A stretch of 64,000 nucleotides of DNA from Botryllus schlosseri (Eukaryota): contig CM119372.1 of the NCBI GenBank assembly GCA_051294905.1, positions 28,522,001 to 28,586,000 of the forward strand. The letters are read 5' to 3'. The notes below the pieces were generated by a model. It did no database searches. It saw nothing but the letters and a program-made list of their open reading frames with translations, and was not told the origin of the DNA. The position numbers were made by a program, and so were the translations under genes. Positions within the stretch are counted from its first letter, which is position 1. Each line of letters begins with the position of its first letter. Of this stretch, positions 1 through 64,000 are shown one piece after another.

Positions 1-778
1 ATAACCGTCACTTTCTCTTTACCTAACATCAACACATTCATTAAGCATCATTTATTAACAATGTAATTTAGAAATGAAATTACATCATCATCGGCAAGCA
101 CTTGGCTGAGAAATGAAATTAAAACACGCTGGAAAATTTAGCTAAATTTTTTCATTCGGCCCGCCAACGTATTTTTTACTTCTCATTTGGACCGCGGAGG
201 AAAATAATTGTCCACCCCTGTTCTAATGCAACACCGACAATGCCAGAATTGAAGTTGTCAAGGTTAATGGCTACAAAGATATGAGGGCCACAATTGATTT
301 GATCATTTAATTGAACTTGACGAACATTACGTTTGGTCACTAATCCACGCCCTTACTATATGCTATGTAAAATCATTCTCATTTACCAGCAGGTACGAGT
401 ATAGAGTACGTAAATTGAATGTTAGGCTGAACGAAATTTTGACCAATGTTAGGGCACGGAAATCATGTTGAAGGTATATATGCGTAGCAGAATTTTACTA
501 GTAATTTGTGGAAAGCTAGGGGATAGAATCATTAGAAGTCGCGAAGAAGTTCAATCGGTATCACTTTTCTTATCGCCGACCTCACTGCAATTGCAGCGAC
601 TTAAAAAGCCCAGAAAGTATAATGAGCTTAAAAGTTGCAGCAAAGATCCGATGAATGATGAATGACTGATTCGTTGAAGAGGAAGTGTAAGAAAAGTCGC
701 CATTGAAAATGCATTGAACTGTCGAAATTGCCATTGTGGCATTGTCGTGGAGCGCAAAGCATAATAAGGCTATATAAG

Positions 779-1491
779 CAGGGCATGGTATGGTATGGTA
801 TGGCATTGAACGAAATTTCGGTATGGAATATGGAAAAATGCAAGTATGGTATGGTATGGAGATTTCCCATGGTATGTAATGCTTTTTCCATACTTCCATA
901 CTTTTTCCATACTTTGACAGTTTTGCCAGAATCATGACTTTGATCCTACTTTCGATTTGTCAAGTTGATTGCATACCTCAGAAAATCGCTCACTGTCTAT
1001 GGTTCCTATCTCGAATTGTGATTCATGACTCACCCACCCCGGACGATATTTATTTGAAGACAACAAAGTTGCGCATCGCGCATATGAAGGAAAATAATAT
1101 TAATAATAATTTTTCAATCTAAATATCATAAAAACGAATGATATTCGACCGCTGTCGTGTTACAACTTGCATTTCGATTGTCGTGACTTCCACTCCGTAA
1201 ACTACCAATGGAGTTGTAAAAACCGTAGACTCTGACAATGTAGAAGTTACACGAACATTTTGATCAATTTGTTGAACTTGTAAATAATTTTCTGCGCTTT
1301 GGTACGATTATCATCACGCAATGTCCATTTGACATAACCGCATTGTAATTCAACGAAGATTAACCGCATTGTAATTCAAAGAAGATTGCTAAGTATGGTA
1401 TGAAAAATTGCCAAGTATGGTATGGAGCGATTGGGGTGGGTATGGAGTATGGAAAATTTCCATTCCATTCCATACCATATACCATGCCCTG
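779..1491. mobile_element. Non-autonomous hAT-like MITE with (ATGGT)n subterminal repeats
   Basis: Ends CAGGGCATGGTATGG...CCATACCATATACCATGCCCTG are inverted. The flanking 8-mers TATATAAG and ACTATAAG form an imperfect TSD. Confidence 0.7.
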
Positions 1492-3369
1492 ACTATAAGC
1501 ACCACTGTCCTATACCTTATCAAAACCATACAATACAATCTGGTATCGCTGCGTTCATACAAATCCCGGTGGATTTCCAGCGGATTTGATTGTCGCTATT
1601 GTTCATTTTCTGGAGAATGCAGTGCAACCTGTACTCACTCTCCAATGTATGCATTTAATATCCTGTAATCGAATACCGCTATGGAACATGAGTAGGGCAT
1701 TGTGATGTGAGGCGTTTCATTTAGAACTGTGTTTTGTCTCATAGGATATGCTCTTACGAGTATCTATATTCTTCGGTGTGTAATTTTTACAATGCGTCGT
1801 TCAGTGCATTCATAATAAATTGATTTCAATACAGAATACCTTCCGGATTAGTAAAGCTGTGGTATAGAATAAAATCTGTAACGGATATGATATGAATCGT
1901 GACTAATGTATCATGATAAACGAAATTGTGGCGTTTTCCATTCACAAGATTTTTTTTCAAATCTTATAGGACGATTCCCATTAGGTTGTACAGTATCGTA
2001 GATGCGAGATCGCGGATGTCTTATTCAGAAATTATACGCTTACGGAGTACGCTTACGGCAACCTGGAAGCCTTTGAGGAGCCCAAAATTTTCTCAGAGTC
2101 ACAAGAACTAAAATCGACTACATTACACATCTAACTACAGTCTACACATACTATGGGTTACTGGTGGACAAAATGAACTGTGTATCAAGAGTGTTAAATG
2201 AACAAAACCCCTAAAGTAGATTTTCCCACTAAACGAAAACATTATAACGAACAGTTATTGAGAATCAGTGTAACTACCTAATCCTGATTATAAATATTGC
2301 ACATAGAATCGGCATCTCGGAAAGACGGACTTTTGATTTCGAAGCCTAACCTTTCGTGAGTATATGCCATTTAACACAGCGTATCATCACAACATTCCCA
2401 GGTCAACTATGGACCGCGCCTAATTGCCTGCAGCCAATGATGTACAAGCGAGGCGCGTTATCACTTGTCATATGTATAGAGTTGCGTGTGTCTTAGCCTC
2501 CTCGGTTCCATGAGACTAGCTCAAGGAAAACTGTGAATTATTCTACAAGGAAATATAATATTATTTTGATGTTTAACATTGGCTACCCCAATGGAGGTTC
2601 GACAATAACAATTAGAAATGCTTTTACACTCGGTGTTCTTCCTGGAAATAGCACTGCGGAGACGACCACGGTGGAATAGCAACATTAGGGTCGGACTAAA
2701 ATTAAGACCGACGTATATGCCACTGAGGCCGAATCAATGCACGCCTTTACACATTATGCGCAAAAACGAACAATGTAACCTACTTTATATTCCAGTGTCG
2801 TGGTAATTTTTCAGTAAAAATATCATTCTATCTGCCAAATAAATACATTACAATTCCGCCGTTGTCACAAAAACCACCATGCATTAATTTAGGCGCTGTG
2901 CACTAAAAGTCAGTTTATTGAAGCGTGTCCTACAGGTCCGAGTTTACCAATAAATTTGTACCAATTTATTGTCTTTATTCCATTCGAAGGATTGGAATAA
3001 GTCGTTACAAAGTATCATTGAGACGTGACGGTGGTGATTCATAAATTATTCGTCAAGTCAATATCTTATAAGAGAGAGGTTGTAAACTTCAGTCATCAAT
3101 TTCGTTTGAACCGTGGTACAAAATTACATTATTGTGTCTCGAATATCTAGCTGAAAAGTTGGTTACGAGGGTTGAATAGGAATGATGTAATGCACTACAT
3201 TACTTTCACTGTACGCGGCCATACGACCGTACCGGTACATCACGTGCTGCCATGTTAAGAGTCCCCCTGTTATATGCACTAGCTCAGATGGAATGCCTGT
3301 TGATCCATAGAGTAGTATCGTATGCACATTCTGACCAATGGTGCAGAACCCGATGTGCATCATTCGGGT

Positions 3370-4078
3370 CACGAAATAACAAATAACATCGTGTAACGAA
3401 GTCGTACCAACGGGTCCGCCCGTCCGAATATGTTTAATTATTATTTTCGGGCCCTACAGTTTCCAAGACACATCACTCAGCTCTACCCGTAAATCTCATT
3501 ACGTGAGCAGAGAGGACAAGTAACCATCTTATTGATCTATTTTATTTTGAATTTTCGAAAATTTTCGCGCTCCGCGCTGGCTCACTAAACGGGGAGCCTG
3601 ATTTCGTGGCAGAAGCGAACAACGGCACGGGGGGTCGGTTTATGACCCTATGGAAGCTCAAGACCCAAGTGTTCTGGGGGGCCTGACGAAGTGCTGTTTC
3701 GTTCCTGCCACCGGGTATACGGCCGAAGATGTTTAATTATTATATTGAGCGGTCCTACCTTTTCAAAGACAACTCACTCGGCTCAACCGGTCAATCTGAT
3801 TACGTGAGCAGAGAGAGGATAAAAATTGAAACCAATATATATGCAATTCTCGATTATATTGACCGATTCAATCATGAATTCTATAAATTTTTCGCGCTTC
3901 GCGCGACTTGTCGAGAGAAGCTGCCTGAAACGGACACCGATTTAGATCATGAATTGCGGTGAACAACCATCTAGCCTGAGGGGGTCTGGGGGCTTCGAGA
4001 TTCGGTTTATCACCCTATGGGGGGCCCAAGAGAAACGTTTTTTGGGGGGGGGGCTGACGAAGTGCTGTTACGGCCCTG
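3370..4078 (+). repeat. Partial copy (right part) of the hAT-like family at 13639-14957
   Basis: Colinear similarity to ~14245-14957, including the terminal CTGACGAAGTGCTGTTACGGCCCTG. Confidence 0.7.
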
Positions 4079-7000
4079 AGTATTGATAACTAATTTACGG
4101 ATAGATGTGCAACAAGTGACTCACGATTGAATACGCCGAGATGCGTACTGATAAGCCGACAGAAAGCAGCATAATTGGTAGTCCTATAGCTCGCGACCCA
4201 AGCGTCCGAATAATTTGATATGTCGGTGTTTATCGAAAGCAAGTGTCGCACTGATTCCTAAAATACGAATTGAAATCTCGCCAGAGCAATAAAACTACTC
4301 CGAAATAGCCAGCAAAGGTTGATTGTTCTGAACAACGGGAGCGCGGCAACACAATGGCCAATGGCGTCAATCGAATGATCGGAACAATTCCAATTTTCAT
4401 ATTTTGGTGACTATTTTGGGTTCCTTTCATTGCCCTGGTATTCGTGCGGCCCCGGTCGTACTCTGAAATTCTAAATTTGGCCCTGCCATCGAAAAAGGTT
4501 GGGAACCACTGGCATAGAGGCTTGTCGAAATTCTAGTTTCAGATAGTTTCATGGCATGGAAGGTTAAGACTGTTGATAAGAAAAATATGAAATTCGAACT
4601 ATATATAGAGTAACAAGTATATGATTAAGACGTAAATCACGCGCAGTGCGAAAAAAATTCGGTCGACCGCTGCTTCGCGCCCGCCTTCTGATGCTTCCAC
4701 GCCCCCCCAGTTTGAGAACCACTGCGCCGGAGATTTCTTCGAATTTTTGAAATTATGTGCAAAAATAATTCTAATCTATAGCAAACGCTCAATAATCTAA
4801 ATCGGGCTCGATGTGAAGTTTGTACATTTGACAAATCAAAATTGCTCTCATGCCCGCAATCAATATCCCCCGCTATTCGCTTTACCCGACATATTGCGTG
4901 CCTTGCAGGCTAAATTCGGTTTTGCACAATACGTATATTGATCGCAGAGAAGAGCAGTGATGGAGATGCCTGTGTGACAATGCAGTTTTCAAATCCTCGT
5001 TGTCTTCCTAATCACAAGCGAGAAATGAACTCCTTAAGAAGTCATGATCATGTTCACGTTTACAAGTTCAAATTACAAACATACTCATCCAGGCATCCAC
5101 ATTGCGATTGTTACGTATCGTGCCGGCACCGCCGGTAAAATGTAGGCTCGGGGCGCAACGTTACGTTACAGGCGACGAATTTGAGAATTGAGAAGTAAAA
5201 TTTATTAATTCATATCAGTTAACAAATTTCCCCGCCTGTTGAGGGTATTATCCCGGTTTGTTGTAACTATAATTGAAATGCGGGTGGCTCTACCAGTAGC
5301 ACTATTGAGGTATTACTATCCTCACACGTGATATTACACGATATGCGTGGAAATGCTTTCGGCATTCTAGTATACGCCTCTACGCCTCCGTATTTGTTAG
5401 TGGCGATCGTGATTGGCCTCTTTGACGCGACGGTTAATTACATCGACAATGTGGTTGTGTGCAGACTTTAATGTCAAGCAAATCTTTGGAAATTAAGCGC
5501 AGCCCGAAGTTTAAACGAGATCGCAGCAGGCAAGTTATGTGGTAGCATGAGGTAATTGCTGAAAATTCAAAACCTCACACGGAAGCGGAGAAAGTTCTTC
5601 ATACGGCCTGCACTAAAATTTTGACAAAATGTCTGGGACCAAAGCTGAGGAAGAATTGAAAACGATGATACCGGTCGTAGACGTATTTGTGACATGTCCG
5701 CAGAGATAAAAGATGCCCTCATTTCTTTGAAGCAGAGCAAAGCTTACTTGACTACTCCGAAAAGGTAGAAGTACTTCGATCAGAGACGATCTCTGTACGA
5801 CTGTGGTTGCTGCTAAATATTCTGTTAGTTTGCCGGTGCTGTAGGCCAAAAAAAAGCTTAGAACTACTGTGCTAGTGTGCCGCGAACTATTTTTCACTTT
5901 CAAAGGTCGCAACGAGGTGAAAAGGGTTAATAACCACTGTACCAAACTATACACGAAATTCACCTCGCGTGATAAGTGAAAGCAAATTGATCTGCGATAG
6001 ATATGGGATCAAAAATATTTAGTAATATTTGATCCTGCTACAGCCTACTCTCGCACAGCATTAAACCCACAAATTTGAACCATGTATCTTCAGGAAACCA
6101 ACATTGACAGACAAACTCTTACGCTAGAATTCATTTACCTAGACCAGACCTGGGCAAAGTGTGACCCGCGGGCCAAATGCGACCCGTGAAGCTATTCTGT
6201 GTTGCCCACCAACGTATTTTCTACTTCTCATTCGGCCCACCGAGGAAAATAATTGCCACCCCTGACCTAGACGAAGAAAAATAAACCTCATGGGCACCGT
6301 ACGGATAACATACGGAATTTAGAGCTTGACGGCATCCGCAATATCTTACTTGAATATGTCGCTGCATCGAGAGAAAATACCGCAATTCAAATAAAAAAAA
6401 GTCAACAGAGCCTACCGAACGAACAACTAAAGACGTCTTTATCCATCTATCATGGATTCGTCCTATTTCCACCTGCTTCCAAAAGCAATTGATTTCTGCG
6501 CTCAGTGAGTGTTACGACACAGTTAAAACTATCATGATATATTCTGTTTGCGCGAAAAATTATCGAGATGACAGGTTTCGCGTCGTCAGGAAAAGGAGAA
6601 GCCGTTCGCACTTTCATATGTATGACTTGAAGTCGGTTTTTATCAAAACACGCCAACATAGTTTGTGCCAACAGCAGTACTTCGTGTACCAAGTGAAAGT
6701 AGTACACTGAAGTAAAGCGATCACTTCATATTTCGAAATTTTATGCTTATGACGTCATATTGGGTGATACAGTTTTTGATAAATAATGTTCTTCCAATTA
6801 TCTACTAGTTGCTAACAATTACCCCCGATGTGTGTCAGCCCAAAATACCCCGCTTTATTACAATATTAATATACTATTGAATTCCGTATTGTACAACGAA
6901 GTGTCTTGGTTACTTAGATACAACGCAATAATCGTTATCCGCCTACTGTTAAACAAGCTCCTAAAATCCGGTTGGCAAAATAATACAAAAGCCCTATTGT

Positions 7001-7581
7001 CTACTTCGTTTTTAATGTAATGACTAACATATGGAATCTAATGGTACATATTTCCTTAATATTAGAATATAAGGCGGCATCTTACAACGAATTTCACTCG
7101 TCTGTTTTATTCGACTGCTGTGTATGGTAAAAAATGTGCGCAGTAGCAATGTGTGTAATAGCAATAGTTTGAATAAAGGTTTGGCTATGTGATACATAGC
7201 TGAACTGAGTATTCAATGATAACTCAATAATTTGTGGTAGACGTTCGTTTTATATTCTTTCAATAATCTCAGAAGCTGTCGTTGTACTCAGTCACTCGGT
7301 TTGAAGTGGCATGCAGATATTTCTACTTATACTTCAAACTTGTCCAAATGCTAAATTCGTCATTAGTCGATGTTCATGTTCTTCAAGTTTATCGGTCATC
7401 AACATAGTTTACTGTCAGCATTTCTTATGGAGTGGACTATGCCGGCCCTATACATTTCACCTGCACGGTGTACATACACGACAGTGTCAATTATCTCATT
7501 TATCCCTCTATCTCCAAGACAACTCCATTGTTTTATCACGCATACAGATAGGAGATTTGAATTTGAAAAATAACTGACGAT

Positions 7582-8795
7582 ATGAGGGGACTAGTACTTG
7601 CAACTTTTCTGGTGCTGGCTATGGTGACATCGAGCCATGCATGGTTTCATGTTCACTTTCATATTGGGTAAGATTTATCAATATACATATCTTCTATCAT
7701 AATTGATCTTTGGAAACGCCTCGCACATTGCTCCAAACGCCTATTCCATTCCATATAACAGATTTATGACATCATCAATATTGGTCGGTCGTTTAAATTC
7801 ACTAATAAGCGACCCTCACGTTCCGACATAACCCATATGCGATTGCAAGATCGAGCGGAAGTTGAAAGCAAAATGAATAGGCGCTGTGTGACGCTTTATT
7901 TACTCCGTTTCGTTATAAGGCCGGAAACGATTGACCTGACTCCCCGCACTTACGATCTTAATTCTTATTATGACACTATTACTTCAATCGAGTCGCAGTG
8001 ATTCGTGACATTGGCAAAATACTTTTCCATTTTCCATAGGTGCTATTAATGTCCACTTAATTTACTAGGGTTAATGTTTGCTTACTTTGCAGGGATGAAG
8101 CGGGAGAGCCTGGCGAACATGAAAAGCCGGAGGAGCACGAGGGTGAGAGGCATGAAGATGTTCATTTTCACTGGCGTCCTGCGAGTAGGAGGTAAGATTC
8201 AACGATATATAAATATGTGAATTGTACCATTGTACAAAGATTGTATCGGTCGAAACATCTCGTACATTACCTTAGATGCCTCATCTATTCCTCGCACCAG
8301 ATATAGTCACCGTCAATATGATTTGGTATAGGTCACTGACGACCAACCGAGGGATCGTCGGCGCATTCTGGTAAACCAGAAGTTGAAACTAAAATCAGAG
8401 GGAGCTCTGTGACATGTTATTTGCCTTGTTCTGTTATCAGACTGGAAGAGATTGTGCTACATCGTCTTAGAAACTCATAATTTTCATCATTGAGGCATTA
8501 TCATATTAAAGGCACGCGAGTTTCGGGACATTGGCTTAATACTTTTGCGCATTCCAGATGTCAATGTGTCCACCTAATTTACGAGGATCACTGTTTGCTT
8601 ACTTTGTAGAGACGAAGAGGGAAAGCACGAGGAGCACGAACATGAGAGGCATGAAGATATTTCAGGTATTATTCCATATTGTTCCTAAAGATAATGCAAA
8701 TCCATCATTTTCGCTATATCCTATTCACAGCCATGCTGAGGGATATCATCCAGCAACATCGTAACGACGGGAATGCGGCAAACTCCTTTCAGTAG
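7582..8795 (+). CDS. Secreted His-rich peptide precursor, plicatamide-like, 101 aa; exons 7582-7667, 8093-8191, 8610-8665, 8731-8795
   Basis: Manual splicing gives GT-AG introns (GTAAGA, GTAAGA, GTATTA donors; TTTGCAG, TTTGTAG, TTCACAG acceptors) in phases 2,2,1 and an open frame: MRGLVLATFLVLAMVTSSHA-WFHVHFHIG-DEAGEPGEHEKPEEHEGERHEDVHFHWRPASRR-DEEGKHEEHEHERHEDISAMLRDIIQQHRNDGNAANSFQ*. It has a hydrophobic signal peptide ending S-H-A. The last exon is the least certain. Confidence 0.8.
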
Positions 8796-8953
8796 GAAGA
8801 ATGCAGTCTTGATTTAATATCTCAAACCGGCGCAATCATCGGATGTGATTAAGAATAGAAAAAATACATCATGTAATTCAAAGCAACGTGATATATTTGC
8901 TTCGTACCTTCGGGTGTTCTATGAAGGACTGAAATAGTTCTGAAATGGGTTAT

Positions 8954-8956
<3 letters not shown>

Positions 8957-8984
<28 letters not shown>
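8957..8984. repeat. (AG)n microsatellite
   Basis: Perfect dinucleotide run. Confidence 0.95.
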
Positions 8985-8988
<4 letters not shown>

Positions 8989-9150
8989 TATTTATTTTTA
9001 TTCAACCGAAATACCCAACAAACTGGCAGCAATAACAGTGGTACAGAAAATAGGCACGTACTGGATACGGTACTAAATAGGAATGGTCGATCCGACCTTT
9101 CATATAAACTATATAGTCTGATCCCACCCGCCTCAAACATGCCTCTACAC

Positions 9151-10229
9151 CAGGGGTGAGCAAACTACGGCCCTACACCGTTCTGTGCGGCCCGCGAGAG
9201 TCTAAAGAAAGTTTTTTTAAATATTGATAAAATGCAGTGGTTCTCAAATTTGGAAGCGTAAAAGCATCAGAAGTGGGCGCGAAGCTGAGCTCAACTGAAA
9301 AAAATGTTCGCGCTCCGCGCGATTTACCAACAATTTCATGATTCTTGCTCTGTATTTAGTTTGAATTTCACATTTAAAAATCTCTCATCCATAGTCGTAA
9401 CCTTCCATGCTATCAAACTATCCGTTAGGTTTGCTAGCAACCTTGTTGCGTCTTGTGATATGGTGGTGAGGGGTCGCGAAATCTTTCATCATTATAAGGG
9501 GGAGGGGGCGTATCTTAATAAGTTTGAGAACCACTGTTGTAAGGTAAATACTTCCTATATTATTTTTGATGTTTAATTTCTGGCGTGACAGCTTGAACTC
9601 AAGGCCCACACAGTTTGAAAGGTTTCAACTGCTAAACATCACAGATATCCTAAACGAGATTGACATAATTCGGATCACGAGTAGAATTTCAGATTGGCCA
9701 CTCCAGTTTTATTTATTTTAGTGATGTGCTTATAAAAAACGATTCGCACGTATCTTAGGTAGATTCGTTCTCTGTATGCGTAGAATTGGGGCATTTATAT
9801 TTTATCTACACATAGTAAAAGCGTGTTTGAAGCTACTATGGTTATGATTCTGTGAGCATTGTGTGTCCTGGAACTGAACCAAAAGAGAAATTAGTAAATC
9901 TATGAACAGATCGCTGCTCACAGATTTAAATTTCAATCCTGTTCTAAGAATCGGGACAACCGACTTTCATCTCTATAGTTTTGACAAATTGGTTATTGAG
10001 CTCGACCAGACTATGAAATCTCGCCACTCTCTTTCTGACGCGTGTACGATATCACCAAAGCAATGATTGGTTTGTTTCAAATAAGCACATATATTATCTC
10101 CATGTCCTCACTATATAATCAAATACCAATATTGCGTTTTGGTTTATAGTCCCATTTTATATAGTGCGGCCCGCGAATGGATTCAGATGTTGAATGCGGC
10201 CCGCGAGCTTAAAAGTTTGCCCATCCCTG
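9151..10229. mobile_element. Non-autonomous hAT-like element containing a nested CAGTGGTTCTCAAA MITE (~9235-9536)
   Basis: TIRs CAGGGGTGAGCAAACT / AGTTTGCCCATCCCTG; TSD CTCTACAC / TTCTACAC (7/8). Confidence 0.7.
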
Positions 10230-11260
10230 TTCTACACAGACAATTTTGACCATCAGGTTGGAGTACAGCAGTACAGGCTCGGATTCACATACAAGCAAGG
10301 CTGTAGAGTCGCTAGATTTTACTACCGACTCCAAAATCTGACTCCGACTCCAGGCGTTTTCATTATACCGAATCCAACTCCGACTCCACGTCCACACATA
10401 TTCATATACCGACTCTGATTCCGGCTCTGACTCCGACTAGTTTTTCAAGATAACTCCGACTCTGACCCGACTCCAACGGTATTACCAATTTACTTCAAAA
10501 ATTAGATGTCCCAGTGACGGTTAAATGACTATCAATAACCATTAGGCATGTGTAAACATCTGATTAACGATGGCATACAAAGTTGTTTCATTGTGACACA
10601 AAAGTATTCTTTATGCAATTAACATGGAAGAATGCCTTTCGAAATATCCTTCCTTTTTCATGTTTTATAGCATGGACTCTCTAATGCCCTTATCTGTATG
10701 AATCATTCAACGATGACATAGATCCAATCCTGTATCAATAAAATGTAGATAAAACAATCTTGGTGTAGCTCTTGTGTATGAGTCGGCAACTAATACGGCA
10801 TGTAACTTACTAATTTTCTCATTACACACTATACTGATTACAAGCACACACACTCTCGCTACTAGTAAACATTCGTCAGAAACGAAATTTGGGAAGTAGT
10901 CAAATAGCTTATGTCTATCTACATGTACTTAGTCAAGTATTCAAGGAATAGGACTTGCAGTCTTTCTTAGTCATTTGTTCGACCCAAGCAACTGAACTAC
11001 ACTACAGATATTTTTAATTTTGTCCAGTGGGAAGCAGCGTAGGGTGTGTGGTCACTGGTCATGGACATTGAAGATGTTCGACATTTGCTGTCTTGAGGGA
11101 TTATTTAATGGAAGTATCAAGTATAAAAAAAACTTGAACATTTGTTACACATCTGCCAGATAATATAAACATTCCGTAATTTCCTCAGAATTGTGTCGCG
11201 AGCCGGATGCGGCCCGCGAGCCACATGTTTGATACAACTGGTGTACTGTACACTGTACAG

Positions 11261-13153
11261 TAGGGTTGTTCAGATTTGAAAAATTGTCCGGAAACTGCGT
11301 TCGCCGTATTCCAAATGATAGTTTAGTATATAAAAACACTTTTATACGCGATTTTGGTCATCTTCATCCTGACCTTCCTTCCCCTCACAGCCCCCAAAGA
11401 TCCACTGGGCAATTCTCCTTCCTATACGTGGTATGTATGGTTGACTATGTCACCGGTTTATTGCTTTGTGACGTTATCAGATGAAAACGGCAGTTTGGAG
11501 ATAGGATTTTGCAATAAAATAAATATGTTTTTAAAATTGTACTTAAATGCAGTCCTATAGAGGCCACATGCATCTCAGTTTTGCTCTGCACAACCTGTCT
11601 ATCATGTGAATGGGAAGCATGTCTTGGTTGCACGGTAGACAATAGACATCGACTTGTTTTGAATCGTACATTGAAGAAGCGCCGTTGGGTTGCAAGTCGA
11701 GAACAAATGCAGATATTTTCTGCTAGTTTTCAGCCTGAAGATATTATATACTGGTATTTAATGTCAGTAATACTTTTCTGAACTTTAAATAATCTGTAAA
11801 ATTCCGAGTTATCTTGTTTTATGGTAGACTGCAATTAGGTTGAAGAAGATTGTGTGAAACAAAGCGGAGAAGGGTTTTTCTGGACCCATCCTGAACAAGA
11901 TTCAAGTCTGCTCACTATTTGGTCTGATATTCTGGTCCCTATTTGGTCGGATATTCATCTGAACGTATTAGTCACTCCAAGGCACCTACTCTAGATCAGG
12001 TTCTACAGTATTTGCTATATCTAAAAGAAAATTGCCATAAGACTGCCACAACGCAGGTCTGTGTTCTTCTAAGTTGGAAGTTAGTTTAGGTTGCCAAAGT
12101 ATAGATTAGAACAAGAATACCTATAAGGCAAGCGCAGAACATTGTGTAGATGCATTGTTTCACACATTCTTCAACTAAATTGCAGTCTACTATGGCGCGC
12201 TTCGGCACGCTGTCTGAGTATATAGACTACGTCGCGTTCCCTATAGGGTCCGCAACAGCGAGTCGGCGGGTACGTTGGCTAGCACTTTATTGTAGGACAG
12301 AAAACATCAGCGGACTGACGGTAAAACATCGGATAAGATAAACAGCGTTGGTCGTACAGCGACGGTCGATCGTCAGATAAAAAGGCGGCGGCACTCGTCA
12401 TGTAAAAAGGCGGCAGCAATTTTCAGGTAAAAAGGCGGCAGCACTTGTCAGGTAAAAAGGCGGCATGTATCTAACGAAGGTCTTCTTTAAATAATCAAAA
12501 TCCAGACAGATTCGCGCACAACGATCAGCAATGATGGGTAATTGATGATCCGACGTCGAGAGGGTATGTGCAGTACACCAATCCACCATACTACAATAAA
12601 ATAAGATAACTCGGTATTTTACCTATGATTTGAAGTTTGGAAAAGTATTACTGACATTACATACCTTTAAATAATATCTTCTGGCTGAAAACTAGCAGGA
12701 AATATTCGCATTTGTTCTCGAATTGCAACCCAACGGATCTTCTTCAATGTACGATTCAAAACAATTCGATGTCTACCATGCAACCAATACATGCTTCCCA
12801 TGAACATAATAGACAGGTTGTGCAGAGCAAAATGGAGATGCAAATGGCCTTAATAGGACTGCATTTAAGTACTGTACAATCTTGAAAACATATATATTTC
12901 ATTGCAAAATCTCATCTCCACGCGGCCGTTTTCAACTGATAACGTCACAAAGCAATAAACCTGTGACATGGTCAACACTGCAGATCCAGTATTTAGGAGA
13001 ATTGCCCCGTGGATCTTTGTGGACTTTGAGTTGAAGGAAGATCAAGATGAAGATGACCAAAATCGCGTAGAAAAGTGTTTTTATATAGTAAACTATCATT
13101 TGGAATACGGCGAACGAAGTTTCCGGACAATTTTTCAAATCTGAACAACCCTA
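11261..13153. mobile_element. Foldback-like non-autonomous element with ~570-bp imperfect TIRs and an 8-bp TSD
   Basis: 11261-~11830 is the reverse complement of ~12590-13153 (TAGGGTTGTTCAGATTTGAAAAATTGTCCGGAAACT...). Perfect TSD CTGTACAG at 11253-11260 and 13154-13161. Confidence 0.85.
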
Positions 13154-13638
13154 CTGTACAGCATTAAAGCACTGACTGGGCATTTAAATACCGGTACTGC
13201 GTTCGTTAATATCAAGAAGTCATACACTCGAATTCAATCTGGGGTGATTATTCAAGTGTAACTGCAGCAAGAGCTATATGAGCGCGTGTTGCGACCTTAT
13301 CATTACACATCCGCTTCCTACTAAACACCCAACGGTTTGAATATTCGATATTGGTGCGCTCGTTGCCAATCCGTCCGGTGTCGATCAAGTTTACTGGAAT
13401 AAAGAAGGTTCCCCACCAAGCAGGGTTGTAATGACTCGAGTCACGGTTTTCTGATGACTCGACTTGACTCGAGTCATTTTCTCAAAATAAGGAAATGACT
13501 CGACTCGACTCGAGTCAATATGTGTATTGACTAGACTTGGGCCCGAGTCATTACACATGACTCGAACCAAGTCATATGATTCGAGACTCAGACGGCGATT
13601 ACGTTTCATTGTAATTTCGAAGAGTAGTAAATTACAAG

Positions 13639-14957
13639 CAGCACCGTAACTGCCGCACCCCAAACCCCCCAATTGGGGGGGGGCCCGAGCTCGAAGGGGG
13701 CCCCAAATTATTTCGTGAATTAGCATAAATTATAGAGTATTTTTTGAAAATTTATGCAATATTTTCCAAAATTTTTCGCGCTGCGCGCGATTTAAAGTTG
13801 CCAAATGTCTTGATTATTTGGTACTCTTCCCCCAAGAAAAAACACGCAAGATTTATAGAAATGGACATATCGGCGTTGGCCATTAATACGCCACTACGCA
13901 CCAAGATATATAACGATTTAGGACTTATTACATGCGACTCCAAGAAGTGTGCCAGAACGATCGGCAGCACGAAAAGCTTGGCCGAAACAGACTGCCCTTA
14001 TGCAGACCGAAAACTTCGTTATATAGGCCTATACAAAATAATAGGTTTAATTGTCCATAGGCGCCTAAATGACTGGCGCCATATGTTGCTTCCTGTCTTG
14101 GCAATCTGAACCTCAGAAGACAAATACCATCCAGCAGGAAAAAAATATATGCCTGTGAAGAAATACCAATTTGAAATCGTGTGCGTCTTTTAGTTTAGTA
14201 CGTTTGAGCGATTCTATATTTTTGATATAGCAGCCAGGAGGTCACGAAATAAAATCATGTAACGAAGTCATACCAACGGGTCCGTCCGAAGATGTTTAAT
14301 TATTATTTACGGGCCCTACAGTTTCAGGTAAATCTGATAACGTGAGCAGAGAGGACAAGATATTGATAGCAATATATTAGCAATTCCCGATCTTATTGAC
14401 CGATTGTATCATGAATTATCGAAAATTTTCGCGCTTCGAGCTGGCTCACTAAGCAGTGCAGCTAATTTCGTGGCATAAGCGAACACTGTGATGAGGGGGT
14501 CGGTTTATCACCCTATGAGACCCCCAAACCCAAGTTTTTGTGGGGGGGCGAGGCTGACGAAGTGCTGTTTAGTTCCTGCCAATGGGTATACGCCCGAAGT
14601 TGTCTAATTATTATTGGGCGGTCCTACGTTTTAAAACATACCTCGCTCAGCTCTACCGGTAAATCTGATTACGTGAGCAGGGAGAGGATCAAAATTGATA
14701 GCAATATATATGTAATTCCCGATCATATTGCCTGATTCAATCATGATTTACTGAAATTTTTCGCGCTTCGCGCGTCTAGGCGGCAAAAGCTGATTCACCA
14801 AACGATCCCCCAATGCAGATGTGAAATAGCGTCAAAAAGCGGACAGCCAAAGGGGGGTCTGGGGGGCGAAGCCCCTCAGAAGTTAGGTTTATCACCCTCT
14901 GAGGGGGCCCACGGCCAACGTTTTGGGGGGGCCTGACGAAGTGCTGTTACGGCCCTG
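13639..14957. mobile_element. Non-autonomous hAT-like element
   Basis: Ends CAGCACCGTAAC / GTTACGGCCCTG; perfect 8-bp TSD ATTACAAG (13631-13638, 14958-14965). Related fragments lie at 3370-4078, ~20030-21160 (minus) and inside the element-1 arms (~38880-39310). Confidence 0.85.
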
Positions 14958-14990
14958 ATTACAAGCACCCTATTGGGAGTTCGCCTATTG

Positions 14991-16151
14991 CAGTGGTTCT
15001 TAACCTTTGTTTCTCCAGCGCCCCCTTTCAAAAATTGCTTGGGTCTGGCGCCCCCTATTTTAGGGACTGCAGTAAAAAACTGGGTAAGTGGCCGAAGTCC
15101 GGTATCGAGTTGAGACTTCACTGTTAGAACACTCGACTAATTAACGGTCAAATTGTATGAGCTATTTTTATGAATCATAAATCCAGGCTGGTATTATAAC
15201 AATCATCGGGTAAGGCCTACGGGCTTATAGCATTTGGTTCGAGATTGATGTACACATCCGAAATTCTTCTCTGCGATTGGCAATACGGGGAAGTTAATTG
15301 TATTGGCTTTGTTTATTGCTTTGTGTGACTGCTAAGTCAACTGAGAATGTGGTAGAGATTTGCTCACATTAAATTTAGTACTGTACCAAGCTCTTAACTC
15401 TAACATGAATTGGGGTAACAACACTAAGCAGTATCATCCTTTATGATACGATGGAGAAATATTGTGACAAATTAATTTTATAGCTCTTAAATACAAGTAT
15501 ATTTAGTTAATCAATTTAGCCGAAAATTTTCCAATCATTATTAATATACAAGGGACATCACTCTCAAAAGTTGCACAGTAGCCTACAATGCCTTTTCAAT
15601 TTCGACAAGTAGTGCGCTGCAGGATACAATACCTAGTTCAAAACATTTTGTGGAAAATAACCCGAGCTATCGGTATAAGTATCAATTTATTAATAAACTC
15701 ATCATTTCAAAACACCACAAAACTGCCCTACATTGAAAAGATAGTAAGGCGTCGAAACGACTTGGAGTAGCTAGCGTGACGGGAGAGTTACAACGGGGAA
15801 TCCAAAAGTATGCCTAATTCCTTTTACATGAATTAAAATAAACCACAGTATTCATGGAAACATGGTCGGTAGATATTTCGCGATGATCACAATGAAAAAC
15901 GTGATTTGACAGATTTTGTTGAGTGTTAGTTTGCAATGAGAACTCAGGGATATGAAGAACTATTGTTCTACTATTTAATCATACGTCTTTTCTAGCGTAC
16001 ACCATGTACTGCGGAGCCCTTTTCATTCAGGGCCCCCCATACGCCCCCTGAGCCCACCGCCCCCCATTTCACCCCCTGAGCGTTTCCTCCGCCCCCTTCA
16101 AAATCAAAATCTCTCCCTGGGGGGCGCTGGAGACAAGGTTAAGAATTAATG
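14991..16151. mobile_element. Non-autonomous hAT-like element
   Basis: Inverted ends CAGTGGTTCTTAACCTTTGTTTCTCCAGCGCCCCC / GGGGGCGCTGGAGACAAGGTTAAGAATTAATG; degenerate TSD GCCTATTG / GTCCATTG. Confidence 0.6.
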
Positions 16152-18859
16152 GTCCATTGGTACTGGTACTTAAAAATGCGACAAGAAACTATTGAAAGTG
16201 AGGAAAATTAGTAGGCTATATTATAAATGCCAACCATTCGATATCACAAAACAGAGTTATAACAGTGGGTTTAACAAGACTTTATCTGGAAACTGAGGAG
16301 TCAACACAATGACTTGGACTCGGACTAGAGTCATAATACCATGACTCGGACTCGAACCTCTGGTCAATGACGTGGACTCGGACTTGACTCGGTGGCGAAT
16401 TGAAAACGACTCGACCTGACTTGAGTCAAAACTAAAAAAGTGAGATTGACTTGTGACTAGGGCTGGGCAAAATCGAGTACCTGAGTGATTCGATTCCGAA
16501 TCACTGAATATGCTTCGAGTCGAGTCGAGTAATCGAGTATCACTCGTCATGACGTCATAACAGATTGTAATGTGTCAAAGTTCAAATATGTACCTTTTAT
16601 GCGACCACAAAGAATATAATGCCTGTCATCCATCAGATATTAAAGATACTTCGGTATTTTTCGACCATACCGATTTCATTGCACTTGGTAACAATGTTGT
16701 GGGATGATCATGACTTCGAAAATGTGCTATTTCCAGTAGCATTCGTAGCTTGAACTATACATCTCGTATGCTAGGAAACGCACAATCAAAGTTTCAAGGC
16801 GTTAGCAGTGAAATTAGTATAGAAATTATAAGTCTGTTTGATAAATTAACTTGCAGTTGTGAGGAGCATATAATTTCAGTACTCTAAAAAATCGTCTTTT
16901 ACTACTCGACTCGAATCATTAAAATGATTACTCGAATTAGATTCGAGTACTCGAATCATTGTGCCCAGCCCTACTTTTGACTCGGAGCCTTGTGACTTGG
17001 TTACAACCCTGCCTTCTAGCGAATCGAATAAACACATAAATAGTGTCTGGATCTGGCCTTGCATAACTACTTGGCAACTTAATTCAGCGATTTGCACTGT
17101 ATAAGTGTACAATGCACCGTGTCAGTAACAAATTGAACTACATGCTCAAAAGTGTCATTGCGCGACCTTTCAAATCGACATGTGCAGCAAGGTCACGTTT
17201 TTATTCTCTGGCGTCGCATATATATCTTAGTCTGAGGACTAATTAGTTAAATTGCTCAGCCCACATAGGCAACAGTCCCGTTTTGTGAAATGTGTAGTGA
17301 TGATTCTTTTTCGAATCGCACAGGGCCATTGGTGATATGCTGAAGTGAAAAATTGCTGGTATGACGAATACCCACAATACAGTGATTACAGAGTAGGCCG
17401 CGGCATATCTAGCCCACCTAGATTTGGCGCCCATATATGAACATGGTTAGAAAAGGTGGAGCCAAGGAGGCAACAATTCAGAATTTTGTGAACGATTACC
17501 GTATAATTATGTGAATTCAGCCAAAAATAATAGCATAACATCTCATGGAATACATCGGAGCCGGAGCTACACTTCAAAGTTCAAACAACCGGCTTCGGCT
17601 CCGGCTCCGGCTCCATTTGAATTTTATATAGATCTCCGGTTCCAGCTCCGGCTCCGCTGAAAATGTACGGCTCTGTGTCTCCGGCTCCTTGCTCCGGCTC
17701 CGTCTCCAAAGCCCTGGTCTTCACCGCCGCACTTGCTCGACGCGACCTCCATATTGTAGCTCCAATTCTTCATGTAGTACGTGAAAAATCTATGATATGT
17801 CACTCACTTTGCTTCCACAATCCATATGATACAACAGCACGGACTCTCAATGACATTTGCAACATATGTATGTATTTGTAATTTGTATAATCACCATACT
17901 GGTCGAGGCTCCGTTGTACGCTACATATAGGCTACTGTGCCGTGCTATGCTTATGTCTTATCATCTGAAACTAGCTACGATTGAACAATGAAGATTCTCA
18001 AGGACACACTCAAATTCACCATGAATATTAGAAACAGGCCTCTACAATAAATTATCCGAAATAAGTTACAGCCATCGAATACGTCGTTGGCCAATGGGCA
18101 GGCCGTGTTATTTTTGGCATTTCAGGAGCCAGATGCCAAAACTGCCAAAAATAAAAATTTGAAAATGCCAAAAATAAGCAATTTTTGGCATATGCCAAAA
18201 ATAACACGGCCTGCCAAATAGTGTATTTCGTTCATGGTGTTGTGTTAACTGGACCGCGTTACAAGCGAGAAGAGCGTTTGTGAAAGGCAGGTTTCTTAAT
18301 CTGAGTCCAGCCCACCCATTAGGGGTGAAAGCATGGTGTCCTAAATGGTGTGGGCACAGCGTGATTGAACGGCTGGCTGCATTTGGTTTACGTCATACTT
18401 TCCATTTGTCCAAAAGCAATTTTACGACCATTTTTGACCGGCTTGTCGAGCACTAAATTTGACAAAACGGGTATCAATGAGATGCTGCCGCAGTATTGAT
18501 TATTAGAATATAAATTATATTCTGCTCATGGAGCTGGAACCCCCAAAATCAACAACGATTTTTGCATTGTGATCGAGTTGAACATTGTGACGCAACAAAT
18601 TGTCTGGCTATTTCTGAGCTGCATAGTCTCGTTTTGCCTTACAGTCTTGTTGCGCCAATGTTCTTAAACAAGCTAACTTTCCCAGGACTCTTCCATGCGA
18701 GTTGGTAATATTAAAGCCACCTGAAGTGACAAAAGTCCTCCGAAAATATATCGGTAGACTGAAGGAGAAATGATAGTCGGGCTACTAAATAGAATGTGTT
18801 GAGAGACAACACAGGAAACTCCTGGAAAAGGATCGGGAAGAAAATTTTTTCCGCGATGA

Positions 18860-19106
18860 GATCGATGACACTGGCGAAGTGATCTCTTTTCATGATGCAT
18901 GGAAGCCAGTTCGGCCCTCCAAAGATTTTGAAGCTCTGAAAACCTTTTGTGGATGACTGGCAACATTCTTTCCTTCAATGGCTACTGTTGAAGCCGATAT
19001 TTCCAAGATTCGCTGGGCGAGAAATGAATTTAGGAGAAACCTAGCTAACCTGAGTTTGGAAGCACTGTTACAGTGCTAACGATTTAAGTCTATTCAACAC
19101 CTGTAA
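18860..19106 (+). pseudogene. Decayed hAT-like transposase C-terminal region
   Basis: Translation IDDTGEVISFHDAWKPVRPSKDFEALKTFCG*LATFFPSMATVEADISKIRWARNEFRRNLANLSLEALLQC* resembles the hAT C-terminal dimerisation region (P-x-x-A-x-V-E-x-x-[FI]-S...R-x-x-L) and has in-frame stops. A TIR-like end TGCCAAAAATAACACGGCCTGCC follows at ~19460, with a palindromic copy at ~18098-18215. Confidence 0.6.
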
Positions 19107-22100
19107 CAATCAGCTGTTGAGCGTGTTTGTTAGGCTTTTTTTTTTTTTTTTTTTGCTTATTGCGCCGAGTCCGATGGATACTGCACATTTTGTGGTTTCG
19201 TTCGATATTATTACCCTATGAAATCGTTAGGTTTTTTCTTCTTCTTATTGTTTGTTGACACTGATTATACGTGGATGCAGCACATTTTGTGGTGTCTTTT
19301 GAAAAACTAGCCCAAATAAAGCGTTTTTGTGACTAATTCGAGGCTGAAACTATCTATCTAGAGGACGATGCCAAAACTGCCAAAAATAAAAATCGAAAAA
19401 TGCCAAAAATAAGTTATTTTTGGCAGTTTTGGCATATGCCAAAAATAACACGGCCTGCCAATGGGTATTGTCGCAGTACTGTACCGGCGTATGCACTACA
19501 AAAATGCTATAATTTTACATTCATAATAATGAGACACACTCGGCACTACTTTCGTTGTATCATTCTTGTGAATTGTGGATTCGTTAATATACAAATTATA
19601 CATCTATATTAATTCCCCATTAGATCAGATGGCATTTGCACAGCAGGGAACCGGTATAGTGTACAGTAGTACACCAGTGGTTCTTGGCCTGGCCTCCAGC
19701 GCCCCCCAAGGGGCTCTGGCGATTTTGAAAGGGGCGCAAACGCTCAGTGGGCGATATAGGAGGCGCTGGGCTCAGCGGAGCGATATTTGGGGCGCGAAGG
19801 AAAAATGGCTTCACAGTAGATGATGATGTGGTAGTAGGACATATCCTTAATGGAGCTGCAATTTATTGAAATTTCCACAGGTGTTTCACGCTCCAGCAGT
19901 CACGCAGAGATCGAACTTTACACAAAATGGCCGCGGCCAAAATTATTTTTTCGTTTTGCCCTTAAATTTGACACCACATCATTTTTAGAGTGCAGTGCCT
20001 TTTTAAGCGTCTATGGACAATTAGACTTATATACATCGAAGTTTACGGTCAACATAAGGGCAATCCTCTTCGGCAAAGGTTTTCTCGCTGACAATCTTTT
20101 TGGCACACTTCTCGGAGTCCCATATTGGCAGGAACTTAATATGTGTTCGCGCATCTTGGCGTGGTAATGGCCGACGCCGAAATGCCTATTTCTAATTTAC
20201 ATAATCATTTTTAATTATTTTTTTTCGTGGAGGAGTCGTCAAAACATGATGAGTAATTTATGTTCATTCACTGAAATAATTTAGGGCACCCTTCGAGCTC
20301 ACCCCTCACCCCTCGCGATATTGGGTTTGGGTTGCAGCAGTTCCGGTACTGATAAGAGGTCAAATCCAGTGGCTCTTTTCGGGACTTAAGTATTAATCGC
20401 GCTCGAGGACAACTCAGCAATAATTAACCATATAATAATTATATGAGGTATATTCAGGGTCAAATCTAGGTTGTTATAACAACAATCGGGTACGGTCTCA
20501 TACAATGTTCCCTCTAATTTTTGACGAGTCTGCGCAAACACGCCAACTCACTGCGCGGGCCCATAGACAACAGTGCGCAACCCGGCCCCCCATATGGTGA
20601 TAAGCCTAATTTCTGGAGGGCATCCTCCCCCCCCAGACCCCCCTTCGGGCCTTACGCTTTTTGCCGCTACTTTTCATCTATATTGGGTGTCCGCTTAGTG
20701 GGTGTATAGCCTGGGCGCGCGAAGCGCGAAAAATTTATATAATTCATGATTGAATCGGTCAATATGATCGGGAATTGCATATATAATGCTATCAATTTTT
20801 ATGCTCTCTCTGCTCACGTTACCAGATTTACCGGTAGAGTTGATCGAATAAGGTGTGTTGGAAAAGGTAGGACCCCTAAATAATAATCAAATATCTTCGG
20901 GCGTACCCGCTGGTAATGACTTCGGTACATGATGCTCTTTCGTGTCCTCCTATCTGACGTCTCAAAAGATATTGAAATCGTCCAAACGTACTAAACTGAA
21001 ACGTACACGACTTAAAATTGTTATTTCTTCTTTGAAAAAGTTGCATAAATTTCCAAAAAATTACTTCATGATTTATGTTTATTCACAAAATAATTTTGGT
21101 TCCCCTTCGAGCTCGGGCCGCCCAATTGGGGGGTTTGGGGTGCGGCAGTTACGGTACTGTGCGTAACACCAGACGTGCGTGTATCCATCCGAGTCACATG
21201 ATTCATTGATAGAATCAAAATACAGCATTTACATTTAGATTTATTGCATTACACCGGATAATCACATTATGAGTGACGATGGGGAACTACGCTCTAAACA
21301 TGATGTGGTCTCGACTTGAAGTTAAGCCATTGAGGGCATTTTTTTCTCAGAACGCCGTCGCGTTTGGGCTTCTGCTGAAATATTTTTGGGATATGCACTA
21401 TAGCACACGTGCTACTTTGTGGTGTCGCAAAGGGCTAAGAAGCATTCACCCGCAATTGCGATAAACCTCGACATCATGGATATCGCACGTGTTCTGTGGT
21501 GCATATTTTGAGGGTGTTTTGGCTACAGTTCGAGTGCGGTGGCTTTCTGAAGAAAATGAATGCTATTCTTTTGCATATTTTGCTTCTCTACATATTTTGC
21601 AAAGCACACCTTTATCGCTCGAAAAATAAAAATTCTCACCTAATTTCACAGTTTTTTTCTTCCGTTTTCACATGCCCCGACAACAGCTATGTTAAACTAG
21701 GGTTGCCCTACGTCCGGAAATTCCCGGACTTTTCCGGAATTTCACTGTAAAAACTGCGTCCGGTAGGAATTTCTAAAATACGCCTAAATGTCCAGAATTT
21801 TGAAGACTTGAAGTAAGCTAATTTTTTTTTATAAATCATAAACAAGATTATTTTTGGACAGATTTATGCTACATGAAATTTTTCTTCGCGCTGCGCGCGA
21901 TTTAGTATCAGGAATATTGGTTTTAATCCTTTGTGGACTAGCGTAACTAATTCGGTACATAGCGAATTACATCATTTTATACCGACTTTACCCATACTTG
22001 ACACAGCCACGACGGCCGTCGCAGATAGTACACATTCCGAACTTACCTTTAGCGCCTTTTAAAATAGAGTGTTTGGAGTGCAAGGTGGGTGTCCCGGACG

Positions 22101-22663
22101 TTGTTTATTGCATTGGCATGTCTAAGTGAAGTCGGTGGACCCACGTTCTTTGCTGCTTCGCGGTCGAAGGATTTGGTGAGTATATTCTTTATAAAAATAT
22201 GTATAGGATTCTTTACACCAGAAATAACATAGCCAGAAGTGTTTTGGATCAATAATGTGTTATTTTACTTGGCAATGTTGAAAATGAGGAGTGATGCGAA
22301 TTTGCATCATTGGCCTTTTGTTGGTAAACTCTGACAACATTCCTACTACTGAAATATTTCCATATTGAATAGCTATTTACGTGAGGAAAGTGGGGAATAG
22401 ATTCACCAACTTCACGAGTCAAGAAAGTGCCTTGATACAGTGCATAAAGACAAGGAATATGTATAAACTAACTACTAGAATTCAGTGTGCATGCCTCCTC
22501 TTTACATCGTCTAACTAAGCCAAGGTGGGTTTCTGATTCCATAGACTATACTTCAAGTCGCTTCGACACCTTCCTGTCCTTTCATTGTATCGCATTTTTG
22601 TGGTGTATTGAACTGATAAAAATTGCTAATAAACCAATGATGATAGAATAGTGCTAAACAGAT

Positions 22664-23062
22664 TATTATTATTATTACAGAGGTATTATACAGTGACGCT
22701 TTTCGCCGTTTAGGCCTTGTGCGTCACGACACAGATATGGGTACACTTCAATTTTACAGTACAGTTCATTTTTCTTTAACATCATGCAGTGCTTTTCTCA
22801 TTGGACGACTTTCAACCAGTGCATTCACTCTTCCACTCTTTTTCTCTCGCATGCGTCCGTCTTCGGTTCTCGGCTGCCGACTTCATGAGAGCGCGGCTTG
22901 CTCTGTGTCTGGGCTTTTCAACACGCTGTTAGTACAGCGGGATCGGCGATGAGGAGCCCAGATAACCTCCGACACATAGAAACATGGTAGAGCCGAGGCT
23001 CGAACCAAGGACCATTGGTGTCGTGACGGTGTCGATTAGTACACTGCGCCACTCGCTTCCCC
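22664..23062 (-). mobile_element. tRNA-derived SINE
   Basis: The minus-strand head GGGGAAGCGAGTGGCGCAGTG...GGTTCGAGCCTCGGCTCTACCA has A and B boxes. It has a (TAA)n tail and TSD TGCTAAACAGAT (22652-22663, 23064-23075). Confidence 0.85.
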
Positions 23063-23139
23063 ATGCTAAACAGATAGCAAATATTATCGATAATTTCAAT
23101 CAGAATATGCTGCTGCAGAAATGGACACCAGATGTTTTT

Positions 23140-24505
23140 ATGGAAAAAAAATCACTCATCAAGCGACGTTACACTGGAAAGGCATTACAGATGGTGGCAG
23201 TGATTCTGACGATGAAGAACGTTCTACTGCAGCAACTTCTGCTACCATGTGATAAATGAGCTCGGATGAATCCTCTTCACCCGATGAATCTGATGAAGAT
23301 TCCTCAATCGTTTTTTCAAAAGTTGAAAAAGGAAAAACACCGGGTCATATTGTATGTAGACCGCATGAACCGCAACGAAAATCTATCTGGAAAACAATTC
23401 AAGGTGAAAAGATCCCTTGCTACTAATTTCCTATGTGGAAGGCAGAATTGCTCGACAGTGACTACTCTATTTCTTCTCCGCACACATATTTCGAATATCT
23501 TGTTGGAGCGGAATTGCTGGACAGGATTGTTAATGAGAGCAATTTATTTGCTGTTCAAACTAATCCAACGAAGGCAATACACATGACCAGAGATGATTTT
23601 GAAAAATTCTTGGGATGTTGCATGCATATGTCTATCGTAAAAATGCGAAGATCCTATATGTACTGGGCCAATGATACTAGATATGATAAAGTTTCTGATA
23701 TCATGTCCCAAAATCGATGGAAGCAAATCAAATCTTTCTTGCTCATTGTTCATCCCGCATAAGGTGATTTTATGCAGTAGGAACTGTGCGATCAAACAGA
23801 CTGTCTGGCTGACAATTCAGTATTGGCACTGACAGCAGGACAAGAAGGAGAGGGAGATTTGAAGTAATGGAAGTTTCTCTGGACGGCGTTAGTATTCAGG
23901 CAGTAAAGTGGTATGACAATCGCAGTGTGCTATTGGCCAGTATCTTTGTCGAAGCAAATCATGTTAGGAAAATTAAAAGATGGCACAGGAGACGAAGTAA
24001 CGCTCACAGGTGGACTACCCATTCATTATCGAACAGTACAATTCATTTATGGGTGAGGTTGATCTTCTGGATGCCTATTTGGCTTATTACAGAACATGTA
24101 TCCGCTCAAAAAAATATCACATGTAATTGTACTTTCATGTGTCGTCAATAGTTAGTTGCTGTACAGGCGGGACTGGGATTTTCTGCAATTTCCGAAATAG
24201 AAGCAAAAAGGTCTGCTTGCTTCCAAATTATATGCAGAATACCTGGTAAAATATGGAAAATTAGTGACCGGAGAAAAAGAGGGTGGCCATCCCTCTGTAT
24301 CCAGCAGGAGTATCATAAGACAAGGAAAAGAGGACCAATAAAGCCCACCCAAACGTGACCAAGTGGGTCACACGCCTGCCGTGGACACCAGGCAGAGATA
24401 CAAGAGACAAACCTGCAAAGAGCAATCGGCTATAAAATGTGTCAAATGTCATGTACATCTGTGCCTGAACAAAAACTCTAACTGTTTTGCTTATTTTCAA
24501 CAATA
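23140..24505 (+). pseudogene. piggyBac (PGBD-like) transposase pseudogene, frameshifted and internally deleted
   Basis: Fragments SPHTYFEYLVGAELLDRIVNESNLFA...YW...MSQNRWKQIKSFL, KWYDNRSVLLAS, YNSFMGEVDLLDAYLAYY and C-terminal CVKCHVHLCLNKNSNCF are characteristic piggyBac motifs. Confidence 0.9.
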
Positions 24506-27500
24506 ATTTCAATTGTCAAAACTGCCCTGTTTTGTTTCGATTTTTTGTCGCGAAAGCCTGACGTCGCAAATTTGCGACAAACATTTAAAATAATAAATAA
24601 TGAAAAAAAAATTAAAGTTTTGTTGACCAATGTCTAAGTTGAGGCAAAACAATTAAAGTTACGCATAGAAATAATTTTTCCAATCATAGAGAATATATTC
24701 AGTCCACAAAGGGTAAGAAGACTACCACCCTCGCAAAAATGGCGATCAAAAATAAATATAAAATGACGTTCATTTACAAAAAGAAGTCTGATTGTAATCG
24801 CAATTACAAGATGACGGTATATTCATAGAGTCGGTTTAGGGCAGGCCGTTTGGAAGCTTTATTCAAAGATGGCGGTTCTAAACCTGAGGGTAGTTTGCCT
24901 TTATTCTGGGTTTCGCGAAGATATTGAAGCGAACGTAATTAGCTTCCCAAATAGGCCGTGACTAAGTCTGGGCAAATGTGCTGACATTTAATTAGTAATC
25001 AGCTCATCAAATGTTGAGCTGGGCCACGGCACATTTTCAAATTGGAAATGGAGTAGCGACCATTAAAGGTTGGAAACCACCGGATGTGCGGTGTTTATAT
25101 AGCTCAGTGGTGCAGAGCGCACCGGCATTATGCTGATAAATATTCTTATCGGCGTGACATGAACATGACTTAACGATGTACAATTACGCTCCTTGCATTT
25201 TCGAAGTCACCCTCTCCTACCAGCTCTACCGCTAACTCTGATCATGTGGGCGGAGAGAGGATCAGAATTATACAGTAATGTGTGGAAGAACCAATAATAT
25301 TGACACAACTCATTCAAATCATTCAACGACTAGATGCATATAGTAAGCCCCCAGAAGTTGCATCGAATACCCTACGGGGGGGGGAGGGGCGAGATCAGTG
25401 TTTATTTGGGCGGGAGGAGCTGAAAAAATGTGGCTTCGGCCCTGATTACAACTTACAATACACAACCACATACTCCTATACCGGATCGTGACCACCTTTA
25501 GTCGATAGACAAAGCGTTGCTGGTGTGACGTCATATTGATCGACAATGTGCTAACATCTCATTTTGAAATCCGCTAGTGGGCGCTGAAGAGCGTCCGGAA
25601 TTTGTGAAACAAAAATATGGTAACCCTATGTTAAACGAATCGCACTTTTTTGCTAATTTGGCTTGGTGAGGAGATGAGAAACTACCCATTCGTTTTGCCA
25701 TTATTAAAAGCGGTCAGTATAAACAGTGCAGAATTAGCGAATATTCACTCAACGTTGGCCACACAAGCAAACAGCTATAGCCAGAACACTTGTAGCGACA
25801 CAAATGGATGTCTGTAACCGCAAGTACTATAGACGGCGAATCGGAATTTTGTGCGATCGTCTGTGACGTCACAATAAATCCGTGTAAATGGTGACATAGG
25901 CTGCTATAGATTACTAATAAACGACATACACGCACGAGAACGCACTTCAAATCAATAAAGCGATCGATGTAGGCCTACCGCGTTAAAACACTGATGTGAC
26001 GTCTTGATACCGGCAATATGCGCTCATTACTATCAAGACATAGAGTCAGATATAATGATACGAATATTCAAGTCTGACTGAAGCAAGAACAATATCAGTG
26101 TATGACCTTATCGACGGAAGATTCCTGTTCAAACGAATCGAACAAACCCAAAATTTGTGCTGCTCAGAAGCTGATGTAATTCAACGCCCTTCAGTGCACA
26201 GTTGTAGCATTTCCCGATCAACGTTTGCAAAGGGATAGATGTTTTAAACAATATTGGTGGTTGTACTTGCATATTCTGCATATTATCATATCTCACCATA
26301 CGTGATCAGATTCGCCTGACGGAAGTGATGACTTCGAAAAGTCACGGCATTTAATTGCACCGAAAATCTTACGCGATGCTCATGCCACGCGGAAAAGACT
26401 ATACGTTAGTTTCTCGCAAATTAACTTCGAGCTAGCTCATTGTTATTTATAACTTTGTCAAACCATGTTATTTCGCCATTCCCAGAAAAGATTGCGCTAT
26501 TGAAATGATATCAGTATCGCTCACGCGTACCGCGCACGGGACCATACTATTACCATAGTGTCCTATATGGTGTCGACACAAGCAAATCTCACACCTCAGT
26601 GAAATTGTATCACGTCACACTTTCCATTTGGCTACAGGCAATTTGACGGTCAGTTTGGACCGGCTTGCCGAGCATTAAATTTGGTAACACGAGTATCAAT
26701 CGAAAGCTGACTCTGCACTGATTACGAAAATAAATTTTATTCCGCTCGTGGCCGTGGAACTCCCACAATCAGCCTCGAATTTTTCATTGCCAGCGTAATC
26801 CATATATTGTCTTCCAACATAGCTTCTAAGATGCAAAATAAATGTAATCGTGATTACTTTTCCAATGTAATCGTAATCGTAATCGACTACTTCCTGATTT
26901 TGCTGTAATCATAATCGTAATCGCGTCGTTCAGAAGTAATCGTAATCGCAATCGATTACATTCATGAAGTAATCACCCCATGTCTGGTAATCGGTGTCTT
27001 ATAAAAAGCCTAGAAGTGGGCCGTGCTACAAGTCGGCAGCGACGGCATAAAATGAGGAAAATTGGCCTGGTGTAAATGACCACAGCAGTCGACAAACACC
27101 ATGAATAAAACAAACAAACAGATACCAGAGGAAAACGACCAAAGTTCAGTAGTGGTTGAAAATAAGACAAAATAAGGACACAAGTCGAAAATAAGGACAT
27201 TTCTTAAAAATAACGACAGTCGAGTTTTCTAAGACGAAGCCTTTCAAAATAAGGACAAATCTTAGAAATAAGGACGGTATGGCAACCCTGCATATAGTAC
27301 AAAGCTATGAACGTTGATGGAAATAGCACATTTCCGAAGTCATGATCATGCCACAACATTGTCACCAAGTGCAATGAAATCGGTATGGTCGAAAAAATAC
27401 CAAAGAATCTTTATTGTGATGGATAACAGGCACTTTATTCTTTGTGATCGCATGAAAGGTAGACTTTGACATATAATATTATGGTATGACGTCATAATGA

Positions 27501-28128
27501 GTGATACTCGATTACTCGACTCGACTCGAAGCATATTACGTGATTCAGAACCGAATCACTCAGGTACTCGATTTTGCCCAGCCCTACTCGCCGACTAATT
27601 CCAAACTTTGTCGCGAGTTGCGGGCTCAGTCGCAGTAGAAAATACGCACGCGCTCTTATTTCGACGATGCTGTTGCAATCTTTTCTAATCGTTCAACTTC
27701 CTAATTTAACATTCTCGTGTACCAGATGCGTAATTTATCTTGGGTCACGGTGAAGGCTCAAGCGCTGTATGATATCCAACAAGCCCAGAAAAAGAATGAT
27801 TCAACCTCAAGTTGATAACTTAAAGATGGATGAACGAAATGAAGATATATTTGATAATTAAATTACTATATGTTCACAATAAAAGATGAATAACAGAGAA
27901 CATGACCGCTAGCCCGCCAATGCCACTGACATGCTTGACATTACGAAAGTACCGGTAGGCCAAGAAGAGTAGGCCTATATATTTATAAAGATATCTGATT
28001 GATGAACTATGTCAGGGCGTTTCAACGATAATAGACACCTTCTTGTTTATATTATTTGTATCTTGGGTACTGTATATTGTGCATCTGCGTCTTGAGTTGA
28101 AATAATAAACTGAGTTTTCGAATTTGAG

Positions 28129-29522
28129 GGGGAGACCGGGGACAAATGTAACTAGGGGCAAATGTAACAATCGACCTCACCGCTAGTAGGGTGGATAAAT
28201 CGCCTTGATATTTTGTGTGCGAATGTGGTAGTTATCTCTCCTAACATGTCTGAAGTTACGATGAGATACGACGCGATACTCTGAAATAATTTGAAAAAAA
28301 CTGAATTTTGCACACTTGAGTAAAAATTTTCTGATCTGGAATAATTTGTTCGGACGAATAATACCTAAAGTGGTTACAACGTAATATATGTAGCTGGAAC
28401 AATGTTATCACCGTCTACCGTGATGATGGAAAAACTAGGACTTGCATCGCCGGAAAGGTACCATACTGAGACACTAATCATGGTCGAGCGTGTCAGGGGC
28501 AAACGTAACACTCTGTTATTTTTGCCCCGTTAAAATATCTTTTCAATGCTGAATATCTTTGTTCTTATGTTGGTATAACCATTTATGTACTGCAGATGAA
28601 TCTTGAAACAGCCAGAAGTTCAATACCAGAACAAATAATACCTTGCCATACCAATTCTAACATGATTATCTGTCGGAACGGTCATACAGCAGAGGTGATG
28701 TGAATCTTACGGTTCGGTTATTTCCATGATTCTACCACCCTTTCTCATGTTGATCAACTCTTGGTGTGTCAACCTTCAGTGGTCACTTAAGAACTTGTCC
28801 ATGACAGAATCCTCATCCCCTGACTCTCAGCATGGCCCAATTATATTTTGTCATTTGTTGTGAAGAATTTATTTTAATTTTGTACAGAACAGGAGAATGC
28901 CATTAGCTTTGACTCCACAAAATGTTGTGTCCTCGTTTTGCTACACTATCATCGACCCATTCAACCAAAATATTTTAGCCAGGTCGGTTTCGCACCTTCG
29001 CAGGTGATCCAATGTCCAACCCATTGTGCACGTTGAACAACAGCACCTTGGTAGAAGATGTCTAATCTGTGTAGGGAGATGATGGAATGAATGTGGTTCT
29101 TGTAGACTTTGAGCTCATGAAGAAGGTACGAAGGGTGATATTGTATTCAAATGACAAAATGCTATGGGGCGTAGCCTGGAAGCGTTCAAACTTCTATTTC
29201 TTTAGTTAAATGCAATAATGCAAGTTGTGGTCGCGTTTTCGTTGTTCATTTCGTTTGTTTTTACTTATAAATAACACTATTGTAATTGCCCCGCATGGGT
29301 GGTACAATTGCCCCTGGGTACGGGGCGATTGTAACATTTGAGCGGCGATTTTCGCGACCCAAAATTTCCATGATTGAGTGTTGATTGAGTTCCATTTTAG
29401 TTTTTATATAGACTATCGAGTTGTTGGCTTCTTTATATAAAACTTTGGAAATGAAATTTCCATGAGAACAACACGTCATGTTGGAAAATCCAAAAAGTGT
29501 TACAATTGTCCCCGGTCTCCCC
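28129..29522. mobile_element. Decayed TIR DNA transposon (possibly pogo/Tc1-mariner superfamily)
   Basis: 24-bp TIR GGGGAGACCGGGGACAAATGTAAC / GTTACAATTGTCCCCGGTCTCCCC, with internal repeats of GGGGCAAATGTAAC. No clean TSD, so the superfamily is a guess. Confidence 0.65.
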
Positions 29523-30829
29523 AATATCTTAGTGGCATTATGGTGTATTCCTTATCAAAATTCGGAGCATCAGCAAAATGCTGTCAGTACACATAGAAGA
29601 CACATATGTGTACTTGTGTCACAGGAAGTATCTTGATGTGTTCTACAATAGTAATAACCAAGAACCTATACTGTTACGAAATCATTAAGCTGGTACAGAA
29701 CAGATAGGCCTACGTTACGACTCGGTGTCCCAGTGTGCAGCGGAACGCAGCTACCGCTATCGTGAGCGCGACATGATCGGGGAATTACCTGTTTTAGTCG
29801 TGTCGCAAAGCCAGTGTGCAGCAGCCTTAAAAGAAAAATCTCTTACGTGAGGCGCACGTGATTGCAAATTCTCGTTTCTTCACGGAGCGCAATATCTACA
29901 TTTGCGGACGGCACTTGTACCTCGGTTTCAGACTTCAGCGATAGCAGTATTTGCCTCTGACAATGTTCCCTCTAATTTCTCAGAAATCTGCGTGCCTGCG
30001 CGGTCCCTTGGACAACAGTGCGCAACGACTAAAAAAAAAGTCATCACTTCGGATTTTTTGTGCGCAGCCTAGATTTTCTGTGCGCGGAGACCGTTTCAGC
30101 ACTGCGCATTTGCGCACGTGCGCAGCTCAGACGGAACGTTGGTCTCATACCCTGTGGTTCGAACCGGATGTACGCATCCCGAATTCACATCTGCGATTGG
30201 CAATACGGGGAAATTGATGGTATTGGATTTCGTTTTAGTGCTTTGTGTGACTAAGTAAGTTAATTAAGAATGGGATGCATATATCTGCTCAATTTGAATC
30301 TATAGTACTGTACCCAGTTAATAATTTTACCATGAAGAAATTCCGAACCAAGCAACTCATATTAATAAACGTTAATGTTAGGTTGTGGACCACAACACTT
30401 GAGAGTGTCATCCTTTATGATACGATGAAGAAAATATTTTGACGATTTAATTTTGTAGCTCTCAAATACAAGTATATTTAGTTATTCCTTTCGTGCACAA
30501 AGCTTCAAAGCATATTTTATGTACAAGGGGTTCTCACTCTTAAAAGTGATAAACAGTGTTTCCTTCGATATCGACACGCTGTGCGCTGCAGGATATAATA
30601 CCTATAGCTCAAAACATTTTGTTGAAAATAACCCTAGCAAGCGTGACGGTGGTGTTTTGACGGAAAATTGGCGATCTAAAAGTACGCGCAGTCCATTTTA
30701 TATGAATTAAGTAACCTGCTACATTTAAGAAAACATATGTAGCAAACGTCGCCGCGTAGCGCGACCAAAAATTTCGAGATTTGTCATGTTTTGTGGAATG
30801 TTAATTTGCTCTGATTACTCATTAGGAAT

Positions 30830-32311
30830 TTGATTTCAAGTTGAGAAATTAACAAAATGATTGAATATCATCGGTAAAGACATAGTTCAGCGGTTCTCAA
30901 CCGGGGGTCCGCGGACCCCTGGGGGTCCGCGAAGCATTTTCAGGGGGTCCGCGAAGCCCTAAAATATTTGATAACCTAATTTGTATTTTTTTAATTCTGA
31001 AAATCGCGAAGAAGTTTCGATTCATTACTAGTAAAACTCCAGAGCTCAAATCAACAGAATGGTTGTCTGAGATGAAATATCCTACTGTACAGATCATTTT
31101 AACTGCTAAATTGCCCACTGATAAAAACATTTTGATGTTTAGAGATTTTTGTTGGGGATTGTGGGAAAGAAAAGTTGGATGAGTAAGGTCAATAAAGGCG
31201 ACTTCGAAATGTTTACAACAATCCATTTTCTCCTGTTTGTTTGTTTGTTTTGAGGTATTCATTCATGGTGTTTGTCGACTATTATGGTCATTTACACCAG
31301 GCCGATATTCTTCATTTTTGTTCCGTAACAGCCGACTTATAGCACGGCCCACGTCTAGGCTTCTGAAAGACACCGCCTGCGCGGATTAGGGGTCGAGGAG
31401 GAGCCTAGGTAAACCTCCAACACTGTGATAGATAACGATTTTCCAATAATAATAATTTCAAGATAAGCTGCTATAGATAAAAAAAAATTGTTTGTTCATT
31501 TTGGTGCCATATTTGTTGCGATCATACCCAAATGTGTCGTCGGACGCGTTCCGCGTTATTATTTCATTCGCCACCATCTATATTTGAGGAAATTAATTTT
31601 CGGCACTCGTTCATGTCAAATCGAAAGCGCGGATTTTCAAGACACTTATTTCAAGAAATACAGTTGCAGAATTCGCTTTGAAATAAGAGAAGTCAACCCA
31701 ATTTCTATATGAATAGTACGGTCTTATTTTCAAGAAAAGACTTTTTGTTGATGTTTATCACTAAGGCTATTAGTTATCATTTGCACGCGACAGATGACGA
31801 TTGCACGACAATTGAGCTAAATTTGAACTAAAACTTCGTGGGGGTCCGCGGGGTCCGTGACGGTCCGAAAGGGGTCCGCGAAGACAAAAAGGTTGAGAAC
31901 CACTGACATAGTTGGTATTGATTCTATAGGTGTGAAAATAGCGGTGCGGACTGTGTGAATAATCCGATGCGGCTGAATGTTGGCGTAATATTCAGGTTAC
32001 GTTCGATTCAACAGATCGCGTTAAAAGGATTTCTCAAAGGATTAGAGTGGTACCGAATTGAAACATTCAGATACGAATCAACTTGAGCGGTGTAGTGAGT
32101 TTCATTTCAAGTCGACAAATTAACACATTGATTGAATATTCTCATGATTCTTATCACGCAACTAAAGTCAACCACTGTTCTGAAGTGTCAAAACATATAG
32201 CGACCACCAGAAAGTGTCAAGTTGTTGGTTTTCGAATTATCGTCTGCGACGGTTCTGCGACAAACTAATTACCGAAATATTACCTTGTGAGCGATCGGCA
32301 TGCCTGTAACA
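30830..32311 (+). mobile_element. Old fragment of an element-2-family (Polinton-like) arm, left piece; interrupted by the hAT MITE at 30888-31905
   Basis: Colinear with ~63110-63510 (e.g. CAAAATGATTGAATAT, AATATTCAGGTTACGTTCGATTCAACAGAT). ORF 32083 is similar to ORF 63389. The left boundary is approximate. Confidence 0.75.
30888..31905. mobile_element. hAT-like MITE
   Basis: TIRs CAGCGGTTCTCAACC / GGTTGAGAACCACTG; perfect TSD ACATAGTT (30880-30887, 31906-31913). Confidence 0.9.
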
Positions 32312-32767
32312 CAGGGGCGGGCAACTTCTACGGTCGGCGGGCCTGATTGGGGAAAATGAAGTACTTGGCGAGCCAGAATACAAAATCGATACAATAATCG
32401 CGTAATTATCCACCTATACCAGGGGCGGGCAACTTCTCCAGTCGGCGGGCCGGATATAGGAAAATTGAGTACTTGGCGGGCCGGATCGCTGAATCGATAC
32501 ATTATTCGCCCATTTATCCAAATATACAAGGAATAAATCGTATATAATGAATGTATTTTAACGACAGCCATGTAACTTCAAAGCGATTTCTCGCCAATAA
32601 TGACGAAGACAATGTGGATTTGAGAACAGCATTGTCATACAGGCACCACCATGTCTGCTTATCTCTGACCAATCAACACACGGTGCAATCCTTAATTAAG
32701 ATTTCAAGGCGTTCGATAAGCCCAGTACCCCAAATTTACCGAGACATCAATTCATTAGGGTTTAGTA

Positions 32768-33631
32768 CAGTGGTTCTCAACCTTTTTGTCTTTGCGGACT
32801 CCTTTTGGACCGCCACGGACCCCCGCAAGTTTTCGTTCAAAATTAGATCAATTATCGCGCAACCGTTATCTGTCTCCTGTCTTGTGTCTAGTGATAAACA
32901 TCCACACAATGACTTTTCTTGAAAATAACGTCATACTATATGTAGAAATTGGGTAGACTTTTATTTTCAGCTGTATTTATTGTCTTGAAAATCCGCGTTT
33001 TCGATTAAATATGAGCAAGCGCCGAAAATCCATTTTCGCAAATATATATTGGTGGCGAATATAATAATAACGCGTAACGCTTCCGACGACAGCTTTTGGT
33101 GTGAGTTTTTGCTGTACATATCACGTCCAGTCTGGTAATTTCTATCTTGCATCTCATATTGAAGTTATTTAGTGGTTATATCTCAGGACACAATGGATTT
33201 CGTGATGAGGTTCCAATTCCTTCATTGGGACAGATTGGGAAAAAATTTCAGGAGTTTCTATTTCAAACGACTGTTTACTAATATGCTGAGACTGGCAACT
33301 CCACTAATTTGCTGAGACTGATAACTCCAAATCCAAAATGCCATCTCCAACATTTCATTTTTCCACAAACCCCACCAAAACATCTCTAAACAGCAATATG
33401 TTTGCGTCGGCAGGCTATTGGTAATTTGACAATAAAATGAGTAATCACTGCCGGATATTTGATCTCGGACGAACATTTTAATGATGTGGGTCCTAAAGTT
33501 TGAGCAATTTTGAAACTAAACTGTCTCATGCTTTTCCTATTTAAAAATAAGAATCAGGTTTGCAATCACTTTACAAATTTAGAGGTTTCGCGGACCCCGG
33601 AGGTCCGCGAACCCCCGGTTGAGAACCACTG
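32768..33631. mobile_element. hAT-like MITE, same family as 30888-31905 in opposite orientation
   Basis: TIRs CAGTGGTTCTCAACC / GGTTGAGAACCACTG; TSD GTTTAGTA / GTCTAGTA (7/8). Confidence 0.8.
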
Positions 33632-33787
33632 GTCTAGTATGTGACGAGATAGCGTGGTTGTTCAACTGTGTGGCCTATTTTATCCCGCCCACGGCCTTTA
33701 CGGAATTTGACAGTGGCCCGCGACCCGTTTTGAGTTGGCAACCCCTGGTATAAGCGGTGTGTTACAAAAGCCAGGAAGTGTTCCATG

Positions 33788-36700
33788 AGTAGTTAGAGAA
33801 ATGTGCGGAAGGTGCCCATTCGCGATTTATAAAGAACAAACAAACATTATCAAGATAATAAACAGTGTAAGAATTAGCTCATTCTCAGTTTTGCAGCAAT
33901 ACTCGAGGGGAATTCCCTTCTGACTGTGCGGCAATAGGGGGGACTGAGAGAAAACGAACAAAGAATCTGGATTGACCTTTGTACTGGAGTCATTCTACTT
34001 GTACTTTTCCACTCCTTACCTCGCTTGATCTCTGGACACGAGACTTGTGTATTGAGTATTTATTATATTTTCCCTCGAATAACAATGGATCGGCTTTTAA
34101 TTTCAATGGTATGCACGCCGACGATACGCTCGGCTGGGCAAAGCGACGTCCACAGCCTGTGTCATACTGGACTCGTAACAACCTCGCTCGACCTCTGGTC
34201 AAGGACATGAAATTACAGCTGACTCCGGTCATACGCGACGGGGCTTGGTAATAGTTGCCTGACGACATATCGTCCTGACCTATCGTTTTGTGGTCCAATT
34301 TCGTGACGTGTCTTGGGAATAATTCCCCGTCAAACCCCCTGGCTGACTTGTCGTCCCGTGGTTGACTCGATTTCATGTACGGTGGGGCATGGGAATAATT
34401 GCCGGTGCTGACTTCGGTCGTGTACGACGGGGCTTGACCATAGTTGCCGGCCCTGACCTGTCATTCCGTGGTCCAATTTCGTGGCTCGGGAACAATAGAG
34501 CGTCAAGCTGGTTGACTTGTCGTTCCGCGATTGATTCAATTTCGTGTACGGTGGGTCATAATTACCGGTCGTGACGTCAGTATAGTTTCTTCTGATCCAT
34601 GAGATCCTGGTGCGTGTTTTAGGTGTCCATACGTTCGGCTATGTAAAGTGACGCTTGTGGTCTGTGTCTTGTGTACTGTTGTACTTGAACCCTTTTTTAC
34701 TTTGTTATCGACCCAGACAGTAACGAGAAACGATCTGTTACGATTATAAATATGTATACCATTTCGAGTCATATCGAGAATGAGAATGAATGTCGTAGTA
34801 GAAATGTGTATTAGGCGACCCGACATAGATTAACTTAAATAAATTAGCATTATAAATACAATAAGTAATTGAGCAAATAGCTGATTCTCAATTTTGCTCG
34901 CATCAACATGTTAACCCCTGGTATTACGTACCTAGTAATCGGCGCAAGCAACAAATGTGGCTGTTCCATACCTATACCTCGTTCTAGCGTATTCATAAGG
35001 ACAGACAGTCCCGAGTAAAACAATGTATTTATGATGGGTTCTTTTTACTCCTTCACGGTTGGTCAAGCGTAATCATCCCGGTGTCTGCAAATGATATTCA
35101 ATTTACCACGGGATATTAATTTTGTATGCTGTACATGATATACAACTTGAATCGAACTGTTGGCGAACTAATGCTTTGCCCGTCTGTAACATACACATAT
35201 CGATCACGAGCTCACCACGCACTTGCAGTTCGAGGGCGACTCATTTCGCTGCAGACAATCAGTTGTGTTCGCGTGTATCGTAACATATCCTCAACACTTG
35301 TTATGGCAACACCTCCACGCATATTTACAATATCATACTAAGGAACTATTGCTTCGGCAGCCACGCCCTATCGCTCGAAGTCGACAAATTTCGCTACAGA
35401 CAGTCAGTTGTGTTCACGTATGTGTCGTAAATATATCCTCAACACATGCTATGCCAATACCTCCAAGCATATTTGCATCATACTTAGGGTTCTGGTTTAA
35501 ATCAGGCTGATTTAAATCATCACGTGTCGACAATCGATCGAAGCCCGTCAACTGGTATTTTGAAAGCTCCCGGTATGGTGTATTATTGTGTATGGATTGT
35601 TGCGGTATTAGAATTGTGGTTACGGCTCGTTGGCGGTGCGAGGATCAGGTTTATAGTATACTATAACTACTTAGCTCGGATATTATACGACGCGCTGCTA
35701 TCGGTGCTTTGTCCAAGACCTAATTCACGATAATCAATCTCGCTGTCGAAAATGACATGCGGCCGCGTAGACTGCATAGCGCCATTTTGTTTTGTGATCC
35801 ATCCTGCTGTGCCGAGGATCGAAACATATCCTCAACACATGTTATGCCAACACCTCCAAGCATATTTGCAGCATCATACTACGGATATATTGACTCGGCA
35901 GAGTGTTACCGTCAGAGAATTGCTGTGTCACGCCTTCGGGCCTTGTATTTTCCGCTCGGTAACTGCGAGTACGATGTTATTTCAATTGTCCGCGAAACGA
36001 ATCGGGGTAGCTCGCTTCATCGGGGTGGACTGACCTTATTTGGCTGAAACGCGCTCGGTGGTGCAATAATGGGAATGAATTGTGACAGATCATACCTGAT
36101 ACGATCTATAGCCTGAGGTGAGGTGTAAAGTAGAGGGGGAGATTTCGAAATCGGAATCCACTGCGACTATAGGGTTGCTAAATCAAAGTCCAAAAAATCC
36201 GGCTGGCTCGTAAAGTCCTGTTATTTCCATATGTTGTGAGGGTAAAATATAGCATAAATCCGACTCTCAGGGCCATTTGGCCGCATCCAGACTGGCTTCG
36301 CTGAAAACTGATGAAATCTGCCCCGGGTCCGGAGATGTTTCGTGACCTCCTCCGTCCAGACAAGATTGTTCTGCTGTAATATAGGTGTCGTTGTATAATA
36401 ATTTACGTACAAGGAGACTTGGTATCGACCCTTTGGCGGAATTCTGTTTGGTTCGTCTGTACAGGTGTTATTAGTGCGACCAGATTTGGCACCTCGAGAA
36501 GGATATTGGTAAAAACCGTATCACACAACGAGGACAATAACTTTACCGGTCAACAATGTACGTAAATCAGCTGTGTTCAATCGAGCGTGACACAATCGAT
36601 GTCAGCCATCAATCTGCGGCTTGATAAAACCCGCGTTTTCGGGTTGACAGCAACACAATGCGATCCATTCGATATCACTATCGACCCTCCTATTTTAATA

Positions 36701-39700
36701 TAGGGTTACCATGAGGCCTCCTTTAGGGGAGCATATGTCCTCCATTTCCCAGATATGTCACCCAATTCACCCAAATGTACTCTCTTTCTGTCAGTTTGTC
36801 CTCCTTGTTAGCTCAACATCTCCAAAAAAGCACCACGAGTAACGCAAAATGTGGGCCTAGATTACAAAAGTCGGGTACGTGGCCAAATCGGAAAAATGAC
36901 GCTATGATGGTATTGTGCAGGCTATTACGTGGATACGGGGGCCTGTGTAAACATGTGAATAGTAAAAGCGCTCCAAACTACCGTGAAAAAAGATCGAGCG
37001 CATTAGACCATGTCGGGGCCACCTTAGTACAGTCAAATGATCCCATGTCGTATCGAGAATAGCCGGGGCGGTGGTGGTACATCATTCTCACAAGATGTAC
37101 TTTGGAATGCGTGTGAAATCGTCTTCGTCCGCTACTCGACTAAAGCAGAATATAGCTTTGAAGTACTCAAGTAGCTTTAAAAGAAATGTCGTGAAATCGC
37201 TTTCTATCCTAATGATAAAGAGTAGGCCCCCCATAAATCTATCGAGCCAAAATGTAGTTTCAAAGCAATCCAGTAATTTGTAAATCTTACGGGTTGAACG
37301 GTGTGTTCATTGACTAGAGAGAAGGAGACACGACGGTGCCTGTATAACAAGGCTGTTCTCAAACCGACATTGTCTTCGTTATTATCGGCGAGATATGGCT
37401 TTGCAGTGACATTGCGGTCGGTAAAATACATTGATTAAATACGATTTATCCCTCGTATATGGGGATCAATGGGCGAATAATGTATCGATTCAGCAATTCG
37501 GCATGCCAAGTACTTAATTTTCTCCGGCCCGCCGACCGAAGGAGTTGCCCGCCCCCCTTGTATAACACATATGTAGATGATACAATAGCGACAGCTAGCG
37601 GTTGTCAATCATCCATAAAAATACTAACCAGTAATACAGCCCTCAAGGAAAACAACAATCCGGGGAGATACGTCAAGTGTATTTCAGATACATCGTCTGT
37701 AGACCTCCAATTGCGGAGAACACTGGAGCAGCTGAAGCACTGTGTTCTGTCTAGGTCACCGAGATAAAGCTTGTTTTGCCAACTCGCCGACCGTCCGTGG
37801 TATGGGATAGCTGGGTCATTTCTCAAAGGTTCAGTACTCTCCGTATTTTGAGGTTATTGCACAATCTATCTCTAATATGCTGTAATATAGACAGGTCCAG
37901 ACTTGTCTATTCACTTCCGTAGACTGACCTTTATAACACATTTTACACAATTAAATACACATGTTCAGTTTATTTGAAGTAATAACGGGCAAGCACATTA
38001 ACTAATCGTCCAGAACAAGGTGTAGAGCTTCTTTCAGATCTTGGCATACTTTCTTGATATCAGAATCTTTTTTTTGATTTGCGATGTAAAAGCAATACCA
38101 GCTTCGCATACATGAGCATATGATTGCGTATAAACCGATATTGAAGTCTTCTGAGAGCATCTTCATTATTCTCCAGTCTACACAATATTATTTTCCTCTT
38201 AGTACGTTATGTCTCTCAATCCAACAGTACAGTTGAATTGCTATTCGAAGGTATCTGATACAGACAACTGTAAACTAATTCTTTAAGTTTGTTCATCGTA
38301 GCGTAACGACCATTTTTACGAATCCATAACTGTATCATTTGATATCGTTGCTCAGTTAAGGTATAGCAATCCATGTATTGGCATTCGGCAATTTCATTGT
38401 CAGATAGCTCAAGTTTTTCACGTGCAAACCTATACCAGTTCATCGGGTCAATCCGATCCATTATGACGTATATATCACTAGCAGTAATCTTGGACATATT
38501 CGATCTATAGTGTACAGCGAATAATCATGTAATAAATATTACACGTTATATATTGCCTTGCACTCGGTTCAACTACAATAACAAATAAGGCGATCAACTT
38601 ACGCAATAATGACGTAATCATATCTCAGCGTTACTGAAACCAAGCAAAGCCGCTCTCGTAATAACTAGAGTAATCAACTATACGCAATCATAATGACGTA
38701 ATCATTACTGCACATGCTTGAACTGCAATACGCAATCATAATGAAGAATATATACGTATATATCAATTTCTGCAACTTTTTAATTTTGCTCGCACTGTAC
38801 ACGATTTCATGTATATAAATGTTTTGATTATTAGGCACCCTTCCTTCACAAAAATACGCATCATTTATGAGAGTAGGGATCTAAGCGTTGGCCATTACCA
38901 CGCCAAGAGGTAAGAAGACATATGAAGTTTGGGCCAACATGGGCCTCATAGAAGAGTGCCAAAAAGATCGTCAGCGAGAAAACATGGGTCGAAAAGGATT
39001 GCCCTTATGTTGACCGTAAACTTCGATATAAATGTATTTGTATGGGTGTCTAAAGTGCTGGCACCGAATAATTATGTCGTGGTAATCTGGACCCCACAGG
39101 GCAACTGACATCCCACCCCGAATTATTATTTAACAGTGAAGAAATACCAATTTTGAATCGTGCGCTTCTTTTAGTTTAGTAGTCTGTGTATAGGCGAGTT
39201 CAATATCTTTTGATTACATACCGCACATGGGAAGTCGGACTGAGAGGATACAAAATTTATAGCAATATACACGCAATTATCAATATTATTGACCTAATCA
39301 ATCATTAATTATACAGTCATTTCACCAGGTCCACGTGGTCGCATCTGAATGGAGACCGGATAGGTCAAAAGTGCTACATTCGGTCAAAGTGGCGAACATA
39401 CCGCCTGGTTATCAAGTGTTTTTATGTATGATCGACCCCCACTGTCTAGCGAGACGAGCAGGATTTTGGTGTCTGATTATTAATGTCGTAAGAGTGTGGT
39501 AAATCCATTTACAAACTACTTTACACATTTCAAAATCCCAACACCCGAAAAGTAAGTAGCTAAAACGGTTGAAGCGGAGGTAGTCTGAAACACAACGACT
39601 CATATAGCACAGATGGACAAATCCTAATCGAGTACATCGGATAGAGTTGCATCCTTGAAATCGTTATTTCCTCAACAAATCGATACAAGAATGGATCTGC

Positions 39701-40087
39701 ATGGGAATAAACATGAATATGTTCTGATGACACTCGTTATGGAAAGCTAAATTCGCCTGCCCCACATCCCCAACAGAACATATTGACAATTAATATCAGC
39801 CATATACTACAGAAATACCCATTTACTCGAATGGTACCATGTCTGAAATACTGTAGTGTAGGCGAATCAGCGTCTACTGATCCTGACAGTCACCGTTTAA
39901 ACAGGTTTTTGCCGGGTCAACTGTGATCGGACACGGTTCATCCGCTACTTGCAGACTTATACGCGCGGGGGGTTGAAAAAAAAAATGGCTCGGATGCTAT
40001 GTCAGCTCAGGGCGACAATTCGAAGTTTTAAACGATACGGTTGGTACGTAAAGCCTCGTTATTCCCGCGTATTGTGAGGGTAAAACC
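33788..40087 (+). repeat. Element 1 left arm (6300 bp)
   Basis: Reverse complement of 42213-48512. Mirrored coordinates sum to 82300/82301, and mirrored ORFs differ at only a few residues. Confidence 0.97.
38216..38497 (-). CDS. Intronless death-domain-only protein (93 aa), left-arm copy
   Basis: Death-domain pattern: I..RI...W..FAR.KL.LSD.EI.......LTEQ.YQMIQLW..KNG..AT...L.E. Protein identical to the copy at 43804-44085. Confidence 0.8.
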   Translation of the reverse strand: MSKITASDIYVIMDRIDPMNWYRFAREKLELSDNEIAECQYMDCYTLTEQRYQMIQLWIRKNGRYATMNKLKELVYSCLYQIPSNSNSTVLLD

Positions 40088-40729
40088 GATGCTAAAATAA
40101 GTCGTTGGAAGGGTATACCGAAAGCCTCTTTGCACTGCGGGTGAACTTATCGCATAGCATTTCACAGCTCTGCGGCGTAATTTAACTGTCTAGCGCTGTG
40201 GACGGTCCATTTTGTCTGCTAATTGGGGGCCATAAACGACCGAGTGAAACAAATAGTTTGGGGTATATGCGGATATGATTAGGAAACAACACGCTGAATG
40301 ACTTGGGAATCTCAACTCGACAAAGGATCGTCGCGACGGGGGACCTGCAAAAACGTCCCAGACACCCTGAATCCCGCTAATGTAGGCGCTGACAGAGCAT
40401 AATTTTCCCTGCTACGGGTGTAATCTAGATAAAGCATGATTTTTTCCTATATGTCTGTAATCTATATAAAGCATAGTGCTCCCTAGATACCAGGCGTGGG
40501 GGATCACGAATCACCAAGTGTTTTTATACATTGAGAAATGATCGAGCTATTTTTATACCCGAGGTAGTCATTCAGAGACATGCAGGCTTATTCGTATAGA
40601 CTCTCTATAGTGTAGCATCTATCTGATTCGGGGATAAGTAAATGCTTTGTCCACGCTCAAACTGAGGATGCTTTGAATTTGTATCTTACTCATGTTATTA
40701 TTCACCCTCCAGGAAATATTTATAGTACG

Positions 40730-41236
40730 ATGGAGTCTAATAAATGCCGTATTTGTGCGCGGGAATTCACAAGAAAATGCAACCTCAAAAGTCATTTACT
40801 ATGGCACACTGGTGTTAAAGAACATGAATGCTTGATATGCGGACGATGGTTTCTTGCCAAACAGAACCTACATGCCCATTTGGCTGTACACTCGGGGGTG
40901 AAACCGTACGATTGTGAAGTATGTGGTCGTTTTTTTGCCCGAAAATACACCATGGAAGTCCATTTGGCCACACATACTGGCGTAGAAAGATTCGAGTGTG
41001 GGGTGTGTGGTAAGCTTCTGTCGGGGAAGAATGGGCTGAAAAAACACCTAGAAACACACTTTGGAATTGGAAAATACTCGTGTCAGGTGTGTGGGAGACT
41101 GTTTCCTCACCAATGCGGGTTAGAAACTCACCTCCAGGCTCCCGTGGGACTGAGAAAATATCCATGCGGTGTTTGCGGTAAAGCTTTTGGTTCGCAAGCA
41201 AATCTTCACAGACACGAGACTACTCCCTTTGTGTGA
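40730..41236 (+). CDS. Tandem C2H2 zinc-finger protein (168 aa from ATG 40730); four canonical fingers plus two lacking the last His
   Basis: Repeats of CxxCx3Fx5Lx2Hx3H with TGVKEHE / SGVKPYD / TGVERFE linkers. AATAAA at ~41265. Possible acceptor CCCTCCAG just upstream. Confidence 0.9.
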   Translation: MESNKCRICAREFTRKCNLKSHLLWHTGVKEHECLICGRWFLAKQNLHAHLAVHSGVKPYDCEVCGRFFARKYTMEVHLATHTGVERFECGVCGKLLSGKNGLKKHLETHFGIGKYSCQVCGRLFPHQCGLETHLQAPVGLRKYPCGVCGKAFGSQANLHRHETTPFV

Positions 41237-43559
41237 GCCGATCGTATTTCAATATGAGTGTACCAATAAATATTTTTTTCGCGTCTGTATAATTCTGTGT
41301 TGTTTGTCCGAGGCTTCTATGTTGGTGTTTTAATCATTTAGTGGGGGCAGAGATAAAAGAGTCGATATTACAATAGACACGACTCGTCCTAGTCGAGTAT
41401 TAGAAACCACCATGAAAGCAGGTCAACTTTATGTGACAGTTTTGATAACACCAATACTACAAAATACCATTTATCGTCTGACGGTGAAAGATGGGGATTT
41501 GCGAATAGGGGCTGGTTGCAATACCACACGAGTAAATACACAGAGAGAGTCTTTATTTTAAACAAACCAAAATACGTAACAAACGGCAGTGATGGTGGTA
41601 CAGAAAATATACTTTGCACAGTATTCGGTACTAGATGGGAATGATCGACAAGACCGTGAAGGTCATCTAGTCTGATCACACAGTGTAAAGAGGCTTTCGG
41701 TATACCCTTCCGAAACGTATAGTTACGGGGCATGGACGGGCGCCCGGGAGACATACCTTATTAGTAATTTTACCGTACGACTTATTTTAGCATCGGGTGA
41801 TTTTAATACCCTTTCGAAGATGTCGTGTTTTATTTGACGAAGTCAGAGGTTTGTTTCACACGGTGTGATTACGAGTGATAAATTGTAAACATAATAGCAC
41901 ACAGCAGCTGACGGGTCGCGGTGCGGGACAATAAAGACGGTTACCGTGCGAGACGTACAAGCCACCATAACTACACAGAGGTCGTCAGCAATGCCGCTAC
42001 TTTTTTCCGGGTACTCGATTCTGTCTACTCGCACTGCACCAAGTTATCAATGTGGCTAGCCTTCTTTAGGAAGCCACTTACTTTTACTAGTTTATAAAAG
42101 TTTAGCGACCCCCTCCGTATCATGCGACGATAGCTGGAGCTGTTAGGCTTGACTAGAGTTGACCACGATTCGGGCACGCATTTTCATCGGCTCGATGTGG
42201 AACTGTCTTAAAGGTTTTACCCTCACAATACGCGGGAATAACGAGGCTTTACGTACCAACCGTATCGTTTAAAACTTCGAATTGTCGCCCTGAGCTGACA
42301 TAGCATCCGAGCCATTTTTTTTTTCAACCCCCCGCGCGTATAAGTCTGCAAGTAGCGGATGAACCGTGTCCGATCACAGTTGACCCGGCAAAAACCTGTT
42401 TAAACGGTGACTGTCAGGATCAGTAGACGCTGATTCGCCTACACTACAGTATTTCAGACATGGTACCATTCGAGTAAATGGGTATTTCTGTAGTATATGG
42501 CTGATATTAATTGTCAATATGTTCTGTTGGGGATGTGGGGCAGGCGAATTTAGCTTTCCATAACGAGTGTCATCAGAACATATTCATGTTTATTCCCATG
42601 CAGATCCATTCTTGTATCGATTTGTTGAGGAAATAACGATTTCAAGGATGCAACTCTATCCGATGTACTCGATTAGGATTTGTCCATCTGTGCTATATGA
42701 GTCGTTGTGTTTCTGACTACCTCCGCTTCAACCGTTTTAGCTACTTACTTTTCGGGTGTTGGGATTTTGAAATGTGTAAAGTAGTTTGTAAATGGATTTA
42801 CCACACTCTTACGACATTATTAATCAGACACCAAAATCCTGCTCGTCTCGCTAGACAGTGGGGGTCGATCATACATAAAAACACTTGATAACCAGGCGGT
42901 ATGTTCGCCACTTTGACCGAATGTAGCACTTTTGACCTATCCGGTCTCCATTCAGATGCGACCACGTGGACCTGGTGAAATGACTGTATAATTAATGATT
43001 GATTAGGTCAATAATATTGATAATTGCGTGTATATTGCTATAAATTTTGTATCCTTTCAGTCCGACTTCCCATGTGCGGTATGTAATCAAAAGATATTGA
43101 ACTCGCCTATACACAGACTACTAAACTAAAAGAAGCGCACGATTCAAAATTGGTATTTCTTCACTGTTAAATAATAATTCGGGGTGGGATGTCAGTTGCC
43201 CTGTGGGGTCCAGATTACCACGACATAATTATTCGGTGCCAGCACTTTAGACACCCATACAAATACATTTATATCGAAGTTTACGGTCAACATAAGGGCA
43301 ATCCTTTTCGACCCATGTTTTCTCGCTGACGATCTTTTTGGCACTCTTCTATGAGGCCCATGTTGGCCCAAACTTCATATGTCTTCTTACCTCTTGGCGT
43401 GGTAATGGCCAACGCTTAGATTCCTACTCTCATAAATGATGCGTATTTTTTGTGAAGGAAGGGTGCCTAATAATCAAAACATTTATCTACATGAAATCGT
43501 GTACAGTGCGAGCAAAATTAAAAAGTTGCAGAAATTGATATATACGTATATATTCTTCA

Positions 43560-43755
43560 TTATGATTGCGTATTGCAGTTCAAGCATGTGCAGTAATGAT
43601 TACGTCATTATGATTGCGTATAGTTGATTACTCTAGTTATTACGAGAGCGGCTTTGCTTGGTTTCAGTAACGCTGAGATATGATTACGTCATTATTGCGT
43701 AAGTTGATCGCCTTATTTGTTATTGTAGTTGAACCGAGTGCAAGGCAATATATAA
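43560..43755 (+). promoter_or_regulatory. Putative promoter of the death-domain gene: clustered bZIP-type sites plus TATA (mirrored at ~38546-38741)
   Basis: GATTACGTCAT x2 (43598, 43682), ATTGCGTA x3 (43565, 43613, 43694) and TATATAA at 43749-43755, ~50 bp before ATG 43804. Confidence 0.55.
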
Positions 43756-43803
43756 CGTGTAATATTTATTACATGATTATTCGCTGTACACTATAGATCG
43801 AAT

Positions 43804-44085
43804 ATGTCCAAGATTACTGCTAGTGATATATACGTCATAATGGATCGGATTGACCCGATGAACTGGTATAGGTTTGCACGTGAAAAACTTGAGCTATCTG
43901 ACAATGAAATTGCCGAATGCCAATACATGGATTGCTATACCTTAACTGAGCAACGATATCAAATGATACAGTTATGGATTCGTAAAAATGGTCGTTACGC
44001 TACGATGAACAAACTTAAAGAATTAGTTTACAGTTGTCTGTATCAGATACCTTCGAATAGCAATTCAACTGTTCTGTTGGATTGA
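43804..44085 (+). CDS. Intronless death-domain-only protein (93 aa), right-arm copy
   Basis: Death-domain pattern as in the left copy; upstream TATA; downstream AATAAA at 44327-44332. Confidence 0.8.
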   Translation: MSKITASDIYVIMDRIDPMNWYRFAREKLELSDNEIAECQYMDCYTLTEQRYQMIQLWIRKNGRYATMNKLKELVYSCLYQIPSNSNSTVLLD

Positions 44086-47000
44086 GAGACATAACGTACT
44101 AAGAGGAAAATAATATTGTGTAGACTGGAGAATAATGAAGATGCTCTCAGAAGACTTCAATATCGGTTTATACGCAATCATATGCTCATGTATGCGAAGC
44201 TGGTATTGCTTTTACTTCGCAAATCAAAAAAAAGATTCTGATATCAAGAAAGTATGCCAAGATCTGAAAGAAGCTCTACACCTTGTTCTGGACGATTAGT
44301 TAATGTGCTTGCCCGTTATTACTTCAAATAAACTGAACATGTGTATTTAATTGTGTAAAATGTGTTATAAAGGTCAGTCTACGGAAGTGAATAGACAAGT
44401 CTGGACCTGTCTATATTACAGCATATTAGAGATAGATTGTGCAATAACCTCAAAATACGGAGAGTACTGAACCTTTGAGAAATGACCCAGCTATCCCATA
44501 CCACGGACCGTCGGCGAGTTGGCAAAACAAGCTTTATCTCGGTGACCTAGACAGAACACAGTGCTTCAGCTGCTCCAGTGTTCTCCGCAATTGGAGGTCT
44601 ACAGACGATGTATCTGAAATACACTTGACGTATCTCCCCGGATTGTTGTTTTCCTTGAGGGCTGTATTACTGGTTAGTATTTTTATGGATGATTGACAAC
44701 CGCTAGCTGTCGCTATTGTATCATCTACATATGTGTTATACAAGGGGGGCGGGCAACTCCTTCGGTCGGCGGGCCGGAGAAAATTAAGTACTTGGCATGC
44801 CGAATTGCTGAATCGATACATTATTCGCCCATTGATCCCCATATACGAGGGATAAATCGTATTTAATCAATGTATTTTACCGACCGCAATGTCACTGCAA
44901 AGCCATATCTCGCCGATAATAACGAAGACAATGTCGGTTTGAGAACAGCCTTGTTATACAGGCACCGTCGTGTCTCCTTCTCTCTAGTCAATGAACACAC
45001 CGTTCAACCCGTAAGATTTACAAATTACTGGATTGCTTTGAAACTACATTTTGGCTCGATAGATTTATGGGGGGCCTACTCTTTATCATTAGGATAGAAA
45101 GCGATTTCACGACATTTCTTTTAAAGCTACTTGAGTACTTCAAAGCTATATTCTGCTTTAGTCGAGTAGCGGACGAAGACGATTTCACACGCATTCCAAA
45201 GTACATCTTGTGAGAATGATGTACCACCACCGCCCCGGCTATTCTCGATACGACATGGGATCATTTGACTGTACTAAGGTGGCCCCGACATGGTCTAATG
45301 CGCTCGATCTTTTTTCACGGTAGTTTGGAGCGCTTTTACTATTCACATGTTTACACAGGCCCCGTATCCACGTAATAGCCTGCACAATACCATCATAGCG
45401 TCATTTTTCCGATTTGGCCACGTACCCGACTTTTGTAATCTAGGCCCACATTTTGCGTTACTCGTGGTGCTTTTTTGGAGATGTTGAGCTAACGAGGAGG
45501 ACAAACTGACAGAAAGAGAGTACATTTGGGTGAATTGGGTGACATATCTGGGAAATGGAGGACATATGCTCCCCTAAAGGAGGCCTCATGGAAACCCTAT
45601 ATTAAAATAGGAGGGTCGATAGTGATATCGAATGGATCGCATTGTGTTGCTGTCAACCCGAAAACGCGGGTTTTATCAAGCCGCAGATTGATGGCTGACA
45701 TCGATTGTGTCACGCTCGATTGAACACAGCTGATTTACGTACATTGTTGACCGGTAAAGTTATTGTCCTCGTTGTGTGATACGGTTTTTACCAATATCCT
45801 CCTCGAGGTGCCAAATCTGGTCGCACTAATAACACCTGTACAGACGAACCAAACAGAATTCCGCCAAAGGGTCGATACCAAGTCTCCTTGTACGTAAATT
45901 ATTATACAACGACACCTATATTACAGCAGAACAATCTTGTCTGGACGGAGGAGGTCACGAAACATCTCCGGACCCGGGGCAGATTTCATCAGTTTTCAGC
46001 GAAGCCAGTCTGGATGCGGCCAAATGGCCCTGAGAGTCGGATTTATGCTATATTTTACCCTCACAACATATGGAAATAACAGGACTTTACGAGCCAGCCG
46101 GATTTTTTGGACTTTGATTTAGCAACCCTATAGTCGCAGTGGATTCCGATTTCGAAATCTCCCCCTCTACTTTACACCTCACCTCAGGCTATAGATCGTA
46201 TCAGGTATGATCTGTCACAATTCATTCCCATTATTGCACCACCGAGCGCGTTTCAGCCAAATAAGGTCAGTCCACCCCGATGAAGCGAGCTACCCCGATT
46301 CGTTTCGCGGACAATTGAAATAACATCGTACTCGCAGTTACCGAGCGGAAAATACAAGGCCCGAAGGCGTGACACAGCAATTCTCTGACGGTAACACTCT
46401 GCCGAGTCAATATATCCGTAGTATGATGCTGCAAATATGCTTGGAGGTGTTGGCATAACATGTGTTGAGGATATGTTTCGATCCTCGGCACAGCAGGATG
46501 GATCACAAAACAAAATGGCGCTATGCAGTCTACGCGGCCGCATGTCATTTTCGACAGCGAGATTGATTATCGTGAATTAGGTCTTGGACAAAGCACCGAT
46601 AGCAGCGCGTCGTATAATATCCGAGCTAAGTAGTTATAGTATACTATAAACCTGATCCTCGCACCGCCAACGAGCCGTAACCACAATTCTAATACCGCAA
46701 CAATCCATACACAATAATACACCATACCGGGAGCTTTCAAAATACCAGTTGACGGGCTTCGATCGATTGTCGACACGTGATGATTTAAATCAGCCTGATT
46801 TAAACCAGAACCCTAAGTATGATGCAAATATGCTTGGAGGTATTGGCATAGCATGTGTTGAGGATATATTTACGACACATACGTGAACACAACTGACTGT
46901 CTGTAGCGAAATTTGTCGACTTCGAGCGATAGGGCGTGGCTGCCGAAGCAATAGTTCCTTAGTATGATATTGTAAATATGCGTGGAGGTGTTGCCATAAC

Positions 47001-48883
47001 AAGTGTTGAGGATATGTTACGATACACGCGAACACAACTGATTGTCTGCAGCGAAATGAGTCGCCCTCGAACGGCAAGTGCGTGGTGAGCTCGTGATCGA
47101 TATGTGTATGTTACAGACGGGCAAAGCATTAGTTCGCCAACAGTTCGATTCAAGTTGTATATCATGTACAGCATACAAAATTAATATCCCGTGGTAAATT
47201 GAATATCATTTGCAGACACCGGGATGATTACGCTTGACCAACCGTGAAGCAGTAAAAAGAACCCATCATAAATACATTGTTTTACTCGGGACTGTCTGTC
47301 CTTATGAATACGCTAGAACGAGGTATAGGTATGGAACAGCCACATTTGTTGCTTGCACCGATTACTAGGTACGTAATACCAGGGGTTAACATGTTGATGC
47401 GAGCAAAATTGAGAATCAGCTATTTGCTCAATTACTTATTGTATTTATAATGCTAATTTATTTAAGTTAATCTATGTCGGGTCGCCTAATACACATTTCT
47501 ACTACGACATTCATTCTCATTCTCGATATGACTCGAAATGGTATACATATTTATAATCGTAACAGATCGTTTCTCGTTACTGTCTGGGTCGATAACAAAG
47601 TAAAAAAGGGTTCAAGTACAACAGTACACAAGACACAGACCACAAGCGTCACTTTACATAGCCGAACGTATGGACACCTAAAACACGCACCAGGATCTCA
47701 TGGATCAGAAGAAACTATACTGACGTCACGACCGGTAATTATGACCCACCGTACACGAAATTGAATCAACCGCGGAACGACAAGTCAACCAGCTTGACGC
47801 TCTATTGTTCCCGAGCCACGAAATTGGACCACGGAATGACAGGTCAGGGCAGGCAACTATGGTCAAGCCCCGTCGTACACGACCGAAGTCAGCACCGGCA
47901 ATTATTCCCATGCCCCACCGTACATGAAATCGAGTCAACCACGGGACGACAAGTCAGCCAGGGGGTTTGACGGGGAATTATTCCCAAGACACGTCACGAA
48001 ATTGGACCACAAAACGATAGGTCAGGACGATATGTCGTCAGGCAACTATTACCAAGCCCCGTCGCGTATGACCGGAGTCAGCTGTAATTTCATGTCCTTG
48101 GCCAGAGGTCGAGCGAGGTTGTTACGAGTCCAGTATGACACAGGCTGTGGACGTCGCTTTGCCCAGCCGAGCGTATCGTCGGCGTGCATACCATTGAAAT
48201 TAAAAGCCGATCCATTGTTATTCGAGGGAAAATATAATAAATACTCAATACACAAGTCTCGTGTCCAGAGATCAAGCGAGGTAAGGAGTGGAAAAGTACA
48301 AGTAGAATGACTCCAGTACAAAGGTCAATCCAGATTCTTTGTTCGTTTTCTCTCAGTCCCCCCTATTGCCGCACAGTCAGAAGGGAATTCCCCTCGAGTA
48401 TTGCTGCAAAACTGAGAATGAGCTAATTCTTACACTGTTTATTATCTTGATAATGTTTGTTTGTTCTTTATAAATCGCGAATGGGCACCTTCCGCACATT
48501 TCTCTAACTACTTCCATGCTACAAGTCGACGTTACGGAATCCAAAATAAGAAATATCGGCCTGGTGTAAATGACCATTATAGTTGACAAACACCATGATT
48601 ACCACAAATGTCATTAGTGTTGAGTACATCGTAAATGCCGATAATGCAAGTCTTCACGCTTCGACGAACTGACGCGTAAGCTCCACCTTCGCTCGCCGCG
48701 CATACATGTGCATAGTAACACACATGCAGTCACTAAAATTTGACGTAGTAAGCAAGTAGTGGGGAATCTCAGAAGACTGGGGCCGCGGGCCATTATCATG
48801 TAAGACGGAAAACTGTCCGCGGGCCGGACAAAATCCCTTCGCGGGCCGGATCCGGCCCGCGGGCCGTATGTTGCCCGCCCCTG

Positions 48884-49545
48884 CTGTAACACCATGTCAC
48901 GAAAAATGGTTATGTCTGGGACATTATCTTGTCAGCGATCGCGGGATTTGTATAATCTATTTCACGCCTTTTTGAAGTGCAAGTTTGCGAACGCGGTTAT
49001 TGTTGGTATTGGAATCGCCGTCTACGCCGGCTCTGTGACCAATTAATTACCAAAATATTACCACGCGAGTGATTCCTAGATTTAGCTAACTATTTCACAC
49101 CTTTTTTGTTGAAAGTACTACATACCGCCGCAGCCTATACCTGAAAGTACGAATCATCGCCGCAGCCATAAGAATAACGATATATTGAAGTCGCACTCAC
49201 CGTAAACGTTAGGATTACCTCGAATCGGTCATATCTAATAATTTGAGATATACACATTGAGTAAGGATCAATCACGTGACTATTTACTTCATAATCAACA
49301 TCACATCATGACCGCAACCTATACCCACAACATTAGTTCACTACGACACAAGAATCCGTGGGCACATCATCACCACAGCCTATACCTGAAAGGGTACCAT
49401 CATCACCGCGCCCATAAGAACACATGGCACATCACCACCACAAGGGGGGTCTAAAAGGGTACCATCATCACCCCGAGTTTTCAGGCACATCACCACCCCG
49501 CCCATAAGAGCCCCTGCCACCTCCAGAGCGATCTACTATACTACT
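48884..49545 (+). mobile_element. Old element-2-family arm, terminal piece ending in ...GATCTACTATACTACT
   Basis: Similar to ~63590-63850 and to the reverse complement of ~50816-51210. Its terminus read inward, AGTAGTATAGTAGATCG, resembles the element 2 terminus AGTAGTTATATAGATCG. Confidence 0.75.
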
Positions 49546-50489
49546 TGCAATAGTCAGCTAACATATGTAAGCTCCAATCTACACTGGTATCTTACCCTCA
49601 TCATCTTCAGATATATTGGGGGATGCTTACTCCTTGCCCATCGCTGACCAGGCCAAGGTTTTCCGGGAAATATTTAGATATGGTAGCTTTTTCTAATGTC
49701 TGCTGTCCGACATAAACATATGGCAGGGGTTCTCAACCCGCGGCCCGCAGACGTATATTTTATGGCCCGCGACATCTTTCATTATAAACGCAATTACTAA
49801 TGTTCATTATAAACGCAATTACTAATGACACGGTATTGTTACAAATTAATTTAGATACTTAGCTCTTTTATCGCACCGTCTCTGTTTCGTTTGATTACTC
49901 ATTCTTGAAGACAGTGGTTCTCAAACTGGGGGCACGCGCCCTCTTTGGTGCGTGAAGCATCTGAAGGGGGCGCGAAGGTGCGGTCAACTGAAAAAAATTT
50001 CGCGCTGCGCGCAATTTATCCCTAATTCACTGTTATTTCTCTGTGTATAGTCCGAATTTCATATTTGAGAATTCTCTGATCAACGGCTATAACCTTCCAT
50101 GCCATCAAACTAGCCGTTTGTATTGCTAGCATTCTGGTTGCATTTTGTTATATGACGATAAGGGGGCACGAAATTTTTCCCTATCAAAAAGAGGGGGGGC
50201 GTGACTAAAAAATGTTTGAGAACCACTGCTTCAATGTGCTCTCGTTTCTTGATATATGCTCGACTTCAGATTGTTATTGTTTTGAATCATTATTCGGCTG
50301 GACTTTGGTTCAAGAGAATCCCGCTTCTTAGTAGGCCTTTTAAAGAGTGTTTGACTCACTGCGAACGGTTGTTGAGATTGCCGACGACGTTACAGACGCA
50401 TCGTTTAAAATTGCTTCGAACATCGCTAAACCCAAGAAATCTGATATAGAAGGTGTGATTTCAATAAAATCGTAACATACTTTGCGAAT

Positions 50490-50815
50490 ATTTGCTGTTT
50501 CCGGAACTTAGCAGCAAGGACAACATCACCAGACAAATTTCGAAGATGCAATCGTCTGATTCAATCCTGACCAGACGAGTAACATCAATATCAGTCAATC
50601 TTTTATCGCCTGTTCTGAAACACGTTGCCGCGTAGACTACTTTTACGCAGCCTTGGATGAATCCACCGACATTGTATAACTAATTATCTGGTTGAATTTC
50701 ATCAGAGTGGACATATATGCAGAGAAATACTGGCTGGGCAAACGTGGGGAGGGGACCAGCGAAAAATATCAACTTAACAAAGCTGACTTCTGTAACTATT
50801 GGTACAGTGCCCTAG
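50490..50815 (+). pseudogene. Decayed hAT (Buster/Charlie/GTF2IRD2-like) transposase fragment, cut by element 2
   Basis: Translations LFPELSSKDNITRQISKMQSSDSILTRRVTSISVNL, LDESTDI (first catalytic motif) and KLTSVTIGTVP (degenerate TTDGAP). A hAT-type end CAGGGGTTCTCAACC lies upstream at ~49723. Confidence 0.65.
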
Positions 50816-50852
50816 AGTAGTTATATAGATCGGTGACACATTGGCGTTGTGG

Positions 50853-51100
50853 CTTATGGCGGGGTGGTGAGCGGCTGGAAAACCGGGGGTGGTGAGCGGC
50901 TCCTTATACCTTATGGCGGGGTGGTGAGCGGCTATTGCGTCTTATGGCGGGGGTCGTGAGCGGCTCTTATTTCTTATGGCGGGGGTCGTGAGCGGCTGGA
51001 AAACCTGGGGGTGGTGAGCGGCTTTTATGTCTTATGGCGGGGGTCGTGAGCGGCTATTGTGTCTTATGACGGGGCGACATGCGGCTATTGCGTCTTATGG
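50853..51100 (+). repeat. Subterminal GC-rich tandem repeat (~25-32-bp units, core GGT[GC]GTGAGCGGCT)
   Basis: About 8 copies of CTTATGGCGGGG(G)T[GC]GTGAGCGGCT and variants. Confidence 0.9.
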
Positions 51101-51333
51101 ATGTGGTCGTGATTCGTACTTTCGGGTATATACATCTCTCGACTGGTGTTGAATATGTATCGAGTAAATAGTCATGTGAATGAATCTTTGTTAATGTGTA
51201 TATCGTAAATTATTATATATGATGTAGTTTAGTCGTGACAAATGACCGACCGTGTTCTAAGTCTTTCCTCTCTATTGATTGCTAGCTGAATAATACTTCA
51301 GATCGGGTTTTTCGCACCTTGTATACCGCTGTT

Positions 51334-54300
51334 TCGCACCTACAGAATAGTCTGCTGTTCACAGTCGTGACTTCACCGCGATAGCACAATATTCGCAGGT
51401 AATATTTCCGCAATAAGTTTGTCACAGAGCCGTCGCACAATATCCACGTTCACAAACTAACACTCCAAAAAGGTGTGAAATATTGGTAAAATCCCACGAT
51501 CGCTCACAAGATAATACCTAAGACATAACCATCGCTTGCGACTCTTTGTTACGTACATGCCGATCGTTGACAATGTAATATTTTGGTAATTGGTTTGCCA
51601 CAGAGCCGGCGTAGACGGTGATTCAAATATCAACAATAGCCGCGTTCACAAACCAACACTACAAAAACGGGTGAAATAGGTTACAAATCCCACGATCGCT
51701 CACAAGATAACACCAAAGACATCACCATTTCTCGCGTCTTGTCATTACATACATCCCAATCGCTACAGTGTAATGTGTCGATGGTTGTTACTATCAAGTA
51801 ATAAGTAATGAATAACAGTACCAGCGCAGACCGTGATTCGAAAACCAACAATTTGACACTTGCCCGCGGTCGCTATATGTTTCATGCCTCTCGAATAGTG
51901 GCTGACTTTAGTTGCGTGATAAGATCCATGAAAATATTCAATCAATGCGTTAGTTTGTCAACTTGAAATGTAACTCACTACACAGATCAAGTTGAATCGT
52001 ATTTGAATGTATTGACTCGACCCAACTCAAATCCTTTGACAAATCCTATTAACGCAATCTGTTGAATCGAACGTAACCTGAATATTACTGACACCAACAT
52101 TCACCCACATCGGATCATTCACACATTCCACGCCGCTGTTTTAACAGTTATAGAATCAATACCAACTATCTCTAACCCGATAATATTCAATCATTTTGGT
52201 AATTTAACAACTGTAAACCCATTCGCGGATGTACTAAAGGTAAATCCAGATAATCCAAAATGAAATATTTGGACTTTGACATAGTCTGAATTGAAATAGA
52301 TTGACAAACATGACTAACAACTTTCAACCCAGTCATATTTAGAGATTATACACACATTGATTCGAAACAAGTAATGAAACATTACAACTCTATTCGCGAT
52401 CCGGCTTTTCAATTGCCAAAGCGACATTTTAACAACTTATCATACTCAAAAGAATTATTCACAACATTAACAAGTGTTAAATATCTAGTTTTCACTTACT
52501 TGATTATATCACAACAACTCACAAACTTGAATTAATTCATCCTGGTTGTATTCATATGACCGATAATTTTTTATTCAACTGTAAAGGTCGTTACTATTCT
52601 GAAGACAAAGTATTTACTAGTCGGTGCATATACGACTTGACATAAACATATTATATTTTGAGTATACGAGATTTGAATGTCTGAACAATAACTGAGAAAT
52701 AATTTATCACAATAAAATCCGTATATTACAGCGTAAAAGATGTTTGAATGTCAGCAACTCTGTACGGTCATAGTTACTACCACTAATTTACCCGACCAAC
52801 TCGTCATGATCATTCCTGAAATCAACACAAATATGACCACTGACTTGAGTTAACCACAAAACAGCATCAAGTTTTAAATCCACTTGTAGCTTACGGATTA
52901 TTTGAATGCTGGTTATGTTTTGTTGTAATTGAGTTAACGAAATAGTATTACGTCTCGACATCTTACCATCTTACCATATTCAAAGAATCAACCACGAAAA
53001 CATTGTCAAGTAAATCCGTTAACCGACCAACTCAAACAGTATCAATACGAAAAACAAACAAACATACACGAATCCATACCATCACTAAAACCTAAAATCC
53101 ATAACAAACTCGGTTGTATTCATATCCCAACGCATCTTTTTTATTCAACTTGAAAAGTCGTCACTATTCTGTAAGATAGAGGAATTACTATGCGGTATAT
53201 TTTATAAGATAAAAGTAATTACTTCTCGGTGCCCGCGACTTGAGATTAACATAATATGTTTGAGTATGCGAGATTTGAAAGTCTGCCCAACATATTGAGA
53301 ATTCATTTCTTACAATCGAACGCAGGTGTTATATTGAAAATTATCATGATGTAAACATAAGGATTGACACATTGATTTGACATATGTAATAGTTGATCAT
53401 GACTTGACTATTAAATTATTTGCGGTAATTAGACCCGGCGTTGTGGTAAAGATTATTGTGACAGCAACAAACTTTTCAGTACCATTGTTATTAACATATT
53501 GAGTTGTAAACTATGTGTGTCTAAAATGTTCTCGATTGGAAAATTATTCAGCCTTGGTACAAACCACGCAGAGTATTGTGGATATCAGGAAATATTTTAC
53601 AAATGTCTGCATTAAACAAGACTAAAGATGAAACAACAATTTCCTTTGTTGAACAATAACCGGGGCAATACTTTATTGTCGGTGAGAATTGAAACACTTT
53701 CGCGCATTACCTGGTGTCAAGATATCACACTAGGTGAATTGACATACCACCATTTGATTAATGCTTAATCCGTTCGCATCATTTCACACTCACTTTGATC
53801 ATTACAAAAGTAAATTGGAATATGTTTGCTAGGCACCACCTATTCAACTATACTTGAGTAATACAGAAACCTCTCAGCATTAATAAAATCGAAATGTGCG
53901 CTACACTGAAATCTACAAAAATGTGTTTGTATTGCTGTTCGTAGTAGCGATATCGATTTGAACCTCCATCATCTAACCAAACTACTGAGAGTCGTTGTCA
54001 ATTTACATGACGTTCACTGATTACATACTAGAACTATTTGTGCAGCGCACACGATCAGAGAAATTGGACATTTTTCCATTGCCATTCGTCAAAGTAAATG
54101 TCGTCACAATAATCAGTCACTAAAAGACCATATACTTGTATGTGATTGAATCGCCGACAATTAACTCGGTAAATCAAACCTCTGAGAAATTTCACTCAGT
54201 CATTGGATAGGAAACAGCGTCGCTTAATCGGTGTGAGTCGTTTTTTCTAAATACTAATCATATCTGTCCAGCCAAGAACAATTTTCACTCACTTGGGTAA

Positions 54301-57198
54301 CGAAACCAGTGTCCAATATCAATACAAGATATTTTCGTCACACAAAAATAATCAACTTCACTCGACATTCCCGTACTACGAAACTGTACAAAGGTTACAT
54401 GCTTTTGTATGACATGGAATCAATAGCGATCGAAGTAACCGTATTGGAGATAACTTTTAAACAAACACACTCTACGTGGTTAACATTCTCGTCGATTCTA
54501 TTGTGATTAATGTATACTTCATGTGATCTGGATTCATTTCGATATGGCTAAACATTCAACCTCGACGGATACGAATTGTCACACACTCAAGTAATATCAT
54601 ACCAAATAGTTATTTACAAGACACAGAAATTTGTTTTGGTCGTTTCGACTTTATTACTGGAGATACTCATCACTTCGCTTAATACAATCTAGATTTAAAC
54701 TCCATCGAACCTTTGGTGTCTATCGTTTTGCTGGATACGAATTATGTTAGTCTAAGAGTACACAATTTTCACTATCTTGGGTTATGAACTCAGTGTGTTA
54801 GCGATCATTCAATATTTTGTGGTATCAACTAGCTACTTCGTAGGATACGAATGATCATCCTCACAACTCTTACAAAAGTACGAAGGATATTTACATCACA
54901 CAAAGTAATCGACTTTACTCGATATCCTCACACTACGAAACTGAATGGTTATGGTTTGACTCTACAAACTGTTCTGATGTCACAAGAACTTTTTCATACG
55001 AATGGTTACGTATCTAAATATTCAAATAATCCAACACACGACTATAGCACTTACTGAAATATCATAGTTCTTGTAACAAGTTGTATAAGTATAATGTTTA
55101 TCGTAAGTCCTACATAGCCATGATATCCGTCCGAGTTTGACTTTTAGAAACCATTATACCGACATCGCGACATCTTTCAAAATTAAAACCACGGTGACTG
55201 CTTCAGAGACCTACCAATGAAATTGCAGTATTACAGTTACTTCCACAAAAGAGTATGTATTCGACTTACTTACCACAAATCTAACGCACAAAACAATTTA
55301 CTTTACTAACGAGAAGCACCGAGCCTCACATCAAAACAACTAGAAAGTGGAACTATATTAAAAAACGTCGCTAACCTTTGTGCACCAGCTGTAAATCACA
55401 CAAGCAACATGTTTCAAGATTCTGGTTATTGAAAAACGTTAAAGTGTTTCTCCTGCACCAAGTCGTTATGTTGACGAAAGTGTATATTGTAATACCATGA
55501 TCGATTTGCATTCGTTGGTCACAAACTGTCACTACTCCAAAAAATTATTTTTCACTCAAACACAAAAGCATACTTGTCGCCAATCGTTTTCATCAAGCAC
55601 GAGTTCAAGAAACCTGCTACGACATGAATTGTTATTTTGATGTTGTGTAAATAGGTAATAATTTATTTTAGTAACACTACATCAACATCATCGAGTTGTG
55701 CGAATAGATTTACATGTGGTTTTAATCGAAGTACACAGCACGGTCTAATGTAGATTCATCTCTATTGTACAGCAACTCGGTAATCGAAATGCATTAACAT
55801 TTAAACAACGATCTTGGTTCGTCACGCGAAAAATATCTTTACTGTCGCAACACTCTGATACTCTGCACAAGATGTGTAAATCCTTTTCACACTCATAATA
55901 ATACACTAACGGGATACCGATGTCAAGCAACAACGTTTAACAACATCACTGACACTGAACATACGATACCTACCCAAGTAAAAATATCATTTTCACCAGG
56001 AGGTCAGTCGTTACTTGTGTACAATTAACATTTTCCCTTGGGAGTTTAGCGTTACCCGAGTAACAAACCCATTTTCACTTGGAAATATATGTTTTCCCTC
56101 AACAACAAACGTTTTTCACTTGGAAATATATTTTTTCCCTGGGTAACAAACCCCTTTTCACTTGGAAATATATTTTTGCCCTGGATAACAAACCTTTTTC
56201 ACTTGGAAATATATTTTTTCTCTTGGTAACAAACCTTTTTCACTTGGAAATATATTTTTTCTCTGGGTAACAAACCTTTTTCACTTGGGAATATATTTTT
56301 TCCCCGATCAACAAACCTTTTTCACTTGGAAATATATTTTTTCCCCGAGCAACAAACCATTTTCACTGAGCAACAAACCCTTTTCTCCCCAGGCAACAAA
56401 CCCTTTTCGTTTGGAAAACTATCATTTACCTGAGTACCAATACCATTTTCGTTTTGAAAACTGACAACTACACCGGTCAATTTGATATTTTTTGTATATT
56501 GTTACAGCAGATAGTGACAAAATATACACCAACAACGACTCCGATACATTTGTGTAATCAAATATTCACTTGCTCTGATGCATCCCATCAAAATCATTGG
56601 TTACTCACATACAATAACAATGAGCTGTTGTACACCGAAATGCACGCTTTGGAAAATTGGACAATAGGCTGCGATAGTTCTGCGATGTCCGGGTTCGTGC
56701 TTTGGATTTTCCAGAGTCAAAATGTCTGAATAAAACACCTCCTCGACGATGGTTGGTATGTGGATAACGGTGTTCGGAAAACGGTTGGATTTATGTCACC
56801 CATCGCGATAACAATTCCTGGTCGAGTTTTCCTCCGGCATGTTTACTATATTGTGTCTTTATTGGTCAATGTATGTCTCGACATTCAGTTTGAAATCGGA
56901 AATGATAAAGTACGTAACCGGATCCGGATATCAACTCTGAATCGATAAACCAATGAACAATATTCAAAGTAAACATGTTACACCTGTGTTTCCACGAAAA
57001 AATACCATCCAGACATACGTCGCGCTTGTTTGCCCACACCAGTATACGCGCAAATGGAGGTGTGTGACATTGCATGCAATGTGTTGGTATACAAACATCG
57101 ATCCACAGACATTATCATAGCCGGTAATTTTGATGTAGATCGAATGTCACCCGATAACAATGTCATACCAATAAGCCACATTGCAATGACTCTGAGTC
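51334..57198 (+). repeat. Element 2 left arm (portion whose mirror is visible)
   Basis: Reverse complement of 58135-64000. Confidence 0.97.
56062..56460 (+). repeat. 41-bp minisatellite, ~8 copies plus degenerate tail
   Basis: Unit AACAAACCTTTTTCACTTGGAAATATATTTTTTCCCTGGGT; CACTTGG recurs at 56076, 56117, 56159, 56200, 56241, 56282, 56323. Confidence 0.95.
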
Positions 57199-58134
57199 CG
57201 CGCTATTACATCGATATTTCGACACCGTTCACTGATTTACTCGATGGTGTTATCGTGTTGCAACATTACAAGATAGTCATGACCCTATCTCCGGACAGAC
57301 GTCCCAGATCAATTGGATACATAGGTCAATATCCATCGTGTTGTCGAGACCGAAGTTTTCCGCTGAGACTGCAGCGTTTCACCAATGTGAACTATCGAAG
57401 TACGGTGCTCGAAATGATTGTGATCAGTCTTTCAGTCACGATGCAAGGATGTCGCTACTCCAGCATAACGACTCCAGATAAATATCGTGAACAGTGATTC
57501 TGAAAATCTCGGACTGATACTGTGATCCAATAAGGTATGTTTCTGTGGAATGAAGACTGCAATCGTACACCACAATAGAACACTACCTCGCGATTTCACA
57601 CACAATCATAAAACACATCATCGTAAGGGTCCAGTTCGTCCGGTAACATTTCGAAACGGTCATCGCCACAAGAGATCGGGTTGGTCTCGTCGTATCGGTA
57701 GCATTTTGACACTGCCATCACCACAAGGCTATTGACGTCGTTTCGGTTGGTCATGTCAATCCGTTTTACAATTTACCGTTTTTCAACTCCCCGCACCATA
57801 CTGTTACGACACAGACAAGAAGCATCGGTGGAAATAATAAAACACGGAAGGCACACTTTGGTGGTATTTGACATGGATTTTACACCAGACGAACCTCACA
57901 TTCGAGCGATGTATTGGAATGACGCCTGTATTATCGATGTCGAAGGAACAGAAATGTATCGATTTATTGGTTTCGTACATATCCAACAAAAACCAGGGTA
58001 TATGATTGTGCATGGTTCGCATATTCGAATGTGAACGCCCAATTGGTATATGTTGTATAGTTCACTTTCACCATCGTGCGAATAACCCATGTTACGGGTC
58101 CATGTTTGTGTGTCTGTATGTCATGCTTCAGATT

Positions 58135-61100
58135 GACTCAGAGTCATTGCAATGTGGCTTATTGGTATGACATTGTTATCGGGTGACATTCGATCTACAT
58201 CAAAATTACCGGCTATGATAATGTCTGTGGATCGATGTTTGTATACCAACACATTGCACGCAATGTCACACACCTCCATTTGCGCGTATACTGGTGTGGG
58301 CAAACAAGCGCGACGTATGTCTGGATGGTATTTTTTCGTGGAAACACAGGTGTAACATGTTTACTTTGAATATTGTTCATTGGTTTATCGATTCAGAGTT
58401 GATATCCGGATCCGGTTACGTACTTTATCATTTCCGATTTCAAACTGAATGTCGAGACATACATTGACCAATAAAGACACAATATAGTAAACATGCCGGA
58501 GGAAAACTCGACCAGGAATTGTTATCGCGATGGGTGACATAAATCCAACCGTTTTCCGAACACCGTTATCCACATACCAACCATCGTCGAGGAGGTGTTT
58601 TATTCAGACATTTTGACTCTGGAAAATCCAAAGCACGAACCCGGACATCGCAGAACTATCGCAGCCTATTGTCCAATTTTCCAAAGCGTGCATTTCGGTG
58701 TACAACAGCTCATTGTTATTGTATGTGAGTAACCAATGATTTTGATGGGATGCATCAGAGCAAGTGAATATTTGATTACACAAATGTATCGGAGTCGTTG
58801 TTGGTGTATATTTTGTCACTATCTGCTGTAACAATATACAAAAAATATCAAATTGACCGGTGTAGTTGTCAGTTTTCAAAACGAAAATGGTATTGGTACT
58901 CAGGTAAATGATAGTTTTCCAAACGAAAAGGGTTTGTTGCCTGGGGAGAAAAGGGTTTGTTGCTCAGTGAAAATGGTTTGTTGCTCGGGGAAAAAATATA
59001 TTTCCAAGTGAAAAAGGTTTGTTGATCGGGGAAAAAAATATATTCCCAAGTGAAAAAGGTTTGTTACCCAGAGAAAAAATATATTTCCAAGTGAAAAAGG
59101 TTTGTTACCAAGAGAAAAAATATATTTCCAAGTGAAAAAGGTTTGTTATCCAGGGCAAAAATATATTTCCAAGTGAAAAGGGGTTTGTTACCCAGGGAAA
59201 AAATATATTTCCAAGTGAAAAACGTTTGTTGTTGAGGGAAAACATATATTTCCAAGTGAAAATGGGTTTGTTACTCGGGTAACGCTAAACTCCCAAGGGA
59301 AAATGTTAATTGTACACAAGTAACGACTGACCTCCTGGTGAAAATGATATTTTTACTTGGGTAGGTATCGTATGTTCAGTGTCAGTGATGTTGTTAAACG
59401 TTGTTGCTTGACATCGGTATCCCGTTAGTGTATTATTATGAGTGTGAAAAGGATTTACACATCTTGTGCAGAGTATCAGAGTGTTGCGACAGTAAAGATA
59501 TTTTTCGCGTGACGAACCAAGATCGTTGTTTAAATGTTAATGCATTTCGATTACCGAGTTGCTGTACAATAGAGATGAATCTACATTAGACCGTGCTGTG
59601 TACTTCGATTAAAACCACATGTAAATCTATTCGCACAACTCGTTGATGTTGATGTAGTGTTACTAAAATAAATTATTACCTATTTACACAACATCAAAAT
59701 AACAATTCATGTCGTAGCAGGTTTCTTGAACTCGTGCTTGATGAAAACGATTGGCGACAAGTATGCTTTTGTGTTTGAGTGAAAAATAATTTTTTGGAGT
59801 AGTGACAGTTTGTGACCAACGAATGCAAATCGATCATGGTATTACAATATACACTTTCGTCAACATAACGACTTGGTGCAGGAGAAACACTTTAACGTTT
59901 TTCAATAACCAGAATCTTGAAACATGTTGCTTGTGTGATTTACAGCTGGTGCACAAAGGTTAGCGACGTTTTTTAATATAGTTCCACTTTCTAGTTGTTT
60001 TGATGTGAGGCTCGGTGCTTCTCGTTAGTAAAGTAAATTGTTTTGTGCGTTAGATTTGTGGTAAGTAAGTCGAATACATACTCTTTTGTGGAAGTAACTG
60101 TAATACTGCAATTTCATTGGTAGGTCTCTGAAGCAGTCACCGTGGTTTTAATTTTGAAAGATGTCGCGATGTCGGTATAATGGTTTCTAAAAGTCAAACT
60201 CGGACGGATATCATGGCTATGTAGGACTTACGATAAACATTATACTTATACAACTTGTTACAAGAACTATGATATTTCAGTAAGTGCTATAGTCGTGTGT
60301 TGGATTATTTGAATATTTAGATACGTAACCATTCGTATGAAAAAGTTCTTGTGACATCAGAACAGTTTGTAGAGTCAAACCATAACCATTCAGTTTCGTA
60401 GTGTGAGGATATCGAGTAAAGTCGATTACTTTGTGTGATGTAAATATCCTTCGTACTTTTGTAAGAGTTGTGAGGATGATCATTCGTATCCTACGAAGTA
60501 GCTAGTTGATACCACAAAATATTGAATGATCGCTAACACACTGAGTTCATAACCCAAGATAGTGAAAATTGTGTACTCTTAGACTAACATAATTCGTATC
60601 CAGCAAAACGATAGACACCAAAGGTTCGATGGAGTTTAAATCTAGATTGTATCAAGCGAAGTGATGAGTATCTCCAGTAATAAAGTCGAAACGACCAAAA
60701 CAAATTTCTGTGTCTTGTAAATAACTATTTGGTATGATATTACTTGAGTGTGTGACAATTCGTATCCGTCGAGGTTGAATGTTTAGCCATATCGAAATGA
60801 ATCCAGATCACATGAAGTATACATTAATCACAATAGAATCGACGAGAATGTTAACCACGTAGAGTGTGTTTGTTTAAAAGTTATCTCCAATACGGTTACT
60901 TCGATCGCTATTGATTCCATGTCATACAAAAGCATGTAACCTTTGTACAGTTTCGTAGTACGGGAATGTCGAGTGAAGTTGATTATTTTTGTGTGACGAA
61001 AATATCTTGTATTGATATTGGACACTGGTTTCGTTACCCAAGTGAGTGAAAATTGTTCTTGGCTGGACAGATATGATTAGTATTTAGAAAAAACGACTCA

Positions 61101-64000
61101 CACCGATTAAGCGACGCTGTTTCCTATCCAATGACTGAGTGAAATTTCTCAGAGGTTTGATTTACCGAGTTAATTGTCGGCGATTCAATCACATACAAGT
61201 ATATGGTCTTTTAGTGACTGATTATTGTGACGACATTTACTTTGACGAATGGCAATGGAAAAATGTCCAATTTCTCTGATCGTGTGCGCTGCACAAATAG
61301 TTCTAGTATGTAATCAGTGAACGTCATGTAAATTGACAACGACTCTCAGTAGTTTGGTTAGATGATGGAGGTTCAAATCGATATCGCTACTACGAACAGC
61401 AATACAAACACATTTTTGTAGATTTCAGTGTAGCGCACATTTCGATTTTATTAATGCTGAGAGGTTTCTGTATTACTCAAGTATAGTTGAATAGGTGGTG
61501 CCTAGCAAACATATTCCAATTTACTTTTGTAATGATCAAAGTGAGTGTGAAATGATGCGAACGGATTAAGCATTAATCAAATGGTGGTATGTCAATTCAC
61601 CTAGTGTGATATCTTGACACCAGGTAATGCGCGAAAGTGTTTCAATTCTCACCGACAATAAAGTATTGCCCCGGTTATTGTTCAACAAAGGAAATTGTTG
61701 TTTCATCTTTAGTCTTGTTTAATGCAGACATTTGTAAAATATTTCCTGATATCCACAATACTCTGCGTGGTTTGTACCAAGGCTGAATAATTTTCCAATC
61801 GAGAACATTTTAGACACACATAGTTTACAACTCAATATGTTAATAACAATGGTACTGAAAAGTTTGTTGCTGTCACAATAATCTTTACCACAACGCCGGG
61901 TCTAATTACCGCAAATAATTTAATAGTCAAGTCATGATCAACTATTACATATGTCAAATCAATGTGTCAATCCTTATGTTTACATCATGATAATTTTCAA
62001 TATAACACCTGCGTTCGATTGTAAGAAATGAATTCTCAATATGTTGGGCAGACTTTCAAATCTCGCATACTCAAACATATTATGTTAATCTCAAGTCGCG
62101 GGCACCGAGAAGTAATTACTTTTATCTTATAAAATATACCGCATAGTAATTCCTCTATCTTACAGAATAGTGACGACTTTTCAAGTTGAATAAAAAAGAT
62201 GCGTTGGGATATGAATACAACCGAGTTTGTTATGGATTTTAGGTTTTAGTGATGGTATGGATTCGTGTATGTTTGTTTGTTTTTCGTATTGATACTGTTT
62301 GAGTTGGTCGGTTAACGGATTTACTTGACAATGTTTTCGTGGTTGATTCTTTGAATATGGTAAGATGGTAAGATGTCGAGACGTAATACTATTTCGTTAA
62401 CTCAATTACAACAAAACATAACCAGCATTCAAATAATCCGTAAGCTACAAGTGGATTTAAAACTTGATGCTGTTTTGTGGTTAACTCAAGTCAGTGGTCA
62501 TATTTGTGTTGATTTCAGGAATGATCATGACGAGTTGGTCGGGTAAATTAGTGGTAGTAACTATGACCGTACAGAGTTGCTGACATTCAAACATCTTTTA
62601 CGCTGTAATATACGGATTTTATTGTGATAAATTATTTCTCAGTTATTGTTCAGACATTCAAATCTCGTATACTCAAAATATAATATGTTTATGTCAAGTC
62701 GTATATGCACCGACTAGTAAATACTTTGTCTTCAGAATAGTAACGACCTTTACAGTTGAATAAAAAATTATCGGTCATATGAATACAACCAGGATGAATT
62801 AATTCAAGTTTGTGAGTTGTTGTGATATAATCAAGTAAGTGAAAACTAGATATTTAACACTTGTTAATGTTGTGAATAATTCTTTTGAGTATGATAAGTT
62901 GTTAAAATGTCGCTTTGGCAATTGAAAAGCCGGATCGCGAATAGAGTTGTAATGTTTCATTACTTGTTTCGAATCAATGTGTGTATAATCTCTAAATATG
63001 ACTGGGTTGAAAGTTGTTAGTCATGTTTGTCAATCTATTTCAATTCAGACTATGTCAAAGTCCAAATATTTCATTTTGGATTATCTGGATTTACCTTTAG
63101 TACATCCGCGAATGGGTTTACAGTTGGTAAATTACCAAAATGATTGAATATTATCGGGTTAGAGATAGTTGGTATTGATTCTATAACTGTTAAAACAGCG
63201 GCGTGGAATGTGTGAATGATCCGATGTGGGTGAATGTTGGTGTCAGTAATATTCAGGTTACGTTCGATTCAACAGATTGCGTTAATAGGATTTGTCAAAG
63301 GATTTGAGTTGGGTCGAGTCAATACATTCAAATACGATTCAACTTGATCTGTGTAGTGAGTTACATTTCAAGTTGACAAACTAACGCATTGATTGAATAT
63401 TTTCATGGATCTTATCACGCAACTAAAGTCAGCCACTATTCGAGAGGCATGAAACATATAGCGACCGCGGGCAAGTGTCAAATTGTTGGTTTTCGAATCA
63501 CGGTCTGCGCTGGTACTGTTATTCATTACTTATTACTTGATAGTAACAACCATCGACACATTACACTGTAGCGATTGGGATGTATGTAATGACAAGACGC
63601 GAGAAATGGTGATGTCTTTGGTGTTATCTTGTGAGCGATCGTGGGATTTGTAACCTATTTCACCCGTTTTTGTAGTGTTGGTTTGTGAACGCGGCTATTG
63701 TTGATATTTGAATCACCGTCTACGCCGGCTCTGTGGCAAACCAATTACCAAAATATTACATTGTCAACGATCGGCATGTATGTAACAAAGAGTCGCAAGC
63801 GATGGTTATGTCTTAGGTATTATCTTGTGAGCGATCGTGGGATTTTACCAATATTTCACACCTTTTTGGAGTGTTAGTTTGTGAACGTGGATATTGTGCG
63901 ACGGCTCTGTGACAAACTTATTGCGGAAATATTACCTGCGAATATTGTGCTATCGCGGTGAAGTCACGACTGTGAACAGCAGACTATTCTGTAGGTGCGA
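58135..64000 (-). repeat. Element 2 right arm (truncated by the window end)
   Basis: Reverse complement of 51334-57198. Confidence 0.97.
58874..59272 (-). repeat. 41-bp minisatellite, mirror copy
   Basis: Reverse complement of 56062-56460. Confidence 0.95.

Follow-up and report, generated by a model that had tools for sequence, protein, structure and literature searches.

Is a short histidine- and aromatic-rich peptide of the plicatamide kind made from a gene, and would such a gene be recognisable in an ascidian genome? Plicatamide, F-F-H-L-H-F-H-dehydrodopamine from the haemocytes of Styela plicata, causes K+ efflux from S. aureus, as established in work of 2000 and 2003 quoted in excerpts of two later articles (PMC3039461, PMC8719109). 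It is listed in an excerpt from a 2016 review of non-ribosomal peptides (PMC5078478), while tunichromes are placed among the unidentified biosynthetic pathways in an excerpt from a 2023 review (PMC10880069). Excerpts of seven articles (PMC3039461, PMC9966394, PMC10817596, PMC10608444, PMC8719109, PMC13518417 and PMC5078478), a set that lies outside the original plicatamide reports, mention neither a plicatamide gene nor a cDNA, and the strings WFHVHFH, FFHLHFH, FHVHFH, WLHVHFH and FHLHFH were absent from the literature searched, again with the original reports outside its coverage. The question is raised here by a 64,000-nucleotide stretch of Botryllus schlosseri DNA (hereafter the window), in which an initial annotation had proposed a spliced gene belonging to the family behind plicatamide-type peptides.

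Four exons on the forward strand (7582-7667, 8093-8191, 8610-8665 and 8731-8795) join into an open frame of 101 codons, from an ATG at 7582 to a stop codon at 8793-8795, and all three introns have GT..AG borders (GTAAGA..TTGCAG, GTAAGA..TTGTAG and GTATTA..TCACAG). The longest uninterrupted open piece at the locus is only 44 codons long, so that the gene is invisible to an ORF scan, just as the initial annotation had said. Its features, in window positions, are as follows.

7482..7581, + strand: proximal promoter and 5' UTR, from an alignment of the 400 bases 5' of the ATG in four copies; conserved in forms A, B, C and D
7582..7641, + strand: predicted signal peptide, codons 1-20, from hydropathy, with 18 of 20 residues invariant in four distinct copies; cleavage predicted after Ala20
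7642..7667, + strand: core, codons 21-28 (W-F-H-V-H-F-H-I) plus the first two bases of Gly29, to the end of exon 1, read from the sequence
7668..8092, + strand: intron 1, 425 bases, GT..AG; joint 7666/8092 (cut +1) in the X1, X2 and X3 contigs and in 244 X23 reads
8093..8191, + strand: exon 2, acidic and His/Glu-rich, starting DEAGEPGEHEK and ending VHFHWRPASRR, from the frame and a comparison of copies
8187-8191 plus 8610, + strand: dibasic R61-R62 codons, from the frame
8192..8609, + strand: intron 2, 418 bases, GT..AG; joint 8189/8608 (cut +2) in X1, X2 and X3 and in 351 X23 reads
8610..8665, + strand: exon 3, a shorter second acidic His/Glu repeat, from the frame and a self-match
8666..8730, + strand: intron 3, 65 bases, GT..AG; joint 8662/8728 (cut +3) in X1, X2 and X3 and in 291 X23 reads
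8731..8795, + strand: coding part of exon 4, a 21-residue C-terminal tail with a conserved QQxRNDxNAAN motif, then the stop, from the frame and the copies
8796..8886, + strand: 3' UTR and poly(A) site, from contig ends at 8882-8886 and 11 non-genomic A in the X1 contig

The elements named in the initial annotation are thus all present: a signal-like leader of 20 residues followed by WFHVHFHIG, with the cleavage point itself a prediction, and then, in exons 2-3, an acidic His/Glu-rich spacer, VHFHWRPASRR and a second acidic spacer. The second spacer has a counterpart in the first: the segment across the intron 2/exon 3 border is a diverged duplicate of the one across the intron 1/exon 2 border (8002-8162 against 8522-8661, 70.8% over 161 columns of a self-match).

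The gene is spliced and abundantly transcribed. RNA data from four runs were aligned to window positions 7000-9500: three were contigs (X1, X2 and X3) from three different studies, whose runs are labelled as guessed RNA, and the fourth (X23) was raw RNA-seq, of which ~6% of the run, or 12,895,792 records, was covered. Each contig (384, 459 and 429 letters in X1, X2 and X3, respectively) contains all four exons and exactly the three predicted joints, which also recur in the X23 reads, so the splice junctions that the initial annotation had expected in RNA were found. Contig starts fall at 7516 (X2, the longest), 7532 (X1) and 7551 (X3), and both X1 and X3 stop at 8886, where X1 continues into 11 A that have no counterpart in the genome and are therefore a poly(A) tail. 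In X23, 3441 of the 12,895,792 records map to the locus, with exon depths of ~260-440 per direction, junction reads of 244, 351 and 291 for introns 1, 2 and 3, and essentially zero depth in the introns (for intron 1, zero in four of five bins and 0.02 in the fifth). Because the X23 library is unstranded, the strand was assigned from the GT..AG borders and the poly(A) tail.

The X23 reads are not all from the copy in the window. Of the 3441 that map, 2927 are merely 95-99% alike to the locus, and many continue into unlike sequence. One variant matches to 7662, carries five differing letters and rejoins at 8093, so that W-K replaces I-G in its translation; it is supported by five bridging reads and by a loose-end consensus of 145 reads with an agreement of 0.66. 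The X23 animal therefore expresses variants of the family beyond the copies in the assembly. The single genomic match to H-F-H-W-K-D-E was set aside as chance, given 76 matches in the control and a pattern that spans an exon junction and so cannot match DNA.

Within the leader, the hydrophobic core occupies residues 4-15 (sliding-window hydropathy peaks at residues 3-10), and together with a c-region of five residues and S-H-A at -3 to -1, that is, Ser at -3 and Ala at -1 as in the -3/-1 rule, it points to signal cleavage after Ala20. The 81-residue chain that would follow holds 13 His, 16 Glu and 6 Asp (43% H+E+D), with a predicted intact mass of ~9.6 kDa, a calculated pI of 5.3 and a net charge of ~-12 at pH 7 (core included; the tail makes up ~72 of the 81 residues). 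The eight-residue core differs in its calculated charge between pH 7 (0.02) and pH 5.5 (2.25). Drawn as an extended strand, it would be two-sided, with the Trp and the three His pointing one way and the four mostly hydrophobic residues the other.

Searches of the 495.5-Mb assembly with DNA and with exon-level protein queries identified six intact copies of the gene, all at C2:28.42-28.73 Mb and within ~310 kb, each with an open frame and canonical GT..AG introns. A self-comparison of the 64-kb window found no second copy inside it. The family members, in chromosome positions, are:

28423127, + strand: full copy
28451623, - strand: full copy
28457733, strand not given: fragment with an in-frame stop and a lost acceptor, from the genome search
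28495438, + strand: full copy
28529582, + strand: full copy, the window's own
28627518, + strand: full copy
28732518, + strand: full copy

These six copies encode four distinct proteins, A, B, C and D, with A and B present in two copies each. The window copy is form A, in which WFHVHFHIG follows the leader, and the two A copies have 24 differences over 4351 bases; the corresponding residues are WLHVHFHFG in B, WFHVHLHNCW in C and WFHVHIHCG in D. In all four forms the core continues into DE[A/E]GEPGEHEK, and ~100 bases 5' of the ATG are conserved across them. The layout of leader, core and anionic extension that had been read from the single copy recurs in all six.

Conservation within the first exon is patterned. 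W21, H23, V24, H25 and H27 are invariant in the alignment of the four forms, together with 18 of the 20 leader residues, so that odd core positions 1, 3, 5 and 7 are fixed along with V4, and even positions 2, 6 and 8 vary (positions 8-9 being codons 28-29). Position 8 reads I, I, F, F, N and C across the six copies. A Gly follows the core in five of the six copies (three of the four distinct forms) and is absent from form C (NCW) and from the RNA variant (WK); the earlier proposal that it could act as an amidation donor could thus apply to most copies but not to these two sequences. No dibasic or other recognised processing site was found after the core, where the sequence runs G|DE or W|DE in the genomic copies and K|DE in the RNA variant. 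Further along the chain, the basic stretch behind the second core-like motif is RR in A and B, RRK in C and RTK in D. That second motif, which the initial annotation had noted, is not a feature of the family: VHFHW occurs in A and B alone and is replaced by VHEHL in C and VHAHL in D.

The six-copy family is under purifying selection. Nei-Gojobori counts, which are small throughout, give an overall dN/dS of 0.38 (A-C), 0.40 (A-D) and 0.25 (C-D), and for the acidic part in exon 2 values of 0.16-0.30 between diverged copies. For exon 4 the values are 4.24 (A-C), 1.02 (A-D) and 0.97 (C-D), likewise from small counts. At the DNA level, forms A and B share 98% identity and have four coding differences, two of them synonymous and two replacements, both of which fall in the nine-residue core.

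How close, then, is this family to plicatamide? The window core is identical to plicatamide at F2, H3, H5, F6 and H7, with the conservative replacements W for F at position 1 and V for L at position 4. Across all six copies Ar-[F/L]-H-aliphatic-H-[F/L/I]-H stands directly after the leader, matching plicatamide in its length of eight residues, its aromatic position 1, F/L at 2, His at 3, 5 and 7, an aliphatic residue at 4 and F/L/I at 6, and the residues that are fixed in the family are largely those it has in common with plicatamide. Given cleavage after Ala20, His3 would lie behind a free N-terminus as in plicatamide, and, if the family peptide is amidated, its C-terminus would be uncharged as well; the source, too, is a styelid-type tunicate. 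Unlike in plicatamide, position 8 is occupied by I, F, C or N (W in one RNA variant). With no Tyr there to convert to decarboxy-dehydro-DOPA in any of the six copies, the family peptides cannot carry a DOPA-derived end.

Genome-wide pattern searches separate the family from plicatamide itself. Back-translated A-W-[F/L]-H-x-H-x-H has seven matches in 495 Mb and none in the reversed control, and six of the seven are the family genes; the remaining match (L086) is without a leader and is not a family gene. FFHLHFHY is not encoded in the genome when back-translated with at most one mismatch over 495 Mb, its lone match, F-F-H-F-P-F-H-Y, being a chance site. FFH[L/F]HFH has three exact matches, all of them FFHFHFH in low-complexity DNA and none FFHLHFH; two of the three were dismissed as chance, one lying right after a stop codon and the other being without a leader and having a stop four residues downstream. 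The shorter patterns are near or at chance level, with 168 places against 121 in the control for FHxHFH and 43 against 49 for FH[L/F]HFH. Among the 56 loci of these two patterns viewed in context (13 of the 43 places and 138 of the 168 lay outside this set), a Met and leader were found solely at the gene's own locus; at one other (L017) a core-like motif follows a hydrophobic stretch, with no Met in the 30 residues shown. Relatives with the conserved xFHxHFH core that the initial annotation had looked for were found within this genome only, in the form x-[F/L]-H-V-H-[F/L/I]-H. Its assignment of the gene to a plicatamide-type family holds for the alternating core, placed behind the leader in all six copies, but not for the Tyr at position 8 or for FFHLHFH(Y), which the genome lacks. 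These genes are probably akin in type to the one behind plicatamide, but none of them is the plicatamide gene itself.

A stronger claim would be that this gene cluster represents the ribosomal source of the plicatamide/tunichrome class, with the core cut before DE[A/E]GEPGE, followed by amidation or oxidative decarboxylation of its final residue, which is I, F, C or W here and would be Tyr in a species or allele that makes plicatamide. We put this forward only tentatively, as a proposal rather doubtful on present evidence; if true, it would settle a ribosomal route for the plicatamide class, a question open since 2000.

Precursors of other ascidian peptides offer a second comparison. In the clavanin precursor, a signal of 19 residues is followed by a propiece of 10, a mature part of 24 and a posterior peptide of 27, and the amidated product has 23 residues, according to an excerpt of PMC8719109; a Gly directly followed by an extension is therefore a known ascidian layout. 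Our family resembles the clavanin and clavaspirin precursors of Styela clava in being His/Phe-rich and in having a leader and a C-terminal extension (the removal of which is here a proposal), and in five of six copies a Gly follows the putative active part. In clavanins, the extension places acidic residues directly after the Gly. Unlike clavanin, the family has no N-terminal propiece, its active part would be 8-10 residues long rather than 23, and its extension, at ~72 residues, is itself His-rich. For botryllin, a mature peptide of 37 residues from a pre-propeptide of 158, with a 23-residue signal, is reported to be made by morula cells in an excerpt of PMC9966394. As in styelin and botryllin precursors, the predicted signal peptide would precede a short mature peptide accounting for a minor share of the precursor; theirs, however, is a cationic helix of 32-37 residues, whereas here we predict a neutral strand of eight residues with alternating His and hydrophobic positions. 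Homology to clavanin or styelin precursors was not found with an exon-1 profile and two word searches, whose exon-sized queries give low sensitivity.

A third likeness is to metal sites. Clavanin C also has NH2-X-X-His, and its NH2-X-Y-His forms a very stable square-planar ATCUN complex with Cu(II) (excerpt of PMC8424629). Given cleavage after Ala20, His3 would stand behind a free amine in all six copies, as in the ATCUN (NH2-Xaa-Xaa-His) sites for Cu(II) and Ni(II) of albumin-like peptides.

The gene, its splicing, its high expression and its six-copy family are observed, and both the order of leader, core and acidic tail and the plicatamide-like design of the core can be read straight from the sequence. 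What we infer is that a short peptide would be released and amidated, bind copper, act on membranes and originate in haemocytes. Our best explanation, which we hold to be about evenly poised between right and wrong, is an antimicrobial-type host-defence pre-pro-peptide that releases a short N-terminal peptide switchable by pH and metal. The precursor would be a secreted pre-pro-peptide of the kind that ascidian blood cells use in host defence. Signal peptidase would cut after Ala20 and expose Trp21, and the first eight residues, as a beta-strand, would present a tri-histidine face and a greasy face, which is plicatamide's design (even positions are mostly hydrophobic, with N in form C). The free N-terminus and His3 would then form an NH2-X-X-His (ATCUN-type) site for Cu(II) or Ni(II), and the three histidines would act as a pH switch, taking the charge from ~0 at pH 7 to ~+2.3 at pH 5.5. 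The His/Glu-rich tail of ~72 residues may serve as a pro-region. In storage granules, where it may also carry metal, it would hold the membrane-active head in a soluble, harmless state until a protease separates variable residues 8-10 from the conserved DE[A/E]GEPGE. In copies that have the Gly, amidation of the new C-terminus would remove the charge of the carboxylate, as decarboxylation does in plicatamide, and the released peptide of 8-10 residues would insert into microbial membranes. We count against this precursor reading that there is no processing site after the core, that Gly is missing in one of six copies and in the RNA variant and that Tyr8 occurs in none; the constraint on the acidic "spacer" (dN/dS 0.16-0.30) also fits a function of its own and is counted against it as well. 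To the same side we add a genome that does not encode FFHLHFH(Y), the chance-level frequency of FH[L/F]HFH, a signal cleavage site predicted by a simple rule, and the lack of relatives in the protein libraries with exon-sized queries.

The main rival is a possible, if somewhat unlikely, reading in which no octapeptide is released and the whole 81-residue chain is a secreted, disordered His/Glu-rich binder of Zn, Cu, Ni or Fe. Such a protein could buffer or store metal in blood or granules, or withhold it from microbes, with NH2-W-x-H and H-x-H-x-H forming a high-affinity site. Its share of H, E or D (43% of mature residues, with 13 His and 16 Glu), the purifying selection on the acidic region (dN/dS 0.16-0.30) and the lack of a convertase site after the core all suit this role; the never-varying core residues W1, H3, H5 and H7 would be metal ligands, and high metal contents of invertebrate haemocytes are cited in an excerpt of PMC8424629. 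However, it is hard to see what a soluble buffer would do with a hydrophobic face (F, V, F, I) on its head, protein differences between A and B are confined to that head, and the pro-regions of antimicrobial precursors are conserved too. The conserved dibasic or basic pair (RR, RRK, RTK) suggests, moreover, at least one cut inside the chain. The gene might instead encode a hormone- or neuropeptide-type precursor, in which a cut at R61-R62 would set free a signalling molecule, either a C-terminal peptide of ~39 residues or the tail, and the N-terminal motif would be incidental. The dibasic codons 61-62 in A and B, the RRK of C and a C-terminal QQxRNDxNAAN motif kept in all copies speak for such a precursor, but we think it highly improbable: the site is RTK in copy D, exon 4 has a dN/dS of ~1 or higher in three diverged pairs (on small counts), the N-terminus and not the tail is the most conserved part, and six recent tandem copies with very high read depth are typical of effector genes.

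The likeness to plicatamide might also be convergent or accidental, and the protein might have some other extracellular role, e.g. in cross-linking of the tunic or an adhesive via His-metal bonds. His-rich proteins readily acquire alternating runs of His and hydrophobic residues, the genome lacks the exact plicatamide core, and no link across species was found in protein libraries with exon-sized queries. We nonetheless regard convergence or accident as an unlikely explanation of a motif that stands exactly at the predicted mature N-terminus in six of six copies, whose plicatamide-like positions are the invariant ones, and whose pattern, A-W-[F/L]-H-x-H-x-H, occurs genome-wide seven times against none in the control, six of them in the family genes.

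No search gave a homologue, which leaves the family an orphan in the libraries covered, where the sensitivity for relatives is low because all queries were exon-sized. With the open frames of exons 2 and 4 as queries (including 11 and 25 intron-derived residues, respectively), word-index searches returned no match among longer proteins. The exon-1 profile, built from four copies and run against 1.84 billion representatives, gave two marginal hits (E ~3e-4), both rejected as translated repeats. With Pfam, the exon pieces had no family above the cut-off, and CaATP_NAI was set aside as sub-threshold (14.9 bits against a cut-off of 25); unnamed bacterial clusters from the ESM Atlas (≤0.90, low recognition) were likewise discarded. 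In the neighbourhood of the gene, a Pfam scan covered 20 of the 21 ORFs of at least 110 codons in the window, the other overlapping a zinc-finger ORF on the opposite strand, and no amidating, hydroxylating or halogenating enzyme was found among these 20. The ORFs with Pfam matches were a piece of a piggyBac-type transposase (23427-23762) and a C2H2 zinc-finger ORF (40616-41236).

An expressed, multi-copy gene with a plicatamide-like core behind a predicted signal peptide makes the question of biosynthesis experimentally tractable, and it may be the first genetic handle on the making of plicatamide-type peptides. The family also offers natural His/aromatic peptides of 8-10 residues with a predicted copper site and pH switch. 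For the amidated octapeptides of A (WFHVHFHI-NH2) and B (WLHVHFHF-NH2) the predicted monoisotopic mass is 1120.5719, and for that of D it is 1076.5126, while the C peptide as a free acid is predicted at 1377.6189; the predicted A and B peptides are isobaric because the two replacements between them leave the composition unchanged.

The window's copy of the gene (A form, C2:28529582) and the B-form copies at C2:28627518 and C2:28495438 differ in the core, counted from Trp21 directly after the predicted leader (WFHVHFHIG, window 7642-7667, versus WLHVHFHFG), by two replacements, Phe to Leu at position 2 and Ile to Phe at position 8. As these keep the amino-acid composition unchanged, the predicted amidated octapeptides of the two forms are isobaric, with a calculated mass of 1120.5719, and would be indistinguishable by mass spectrometry alone. 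B and A copies were found together twice, as near-identical pairs (C2:28495438/28529582 and 28627518/28732518; 98-100% over 1351 bases), separated by 34 kb in the former and 105 kb in the latter. This repeated arrangement in the assembled sequence suggests either a recent large segmental duplication, or one haplotype kept twice in the assembly.

Raw RNA-seq reads of run X23, from another animal under the same species label, contained family variants across window 7662-8093 that were absent from the six assembled copies. One of these carried Trp-Lys in place of Ile-Gly after the core, and others differed at the ends of exons 2 and 4. The assembly thus understates either the number of family members or their polymorphism.

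The following features lie around the gene and elsewhere in the window:

7491-7506 and 7546-7551: TTATCT/TTATCC and AGATAG, inside the conserved promoter block
8949-8985: (GA)n microsatellite, ~60 bases past the poly(A) site
9100-9435: dispersed repeat immediately 3' of the gene, from a self-match of the window
23427-23762: piggyBac-type transposase fragment (DDE_Tnp_1_7, E 1.2e-17)
40616-41236: ORF with several C2H2 zinc fingers, from a Pfam scan of window ORFs
53758/61576, 54636/60698, 55955/59379 and 57101/58232: mirrored pairs of hits (chance matches in tblastn, plus one motif match)

The promoter motifs are presumably GATA-like or TATA-like elements, and those at 7491-7506 stand ~10-25 bases upstream of the earliest transcript contig start (7516). 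On the 3' side, RNA reads were cut at the (GA)n microsatellite. The repeat beyond it matches window 4542-4725 and 49955-50179 at 73-78% identity and probably represents a transcribed repeat family, because transcript contigs of run X1 cover it at a depth of up to ~50.

The chance tblastn hits and one motif hit at ~53.7-61.6 kb fall in mirrored pairs, a symmetry that points to a large inverted duplication there; this end of the window is AT-rich (GC 0.35-0.39). Similar hit pairs connect ~32-37 kb with ~44-48 kb. Outside the window, motif searches returned a locus on C1 (L017, G000:C1:17507484) at which a hydrophobic run rich in Leu, Gly and Val stands immediately before FHHHFH. None of the 30 residues read there is Met. 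The locus could belong to a different secreted or membrane protein, as one of its exons.

Follow-up and report, generated by a model that had tools for sequence, protein, structure and literature searches.

What kind of mobile element is nearly its own mirror image, how might it become one, and what does it carry? The question is raised by an element of 14,725 bp (33788..48512) in a 64-kb stretch of Botryllus schlosseri DNA, here called the window. The element has the ends AGTAGT...ACTACT; its left junction reads ...gttCCATG followed by AGTAGTTAGAG..., and its right junction reads ...CTCTAACTACT followed by TCCATGcta.... The main parts are these:

33782..33787, no strand: left TSD TCCATG, adjoining the left end exactly
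33788..40087, plus strand: left arm of the palindrome, 6300 bp, starting AGTAGTTAGAG, 99.70 % complementary to 42213-48512
40088..42212, no strand: spacer (loop), single-copy, 2125 bp
42213..48512, minus strand: right arm of the palindrome, 6300 bp, ending CTCTAACTACT
48513..48518, no strand: right TSD TCCATG, adjoining the right end exactly

The inverted repeat is made up of three abutting blocks (33788-36940/45360-48512, 36938-38854/43447-45363 and 38850-40087/42213-43450). Self-BLAST of the element gives an arm identity of 99.698 % over 6301 columns, and a four-way alignment counts 19 differences, two 1-bp indels among them; the arms, described in the initial annotation as near-identical, are thus not fully identical. 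The ends, the TSD, the 6300-bp arms and the 2125-bp spacer all came out on re-analysis exactly as that annotation had given them, and its figure of ~85% inverted repeat is measured at 85.6 % (12600/14725 bp). Arms of 6.3 kb cannot arise by chance. Tandem Repeats Finder returned no rows for the arm and spacer, that is, no tandem arrays.

The same ends recur through the genome. A search with the terminal 200 bp gave 40 scored matches among 312 candidates, which resolve into 17 plus/minus pairs and 6 singles; a pPolB match lies inside five of the 17 pairs. The set studied at sequence level comprises the window element (WIN), the outer and inner elements of C2b, C6, C7, C1, C10, C13, C14, C15 and the C5 chimera; C11a, C11b and C12 are classed as palindromic from inverted BIR pairs only, and the C9 pair is left without a class. 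Nine independent elements carry AGTAGT...ACTACT ends, and eight of these have a perfect 6-bp TSD, different in each case (TCCATG, TGTAGT, AACGGT, CCCGGT, TATATA, GGCATA, AGTGTG and CTCGAC); the remaining one matches at 5/6. The expectation that the same ends would be found elsewhere with other 6-bp TSDs is therefore borne out; what has to be given up is the idea of a unique object, as the window element is one member of a family.

All eight polymerase-free pairs that were sequenced (WIN, C2b, C6, C7, C1, C10, C13 and C14) are palindromes by sequence, as is the element nested in C2b, and no core genes were found in the eight. Arms in the palindromic copies measure 5.9-7.4 kb and are 99.4-99.98 % alike; the loop ranges from about 30 bp to 2.1 kb. 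In C10 the arms reach about 7.41 kb and flank a loop of about 30 bp, and over its 14,861 bp there are 18 mismatched pairs. Total length is 13.8-14.9 kb in the six uninterrupted palindromic copies; one-arm insertions, which may have come after integration, lengthen C7 to 19.4 kb and C1 to 20.8 kb.

These copies bear on whether the palindrome exists at all, and whether it is a unit. Long palindromes are a known assembly hazard, so that the structure might stem from a chimeric read folded back on itself, or from a haplotype that was collapsed or duplicated; a 99.8 % duplicate of the locus lies nearby and could be a retained haplotype, and the independent contigs from runs X5, X7, X10 and X23, of about 100-500 bp, are too short to help, none of them bridging 33787/33788, 40087/40088 or 42212/42213. 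Such an artefact would have to account for a perfect TSD around the whole structure, for the 19 arm differences, six of which recur identically in the duplicate locus, and for the same architecture on no fewer than 7 other contigs, where the TSDs, loops and one-arm insertions are different. We consider it scarcely credible: repetition at many other loci shows that the palindromic architecture is a real sequence class. Nor does it seem anything but extremely improbable that two truncated copies came to lie head-to-head by nested insertion and never moved together. One family member does sit inside the duplicate locus; on the other side, a single 6-bp TSD brackets the whole palindrome, and the inner arm ends lack termini. 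Moreover, its sister copy C7 shares this centre and has a TSD of its own (the last ~535 bp of the window spacer, 41678-42212, are arm sequence in C7), and the palindrome therefore moved as a unit.

The nature of the family is clearest from C15, an element of 16.6 kb whose 567-bp TIRs are only 92.6 % alike. Its 1336-aa frame found DNA_pol_B_2 clusters (PF03175) in 23 of 30 ESM-Atlas matches, with a score of 0.97; Pfam, PHROGs and a PDB phmmer sequence search returned nothing for it, and putative polymerase motifs were read in it by eye. An rve integrase (PF00665) is recognised at E 4.1e-8 (33.8 bits vs the Pfam cut-off of 32.6). A 424-aa protein gave an AF2 model with pLDDT 92.7, for which Foldseek returned Sputnik 3j26_A at E 1e-15 and then the SGIV, PBCV-1 and mavirus MCPs (to 1e-13); the predicted structure thus matches a double jelly-roll capsid protein, and the candidate had no sequence match in the PDB, either as a single protein or as a profile. 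A 219-aa P-loop frame, a candidate NTPase (packaging ATPase), has weak, sub-threshold Pfam matches, and the PDB offered nothing useful for it; Pfam, at E up to 10, recognised no protease. With pPolB, an rve integrase and a double jelly-roll capsid protein, C15 is therefore a genuine Polinton/Maverick, a partner of the kind that the initial annotation had foreseen behind these ends. Because its own TIRs are only 92.6 % alike, homogenised ends are not general in the replication of the family.

Two stretches of the window element tie it to this partner:

33788..34123, plus strand: terminal region also present in autonomous Polinton copies, presumably the origin of replication and the site of integrase action
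35521..35730, plus strand: remnant of the autonomous element's small terminal ORF, 70 aa, 87 %, by tblastn of L031:1071-1481 (aa 68-137)

The first 198 bp of the window element are 94 % identical to the left end of C15, and 33787-34123 is 88 % identical to both C15 ends. A further bridge is the C5 chimera, in which 8 kb of the autonomous type, pPolB included, is joined to the spacer and one arm of the palindromic type; its TSD is AATGAA.

It is against these observations that a second identity has to be judged, namely a long-TIR cut-and-paste (DDE) transposon of foldback type whose ends merely look like those of Polintons. Animals do have foldback-like elements with long inverted arms, the window element itself encodes neither polymerase nor integrase, and the same window holds another inverted-repeat family, unrelated to this one. 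Drosophila FB and Galileo are DDE cut-and-paste elements with other TSD lengths and often with tandem-repeat arms. Like them, the window element is mostly inverted repeat with little or no coding capacity; unlike them, its arm is free of tandem arrays and it shares its ends with a pPolB/integrase element. The near-identity to the end of C15, which codes for pPolB, integrase and capsid, counts against the foldback reading, as do the remnants of C15's terminal ORFs in the arms and the C5 chimera, which joins both kinds within one end pair and one TSD; the 6-bp TSD and AG...CT ends also fit Polintons (5-8 bp in PMC10748475). Taken together, these points leave the foldback reading very unlikely. 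A Mutator-like or other DDE identity was rejected on the same grounds.

The window element is thus, with high probability, a non-autonomous palindromic derivative of an abundant Polinton/Maverick family. Its ends share homology with those of the autonomous copies, members of the family sit within several different TSDs, and core genes are missing: neither Pfam frames nor searches with the partner proteins found polymerase, rve integrase or capsid genes in it, in agreement with the initial annotation's statement that it holds cargo only. The reading of the element as a non-autonomous or defective Polinton, first made from the window by itself, now rests on ends common to copies with pPolB, integrase and capsid. 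Having none of the three, it would have to rely on autonomous copies, and the shared ends and TSD length suggest mobilisation in trans by the polymerase and integrase of a partner. The hallmarks of Polintons/Mavericks, as given in PMC10748475, are TSDs of 5-8 bp, TIRs of 100-1500 bp and lengths of 13-25 kb. By this measure the element is typical in its AG...CT ends with reiterated AGT, its 6-bp TSD and its 14,725 bp, and atypical in its want of core genes and in TIRs of 6.3 kb, about four times the upper bound, so that inverted repeat makes up about 86 % of the whole.

The Pfam search covered every stop-to-stop frame of 60 aa or more in 33788-42212, 44 in all. The genes and gene fragments of the window copy, with their mirror images, are:

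38219..38497, minus strand: death-domain-only ORF, 93 aa from the first ATG, stop codon 38216-38218
43777..44082, plus strand: second death-domain frame, in the right arm, open, 100 % aa identity (C2:28565777-28566082)
37608..37853, minus strand: BIR (IAP) gene fragment, 82-aa frame, profile positions 30-63 of 70, E 8.8e-7
44448..44693, plus strand: second BIR fragment, in the right arm, 99 % (C2:28566448-28566693)
40730..41233, plus strand: C2H2 zinc-finger ORF, 168 aa from the first ATG, within the 206-aa frame 40616-41233

The Death domain is recognised in the minus-strand frame 38219-38524 at E 7.5e-11 and the C2H2 array at 40616-41233 (plus strand, zf-H2C2_2) at E 9e-24. The two death-domain ORFs and the zinc-finger gene had both been named as cargo in the initial annotation, which had missed the partial BIR domain. 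RNA reads of minus-strand type cover 37815-38416, the region of the death-domain ORF (depth summed over family copies). None of 40 candidates scored when the Death ORF was searched for among longer proteins, so no multi-exon gene model containing it was found. The BIR gene is broken in the window copy, which has a fragment and no complete BIR domain; 34 short minus-strand frames in 37000-40100 yielded no upstream half, no other BIR exon and no further domain.

An intact version of the broken gene is found in C6: an intronless ORF of 392 aa, in which Pfam recognises three BIR domains (E 2e-44) and no RING, and to whose residues 158-211 the window fragment is 65 % identical. From one element to another the dN/dS of the three-BIR ORF is 0.28-0.46, which indicates purifying selection at that level; the arms of the single insertion C6 differ in it by 7 nonsynonymous changes vs 1 synonymous. 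The Death ORF stays open at most loci genome-wide, and 60 of its 87 strong matches fall in 30 inverted pairs. Near-full copies of the C2H2 ORF occur at only about 7 loci, each time single and central. No Pfam family was found in the 27 frames of at least 90 aa from copies C13, C14 and C10. The typical cargo of the family, as predicted from the ORFs, consists of an IAP-like gene with three BIRs and no introns, together with an ORF that has only a death domain, and such cargo presumably blunts host cell-death signalling.

How, then, does an element acquire and keep a mirror image? Two comparisons are informative. Between WIN and C7 there are 237 symmetric and 28 one-arm differences, and no shared arm-specific ones; in the duplicated locus, the 30 variable sites consist of 2 that look converted, 22 one-arm singletons and 6 older arm differences. 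The duplicated locus shows arms that are barely homogenised in the chromosome and that decay after integration. Set beside WIN and C7, it suggests indirectly, from one comparison of each kind, that the arms co-evolve along mobile lineages and acquire their symmetry while the element is mobile. In principle, each of WIN and C7 may instead have turned palindromic on its own.

Inverted repeats that lie close together are well known to undergo conversion, and arm-to-arm gene conversion in the chromosome, with no bearing on the mode of replication, might by itself keep the arms symmetric. The two converted-looking sites (38937 and 39976) changed in both arms between the duplicated loci and are compatible with some conversion in place; the 22 one-arm singletons, the 6 arm differences left unchanged in both duplicates and the seven amino-acid changes between the BIR genes of the C6 arms go against it. 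Conversion also leaves unexplained why arm and loop lengths vary while the total stays at a steady 13.8-14.9 kb. We regard it as an unlikely explanation of the symmetry.

The reading that we prefer places the origin of the palindrome in replication, by a snap-back or inverted-dimer route. That is, a one-ended half genome (terminus plus cargo) would be copied by a protein-primed polymerase and the strand would fold back; when replicated again it would become a double-stranded palindrome, each end of which has a working origin; the dimer, at 13.8-14.9 kb in total, would come near the length of the 16.6-kb helper and is probably size-selected; cycling between half and dimer in the extrachromosomal phase would renew symmetry; and, once integrated, the arms simply decay. 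A near-perfect palindrome with a short loop and an origin-bearing end at both termini is what C10 presents; the loop of WIN is 2125 bp. The mobile-only co-evolution of the arms, the loops of down to ~30 bp and the near-constant length point to protein-primed, hairpin-mediated replication with size selection by the capsid. We put the probability of the account as a whole at roughly 0.8; the snap-back/inverted-dimer mechanism, taken separately, stands at about even odds.

Precedents for such forms come from viruses. In adenoviral protein-primed replication, as described in PMC2518115, hairpin one-ended monomers give rise to tail-to-tail dimers, whose packaging is favoured by size; snap-back defective genomes are highly symmetric palindromes (PMC13506859 and PMC8235507). 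As in the adenoviral dimers and AAV snap-back genomes of these sources, an origin-bearing end is mirrored around a short loop. The viral forms are laboratory or within-infection products; those of Botryllus, here known from integrated copies alone, are heritable, amplified to dozens of loci, diversified and equipped with selected genes. A bolder statement, which we advance tentatively and at rather less than even odds, is that the palindromes are heritable fossils of defective genomes of a Polinton virus, cycling between half-length hairpins and full-length dimers, filtered by a capsid with room for ~14-17 kb and spreading anti-apoptotic genes as a satellite.

The cargo has precedents of its own. 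Baculovirus-type BIR proteins are virus-borne IAPs, and nematodes reportedly have cargo-carrying Mavericks (Widen et al. 2023); in these cases as in the present one, a virus-like mobile element bears cell-death regulators or other host-directed cargo. Unlike the virus-borne IAPs, the Botryllus protein has no RING by Pfam, and its gene travels on helper-dependent palindromes in two inverted copies. Teratorn, a piggyBac-herpesvirus fusion of 41-182 kb, has long internal inverted repeats; it differs in its transposase and its virus, and a large unique region lies between its inverted repeats, which do not make up nearly the whole element as here.

No published description of such a palindromic Polinton architecture was found in the full-text literature, a scope that leaves out Repbase and subscription journals. 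Until now, the replication of Polintons/Mavericks has been modelled from gene content, and the palindromic family amounts to a natural experiment on it. If the bolder reading of the palindromes is true, the family supplies genomic evidence for extrachromosomal protein-primed strand displacement in animal Polintons, and a satellite lineage spreads a three-BIR IAP and death-domain decoys at two copies per particle; some of the variation in the presence or absence of death-domain genes that has been reported for certain marine chordates could be explained in this way. Many marine invertebrates are credited with expanded host immune families of BIR and death-domain genes; such genes can be carried by transposons as inverted pairs, which bears on gene counts and on pangenome studies.

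Two smaller features of the window copy complete its description:

37287..37522, no strand: high-copy small repeat nested in the left arm and mirrored in the right arm
41666..41907, no strand: 242-bp stretch skipped elsewhere, with the joint 41665->41908 in contigs of runs X5, X7 and X10

A related copy of the small repeat (84 %) lies outside the element at 32460-32695, and read depth, summed over all family copies, has a spike in the bin 37213-37513. The 242-bp stretch is either an insertion in the window copy or a deletion in other copies. Besides the palindromic element, the 64-kb window contains a second inverted-repeat family, unrelated to it.

The palindromic element of the window is 14,725 bp long (33788-48512), and an inverted-repeat search resolves it into three adjoining inverted blocks that make up two arms with 2125 bp between them:

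33788-40087: left arm; boundary with the flank ...CCATG/AGTAGTTAGAG...
42213-48512: right arm; boundary with the flank ...CTCTAACTACT/TCCATG...

As the blocks abut and the boundary sequences agree, the ends, the 6-bp target-site duplication (TSD) TCCATG and the coordinates proposed in the initial annotation are exact. Arm-to-arm identity is 99.698 % by self-BLAST (the '100 %' of the inverted-repeat search is a rounded figure); a four-way alignment gives 19 differences, 2 of them single-base indels. The base composition of the region is not unusual.

The initial annotation took this to be a non-autonomous or defective Polinton with cargo genes only, and looked to other copies with different TSDs and to partners carrying core genes; the genome (495.5 Mb, 219 contigs) supplies both, which supports that interpretation and extends it. 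The window lies at C2:28522001-28586000, and its BIR and Death domains show the genome to be that of an animal. The terminal 200 bp gave 40 scored matches among 312 candidates; 34 of the 40 lie in 17 plus/minus pairs, spread over 13 contigs with 13.7-31 kb between partners, and the other six are single. All ten elements examined at sequence level have AGTAGT...ACTACT ends. Among nine independent elements, eight are flanked by perfect 6-bp TSDs that all differ from one another; the ninth matches at 5/6. The element is thus a member of a transposing family.

Elements examined at sequence level: TSD, arm lengths and arm identity (same-genome copies named by contig handle)
Window element: TCCATG; 6.30 kb; 99.70 %
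C2b-inner (nested within C2b, the duplicate of the window locus): CTCGAC; 6.2 kb; 99.86 %
C6: CTCGCA/TTCGCA, 5/6 match; 4.7 + 1.6 kb; 99.4-99.5 %
C7: CCCGGT; 4.1 + 3.0 kb; 99.8 %
C1: TATATA; 1.4 + 2.9 + 1.9 kb; 99.9 %
C13: GGCATA; 5.94 kb; 99.93 %
C14: AGTGTG; 6.24 kb; 99.98 %
C10: AACGGT; ~7.41 kb; 18 mismatched pairs in 14,861 bp
C15 (autonomous, helper-type copy): TGTAGT
C5 (helper/palindrome chimera; tenth element): AATGAA

The autonomous partners are Polintons. A match to the C15 polymerase lies inside five of the 17 terminus pairs; C15, the one annotated among the five, is 16,573 bp long with terminal inverted repeats (TIRs) of 567 bp, 92.6 % alike, and its left end is 94 % identical to the first 198 bp of the window element. 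No match to its 1336-aa frame came from Pfam, PHROGs or the PDB by sequence search; of 30 hits in the ESM Atlas, 23 are eukaryotic clusters of PF03175 (DNA_pol_B_2; score 0.97), and by eye the frame has what we take to be the exonuclease and polymerase motifs of protein-primed B-family enzymes (pPolB). A 365-aa frame lies above the Pfam cut-off for rve integrases (E 4.1e-8). A 424-aa frame has 6308 relatives in a representative protein library; the structure predicted for it from an alignment of 45 rows (pLDDT 92.7) resembles double jelly-roll major capsid proteins, with Sputnik as the leading hit (E 1e-15, TM 0.68), then SGIV, PBCV-1 and mavirus. A 219-aa P-loop frame had only weak matches, and no protease was recognised among the C15 frames. 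At least three pPolB lineages coexist genome-wide (92-100 %, 62-65 % and 38-39 % aa identity to that of C15), so the genome carries several Polinton families.

The polymerase-free copies are palindromes: long ones were found in all 8 such pairs examined and in the element nested in C2b. Three more terminus pairs (C11a, C11b and C12) enclose inverted pairs of frames for BIR (IAP-type) domains, and are probably of the same kind; the C9 pair is unassigned. With 18 C15 frames as queries, tblastn detected no core genes in the palindromes, the window element included; its matches there were confined to remnants of C15's two small terminal ORFs. Six palindromes lack one-arm insertions (13,770, 14,113, 14,130, 14,725, 14,743 and 14,861 bp); their arms vary from 5.9 to 7.4 kb and their loops from 0.03 to 2.1 kb at near-constant total. 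Mismatches in C10 cluster in its central loop of ~30 bp. Helper-type copies measure 16.4-16.6 kb.

Palindromic copies are 3-20 % apart from one another, with arms at least 99.4 % alike within each. The window element and C7 are independent insertions with the same centre; their alignment, with 711 gap columns left aside, holds 237 symmetric differences (both arms against both arms), 28 single-arm ones and no arm-specific difference in common. The case without transposition is the duplicate of the window locus, 94.8 kb away and 99.8 % identical, flanks included. There, after removal of two alignment-end columns, 30 sites vary: 22 one-arm singletons, 6 arm differences identical in both, and 2 symmetric. 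This test of in-place conversion comprises one duplicated locus, possibly a retained haplotype. Drift between arms is also seen in the C6 BIR gene, where 7 nonsynonymous substitutions and 1 synonymous one separate the two arm copies. Judged from one comparison per kind, the symmetric differences from C7, the one-arm drift in the duplicate and the drift in C6 argue that arm symmetry arises or is restored while the element is mobile, and that the arms were ~99.9 % alike when inserted and have diverged from then on.

The C5 chimera (15,579 bp) has two parts: the first 8 kb is 95 % identical to the C15 left end, through the polymerase; the other 7.5 kb is the spacer and one full arm of a C6-like palindrome, with an open 394-aa BIR frame. 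Such an exchange within one end pair is as co-replication with template switching would give, and C5 could show how a one-armed precursor looked.

A replication mechanism can be proposed from several observations: ends and TSDs are held in common with elements that encode pPolB, integrase and capsid; every core gene has been lost; palindromy extends across the family; symmetry is renewed, on these comparisons, between insertions only; loops go down to ~30 bp; total length is near constant; and a chimera joins helper and palindrome. That is, replication and integration would be provided in trans; amid protein-primed strand displacement, a one-ended half genome would snap back; its copying would yield an inverted dimer bearing origins at both ends; axis breakage and re-dimerisation would renew the symmetry; finally, capsid capacity might select dimers of ~14-15 kb (a size argument, n=6). 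The adenoviral system offers a precedent: one-ended hairpin monomers are described as giving tail-to-tail dimers through Ad-dependent replication, the dimers being packaged preferentially for size and resolved at the axis to monomers again (PMC2518115). Snap-back defective genomes are elsewhere described as highly symmetric palindromes (PMC13506859).

The window element is a new structural variant of an already known kind, the Polinton. Its chief value lies in offering a footprint of how Polintons replicate that can be tested, and in showing BIR and death-domain genes as transposon cargo. Non-autonomous Polinton entries may be present in Repbase, subscription journals or supplements, though none is known to have this palindromic architecture. 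Openly available full text yielded no published long-TIR or palindromic Polinton derivatives and no Polinton BIR cargo; relevant passages of a bivalve genome paper cover both topics without linking them (PMC8905726), and the Polinton, Maverick and TIR passages of a review describe no palindromic derivative (PMC6431247). Published ranges for Polintons are 13-25 kb in length, 100-1500 bp for TIRs and 5-8 bp for TSDs (PMC10748475).

The BIR match in the window element is a fragment; its C6 homologue, an intronless ORF of 392 aa, has three BIR domains (E 2e-44) and lacks a RING by Pfam. Between elements the gene has dN/dS of 0.28-0.46. The 150 scored BIR matches (of 472 candidates) mostly lie in open frames of 380-420 aa that are paired in inverted orientation. 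Further frames of ~407 aa, 57 % identical to the window fragment, form convergent inverted pairs 1.2-2.7 kb apart at many loci (for example C7:3757186/3758396 and C10:5955124/5957183), and may mark another palindromic BIR-carrying family. The Death ORF (93 aa from ATG) has 146 matches, about a dozen with stops by eye from the table; 60 of the 87 strongest fall in 30 inverted pairs. Of these pairs 17 read outward and 13 inward (spacing 4.9-23 kb), so cassette position and orientation vary between sub-families. Between the window element (38219-38524) and C7 it has dN/dS of 0.58 (dS 0.21, dN 0.12, 86 % aa identity) in an arm ~96 % identical in nucleotides; candidate causes of the excess are rapid evolution and exchange with a different Death-ORF lineage. 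The C2H2 ORF is single and central, near full-length at only about seven loci. From these domain families, the cargo might be expected to blunt caspase and death-domain signalling.

Across 37815-38416, raw reads from single-cell RNA reach a depth of 5.7-8.5x; assuming a standard 3' library, their orientation fits a minus-strand transcript. These reads bear other copies' variants; the Death ORF family is therefore transcribed, and the reads say nothing on the window locus itself. In lancelet pangenomes the Death domain is reported as most over-represented among dispensable genes, and the passages concerned find no robust link of such genes to flanking mobile elements (PMC12373286); were this a lancelet genome, transposon-borne Death ORFs would be a candidate explanation for that pattern. 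Between 39 and 50 % of sampled spacer-region words occur in runs X6 and X9, labelled as two other organisms, so close relatives of the sub-family are probably present beyond one species.

Either segmental duplication or retention of a haplotype may explain the duplicated stretch (window ~24000-48995 against C2:28640824-28682500, 94,824 bp downstream, 99.8-100 %). A TAG occurs in one of the duplicate's Death ORF copies. The left arm of the duplicate contains a 16.7-kb insertion (C2b 3056-19726; target equivalent to window ~36420-36429) bounded by the 10-bp direct repeat GGTATCGACC, with AGACATGGGG.../...CCCCATGTCT as its termini. The inserted sequence is another kind of transposon, and inside it lies C2b-inner, a palindromic Polinton derivative of 14.1 kb with a separate TSD. 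In the sequencing runs compared with the window, no independent read crosses any junction of the palindrome. Contig depth in all three contig runs is 5- to 100-fold over adjacent bins at window 33601-33901, 37213-37513 and 41427-41727, the last a spike in RNA reads too; these bins look like very high-copy short repeats inside or beside the element. Window 56000 lies outside the duplicated stretch. A second, smaller inverted-repeat element is at 56000-59334, in which 56000-57200 has an inverted twin ~2.1 kb off; the plus/minus pair is found again on 10 or more contigs (92-100 %), and its family, foldback-like in kind, shows no relationship to the Polinton ends.

Follow-up and report, generated by a model that had tools for sequence, protein, structure and literature searches.

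The window analysed here, a stretch of 64,000 nucleotides from contig CM119372.1 of Botryllus schlosseri (positions 28,522,001 to 28,586,000, assembly GCA_051294905.1), contains two elements, A and B, whose inverted arms amount to 86% of A and 93% of B, and it raises the question of how such near-complete palindromes with Polinton-like ends arise, how their arms stay alike, and what sets their total length. For animal Polintons, the case for protein-primed panhandle replication and for virion formation has so far been built mainly on gene content. Near-complete palindromes that occur in families and have re-equalised arms would let the replication intermediate be approached from sequence, and the distribution of their lengths would directly test whether capsids limit what spreads. 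Palindromic elements lack marker genes and are therefore overlooked by protein-based surveys, and literature searches found no published description of such palindromic Polinton derivatives.

Architecture and termini

Element A (33788-48512; 14,725 bp) consists of a left arm starting with AGTAGT (33788..40087, plus strand), a unique centre of 2,125 bp (40088..42212) and a right arm ending in ACTACT (42213..48512, minus strand), the last being continuous with the centre. Both arms are 6,300 bp long, and the left one, which carries the junction pieces described below and would be the copied arm, is 99.7% identical to the reverse complement of 42213-48512, with 19 differences (17 substitutions and two indels). 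The hexamer TCCATG flanks the element on both sides as a 6-bp target-site duplication (TSD) of the integrase type, with identical plus-strand copies at 33782..33787 and 48513..48518, and is present once in two empty-site paralogues, the uninterrupted host-repeat copies at 31263-31376 and 26988-27114, whose alignment to the flanks of A needs a 6-bp gap if both hexamer copies are kept. The arms of A are modular, with subterminal direct repeats (34218..34581; 70% over about 200 bp in self-alignment), three related blocks of internal duplications (35215..35901; direct repeats of 80-92%), a dispersed repeat piece in both arms (37287..37555; 83% to 32422-32695) and host repeat pieces, also in both arms (38765..39313; 67-83% to 13749-14200, 20029-20188 and four other copies in the window). 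The centre harbours a piece of a high-copy host repeat (41542..41681; 75% to 8981-9090) with very high depth and loose ends at both limits.

Element B is represented by an AT-rich left arm (50816..57198, plus strand) with no recognised gene and no Pfam match, a unique centre of 936 bp (57199..58134) and a right arm (58135..64000, minus strand) that is cut by the window end and is predicted to terminate near 64,517. The visible arms, 51334-57198 and 58135-64000, are 99.9% identical (6 of 5,866 positions differ), and the arms are thus at least 5,866 bp long. The left end at 50816 is suggested by AGTAGT, by the GC-rich subterminal tandem repeats (50847..51112; 32-bp unit) and by similarity to the end, at 49545, of remnant C (48900..49545, minus strand), an older terminal fragment that ends in ACTACT and has blocks of 76-84% similarity to the first 900 bp of B; a further tandem array with a 41-bp unit lies within the arm (56031..56459). 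The sequence-only reading had described both elements as about 14 kb long, with arms of about 6.3 kb and short unique centres, which is confirmed for A in all respects and for B as regards the centre, while its full size of 13.70 kb and the 6,383-bp arms are extrapolated, the right end and the target duplication lying outside the window.

The terminal motif (AGT)2//(ACT)2 of Polintons/Mavericks occurs at both ends of A and at the left end only for B. Sequence shared by the two elements amounts to their first eight bases and a single 14-bp match; they therefore look like separate lineages of similar size, each belonging to its own family of non-autonomous Polinton/Maverick derivatives. The length and modular build of the arms, their tandem repeats and the lack of a self-mobility gene would also suit Foldback-type long-TIR transposons whose movement depends on an unrelated cut-and-paste transposase and whose Polinton-like ends are coincidental. 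Such a coincidence is very improbable, with three separate ends in the window (A, B and C) starting with AGTAGT and a confirmed 6-bp duplication at A, which does not match the 7-9 bp target duplications of Foldback and Galileo. The cargo of A, moreover, belongs to a type described in adintoviruses (PMC8502044).

Gene content

No Pfam match to the core genes (polymerase, integrase, capsid, packaging ATPase, protease) was obtained in 86 plus 68 ORFs or in 12 read-through frames, a heavily decayed remnant of the capsid, ATPase or protease genes being possible; B 50816-51800, B 56050-58134 and the centre of A were profile-scanned solely as stop-free ORFs, and stop-free stretches reach at most 206 aa in A and 174 aa in B. 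The cargo recognised in A fits in kind the accessory type. Each arm has an outward-pointing, death-domain-only short ORF (38213..38497, minus strand; PF00531, E 7.5e-11), for which a 99% identical protein is present in a public assembly and a death-domain caspase aligns best among longer relatives; a decayed caspase domain was looked for beside it and none was found. A broken BIR (inhibitor-of-apoptosis) domain (37608..37853, minus strand; PF00653, E 8.8e-7), covering profile positions 30-63 of 70 only, bears the same break in both arms. The centre of A encodes an intronless C2H2 zinc-finger ORF of 168 aa followed by AATAAA (40730..41236, plus strand; PF13465, E 9e-24), in which 4 of the 6 variant sites among those listed are synonymous. 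In one RNA run, an uninformative sample of which about 3% was read, the zinc-finger bin had a mean depth below 1, and 145 of 3,449 aligned reads were 99% alike. Palindromic elements of this kind would duplicate cell-death-related cargo while moving.

The matches of two ORFs of B in the atlas score at most 0.80 and 0.84 and are leads only. One of these, an ORF of 147 aa without a Pfam match (57054..57497, plus strand; score at most 0.84), is a candidate that lies over the boundary of the left arm and the centre; it was considered as proof that these two make up the parental strand and was set aside, as its sole relative reads across the right junction. The guess from base skew that the arm is a decayed leucine-rich-repeat or polymerase gene was likewise rejected, as none of six read-through frames of 51800-56050 matched Pfam. 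Codon periodicity (period-3) in B did not exceed the flank level, in a weak test to which the genuine zinc-finger ORF also gave no signal. Since B shows neither a recognised accessory gene nor codon periodicity above the flanks, the terminal motif is what ties it to a Polinton end. The earlier proposal that an accessory region from one terminus took the place of the core genes fits A in kind, with its death domain, BIR and zinc finger, and finds no support in B, in which no gene was recognised.

Junctions, arm identity and the origin of the palindromes

The left junction of A (40086..40137) is made of mirror pieces of 41777-41796 (20/20) and 41681-41711 (30/31), placed in template order, and it looks like a template switch; its longest exact inverted match, at 25 bp, exceeds anything in 300 shuffles (at most 18). 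In run X6, a contig starts exactly at 42213 with a depth of 26.5, and the centre of A has 13 and 12.4, roughly half the value of the inner arm; in run X2, the depth is 625 versus 207-321 for four of five centre pieces and 50 for the fifth, a 94%-alike copy; contig depth in these runs is not copy number. Long-read data are known to produce near-perfect palindromes as artefacts and no single aligned record spans A or B, so that assembly from fold-back reads has to be weighed; it is scarcely credible for elements whose flanks differ, with a true target duplication at A, whose arm differences are mostly substitutions, whose 2:1 arm-to-centre depth and contig break at the boundary come from an independent run, and of which the B junction is the same in an independent assembly. 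An independent protein also spans the right junction of B with 89% identity.

Contigs of other runs include copies with arm deletions of 67-804 bp, and shared inner boundaries recur in diverged copies, which indicates multi-copy families with fixed inner boundaries; the depth of B exceeds that of the centre of A 25- to 230-fold. Movement as a unit within a multi-copy family is supported by the TSD of A, the depth ratios and the boundaries common to other runs. Among the variants listed (the best 40 of 845 rows by support, 24 of them in arms), those common to both arms and absent from most aligned contigs make up 13 of 15 A-arm sites and 9 of 9 B-arm sites, one of the latter being a minority variant; as 22 of the 24 sit in both arms, the arms have been re-equalised as the family spreads. 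The arms are more alike than the copies are to one another: 17 substitutions per 6,300 bp separate the two arms of A, compared with 19 per 2,149 bp between A and the six X6 pieces shown (Fisher p 4e-4). Differences between arms are distributed evenly (KS p 0.94 and 0.80), two that could be checked are each private to one arm, and the inner boundary of B forms no strong hairpin (-1.3 kcal/mol).

On this evidence, A and B are probably helper-dependent copy-back derivatives of Polinton-ended elements, a view in which a fair measure of doubt is retained. Protein-primed strand-displacement synthesis would begin at one terminus of an element depleted of genes, and the nascent strand would fold back on itself and recopy that end, giving the order end, centre, inverted end; in A, the fold-back copying would have included two short forward hops. 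A gene-carrying Polinton would provide terminal protein, polymerase and integrase in trans, allowing the spread, and a panhandle or hairpin intermediate would re-equalise the arms, so that old insertions and gene lesions would occur in both, while after integration the arms would drift apart evenly. Of the copy-back origin proposed by the sequence-only reading, the parts that stand are the non-autonomous Polinton-ended palindromes, the switch-like junction of A, the fixed-boundary families and the re-equalised arms, and the junction of B proved uninformative.

Several points tell against copy-back. The searches of viral and metagenome contigs gave no related locus and no helper sequence: the terminal 20-mer of A had 0 matches in viral contigs, the terminal 20-mer and the tandem unit of B had 0 and 0 in metagenome contigs, a 19-mer query met two loci in viral contigs with matches of only 16-24 bp, taken as chance, and for the death-domain protein of A 0 of 1 candidate was confirmed in viral contigs. 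Neither a recognisable accessory gene nor a periodicity above the flanks marks B, and the junction pieces of A could stem from later one-sided deletions. Gene conversion from arm to arm in the chromosome would likewise put variants in both arms, and the palindromes might accordingly have arisen there by hairpin-mediated repair, stayed alike by such conversion, and moved by simple excision and reinsertion through a Polinton integrase without extrachromosomal replication. For this course the both-arm variants and insertions are equally expected, and chromosomal break repair also yields junctions with short templated pieces. It is nevertheless unlikely, as the inverted copy ends exactly at the terminus of A, the flanks are an ordinary insertion site, diverged copies have the same inner boundaries, the relative depth of B suits replicative spread, and the two checkable differences are private to one arm.

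Total length, packaging and known systems

The earlier suggestion of a packaging or size constraint has good precedent by analogy, and within the copy-back reading a capsid size window is the leading, though tentative, candidate for what would set the total length near that of the helper. Intact vertebrate Mavericks measure 16.9 +/- 1.7 kb (range 12.7-24.6 kb), read by the authors as a constrained genome size (PMC8097293); A lies inside this range, and so does B, at about 13,700 bp, if its right arm is complete. The unduplicated units, of 8.4 kb (50% of the typical 16.9-kb Maverick) and 7.3 kb (43%), would be too small for a capsid window, while the palindromes A and B reach 87% and 81%. Host repeats and internal duplications make up at least about a quarter of each arm (1,574 of 6,300 bp in A and 1,542 of 6,383 bp in B).

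The same copy-back elements might owe their size to something other than a capsid, an explanation that contests the size clause only, would predict the same size and is somewhat doubtful: the switch would occur where opposite forks meet, leaving arms that each cover roughly half the genome and a product close to the parent in length, the rest being added by limits of the polymerase or integrase or by the ease with which large palindromes are noticed. The fork-meeting step is an extrapolation from adenovirus and phi29 replication. Just two lengths are at hand, one of them extrapolated, and two random lengths would agree as well as this in 4%, 10% or 20% of cases, depending on which of three length ranges is assumed; the arm deletions in other copies also favour it. 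Nothing observed points to a wide scatter of lengths, which the sequence-only reading had named as grounds for refutation. Half an intact Polinton, however, would hold core genes and the arms of A and B hold none, the repeat and duplication content of the arms looks as if length had been refilled, and two unrelated lineages have a similar size. The farthest-reaching version of the capsid reading, and a rather unlikely one, is that the palindromes are natural, helper-dependent, germ-line-integrating satellite genomes of an animal polintovirus, in which half-size units depleted of genes were doubled through copy-back and capsid-filling ones selected, so that several lineages would converge on 13-16 kb, duplicate cell-death cargo and outnumber the helper. 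If true, their lengths would be a genomic record that animal Polintons pass through virions.

Palindromic, genome-length DNA is known from adenovirus 12 SYREC, and the palindromic amplicons of phi29 are a further case of one-end inverted duplication by polymerase switching. Vertebrate Mavericks/Polintons have (AGT)2//(ACT)2 or (AG)3//(CT)3 termini and a 6-bp TSD (PMC8097293), and A and B resemble them in the (AGT)2//(ACT)2 ends, in the TSD (A) and in a total size within the range; the Mavericks described there have TIRs of 46-1,447 bp and eight core ORFs, in contrast to the much longer arms without core genes in A and B. The IAP homologues given as accessory genes of adintoviruses in section 3.2 of PMC8502044 are paralleled by the broken BIR of A, whereas its death-domain-only and C2H2 zinc-finger ORFs are unnamed in that section. 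Butterfly polintons likewise have enlarged, gene-duplicating TIRs of about 2 kb and polB-less relatives that seemingly are still mobile; their TIRs, unlike the arms here, duplicate core genes (hexon, adenain), and the element is mostly unique, while A and B are almost wholly repeat (bioRxiv 10.1101/2025.02.07.637071). Snap-back and copy-back genomes of AAV and RNA viruses share the inverted duplication of one end and the switching of the polymerase to the nascent strand, but as portrayed in these sources they are usually below parent length, transient and non-integrated, and helper interference has been shown for them (PMC8235507, PMC13506859). The SYREC replicon is helper-dependent and combines a viral end with non-viral filler; unlike A and B, it is a product of culture rather than a family of germ-line transposons (PMC2396429). 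Helper-dependent adenovirus vectors of half size are packaged in dimeric form, both direct and inverted, and the limits lie near 75% and 105% (PMC4189039). Such vectors are laboratory-made and non-integrated, with packaging measured directly, whereas packaging of A and B is only inferred, and they share with A and B a unit of half size that is doubled to roughly the length of the genome in a protein-primed, helper-dependent linear DNA (PMC4189039).

Architecture of the two palindromic elements

Self-alignment of the window revealed two giant inverted repeats, elements A and B, large palindromic mobile elements with Polinton/Maverick-type ends. Element A (33788-48512; 14,725 bp) consists of two 6,300-bp arms with 19 differences (17 substitutions and 2 indels) around a unique centre of 2,125 bp, starts with AGTAGT, ends with ACTACT, and is flanked on both sides by one hexamer. 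The insertion site is a host repeat, two uninterrupted copies of which in the window hold the hexamer once, and thus the duplication around A arose by insertion. The arms of B are at least 5,866 bp long, with 6 differences between them, and enclose a centre of 936 bp; the AGTAGT at 50816, similar to a third, older end at 49545, is the probable left end of B, and its right end would be expected near 64,517, beyond the window, so that the target duplication of B is unseen. Accordingly, the sequence-only reading of two ~14-kb elements with ~6.3-kb arms holds for A and is only partly visible for B, whose length of 13.7 kb is extrapolated. Since only their first eight bases are common, A and B look like separate lineages.

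The third Polinton-like end belongs to remnant C (48900-49545, minus strand), a terminal fragment between A and B, about 80% like the end of B; another B-like piece lies at 31905-32314, bringing the related pieces within 33 kb to four. The region 31522-33104 contains an 860-bp stretch flanked by two inverted MITE-like copies, in which a B-like piece (83% to 51816-52172) is joined to an A-arm repeat (83% to 37287-37555). The inner arm boundary of B is closed by two adjoining short palindromes (57179-57198; 10 and 11 bp) of low predicted stability. Elsewhere in the window there are a piggyBac-type transposase fragment (23427-23759; Pfam PF13843, E 1e-17) and a 1.9-kb element (11253-13161) with 580-bp inverted arms of 87% identity.

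The palindromes are not an assembly artefact. Contigs from four of the 24 listed runs were compared over 40088-58134, where each element is represented once, and no single contig among them spanned A or B. In run X6, position 42213, the inner boundary of the arm, is exactly where a contig of depth 26.5 begins, the centre having depths of 13 and 12.4; in run X2, the inner arm reaches 625 versus 207-321 for four of the five centre pieces, the fifth being a 94%-alike copy of depth 50. A protein of an independent assembly crosses the right arm/centre junction of B with 89% identity. The summed depth relative to the centre of A, which does not give copy numbers, was 11- to 32-fold higher for the outer arm of A and 25- to 230-fold higher for B.

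Gene content

The longest stop-free stretches are 206 aa in A and 174 aa in B, so neither element is able to encode a polymerase, integrase or capsid, and core Polinton domains had no Pfam match in 86 (A) and 68 (B) ORFs or in 12 stop-read-through frames. By Pfam, a zinc-finger ORF is present in the centre of A, and each arm contains a short death-domain ORF as well as a broken BIR domain; no recognised gene was found in the 68 ORFs and read-through frames of B. The suggestion that an accessory end had replaced the core genes agrees in kind with the cargo of A and finds no support in B. The ORF at 38213-38497 (minus strand), with its mirror copy, has a death domain only, and its relatives are mostly death-domain caspases (six of the 10 scanned, from 19 besides a near-identical one); its product could act as a decoy adaptor. 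The accessory genes of adintoviruses include IAP homologues (PMC8502044, section 3.2).

About a quarter of each arm, in both A and B, is host repeat or internal duplication. A 51-bp motif at the inner end of the arm of A (40035-40085) is repeated 3.8 kb outward (36197-36247; 76% alike), and the centre of A holds a piece of a high-copy repeat (41542-41681); members of this repeat family end in an AG microsatellite and are frequent among RNA reads. The junction-crossing ORF of B (57054-57497) shows a weak similarity (atlas score no higher than 0.84) to endonuclease/exonuclease/phosphatase clusters, as a lead only.

Origin and equalisation of the arms

Two short pieces at the left junction of A mirror the right side of the centre, at 20 of 20 and 30 of 31 bases, and follow one another in the order of the template. 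The longest exact match is 25 bp versus at most 18 in 300 shuffles, and the inner limit of the 31-bp piece is also the edge of the high-copy repeat. The mirror pieces suggest that the left arm is the copy and that the strand ran continuously through the right arm and the centre. A nascent strand would have folded back and then made two forward hops, leaving these pieces, which would also fit later one-sided deletions.

Among the best-supported 40 of 845 variant rows, 24 were arm sites, at 22 of which both arms carry one letter and most compared contigs another, and two are private to one arm. The arms of A differ by 0.27% versus 0.88% between A and the six shown X6 pieces (p 4e-4). Because the inner boundaries are common to diverged copies, the palindrome predates the listed variants, with the arms re-equalised since; the remaining arm differences are evenly distributed, which is what drift following insertion would produce. 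The junction, the shared arm variants and the even residual differences would all be accounted for by replication via a panhandle or hairpin, using enzymes supplied by a helper (a gene-carrying Polinton). Chromosomal gene conversion between the arms accounts equally well for the variants common to both and stands as an alternative. On balance, the best explanation, and a fairly probable one, is an origin by copy-back followed by spread that depends on a helper.

Element size and known systems

The length of intact Mavericks in vertebrates is 16.9 +/- 1.7 kb, interpreted by the authors of that study as a size constraint (PMC8097293); adenovirus genomes undergo rearrangement when shorter than 75% or longer than 105% of the normal length, and a 15-kb helper-dependent adenovirus vector was packaged in the form of dimers, both direct and inverted (PMC4189039; PMC12111873). 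On this yardstick, which comes from vertebrates, the unduplicated units of A (8.4 kb) and B (7.3 kb) fall below the limit, and the palindromes, at 87% and (extrapolated) 81% of the 16.9-kb Maverick, do not; by analogy, palindrome formation may rescue half-size derivatives. Under three priors, two lengths as close as those of A and B would arise by chance in 4-20% of cases. Approximately the parental length would also result, without capsids, from a template switch at the meeting point of opposing forks, but half of an intact Polinton would then hold core genes. The proposal that capsids set the element size is attractive and tentative, somewhat less likely than not, and the full reading of A and B as packaged satellites is slightly less likely still.

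A and B resemble Polintons in end motif, target duplication and size (for B, the right end and duplication lie outside the window and the length is extrapolated) and differ from them in TIR length and gene content; they are not autonomous Polintons and work like non-autonomous derivatives. The full-text literature consulted, in which few subscription papers and Repbase entries were covered, contained no account of Polinton derivatives that are almost entirely palindromic. The closest published case found there is that of the butterfly polintons, with gene-bearing TIRs of ~2 kb, and their polB-less relatives (bioRxiv 10.1101/2025.02.07.637071), besides which the adenovirus SYREC (PMC2396429) and snap-back genomes (PMC8235507; PMC13506859) are also close.

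Follow-up and report, generated by a model that had tools for sequence, protein, structure and literature searches.

Polintons, or Mavericks, are regarded as viruses whose replication relies on a protein-primed polymerase of their own, and by definition they encode a protein-primed family B polymerase and a retrovirus-like integrase (PMC5499653). Their reported lengths range from 13 to 25 kb (PMC8097293, PMC10748475). Vertebrate Mavericks are described as defined by (AGT)2 // (ACT)2 ends and a 6-bp target-site duplication, with repeats of 46-1,447 bp, and the same source notes that nobody has yet seen a Polinton virus particle (PMC8097293). Polinton repeats in general are given as 100-1,500 bp (PMC10748475), and butterfly polintons are reported to carry repeats of ~2 kb in which the hexon and adenain genes are present in duplicate (bioRxiv 10.1101/2025.02.07.637071). 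A panhandle model has been stated for Polintons, within a replication cycle that is itself put forward as a model (PMC4046053).

Foldback transposons (Drosophila FB, Galileo and Tetris; root-knot nematode Tm1) are described as having very long inverted repeats that bear tandem repeats, with little or no coding sequence, and in this they resemble the element described here. They belong to the MULE or P superfamily, with other ends, 7- or 9-bp duplications and repeats far under 6 kb. Snap-back or palindromic defective genomes are known from the incomplete particles of adenoviruses and from the palindromic or hairpin deletion forms of yeast linear killer plasmids. In 2023, Widen et al. reportedly described cargo-carrying nematode Mavericks, in which Maverick ends move non-viral genes; those elements are gene-bearing with extra cargo, whereas the palindromes here are gene-less.

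We analyzed a 64,000-nucleotide stretch of Botryllus schlosseri DNA (the window; GCA_051294905.1, contig CM119372.1, positions 28522001-28586000), which contains a giant palindrome, element 1 (W1), and most of a second, element 2 (W2), cut by the window end. Element 2 shares with autonomous Polintons the (AGT)2/(ACT)2 ends and the 6-bp duplication, and its length falls within their range. Unlike them, it is without polymerase, integrase, ATPase, protease and capsid genes, and its inverted repeat of 6.4 kb makes up 93% of the element. The 6-bp duplication and Maverick-type ends also set it apart from the foldback elements FB (MULE) and Galileo (P). The class that the original prediction left unnamed is the Polinton/Maverick superfamily, and element 2 is very probably one of its non-autonomous, satellite-like members, recently inserted and with a cycle that would depend on a helper. 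A literature search that lay outside Repbase, Dfam and the supplements of PMC8097293 returned no description of such palindromic elements.

Architecture and insertion of element 2

The original prediction placed a second element at position 50816, 2.3 kb from element 1, and by symmetry expected it to end near 64518, for a total of ~13.7 kb, followed by a CCCTAG duplication. The measured gap is 2,303 bp, the mirror stops exactly at 64518, the position symmetric to 50816, and the duplication is present, giving element 2 a span of 50816-64518 (13,703 bp). The right junction lies in locus L002, where it reads ...gatctatataactact / ccctag / gcatgaat, with L002:2085 the final base of the element. 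Mirrored arms had been proposed at 51334-57198 and 58135-64000 around a 936-bp spacer; we found inverted arm blocks at 51334-56305/59029-64000 and 56296-57198/58135-59037, separated by 936 nt, and the whole arms (element positions 1-6383 versus 13703-7320) are 99.86% identical. The subterminal tandem repeats are likewise where they were expected. Near the arm/centre border lies an inner array whose 41-bp part spans 56060-56367, with its mirror image at 58966-59274; the array is mirrored at 58925-59279, and other family copies carry the same array.

Table 1. Features of elements 1 and 2 in window coordinates; C1a is a gene-bearing Polinton of the same genome.
Feature	Position	Strand	Basis or remark
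Left CCCTAG copy (6-bp target-site duplication)	50810..50815	.	Junction read; single copy at empty site
Right CCCTAG copy	64519-64524 (L002:2086-2091), past window end		Junction read
Element 2 left arm, 6,383 bp, opening with (AGT)2 end motif AGTAGTTA directly 3' of ccctag	50816..57198	+	99.86% to right arm
Element 2 right arm, terminus ...ATATAACTACT, then second CCCTAG	58135..64000 in window, on to 64518	-	
Element 2 outer 552 bp, terminal inverted repeat of autonomous Polinton C1a	50816..51367	+	Sequence comparison
Element 2 subterminal tandem repeats, 32-bp unit ~6x, 121-bp super-unit	50853..51112	+	
Element 2 inner 41-bp (and 21-23-bp) tandem array near arm/centre border	56060..56408	+	
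Element 2 unique central region, 936 bp	57199..58134	+	Lineage comparison
Small open frame in element 2 centre, 93 aa from first Met plus stop	57753..58034	+	Conserved across copies
Element 1, 14,725 bp	33788..48512	.	Same architecture as element 2
C2H2 zinc-finger open frame in element 1 centre, 206 aa stop-to-stop	40616..41233	+	

Locus L032, a second copy of this region at a distance of 111 kb, is without element 2. At this empty paralogous site the flank continues uninterrupted, as had been predicted, with a single CCCTAG, and its bases are identical to the element 2 flanks at 936 of 936 positions. The single CCCTAG and the identical flanks indicate that element 2 is a recent, mobile insertion. 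The element had also been said to interrupt a hAT transposase remnant. The interruption of the flank stands; the hAT label, which reflects short motifs, has no tool support, and the open frames of the flank matched no Pfam family even with E values as high as 10 allowed. The flank itself is repetitive and of high copy number, an initial search having given 6,980 candidates. Rfam (at the gathering score) and tRNA scans over 33000-64000 found none. Part of the left junction occurs in 20 rows of public sequencing runs; the four runs examined hold only short Logan contigs that bridge neither 48512/48513 nor 50815/50816, and are uninformative on presence, absence or free ends.

Gene content and relation to a gene-bearing Polinton

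The 936-bp centre of element 2 is homologous across the lineages of its family at 74-92%, and among the four closest lineages its conservation exceeds that of the arms. It holds a small open frame of 93 aa (stop-to-stop, 57702-58031), and this frame is open, for at least 105 aa, in all 150 scored copies. A codon-position count over four centres (12/15/20) is too weak for use, the predicted structure of the protein (mean pLDDT 36) is unusable, and no relative of the protein turned up in a metagenome scan. None of the 30 open frames of at least 60 aa in element 2 matched Pfam, none of those searched with Pfam is a transposase of any kind, and tblastn of the C1a proteins against the element gave no match; the polymerase and integrase that define the superfamily were thus not found in it. 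Since element 2 matches neither Pfam nor the helper's proteins, we class it as a non-autonomous derivative and not as an autonomous member. Cargo among the palindromes comprises the 93-aa frame, a C2H2 zinc-finger frame and decaying fragments of BIR and Death exons.

C1a is a Polinton of 15,784 bp with a 551-bp terminal repeat. It encodes an rve integrase with a chromodomain (E 2.9e-16; NCBIfam gave weak IS481/IS3-like matches only), an A32-like ATPase, a double-jelly-roll-like capsid protein (Atlas 0.98) and a protein-primed polymerase. The polymerase matches Pfam PF03175 at E 1.7e-5 and 24.3 bits, just under the curated cut-off of 25.8, and scores 0.96 in Atlas to clusters with PF03175 in 94% of their members. 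It was located by reading copy C1a, as a genome search with PF03175 was empty and so was its control; a PDB sequence search with both of its parts gave 0 matches. Across the genome there are 48 long matches to the polymerase, most of them in open frames of 1,200-1,300 aa.

The outer end of element 2 is the terminal repeat of this Polinton. Positions 1-552 of W2 are 95.3% identical to the C1a left end (1-547), and against the C1a right end homology continues to element position 582, 30 bp past the repeat, at 96.9%. The subterminal repeats of element 2, with periods 32 and 121, are also present in the C1a terminal repeat. In another copy, C8a, the arms are colinear with the C1a right end for 1,351 bp at 95.6%. 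Beyond 582 bp (W2) or 1,351 bp (C8a) the arms are unrelated to C1a, and simple copy-back of one helper end does not explain the bulk of the arm.

These comparisons bear on two other readings. If element 2 were a foldback-type cut-and-paste transposon (MULE/FB, P/Galileo or hAT) whose ends merely resemble those of Mavericks, its long inverted repeats, which contain tandem repeats both subterminally and internally, would be as described for foldback elements. What matches the gene-bearing Polinton repeat, however, is 552 bp of end at 95-97% and not 6-8 bases; a 6-bp duplication is present in 11 of the 12 elements with two readable ends, and element 2 carries no transposase among its searched frames. 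We give the foldback reading scarcely any probability, the terminal-repeat identity to C1a having already refuted it. We also consider it very improbable that the locus is a hairpin used by the host, in which an arm transcript would form long double-stranded RNA and feed small-RNA silencing of Polintons. Its sole support is that a near-perfect long inverted repeat contains 552 bp of helper end, but just 4% of element 2 matches the helper, and the family's young insertions, flanked by target duplications, number in the hundreds and are dispersed.

Copy number, length and a second Polinton clade

We counted copies by searching the whole genome with a 24-base end pattern, allowing up to 2 mismatches, alongside a control pattern. 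The end pattern gave 728 forward and 696 reverse matches and the control 1 and 1, which corresponds to about 700 end pairs in the genome. The lengths cluster at ~13.7 kb. If most of these pairs are of that length, the W2 family would by extrapolation account for something on the order of 2% of the 495.5-Mb assembly. The 43 end pairs measured among the first 100 of 1,424 matches listed, a sample in which helpers and satellites are mixed, have a median span of 13.9 kb, with 25 of 43 at 12.9-14.3 kb and none below 10 kb.

Ends were read in 14 elements: 11 have a perfect 6-bp duplication and one matches at 5 of 6 bases; of the other two, one is truncated and the flanks of one are inverted. Wherever both ends are present, the element begins AGTAGT and finishes ACTACT, the right end of copy C8b being one ACT unit short. 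Among 12 family copies, retrieved from the genome or taken from the window, 10 (C17a included) have palindromic arms of 5.4-6.5 kb that are 98.1-99.96% identical. The proposal of a recurrent class, as opposed to a one-off rearrangement, is borne out by these counts. Long-read assemblers can create false palindromes, and in copy C17a the palindrome runs through the centre and on into the flanks. We nevertheless give negligible probability to an artefact of assembly, or to an inverted duplication that happened once: independent copies lie in different flanks and have 6-bp duplications of their own, element 2 has an exact empty site, and lineage-specific sequence is mirrored in both arms. Together these points refute an artefact for the family.

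Element 1 has arms at 33788-40087 and 42213-48512 that are 99.70% identical, a centre of 2,125 bp and the target duplication TCCATG at 33782-33787 and 48513-48518. Its C2H2 frame is open, and 93.7% identical, in another copy of its family. As anticipated, elements 1 and 2 have no sequence in common beyond the end motif. Positions 1-337 of W1 match, at 87.5%, the 342-bp repeat of C8w1, a second-clade Polinton of 16,371 bp, and a second block also matches; both blocks are colinear with the C8w1 left end. On these sequence comparisons, element 1 is the same kind of derivative from a second Polinton clade, and the palindromic architecture arose at least twice, from two clades.

Evolution of the arms and a model of propagation

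We compared how differences between arms accumulate in copies that have moved and in copies that have stayed in place. Across transposed lineages, 1086 arm differences are concerted and 17 private. In two resident duplicates of one element 1 insertion, a comparison confined to one locus and a short time span (~0.18% divergence), 2 are concerted and 23 private, and the 6 unresolved ancestral arm differences all persist in both duplicates (Fisher p = 5e-35 for concerted against private, lineages versus resident duplicates). Because the arms change in concert between transposed lineages but not between resident duplicates, they appear to be re-matched during propagation. The arm/centre borders coincide in four lineages, which argues that the palindrome is inherited and not remade at a random turn-around each cycle; random copy-back in each cycle is ruled out as the sole mechanism.

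The same data weigh on the possibility that the palindromes are integrase-mobilized deletion derivatives without a replication or packaging step, with arms that convert in place, as in sex-chromosome palindromes, and a size that reflects one founder. Inheritance of the borders and centre across lineages would agree with this, as would two concerted changes, at positions 5150 and 6189 close to the centre of element 1, that did arise in place, and the W2 family could stem from a single founder of ~13.7 kb. We judge this alternative unlikely, given the private changes and persisting ancestral differences in the resident duplicates and the predominance of concerted changes among transposed lineages. 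Moreover, W2-family lineages are set apart by replaced blocks of kilobase size that appear in mirror image in the two arms, and still eight of nine intact palindromic copies keep a total length of 12.8-13.8 kb, and a second family from the other clade has the same build.

We therefore return to a non-autonomous Polinton with a helper-dependent cycle. Insertion of element 2 by the helper's integrase would explain the 6-bp duplication, and copying by the helper's protein-primed polymerase would explain the repeated end trinucleotide. The 6.4-kb arms would be re-matched at each round of propagation, most likely by a single strand folding back on itself, as in the panhandle stage of protein-primed replicons, so that one arm serves as template for the other or corrects it. 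Lengths held within a narrow range, ~87-90% of helper length, may reflect a length requirement such as capsid packaging.

Snap-back genomes consist of one genome end repeated in inverted order, and the palindromes here may be built likewise: their outer arms are colinear with one helper end (C8a with the C1a right end over 1,351 bp, W2 over 582 bp; W1 with the C8w1 left end in two blocks). They are near the helper in length, as snap-back genomes are, and would share the dependence on a helper. In contrast to snap-back genomes, the palindromes here are integrated, heritable and present in hundreds of copies, are known from chromosomal copies alone, and carry their own conserved loop gene, and most of their arm sequence is not the helper's. 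A bolder proposal, which we offer tentatively as possible rather than probable, is that they are true satellites of an animal polintovirus, with gene-poor genomes, replicated by the helper polymerase through a fold-back strand and packaged in helper capsids, with the 93-aa gene providing a function of the satellite's own.

Such elements also pose a risk in genome assembly and annotation, as they may be thrown out by standard repeat finders and by palindrome filters. Arms that change together only when the element spreads, and a tightly held length, would provide a read-out in sequence of a fold-back stage and a length constraint. If the satellite proposal is true, the concerted arms and held length would be genomic footprints of the replication and encapsidation proposed for Polintons.

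Insertion site and content of element 2

Element 2 is a palindrome of 13,703 bp whose 6,383-bp arms are 99.86% identical. The original prediction placed its right end at position 64518, followed by CCCTAG, and the sequence past the end of the window (G000:C2:28522001-28586000), in L002, agrees with this to the base. The window region has a second copy ~111 kb downstream, where the element 2 flank is identical (936/936) and passes through a single CCCTAG directly into the post-element sequence of L002. This duplicate copy is an exact empty site of element 2, and the insertion is recent.

Features of elements 1 and 2 (window positions)
Feature	Position	Details
Element 2 left end	50816	first bases AGTAGTTA; ccctag immediately before
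Element 2 subterminal tandem repeats	50853-51112	
Element 2 inverted arms, outer block	51334-56305 / 59029-64000	computed inverted repeat; printed 100% is rounded
Element 2 41-bp array	56060-56367	mirrored at 58966-59274
Element 2 inverted arms, inner block	56296-57198 / 58135-59037	spacer between, 936 nt
Element 2 right end	64518, outside window	L002: ...ATATAACTACT, then CCCTAG, then unique flank
Element 1	33788-48512 (14,725 bp)	arms 6,300 bp at 99.70%; centre 2,125 bp; TCCATG both sides
BIR exon-like frame, element 1 arms	37608-37853 (-)	mirror 44448-44693; E 8.8e-7
Death-domain exon-like frame, element 1 arms	38219-38524 (-)	mirror 43777-44082; E 7.5e-11

Element 1 occupies the same site in the duplicate, with a divergence of ~0.18% of bases. 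Window 33675-50815 and G000:C2:28650500-28684318 (L032-L036) are two copies on the same contig, ~95-111 kb apart and ~99.8% identical; they may reflect a recent segmental duplication, or two haplotypes that the assembly left uncollapsed. The second copy lacks element 2 and carries a 16.7-kb insertion in the left arm of its element 1. This insertion (L033-L035, joined positions 2757-19425) has the termini CAGACATGGGG...CCCCATGTCTG, which are not Maverick ends, and a 9-10-bp duplication, GGTATCGAC; it contains another palindrome (6.2-kb arms, 99.86%), and the helper proteins found no match in it.

The element 2 flank (49880-50815) is a very abundant repeat, with 6,980 first-look candidates and 94-100% identity among 40 scored copies. 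We found no Pfam family in this segment, which had been labelled a hAT remnant; it contains the peptide ALDESTDIV, typical of hAT-like transposases. The remnant of a piggyBac-type transposase at 23427-23759 (+) (PF13843, E 1.2e-17) is unrelated to the palindromes.

Vertebrate Mavericks, according to PMC8097293, have end motifs (AGT)2//(ACT)2 or (AG)3//(CT)3, perfect 6-bp duplications and terminal repeats of 46-1,447 bp. Element 2 has the end motif and a 6-bp duplication and lacks Polinton genes: 0/30 of its ORFs of >=60 aa had a Pfam match, tblastn with the proteins of the gene-bearing relative C1a found nothing, and neither Rfam families nor tRNAs were found. Element 2 is a non-autonomous Polinton/Maverick derivative.

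Gene-bearing relatives and family members

C1a, whose terminal repeats are shared with element 2, is 15,784 bp long, with the duplication ACTATC, a 551-bp terminal repeat and all long frames on one strand. It encodes an integrase with rve and chromodomain (E 2.9e-16 and 1.4e-8), an A32-like ATPase (weak matches) and a frame of 1,300 aa with a PF03175 match in its C-terminal part (E 1.7e-5; 24.3 bits, cut-off 25.8). The N-terminal 951 aa of the polymerase frame score 0.96 in the ESM Atlas to clusters with PF03175 in 94% of their members, and a 432-aa frame scores 0.98 to double-jelly-roll-like capsid clusters. C1a is a Polinton/Maverick, and the genome contains 48 long matches to its polymerase, 78-100% identical and drawn from 335 first-look candidates; most of the 48 lie within open frames of 1,200-1,300 aa. 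Element 2 positions 1-552 match the C1a left end at 95.3%; the match to the right end, at 96.9%, reaches position 582. A further family copy, C8a, is colinear with the C1a right end over 1,351 bp (95.6%).

A 701-bp left-end probe gave paired inverted matches 8.6-27 kb apart on many contigs of the assembly (495.5 Mb, 219 contigs), and a 24-base end pattern (<=2 mismatches) occurs at 728 forward and 696 reverse places, versus 1 + 1 for the control. The first 100 places listed comprise 43 plus/minus pairs and 14 unpaired places. The spans of these pairs have a median of 13.9 kb (25 in 12.9-14.3 kb, 9 in 15-18.1 kb, 4 longer), and none of the 43 is a short derivative below 10 kb.

In eight of the ten copies fetched for comparison, a unique centre of 0.66-3.7 kb lies between arms that are 4.1-6.4 kb long and 98.1-99.96% identical; C9a, which belongs to these eight, has lost the outer part of its right arm. 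The other two are C17a, palindromic continuously through its centre, and C1a, which is not palindromic. A perfect 6-bp direct duplication is present in 11/14 elements with ends read and a 5/6 match in one; the exceptions are C9a, truncated at right, and C17a, whose flanks are inverted, not direct. In C17a (G000:C17:313138-326560, L023+L024), a single alignment at 99.72% spans 1-13021 and leaves no unique spacer, and the 200-bp sequences on either side of the copy also form an inverted repeat. Similar matches lie on two small contigs. C17a is a larger genuine palindrome or else an artefact of assembly. The 15.7-kb copy C11c (G000:C11:8423268-8439465, L027+L028) has the least similar arms (98.05%) and a 3.7-kb centre with an additional inner inverted repeat of 646 bp.

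We found no sequence common to elements 1 and 2 besides the end motif. The element 1 end region recurs in inverted pairs 13.7-21 kb apart, and one such pair, C8w1, bounds a gene-bearing Polinton of 16,371 bp with a 342-bp repeat, whose proteins are 24-51% identical to those of C1a and whose DNA is unrelated. Element 1 positions 1-337 match the C8w1 terminal repeat at 87.5%, and 1732-2035 match C8w1 916-1192 at 84%, in conserved order. A second palindrome of this type, C5 (14,533 bp; duplication CATATT; 6.04-kb arms at 99.49%), carries the element 1 centre in the opposite orientation. Since the element 1 type comes from another Polinton clade than element 2, the palindrome architecture arose at least twice, and the original prediction was right to propose a recurrent class. 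Window segments 31905-32314 and 48900-49303, flanking element 1, are 78-84% identical to element 2 arm positions 329-1357 in minus orientation; element 1 apparently inserted into or beside an older element 2 family member.

The literature searched contained no description of giant-palindrome Polinton derivatives; the papers in it that speak of non-autonomous, defective or derived Polintons deal with other matters. The longest Polinton repeats found in print (bioRxiv 10.1101/2025.02.07.637071) are ~2 kb and bear genes.

Centres and carried frames

The centres of copies in the element 2 (W2) family are homologous, with 74-92% identity. Among the four closest lineages, identity is 88-92% for the centre versus 75-90% for the mosaic arms, and a ~108-codon frame is retained in 4/4 of these centres. 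A protein-level search with this frame yielded 150 scored matches, 82-100% identical, from 1,201 candidates, and in all 150 the frame stays open over 105-173 aa; 8-12% random change would leave 24-38% of copies open, and the copies are not independent. The protein, 93 aa from the first Met, has only two relatives in 5.8 billion proteins (90% and 60% identity, 91-93 aa), with 54 columns invariant. It had no family match in Pfam or NCBIfam, and structure prediction gave no usable fold. The element 1 centre encodes a 206-aa C2H2 zinc-finger frame, which C5 also keeps open, at 93.7% identity. The BIR and Death pieces in the element 1 arms are filler in decay and not functional cargo; C5 has a broken BIR piece and no Death piece.

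Arm identity and element length

Across lineages, W2-family arms are mosaic and 70-95% identical, with unrelated blocks mirrored in both arms. We compared the left and right arms of two copies four ways in five homologous blocks, and found 1086 differences between lineages common to both arms versus 17 private to one arm, with 3 others. The two resident element 1 duplicates, between which there was no transposition, show 2 concerted and 23 private changes (Fisher p = 5e-35 for the contrast), and 0 of 6 arm differences older than their split have been resolved in either. Over 4,123 columns, element 2 is separated from C9a, the copy closest to it, by 3 concerted and 17 private changes. These counts suggest that the arms are identical at insertion and drift afterwards, so that re-matching would belong to the propagation cycle, not to chromosomal residence.

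In a Polinton model (PMC4046053), the origin is a panhandle, formed when the terminal repeats of a single-stranded intermediate pair with each other. Repeats of 6.4 kb would extend this panhandle over nearly the whole molecule, and repair or re-copying in the duplex would make every change concerted. A fresh random turn-around in each cycle is disfavoured by arm/centre borders, which coincide in four lineages. The end repeats of vertebrate Mavericks are expected to serve jumping-back in protein-primed replication (PMC8097293). The right terminus of the family copy C8b (G000:C8:19912054-19926342, L015+L016) lacks one ACT unit (...CTATACT, not ...CTATACTACT) next to an intact duplication, TACGGT; this single case is compatible with end formation by sliding on a trinucleotide repeat.

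The size of vertebrate Mavericks is constrained, at ~17 kb +/- 10% (PMC8097293). W2-type satellites cluster at ~13.7 kb versus 15.8 kb for C1a, and the two W1-type satellites measure 14.5 and 14.7 kb versus 16.4 kb for C8w1. This clustering, in two clades and a partial sample, points to a required length, for which capsid packaging would be the simplest reason. Element 2 is a genuine and young insertion, and the helper-dependent palindromic Polinton satellites to which it belongs are a recurrent and abundant class, whose propagation probably re-matches the arms and may be subject to a packaging constraint.
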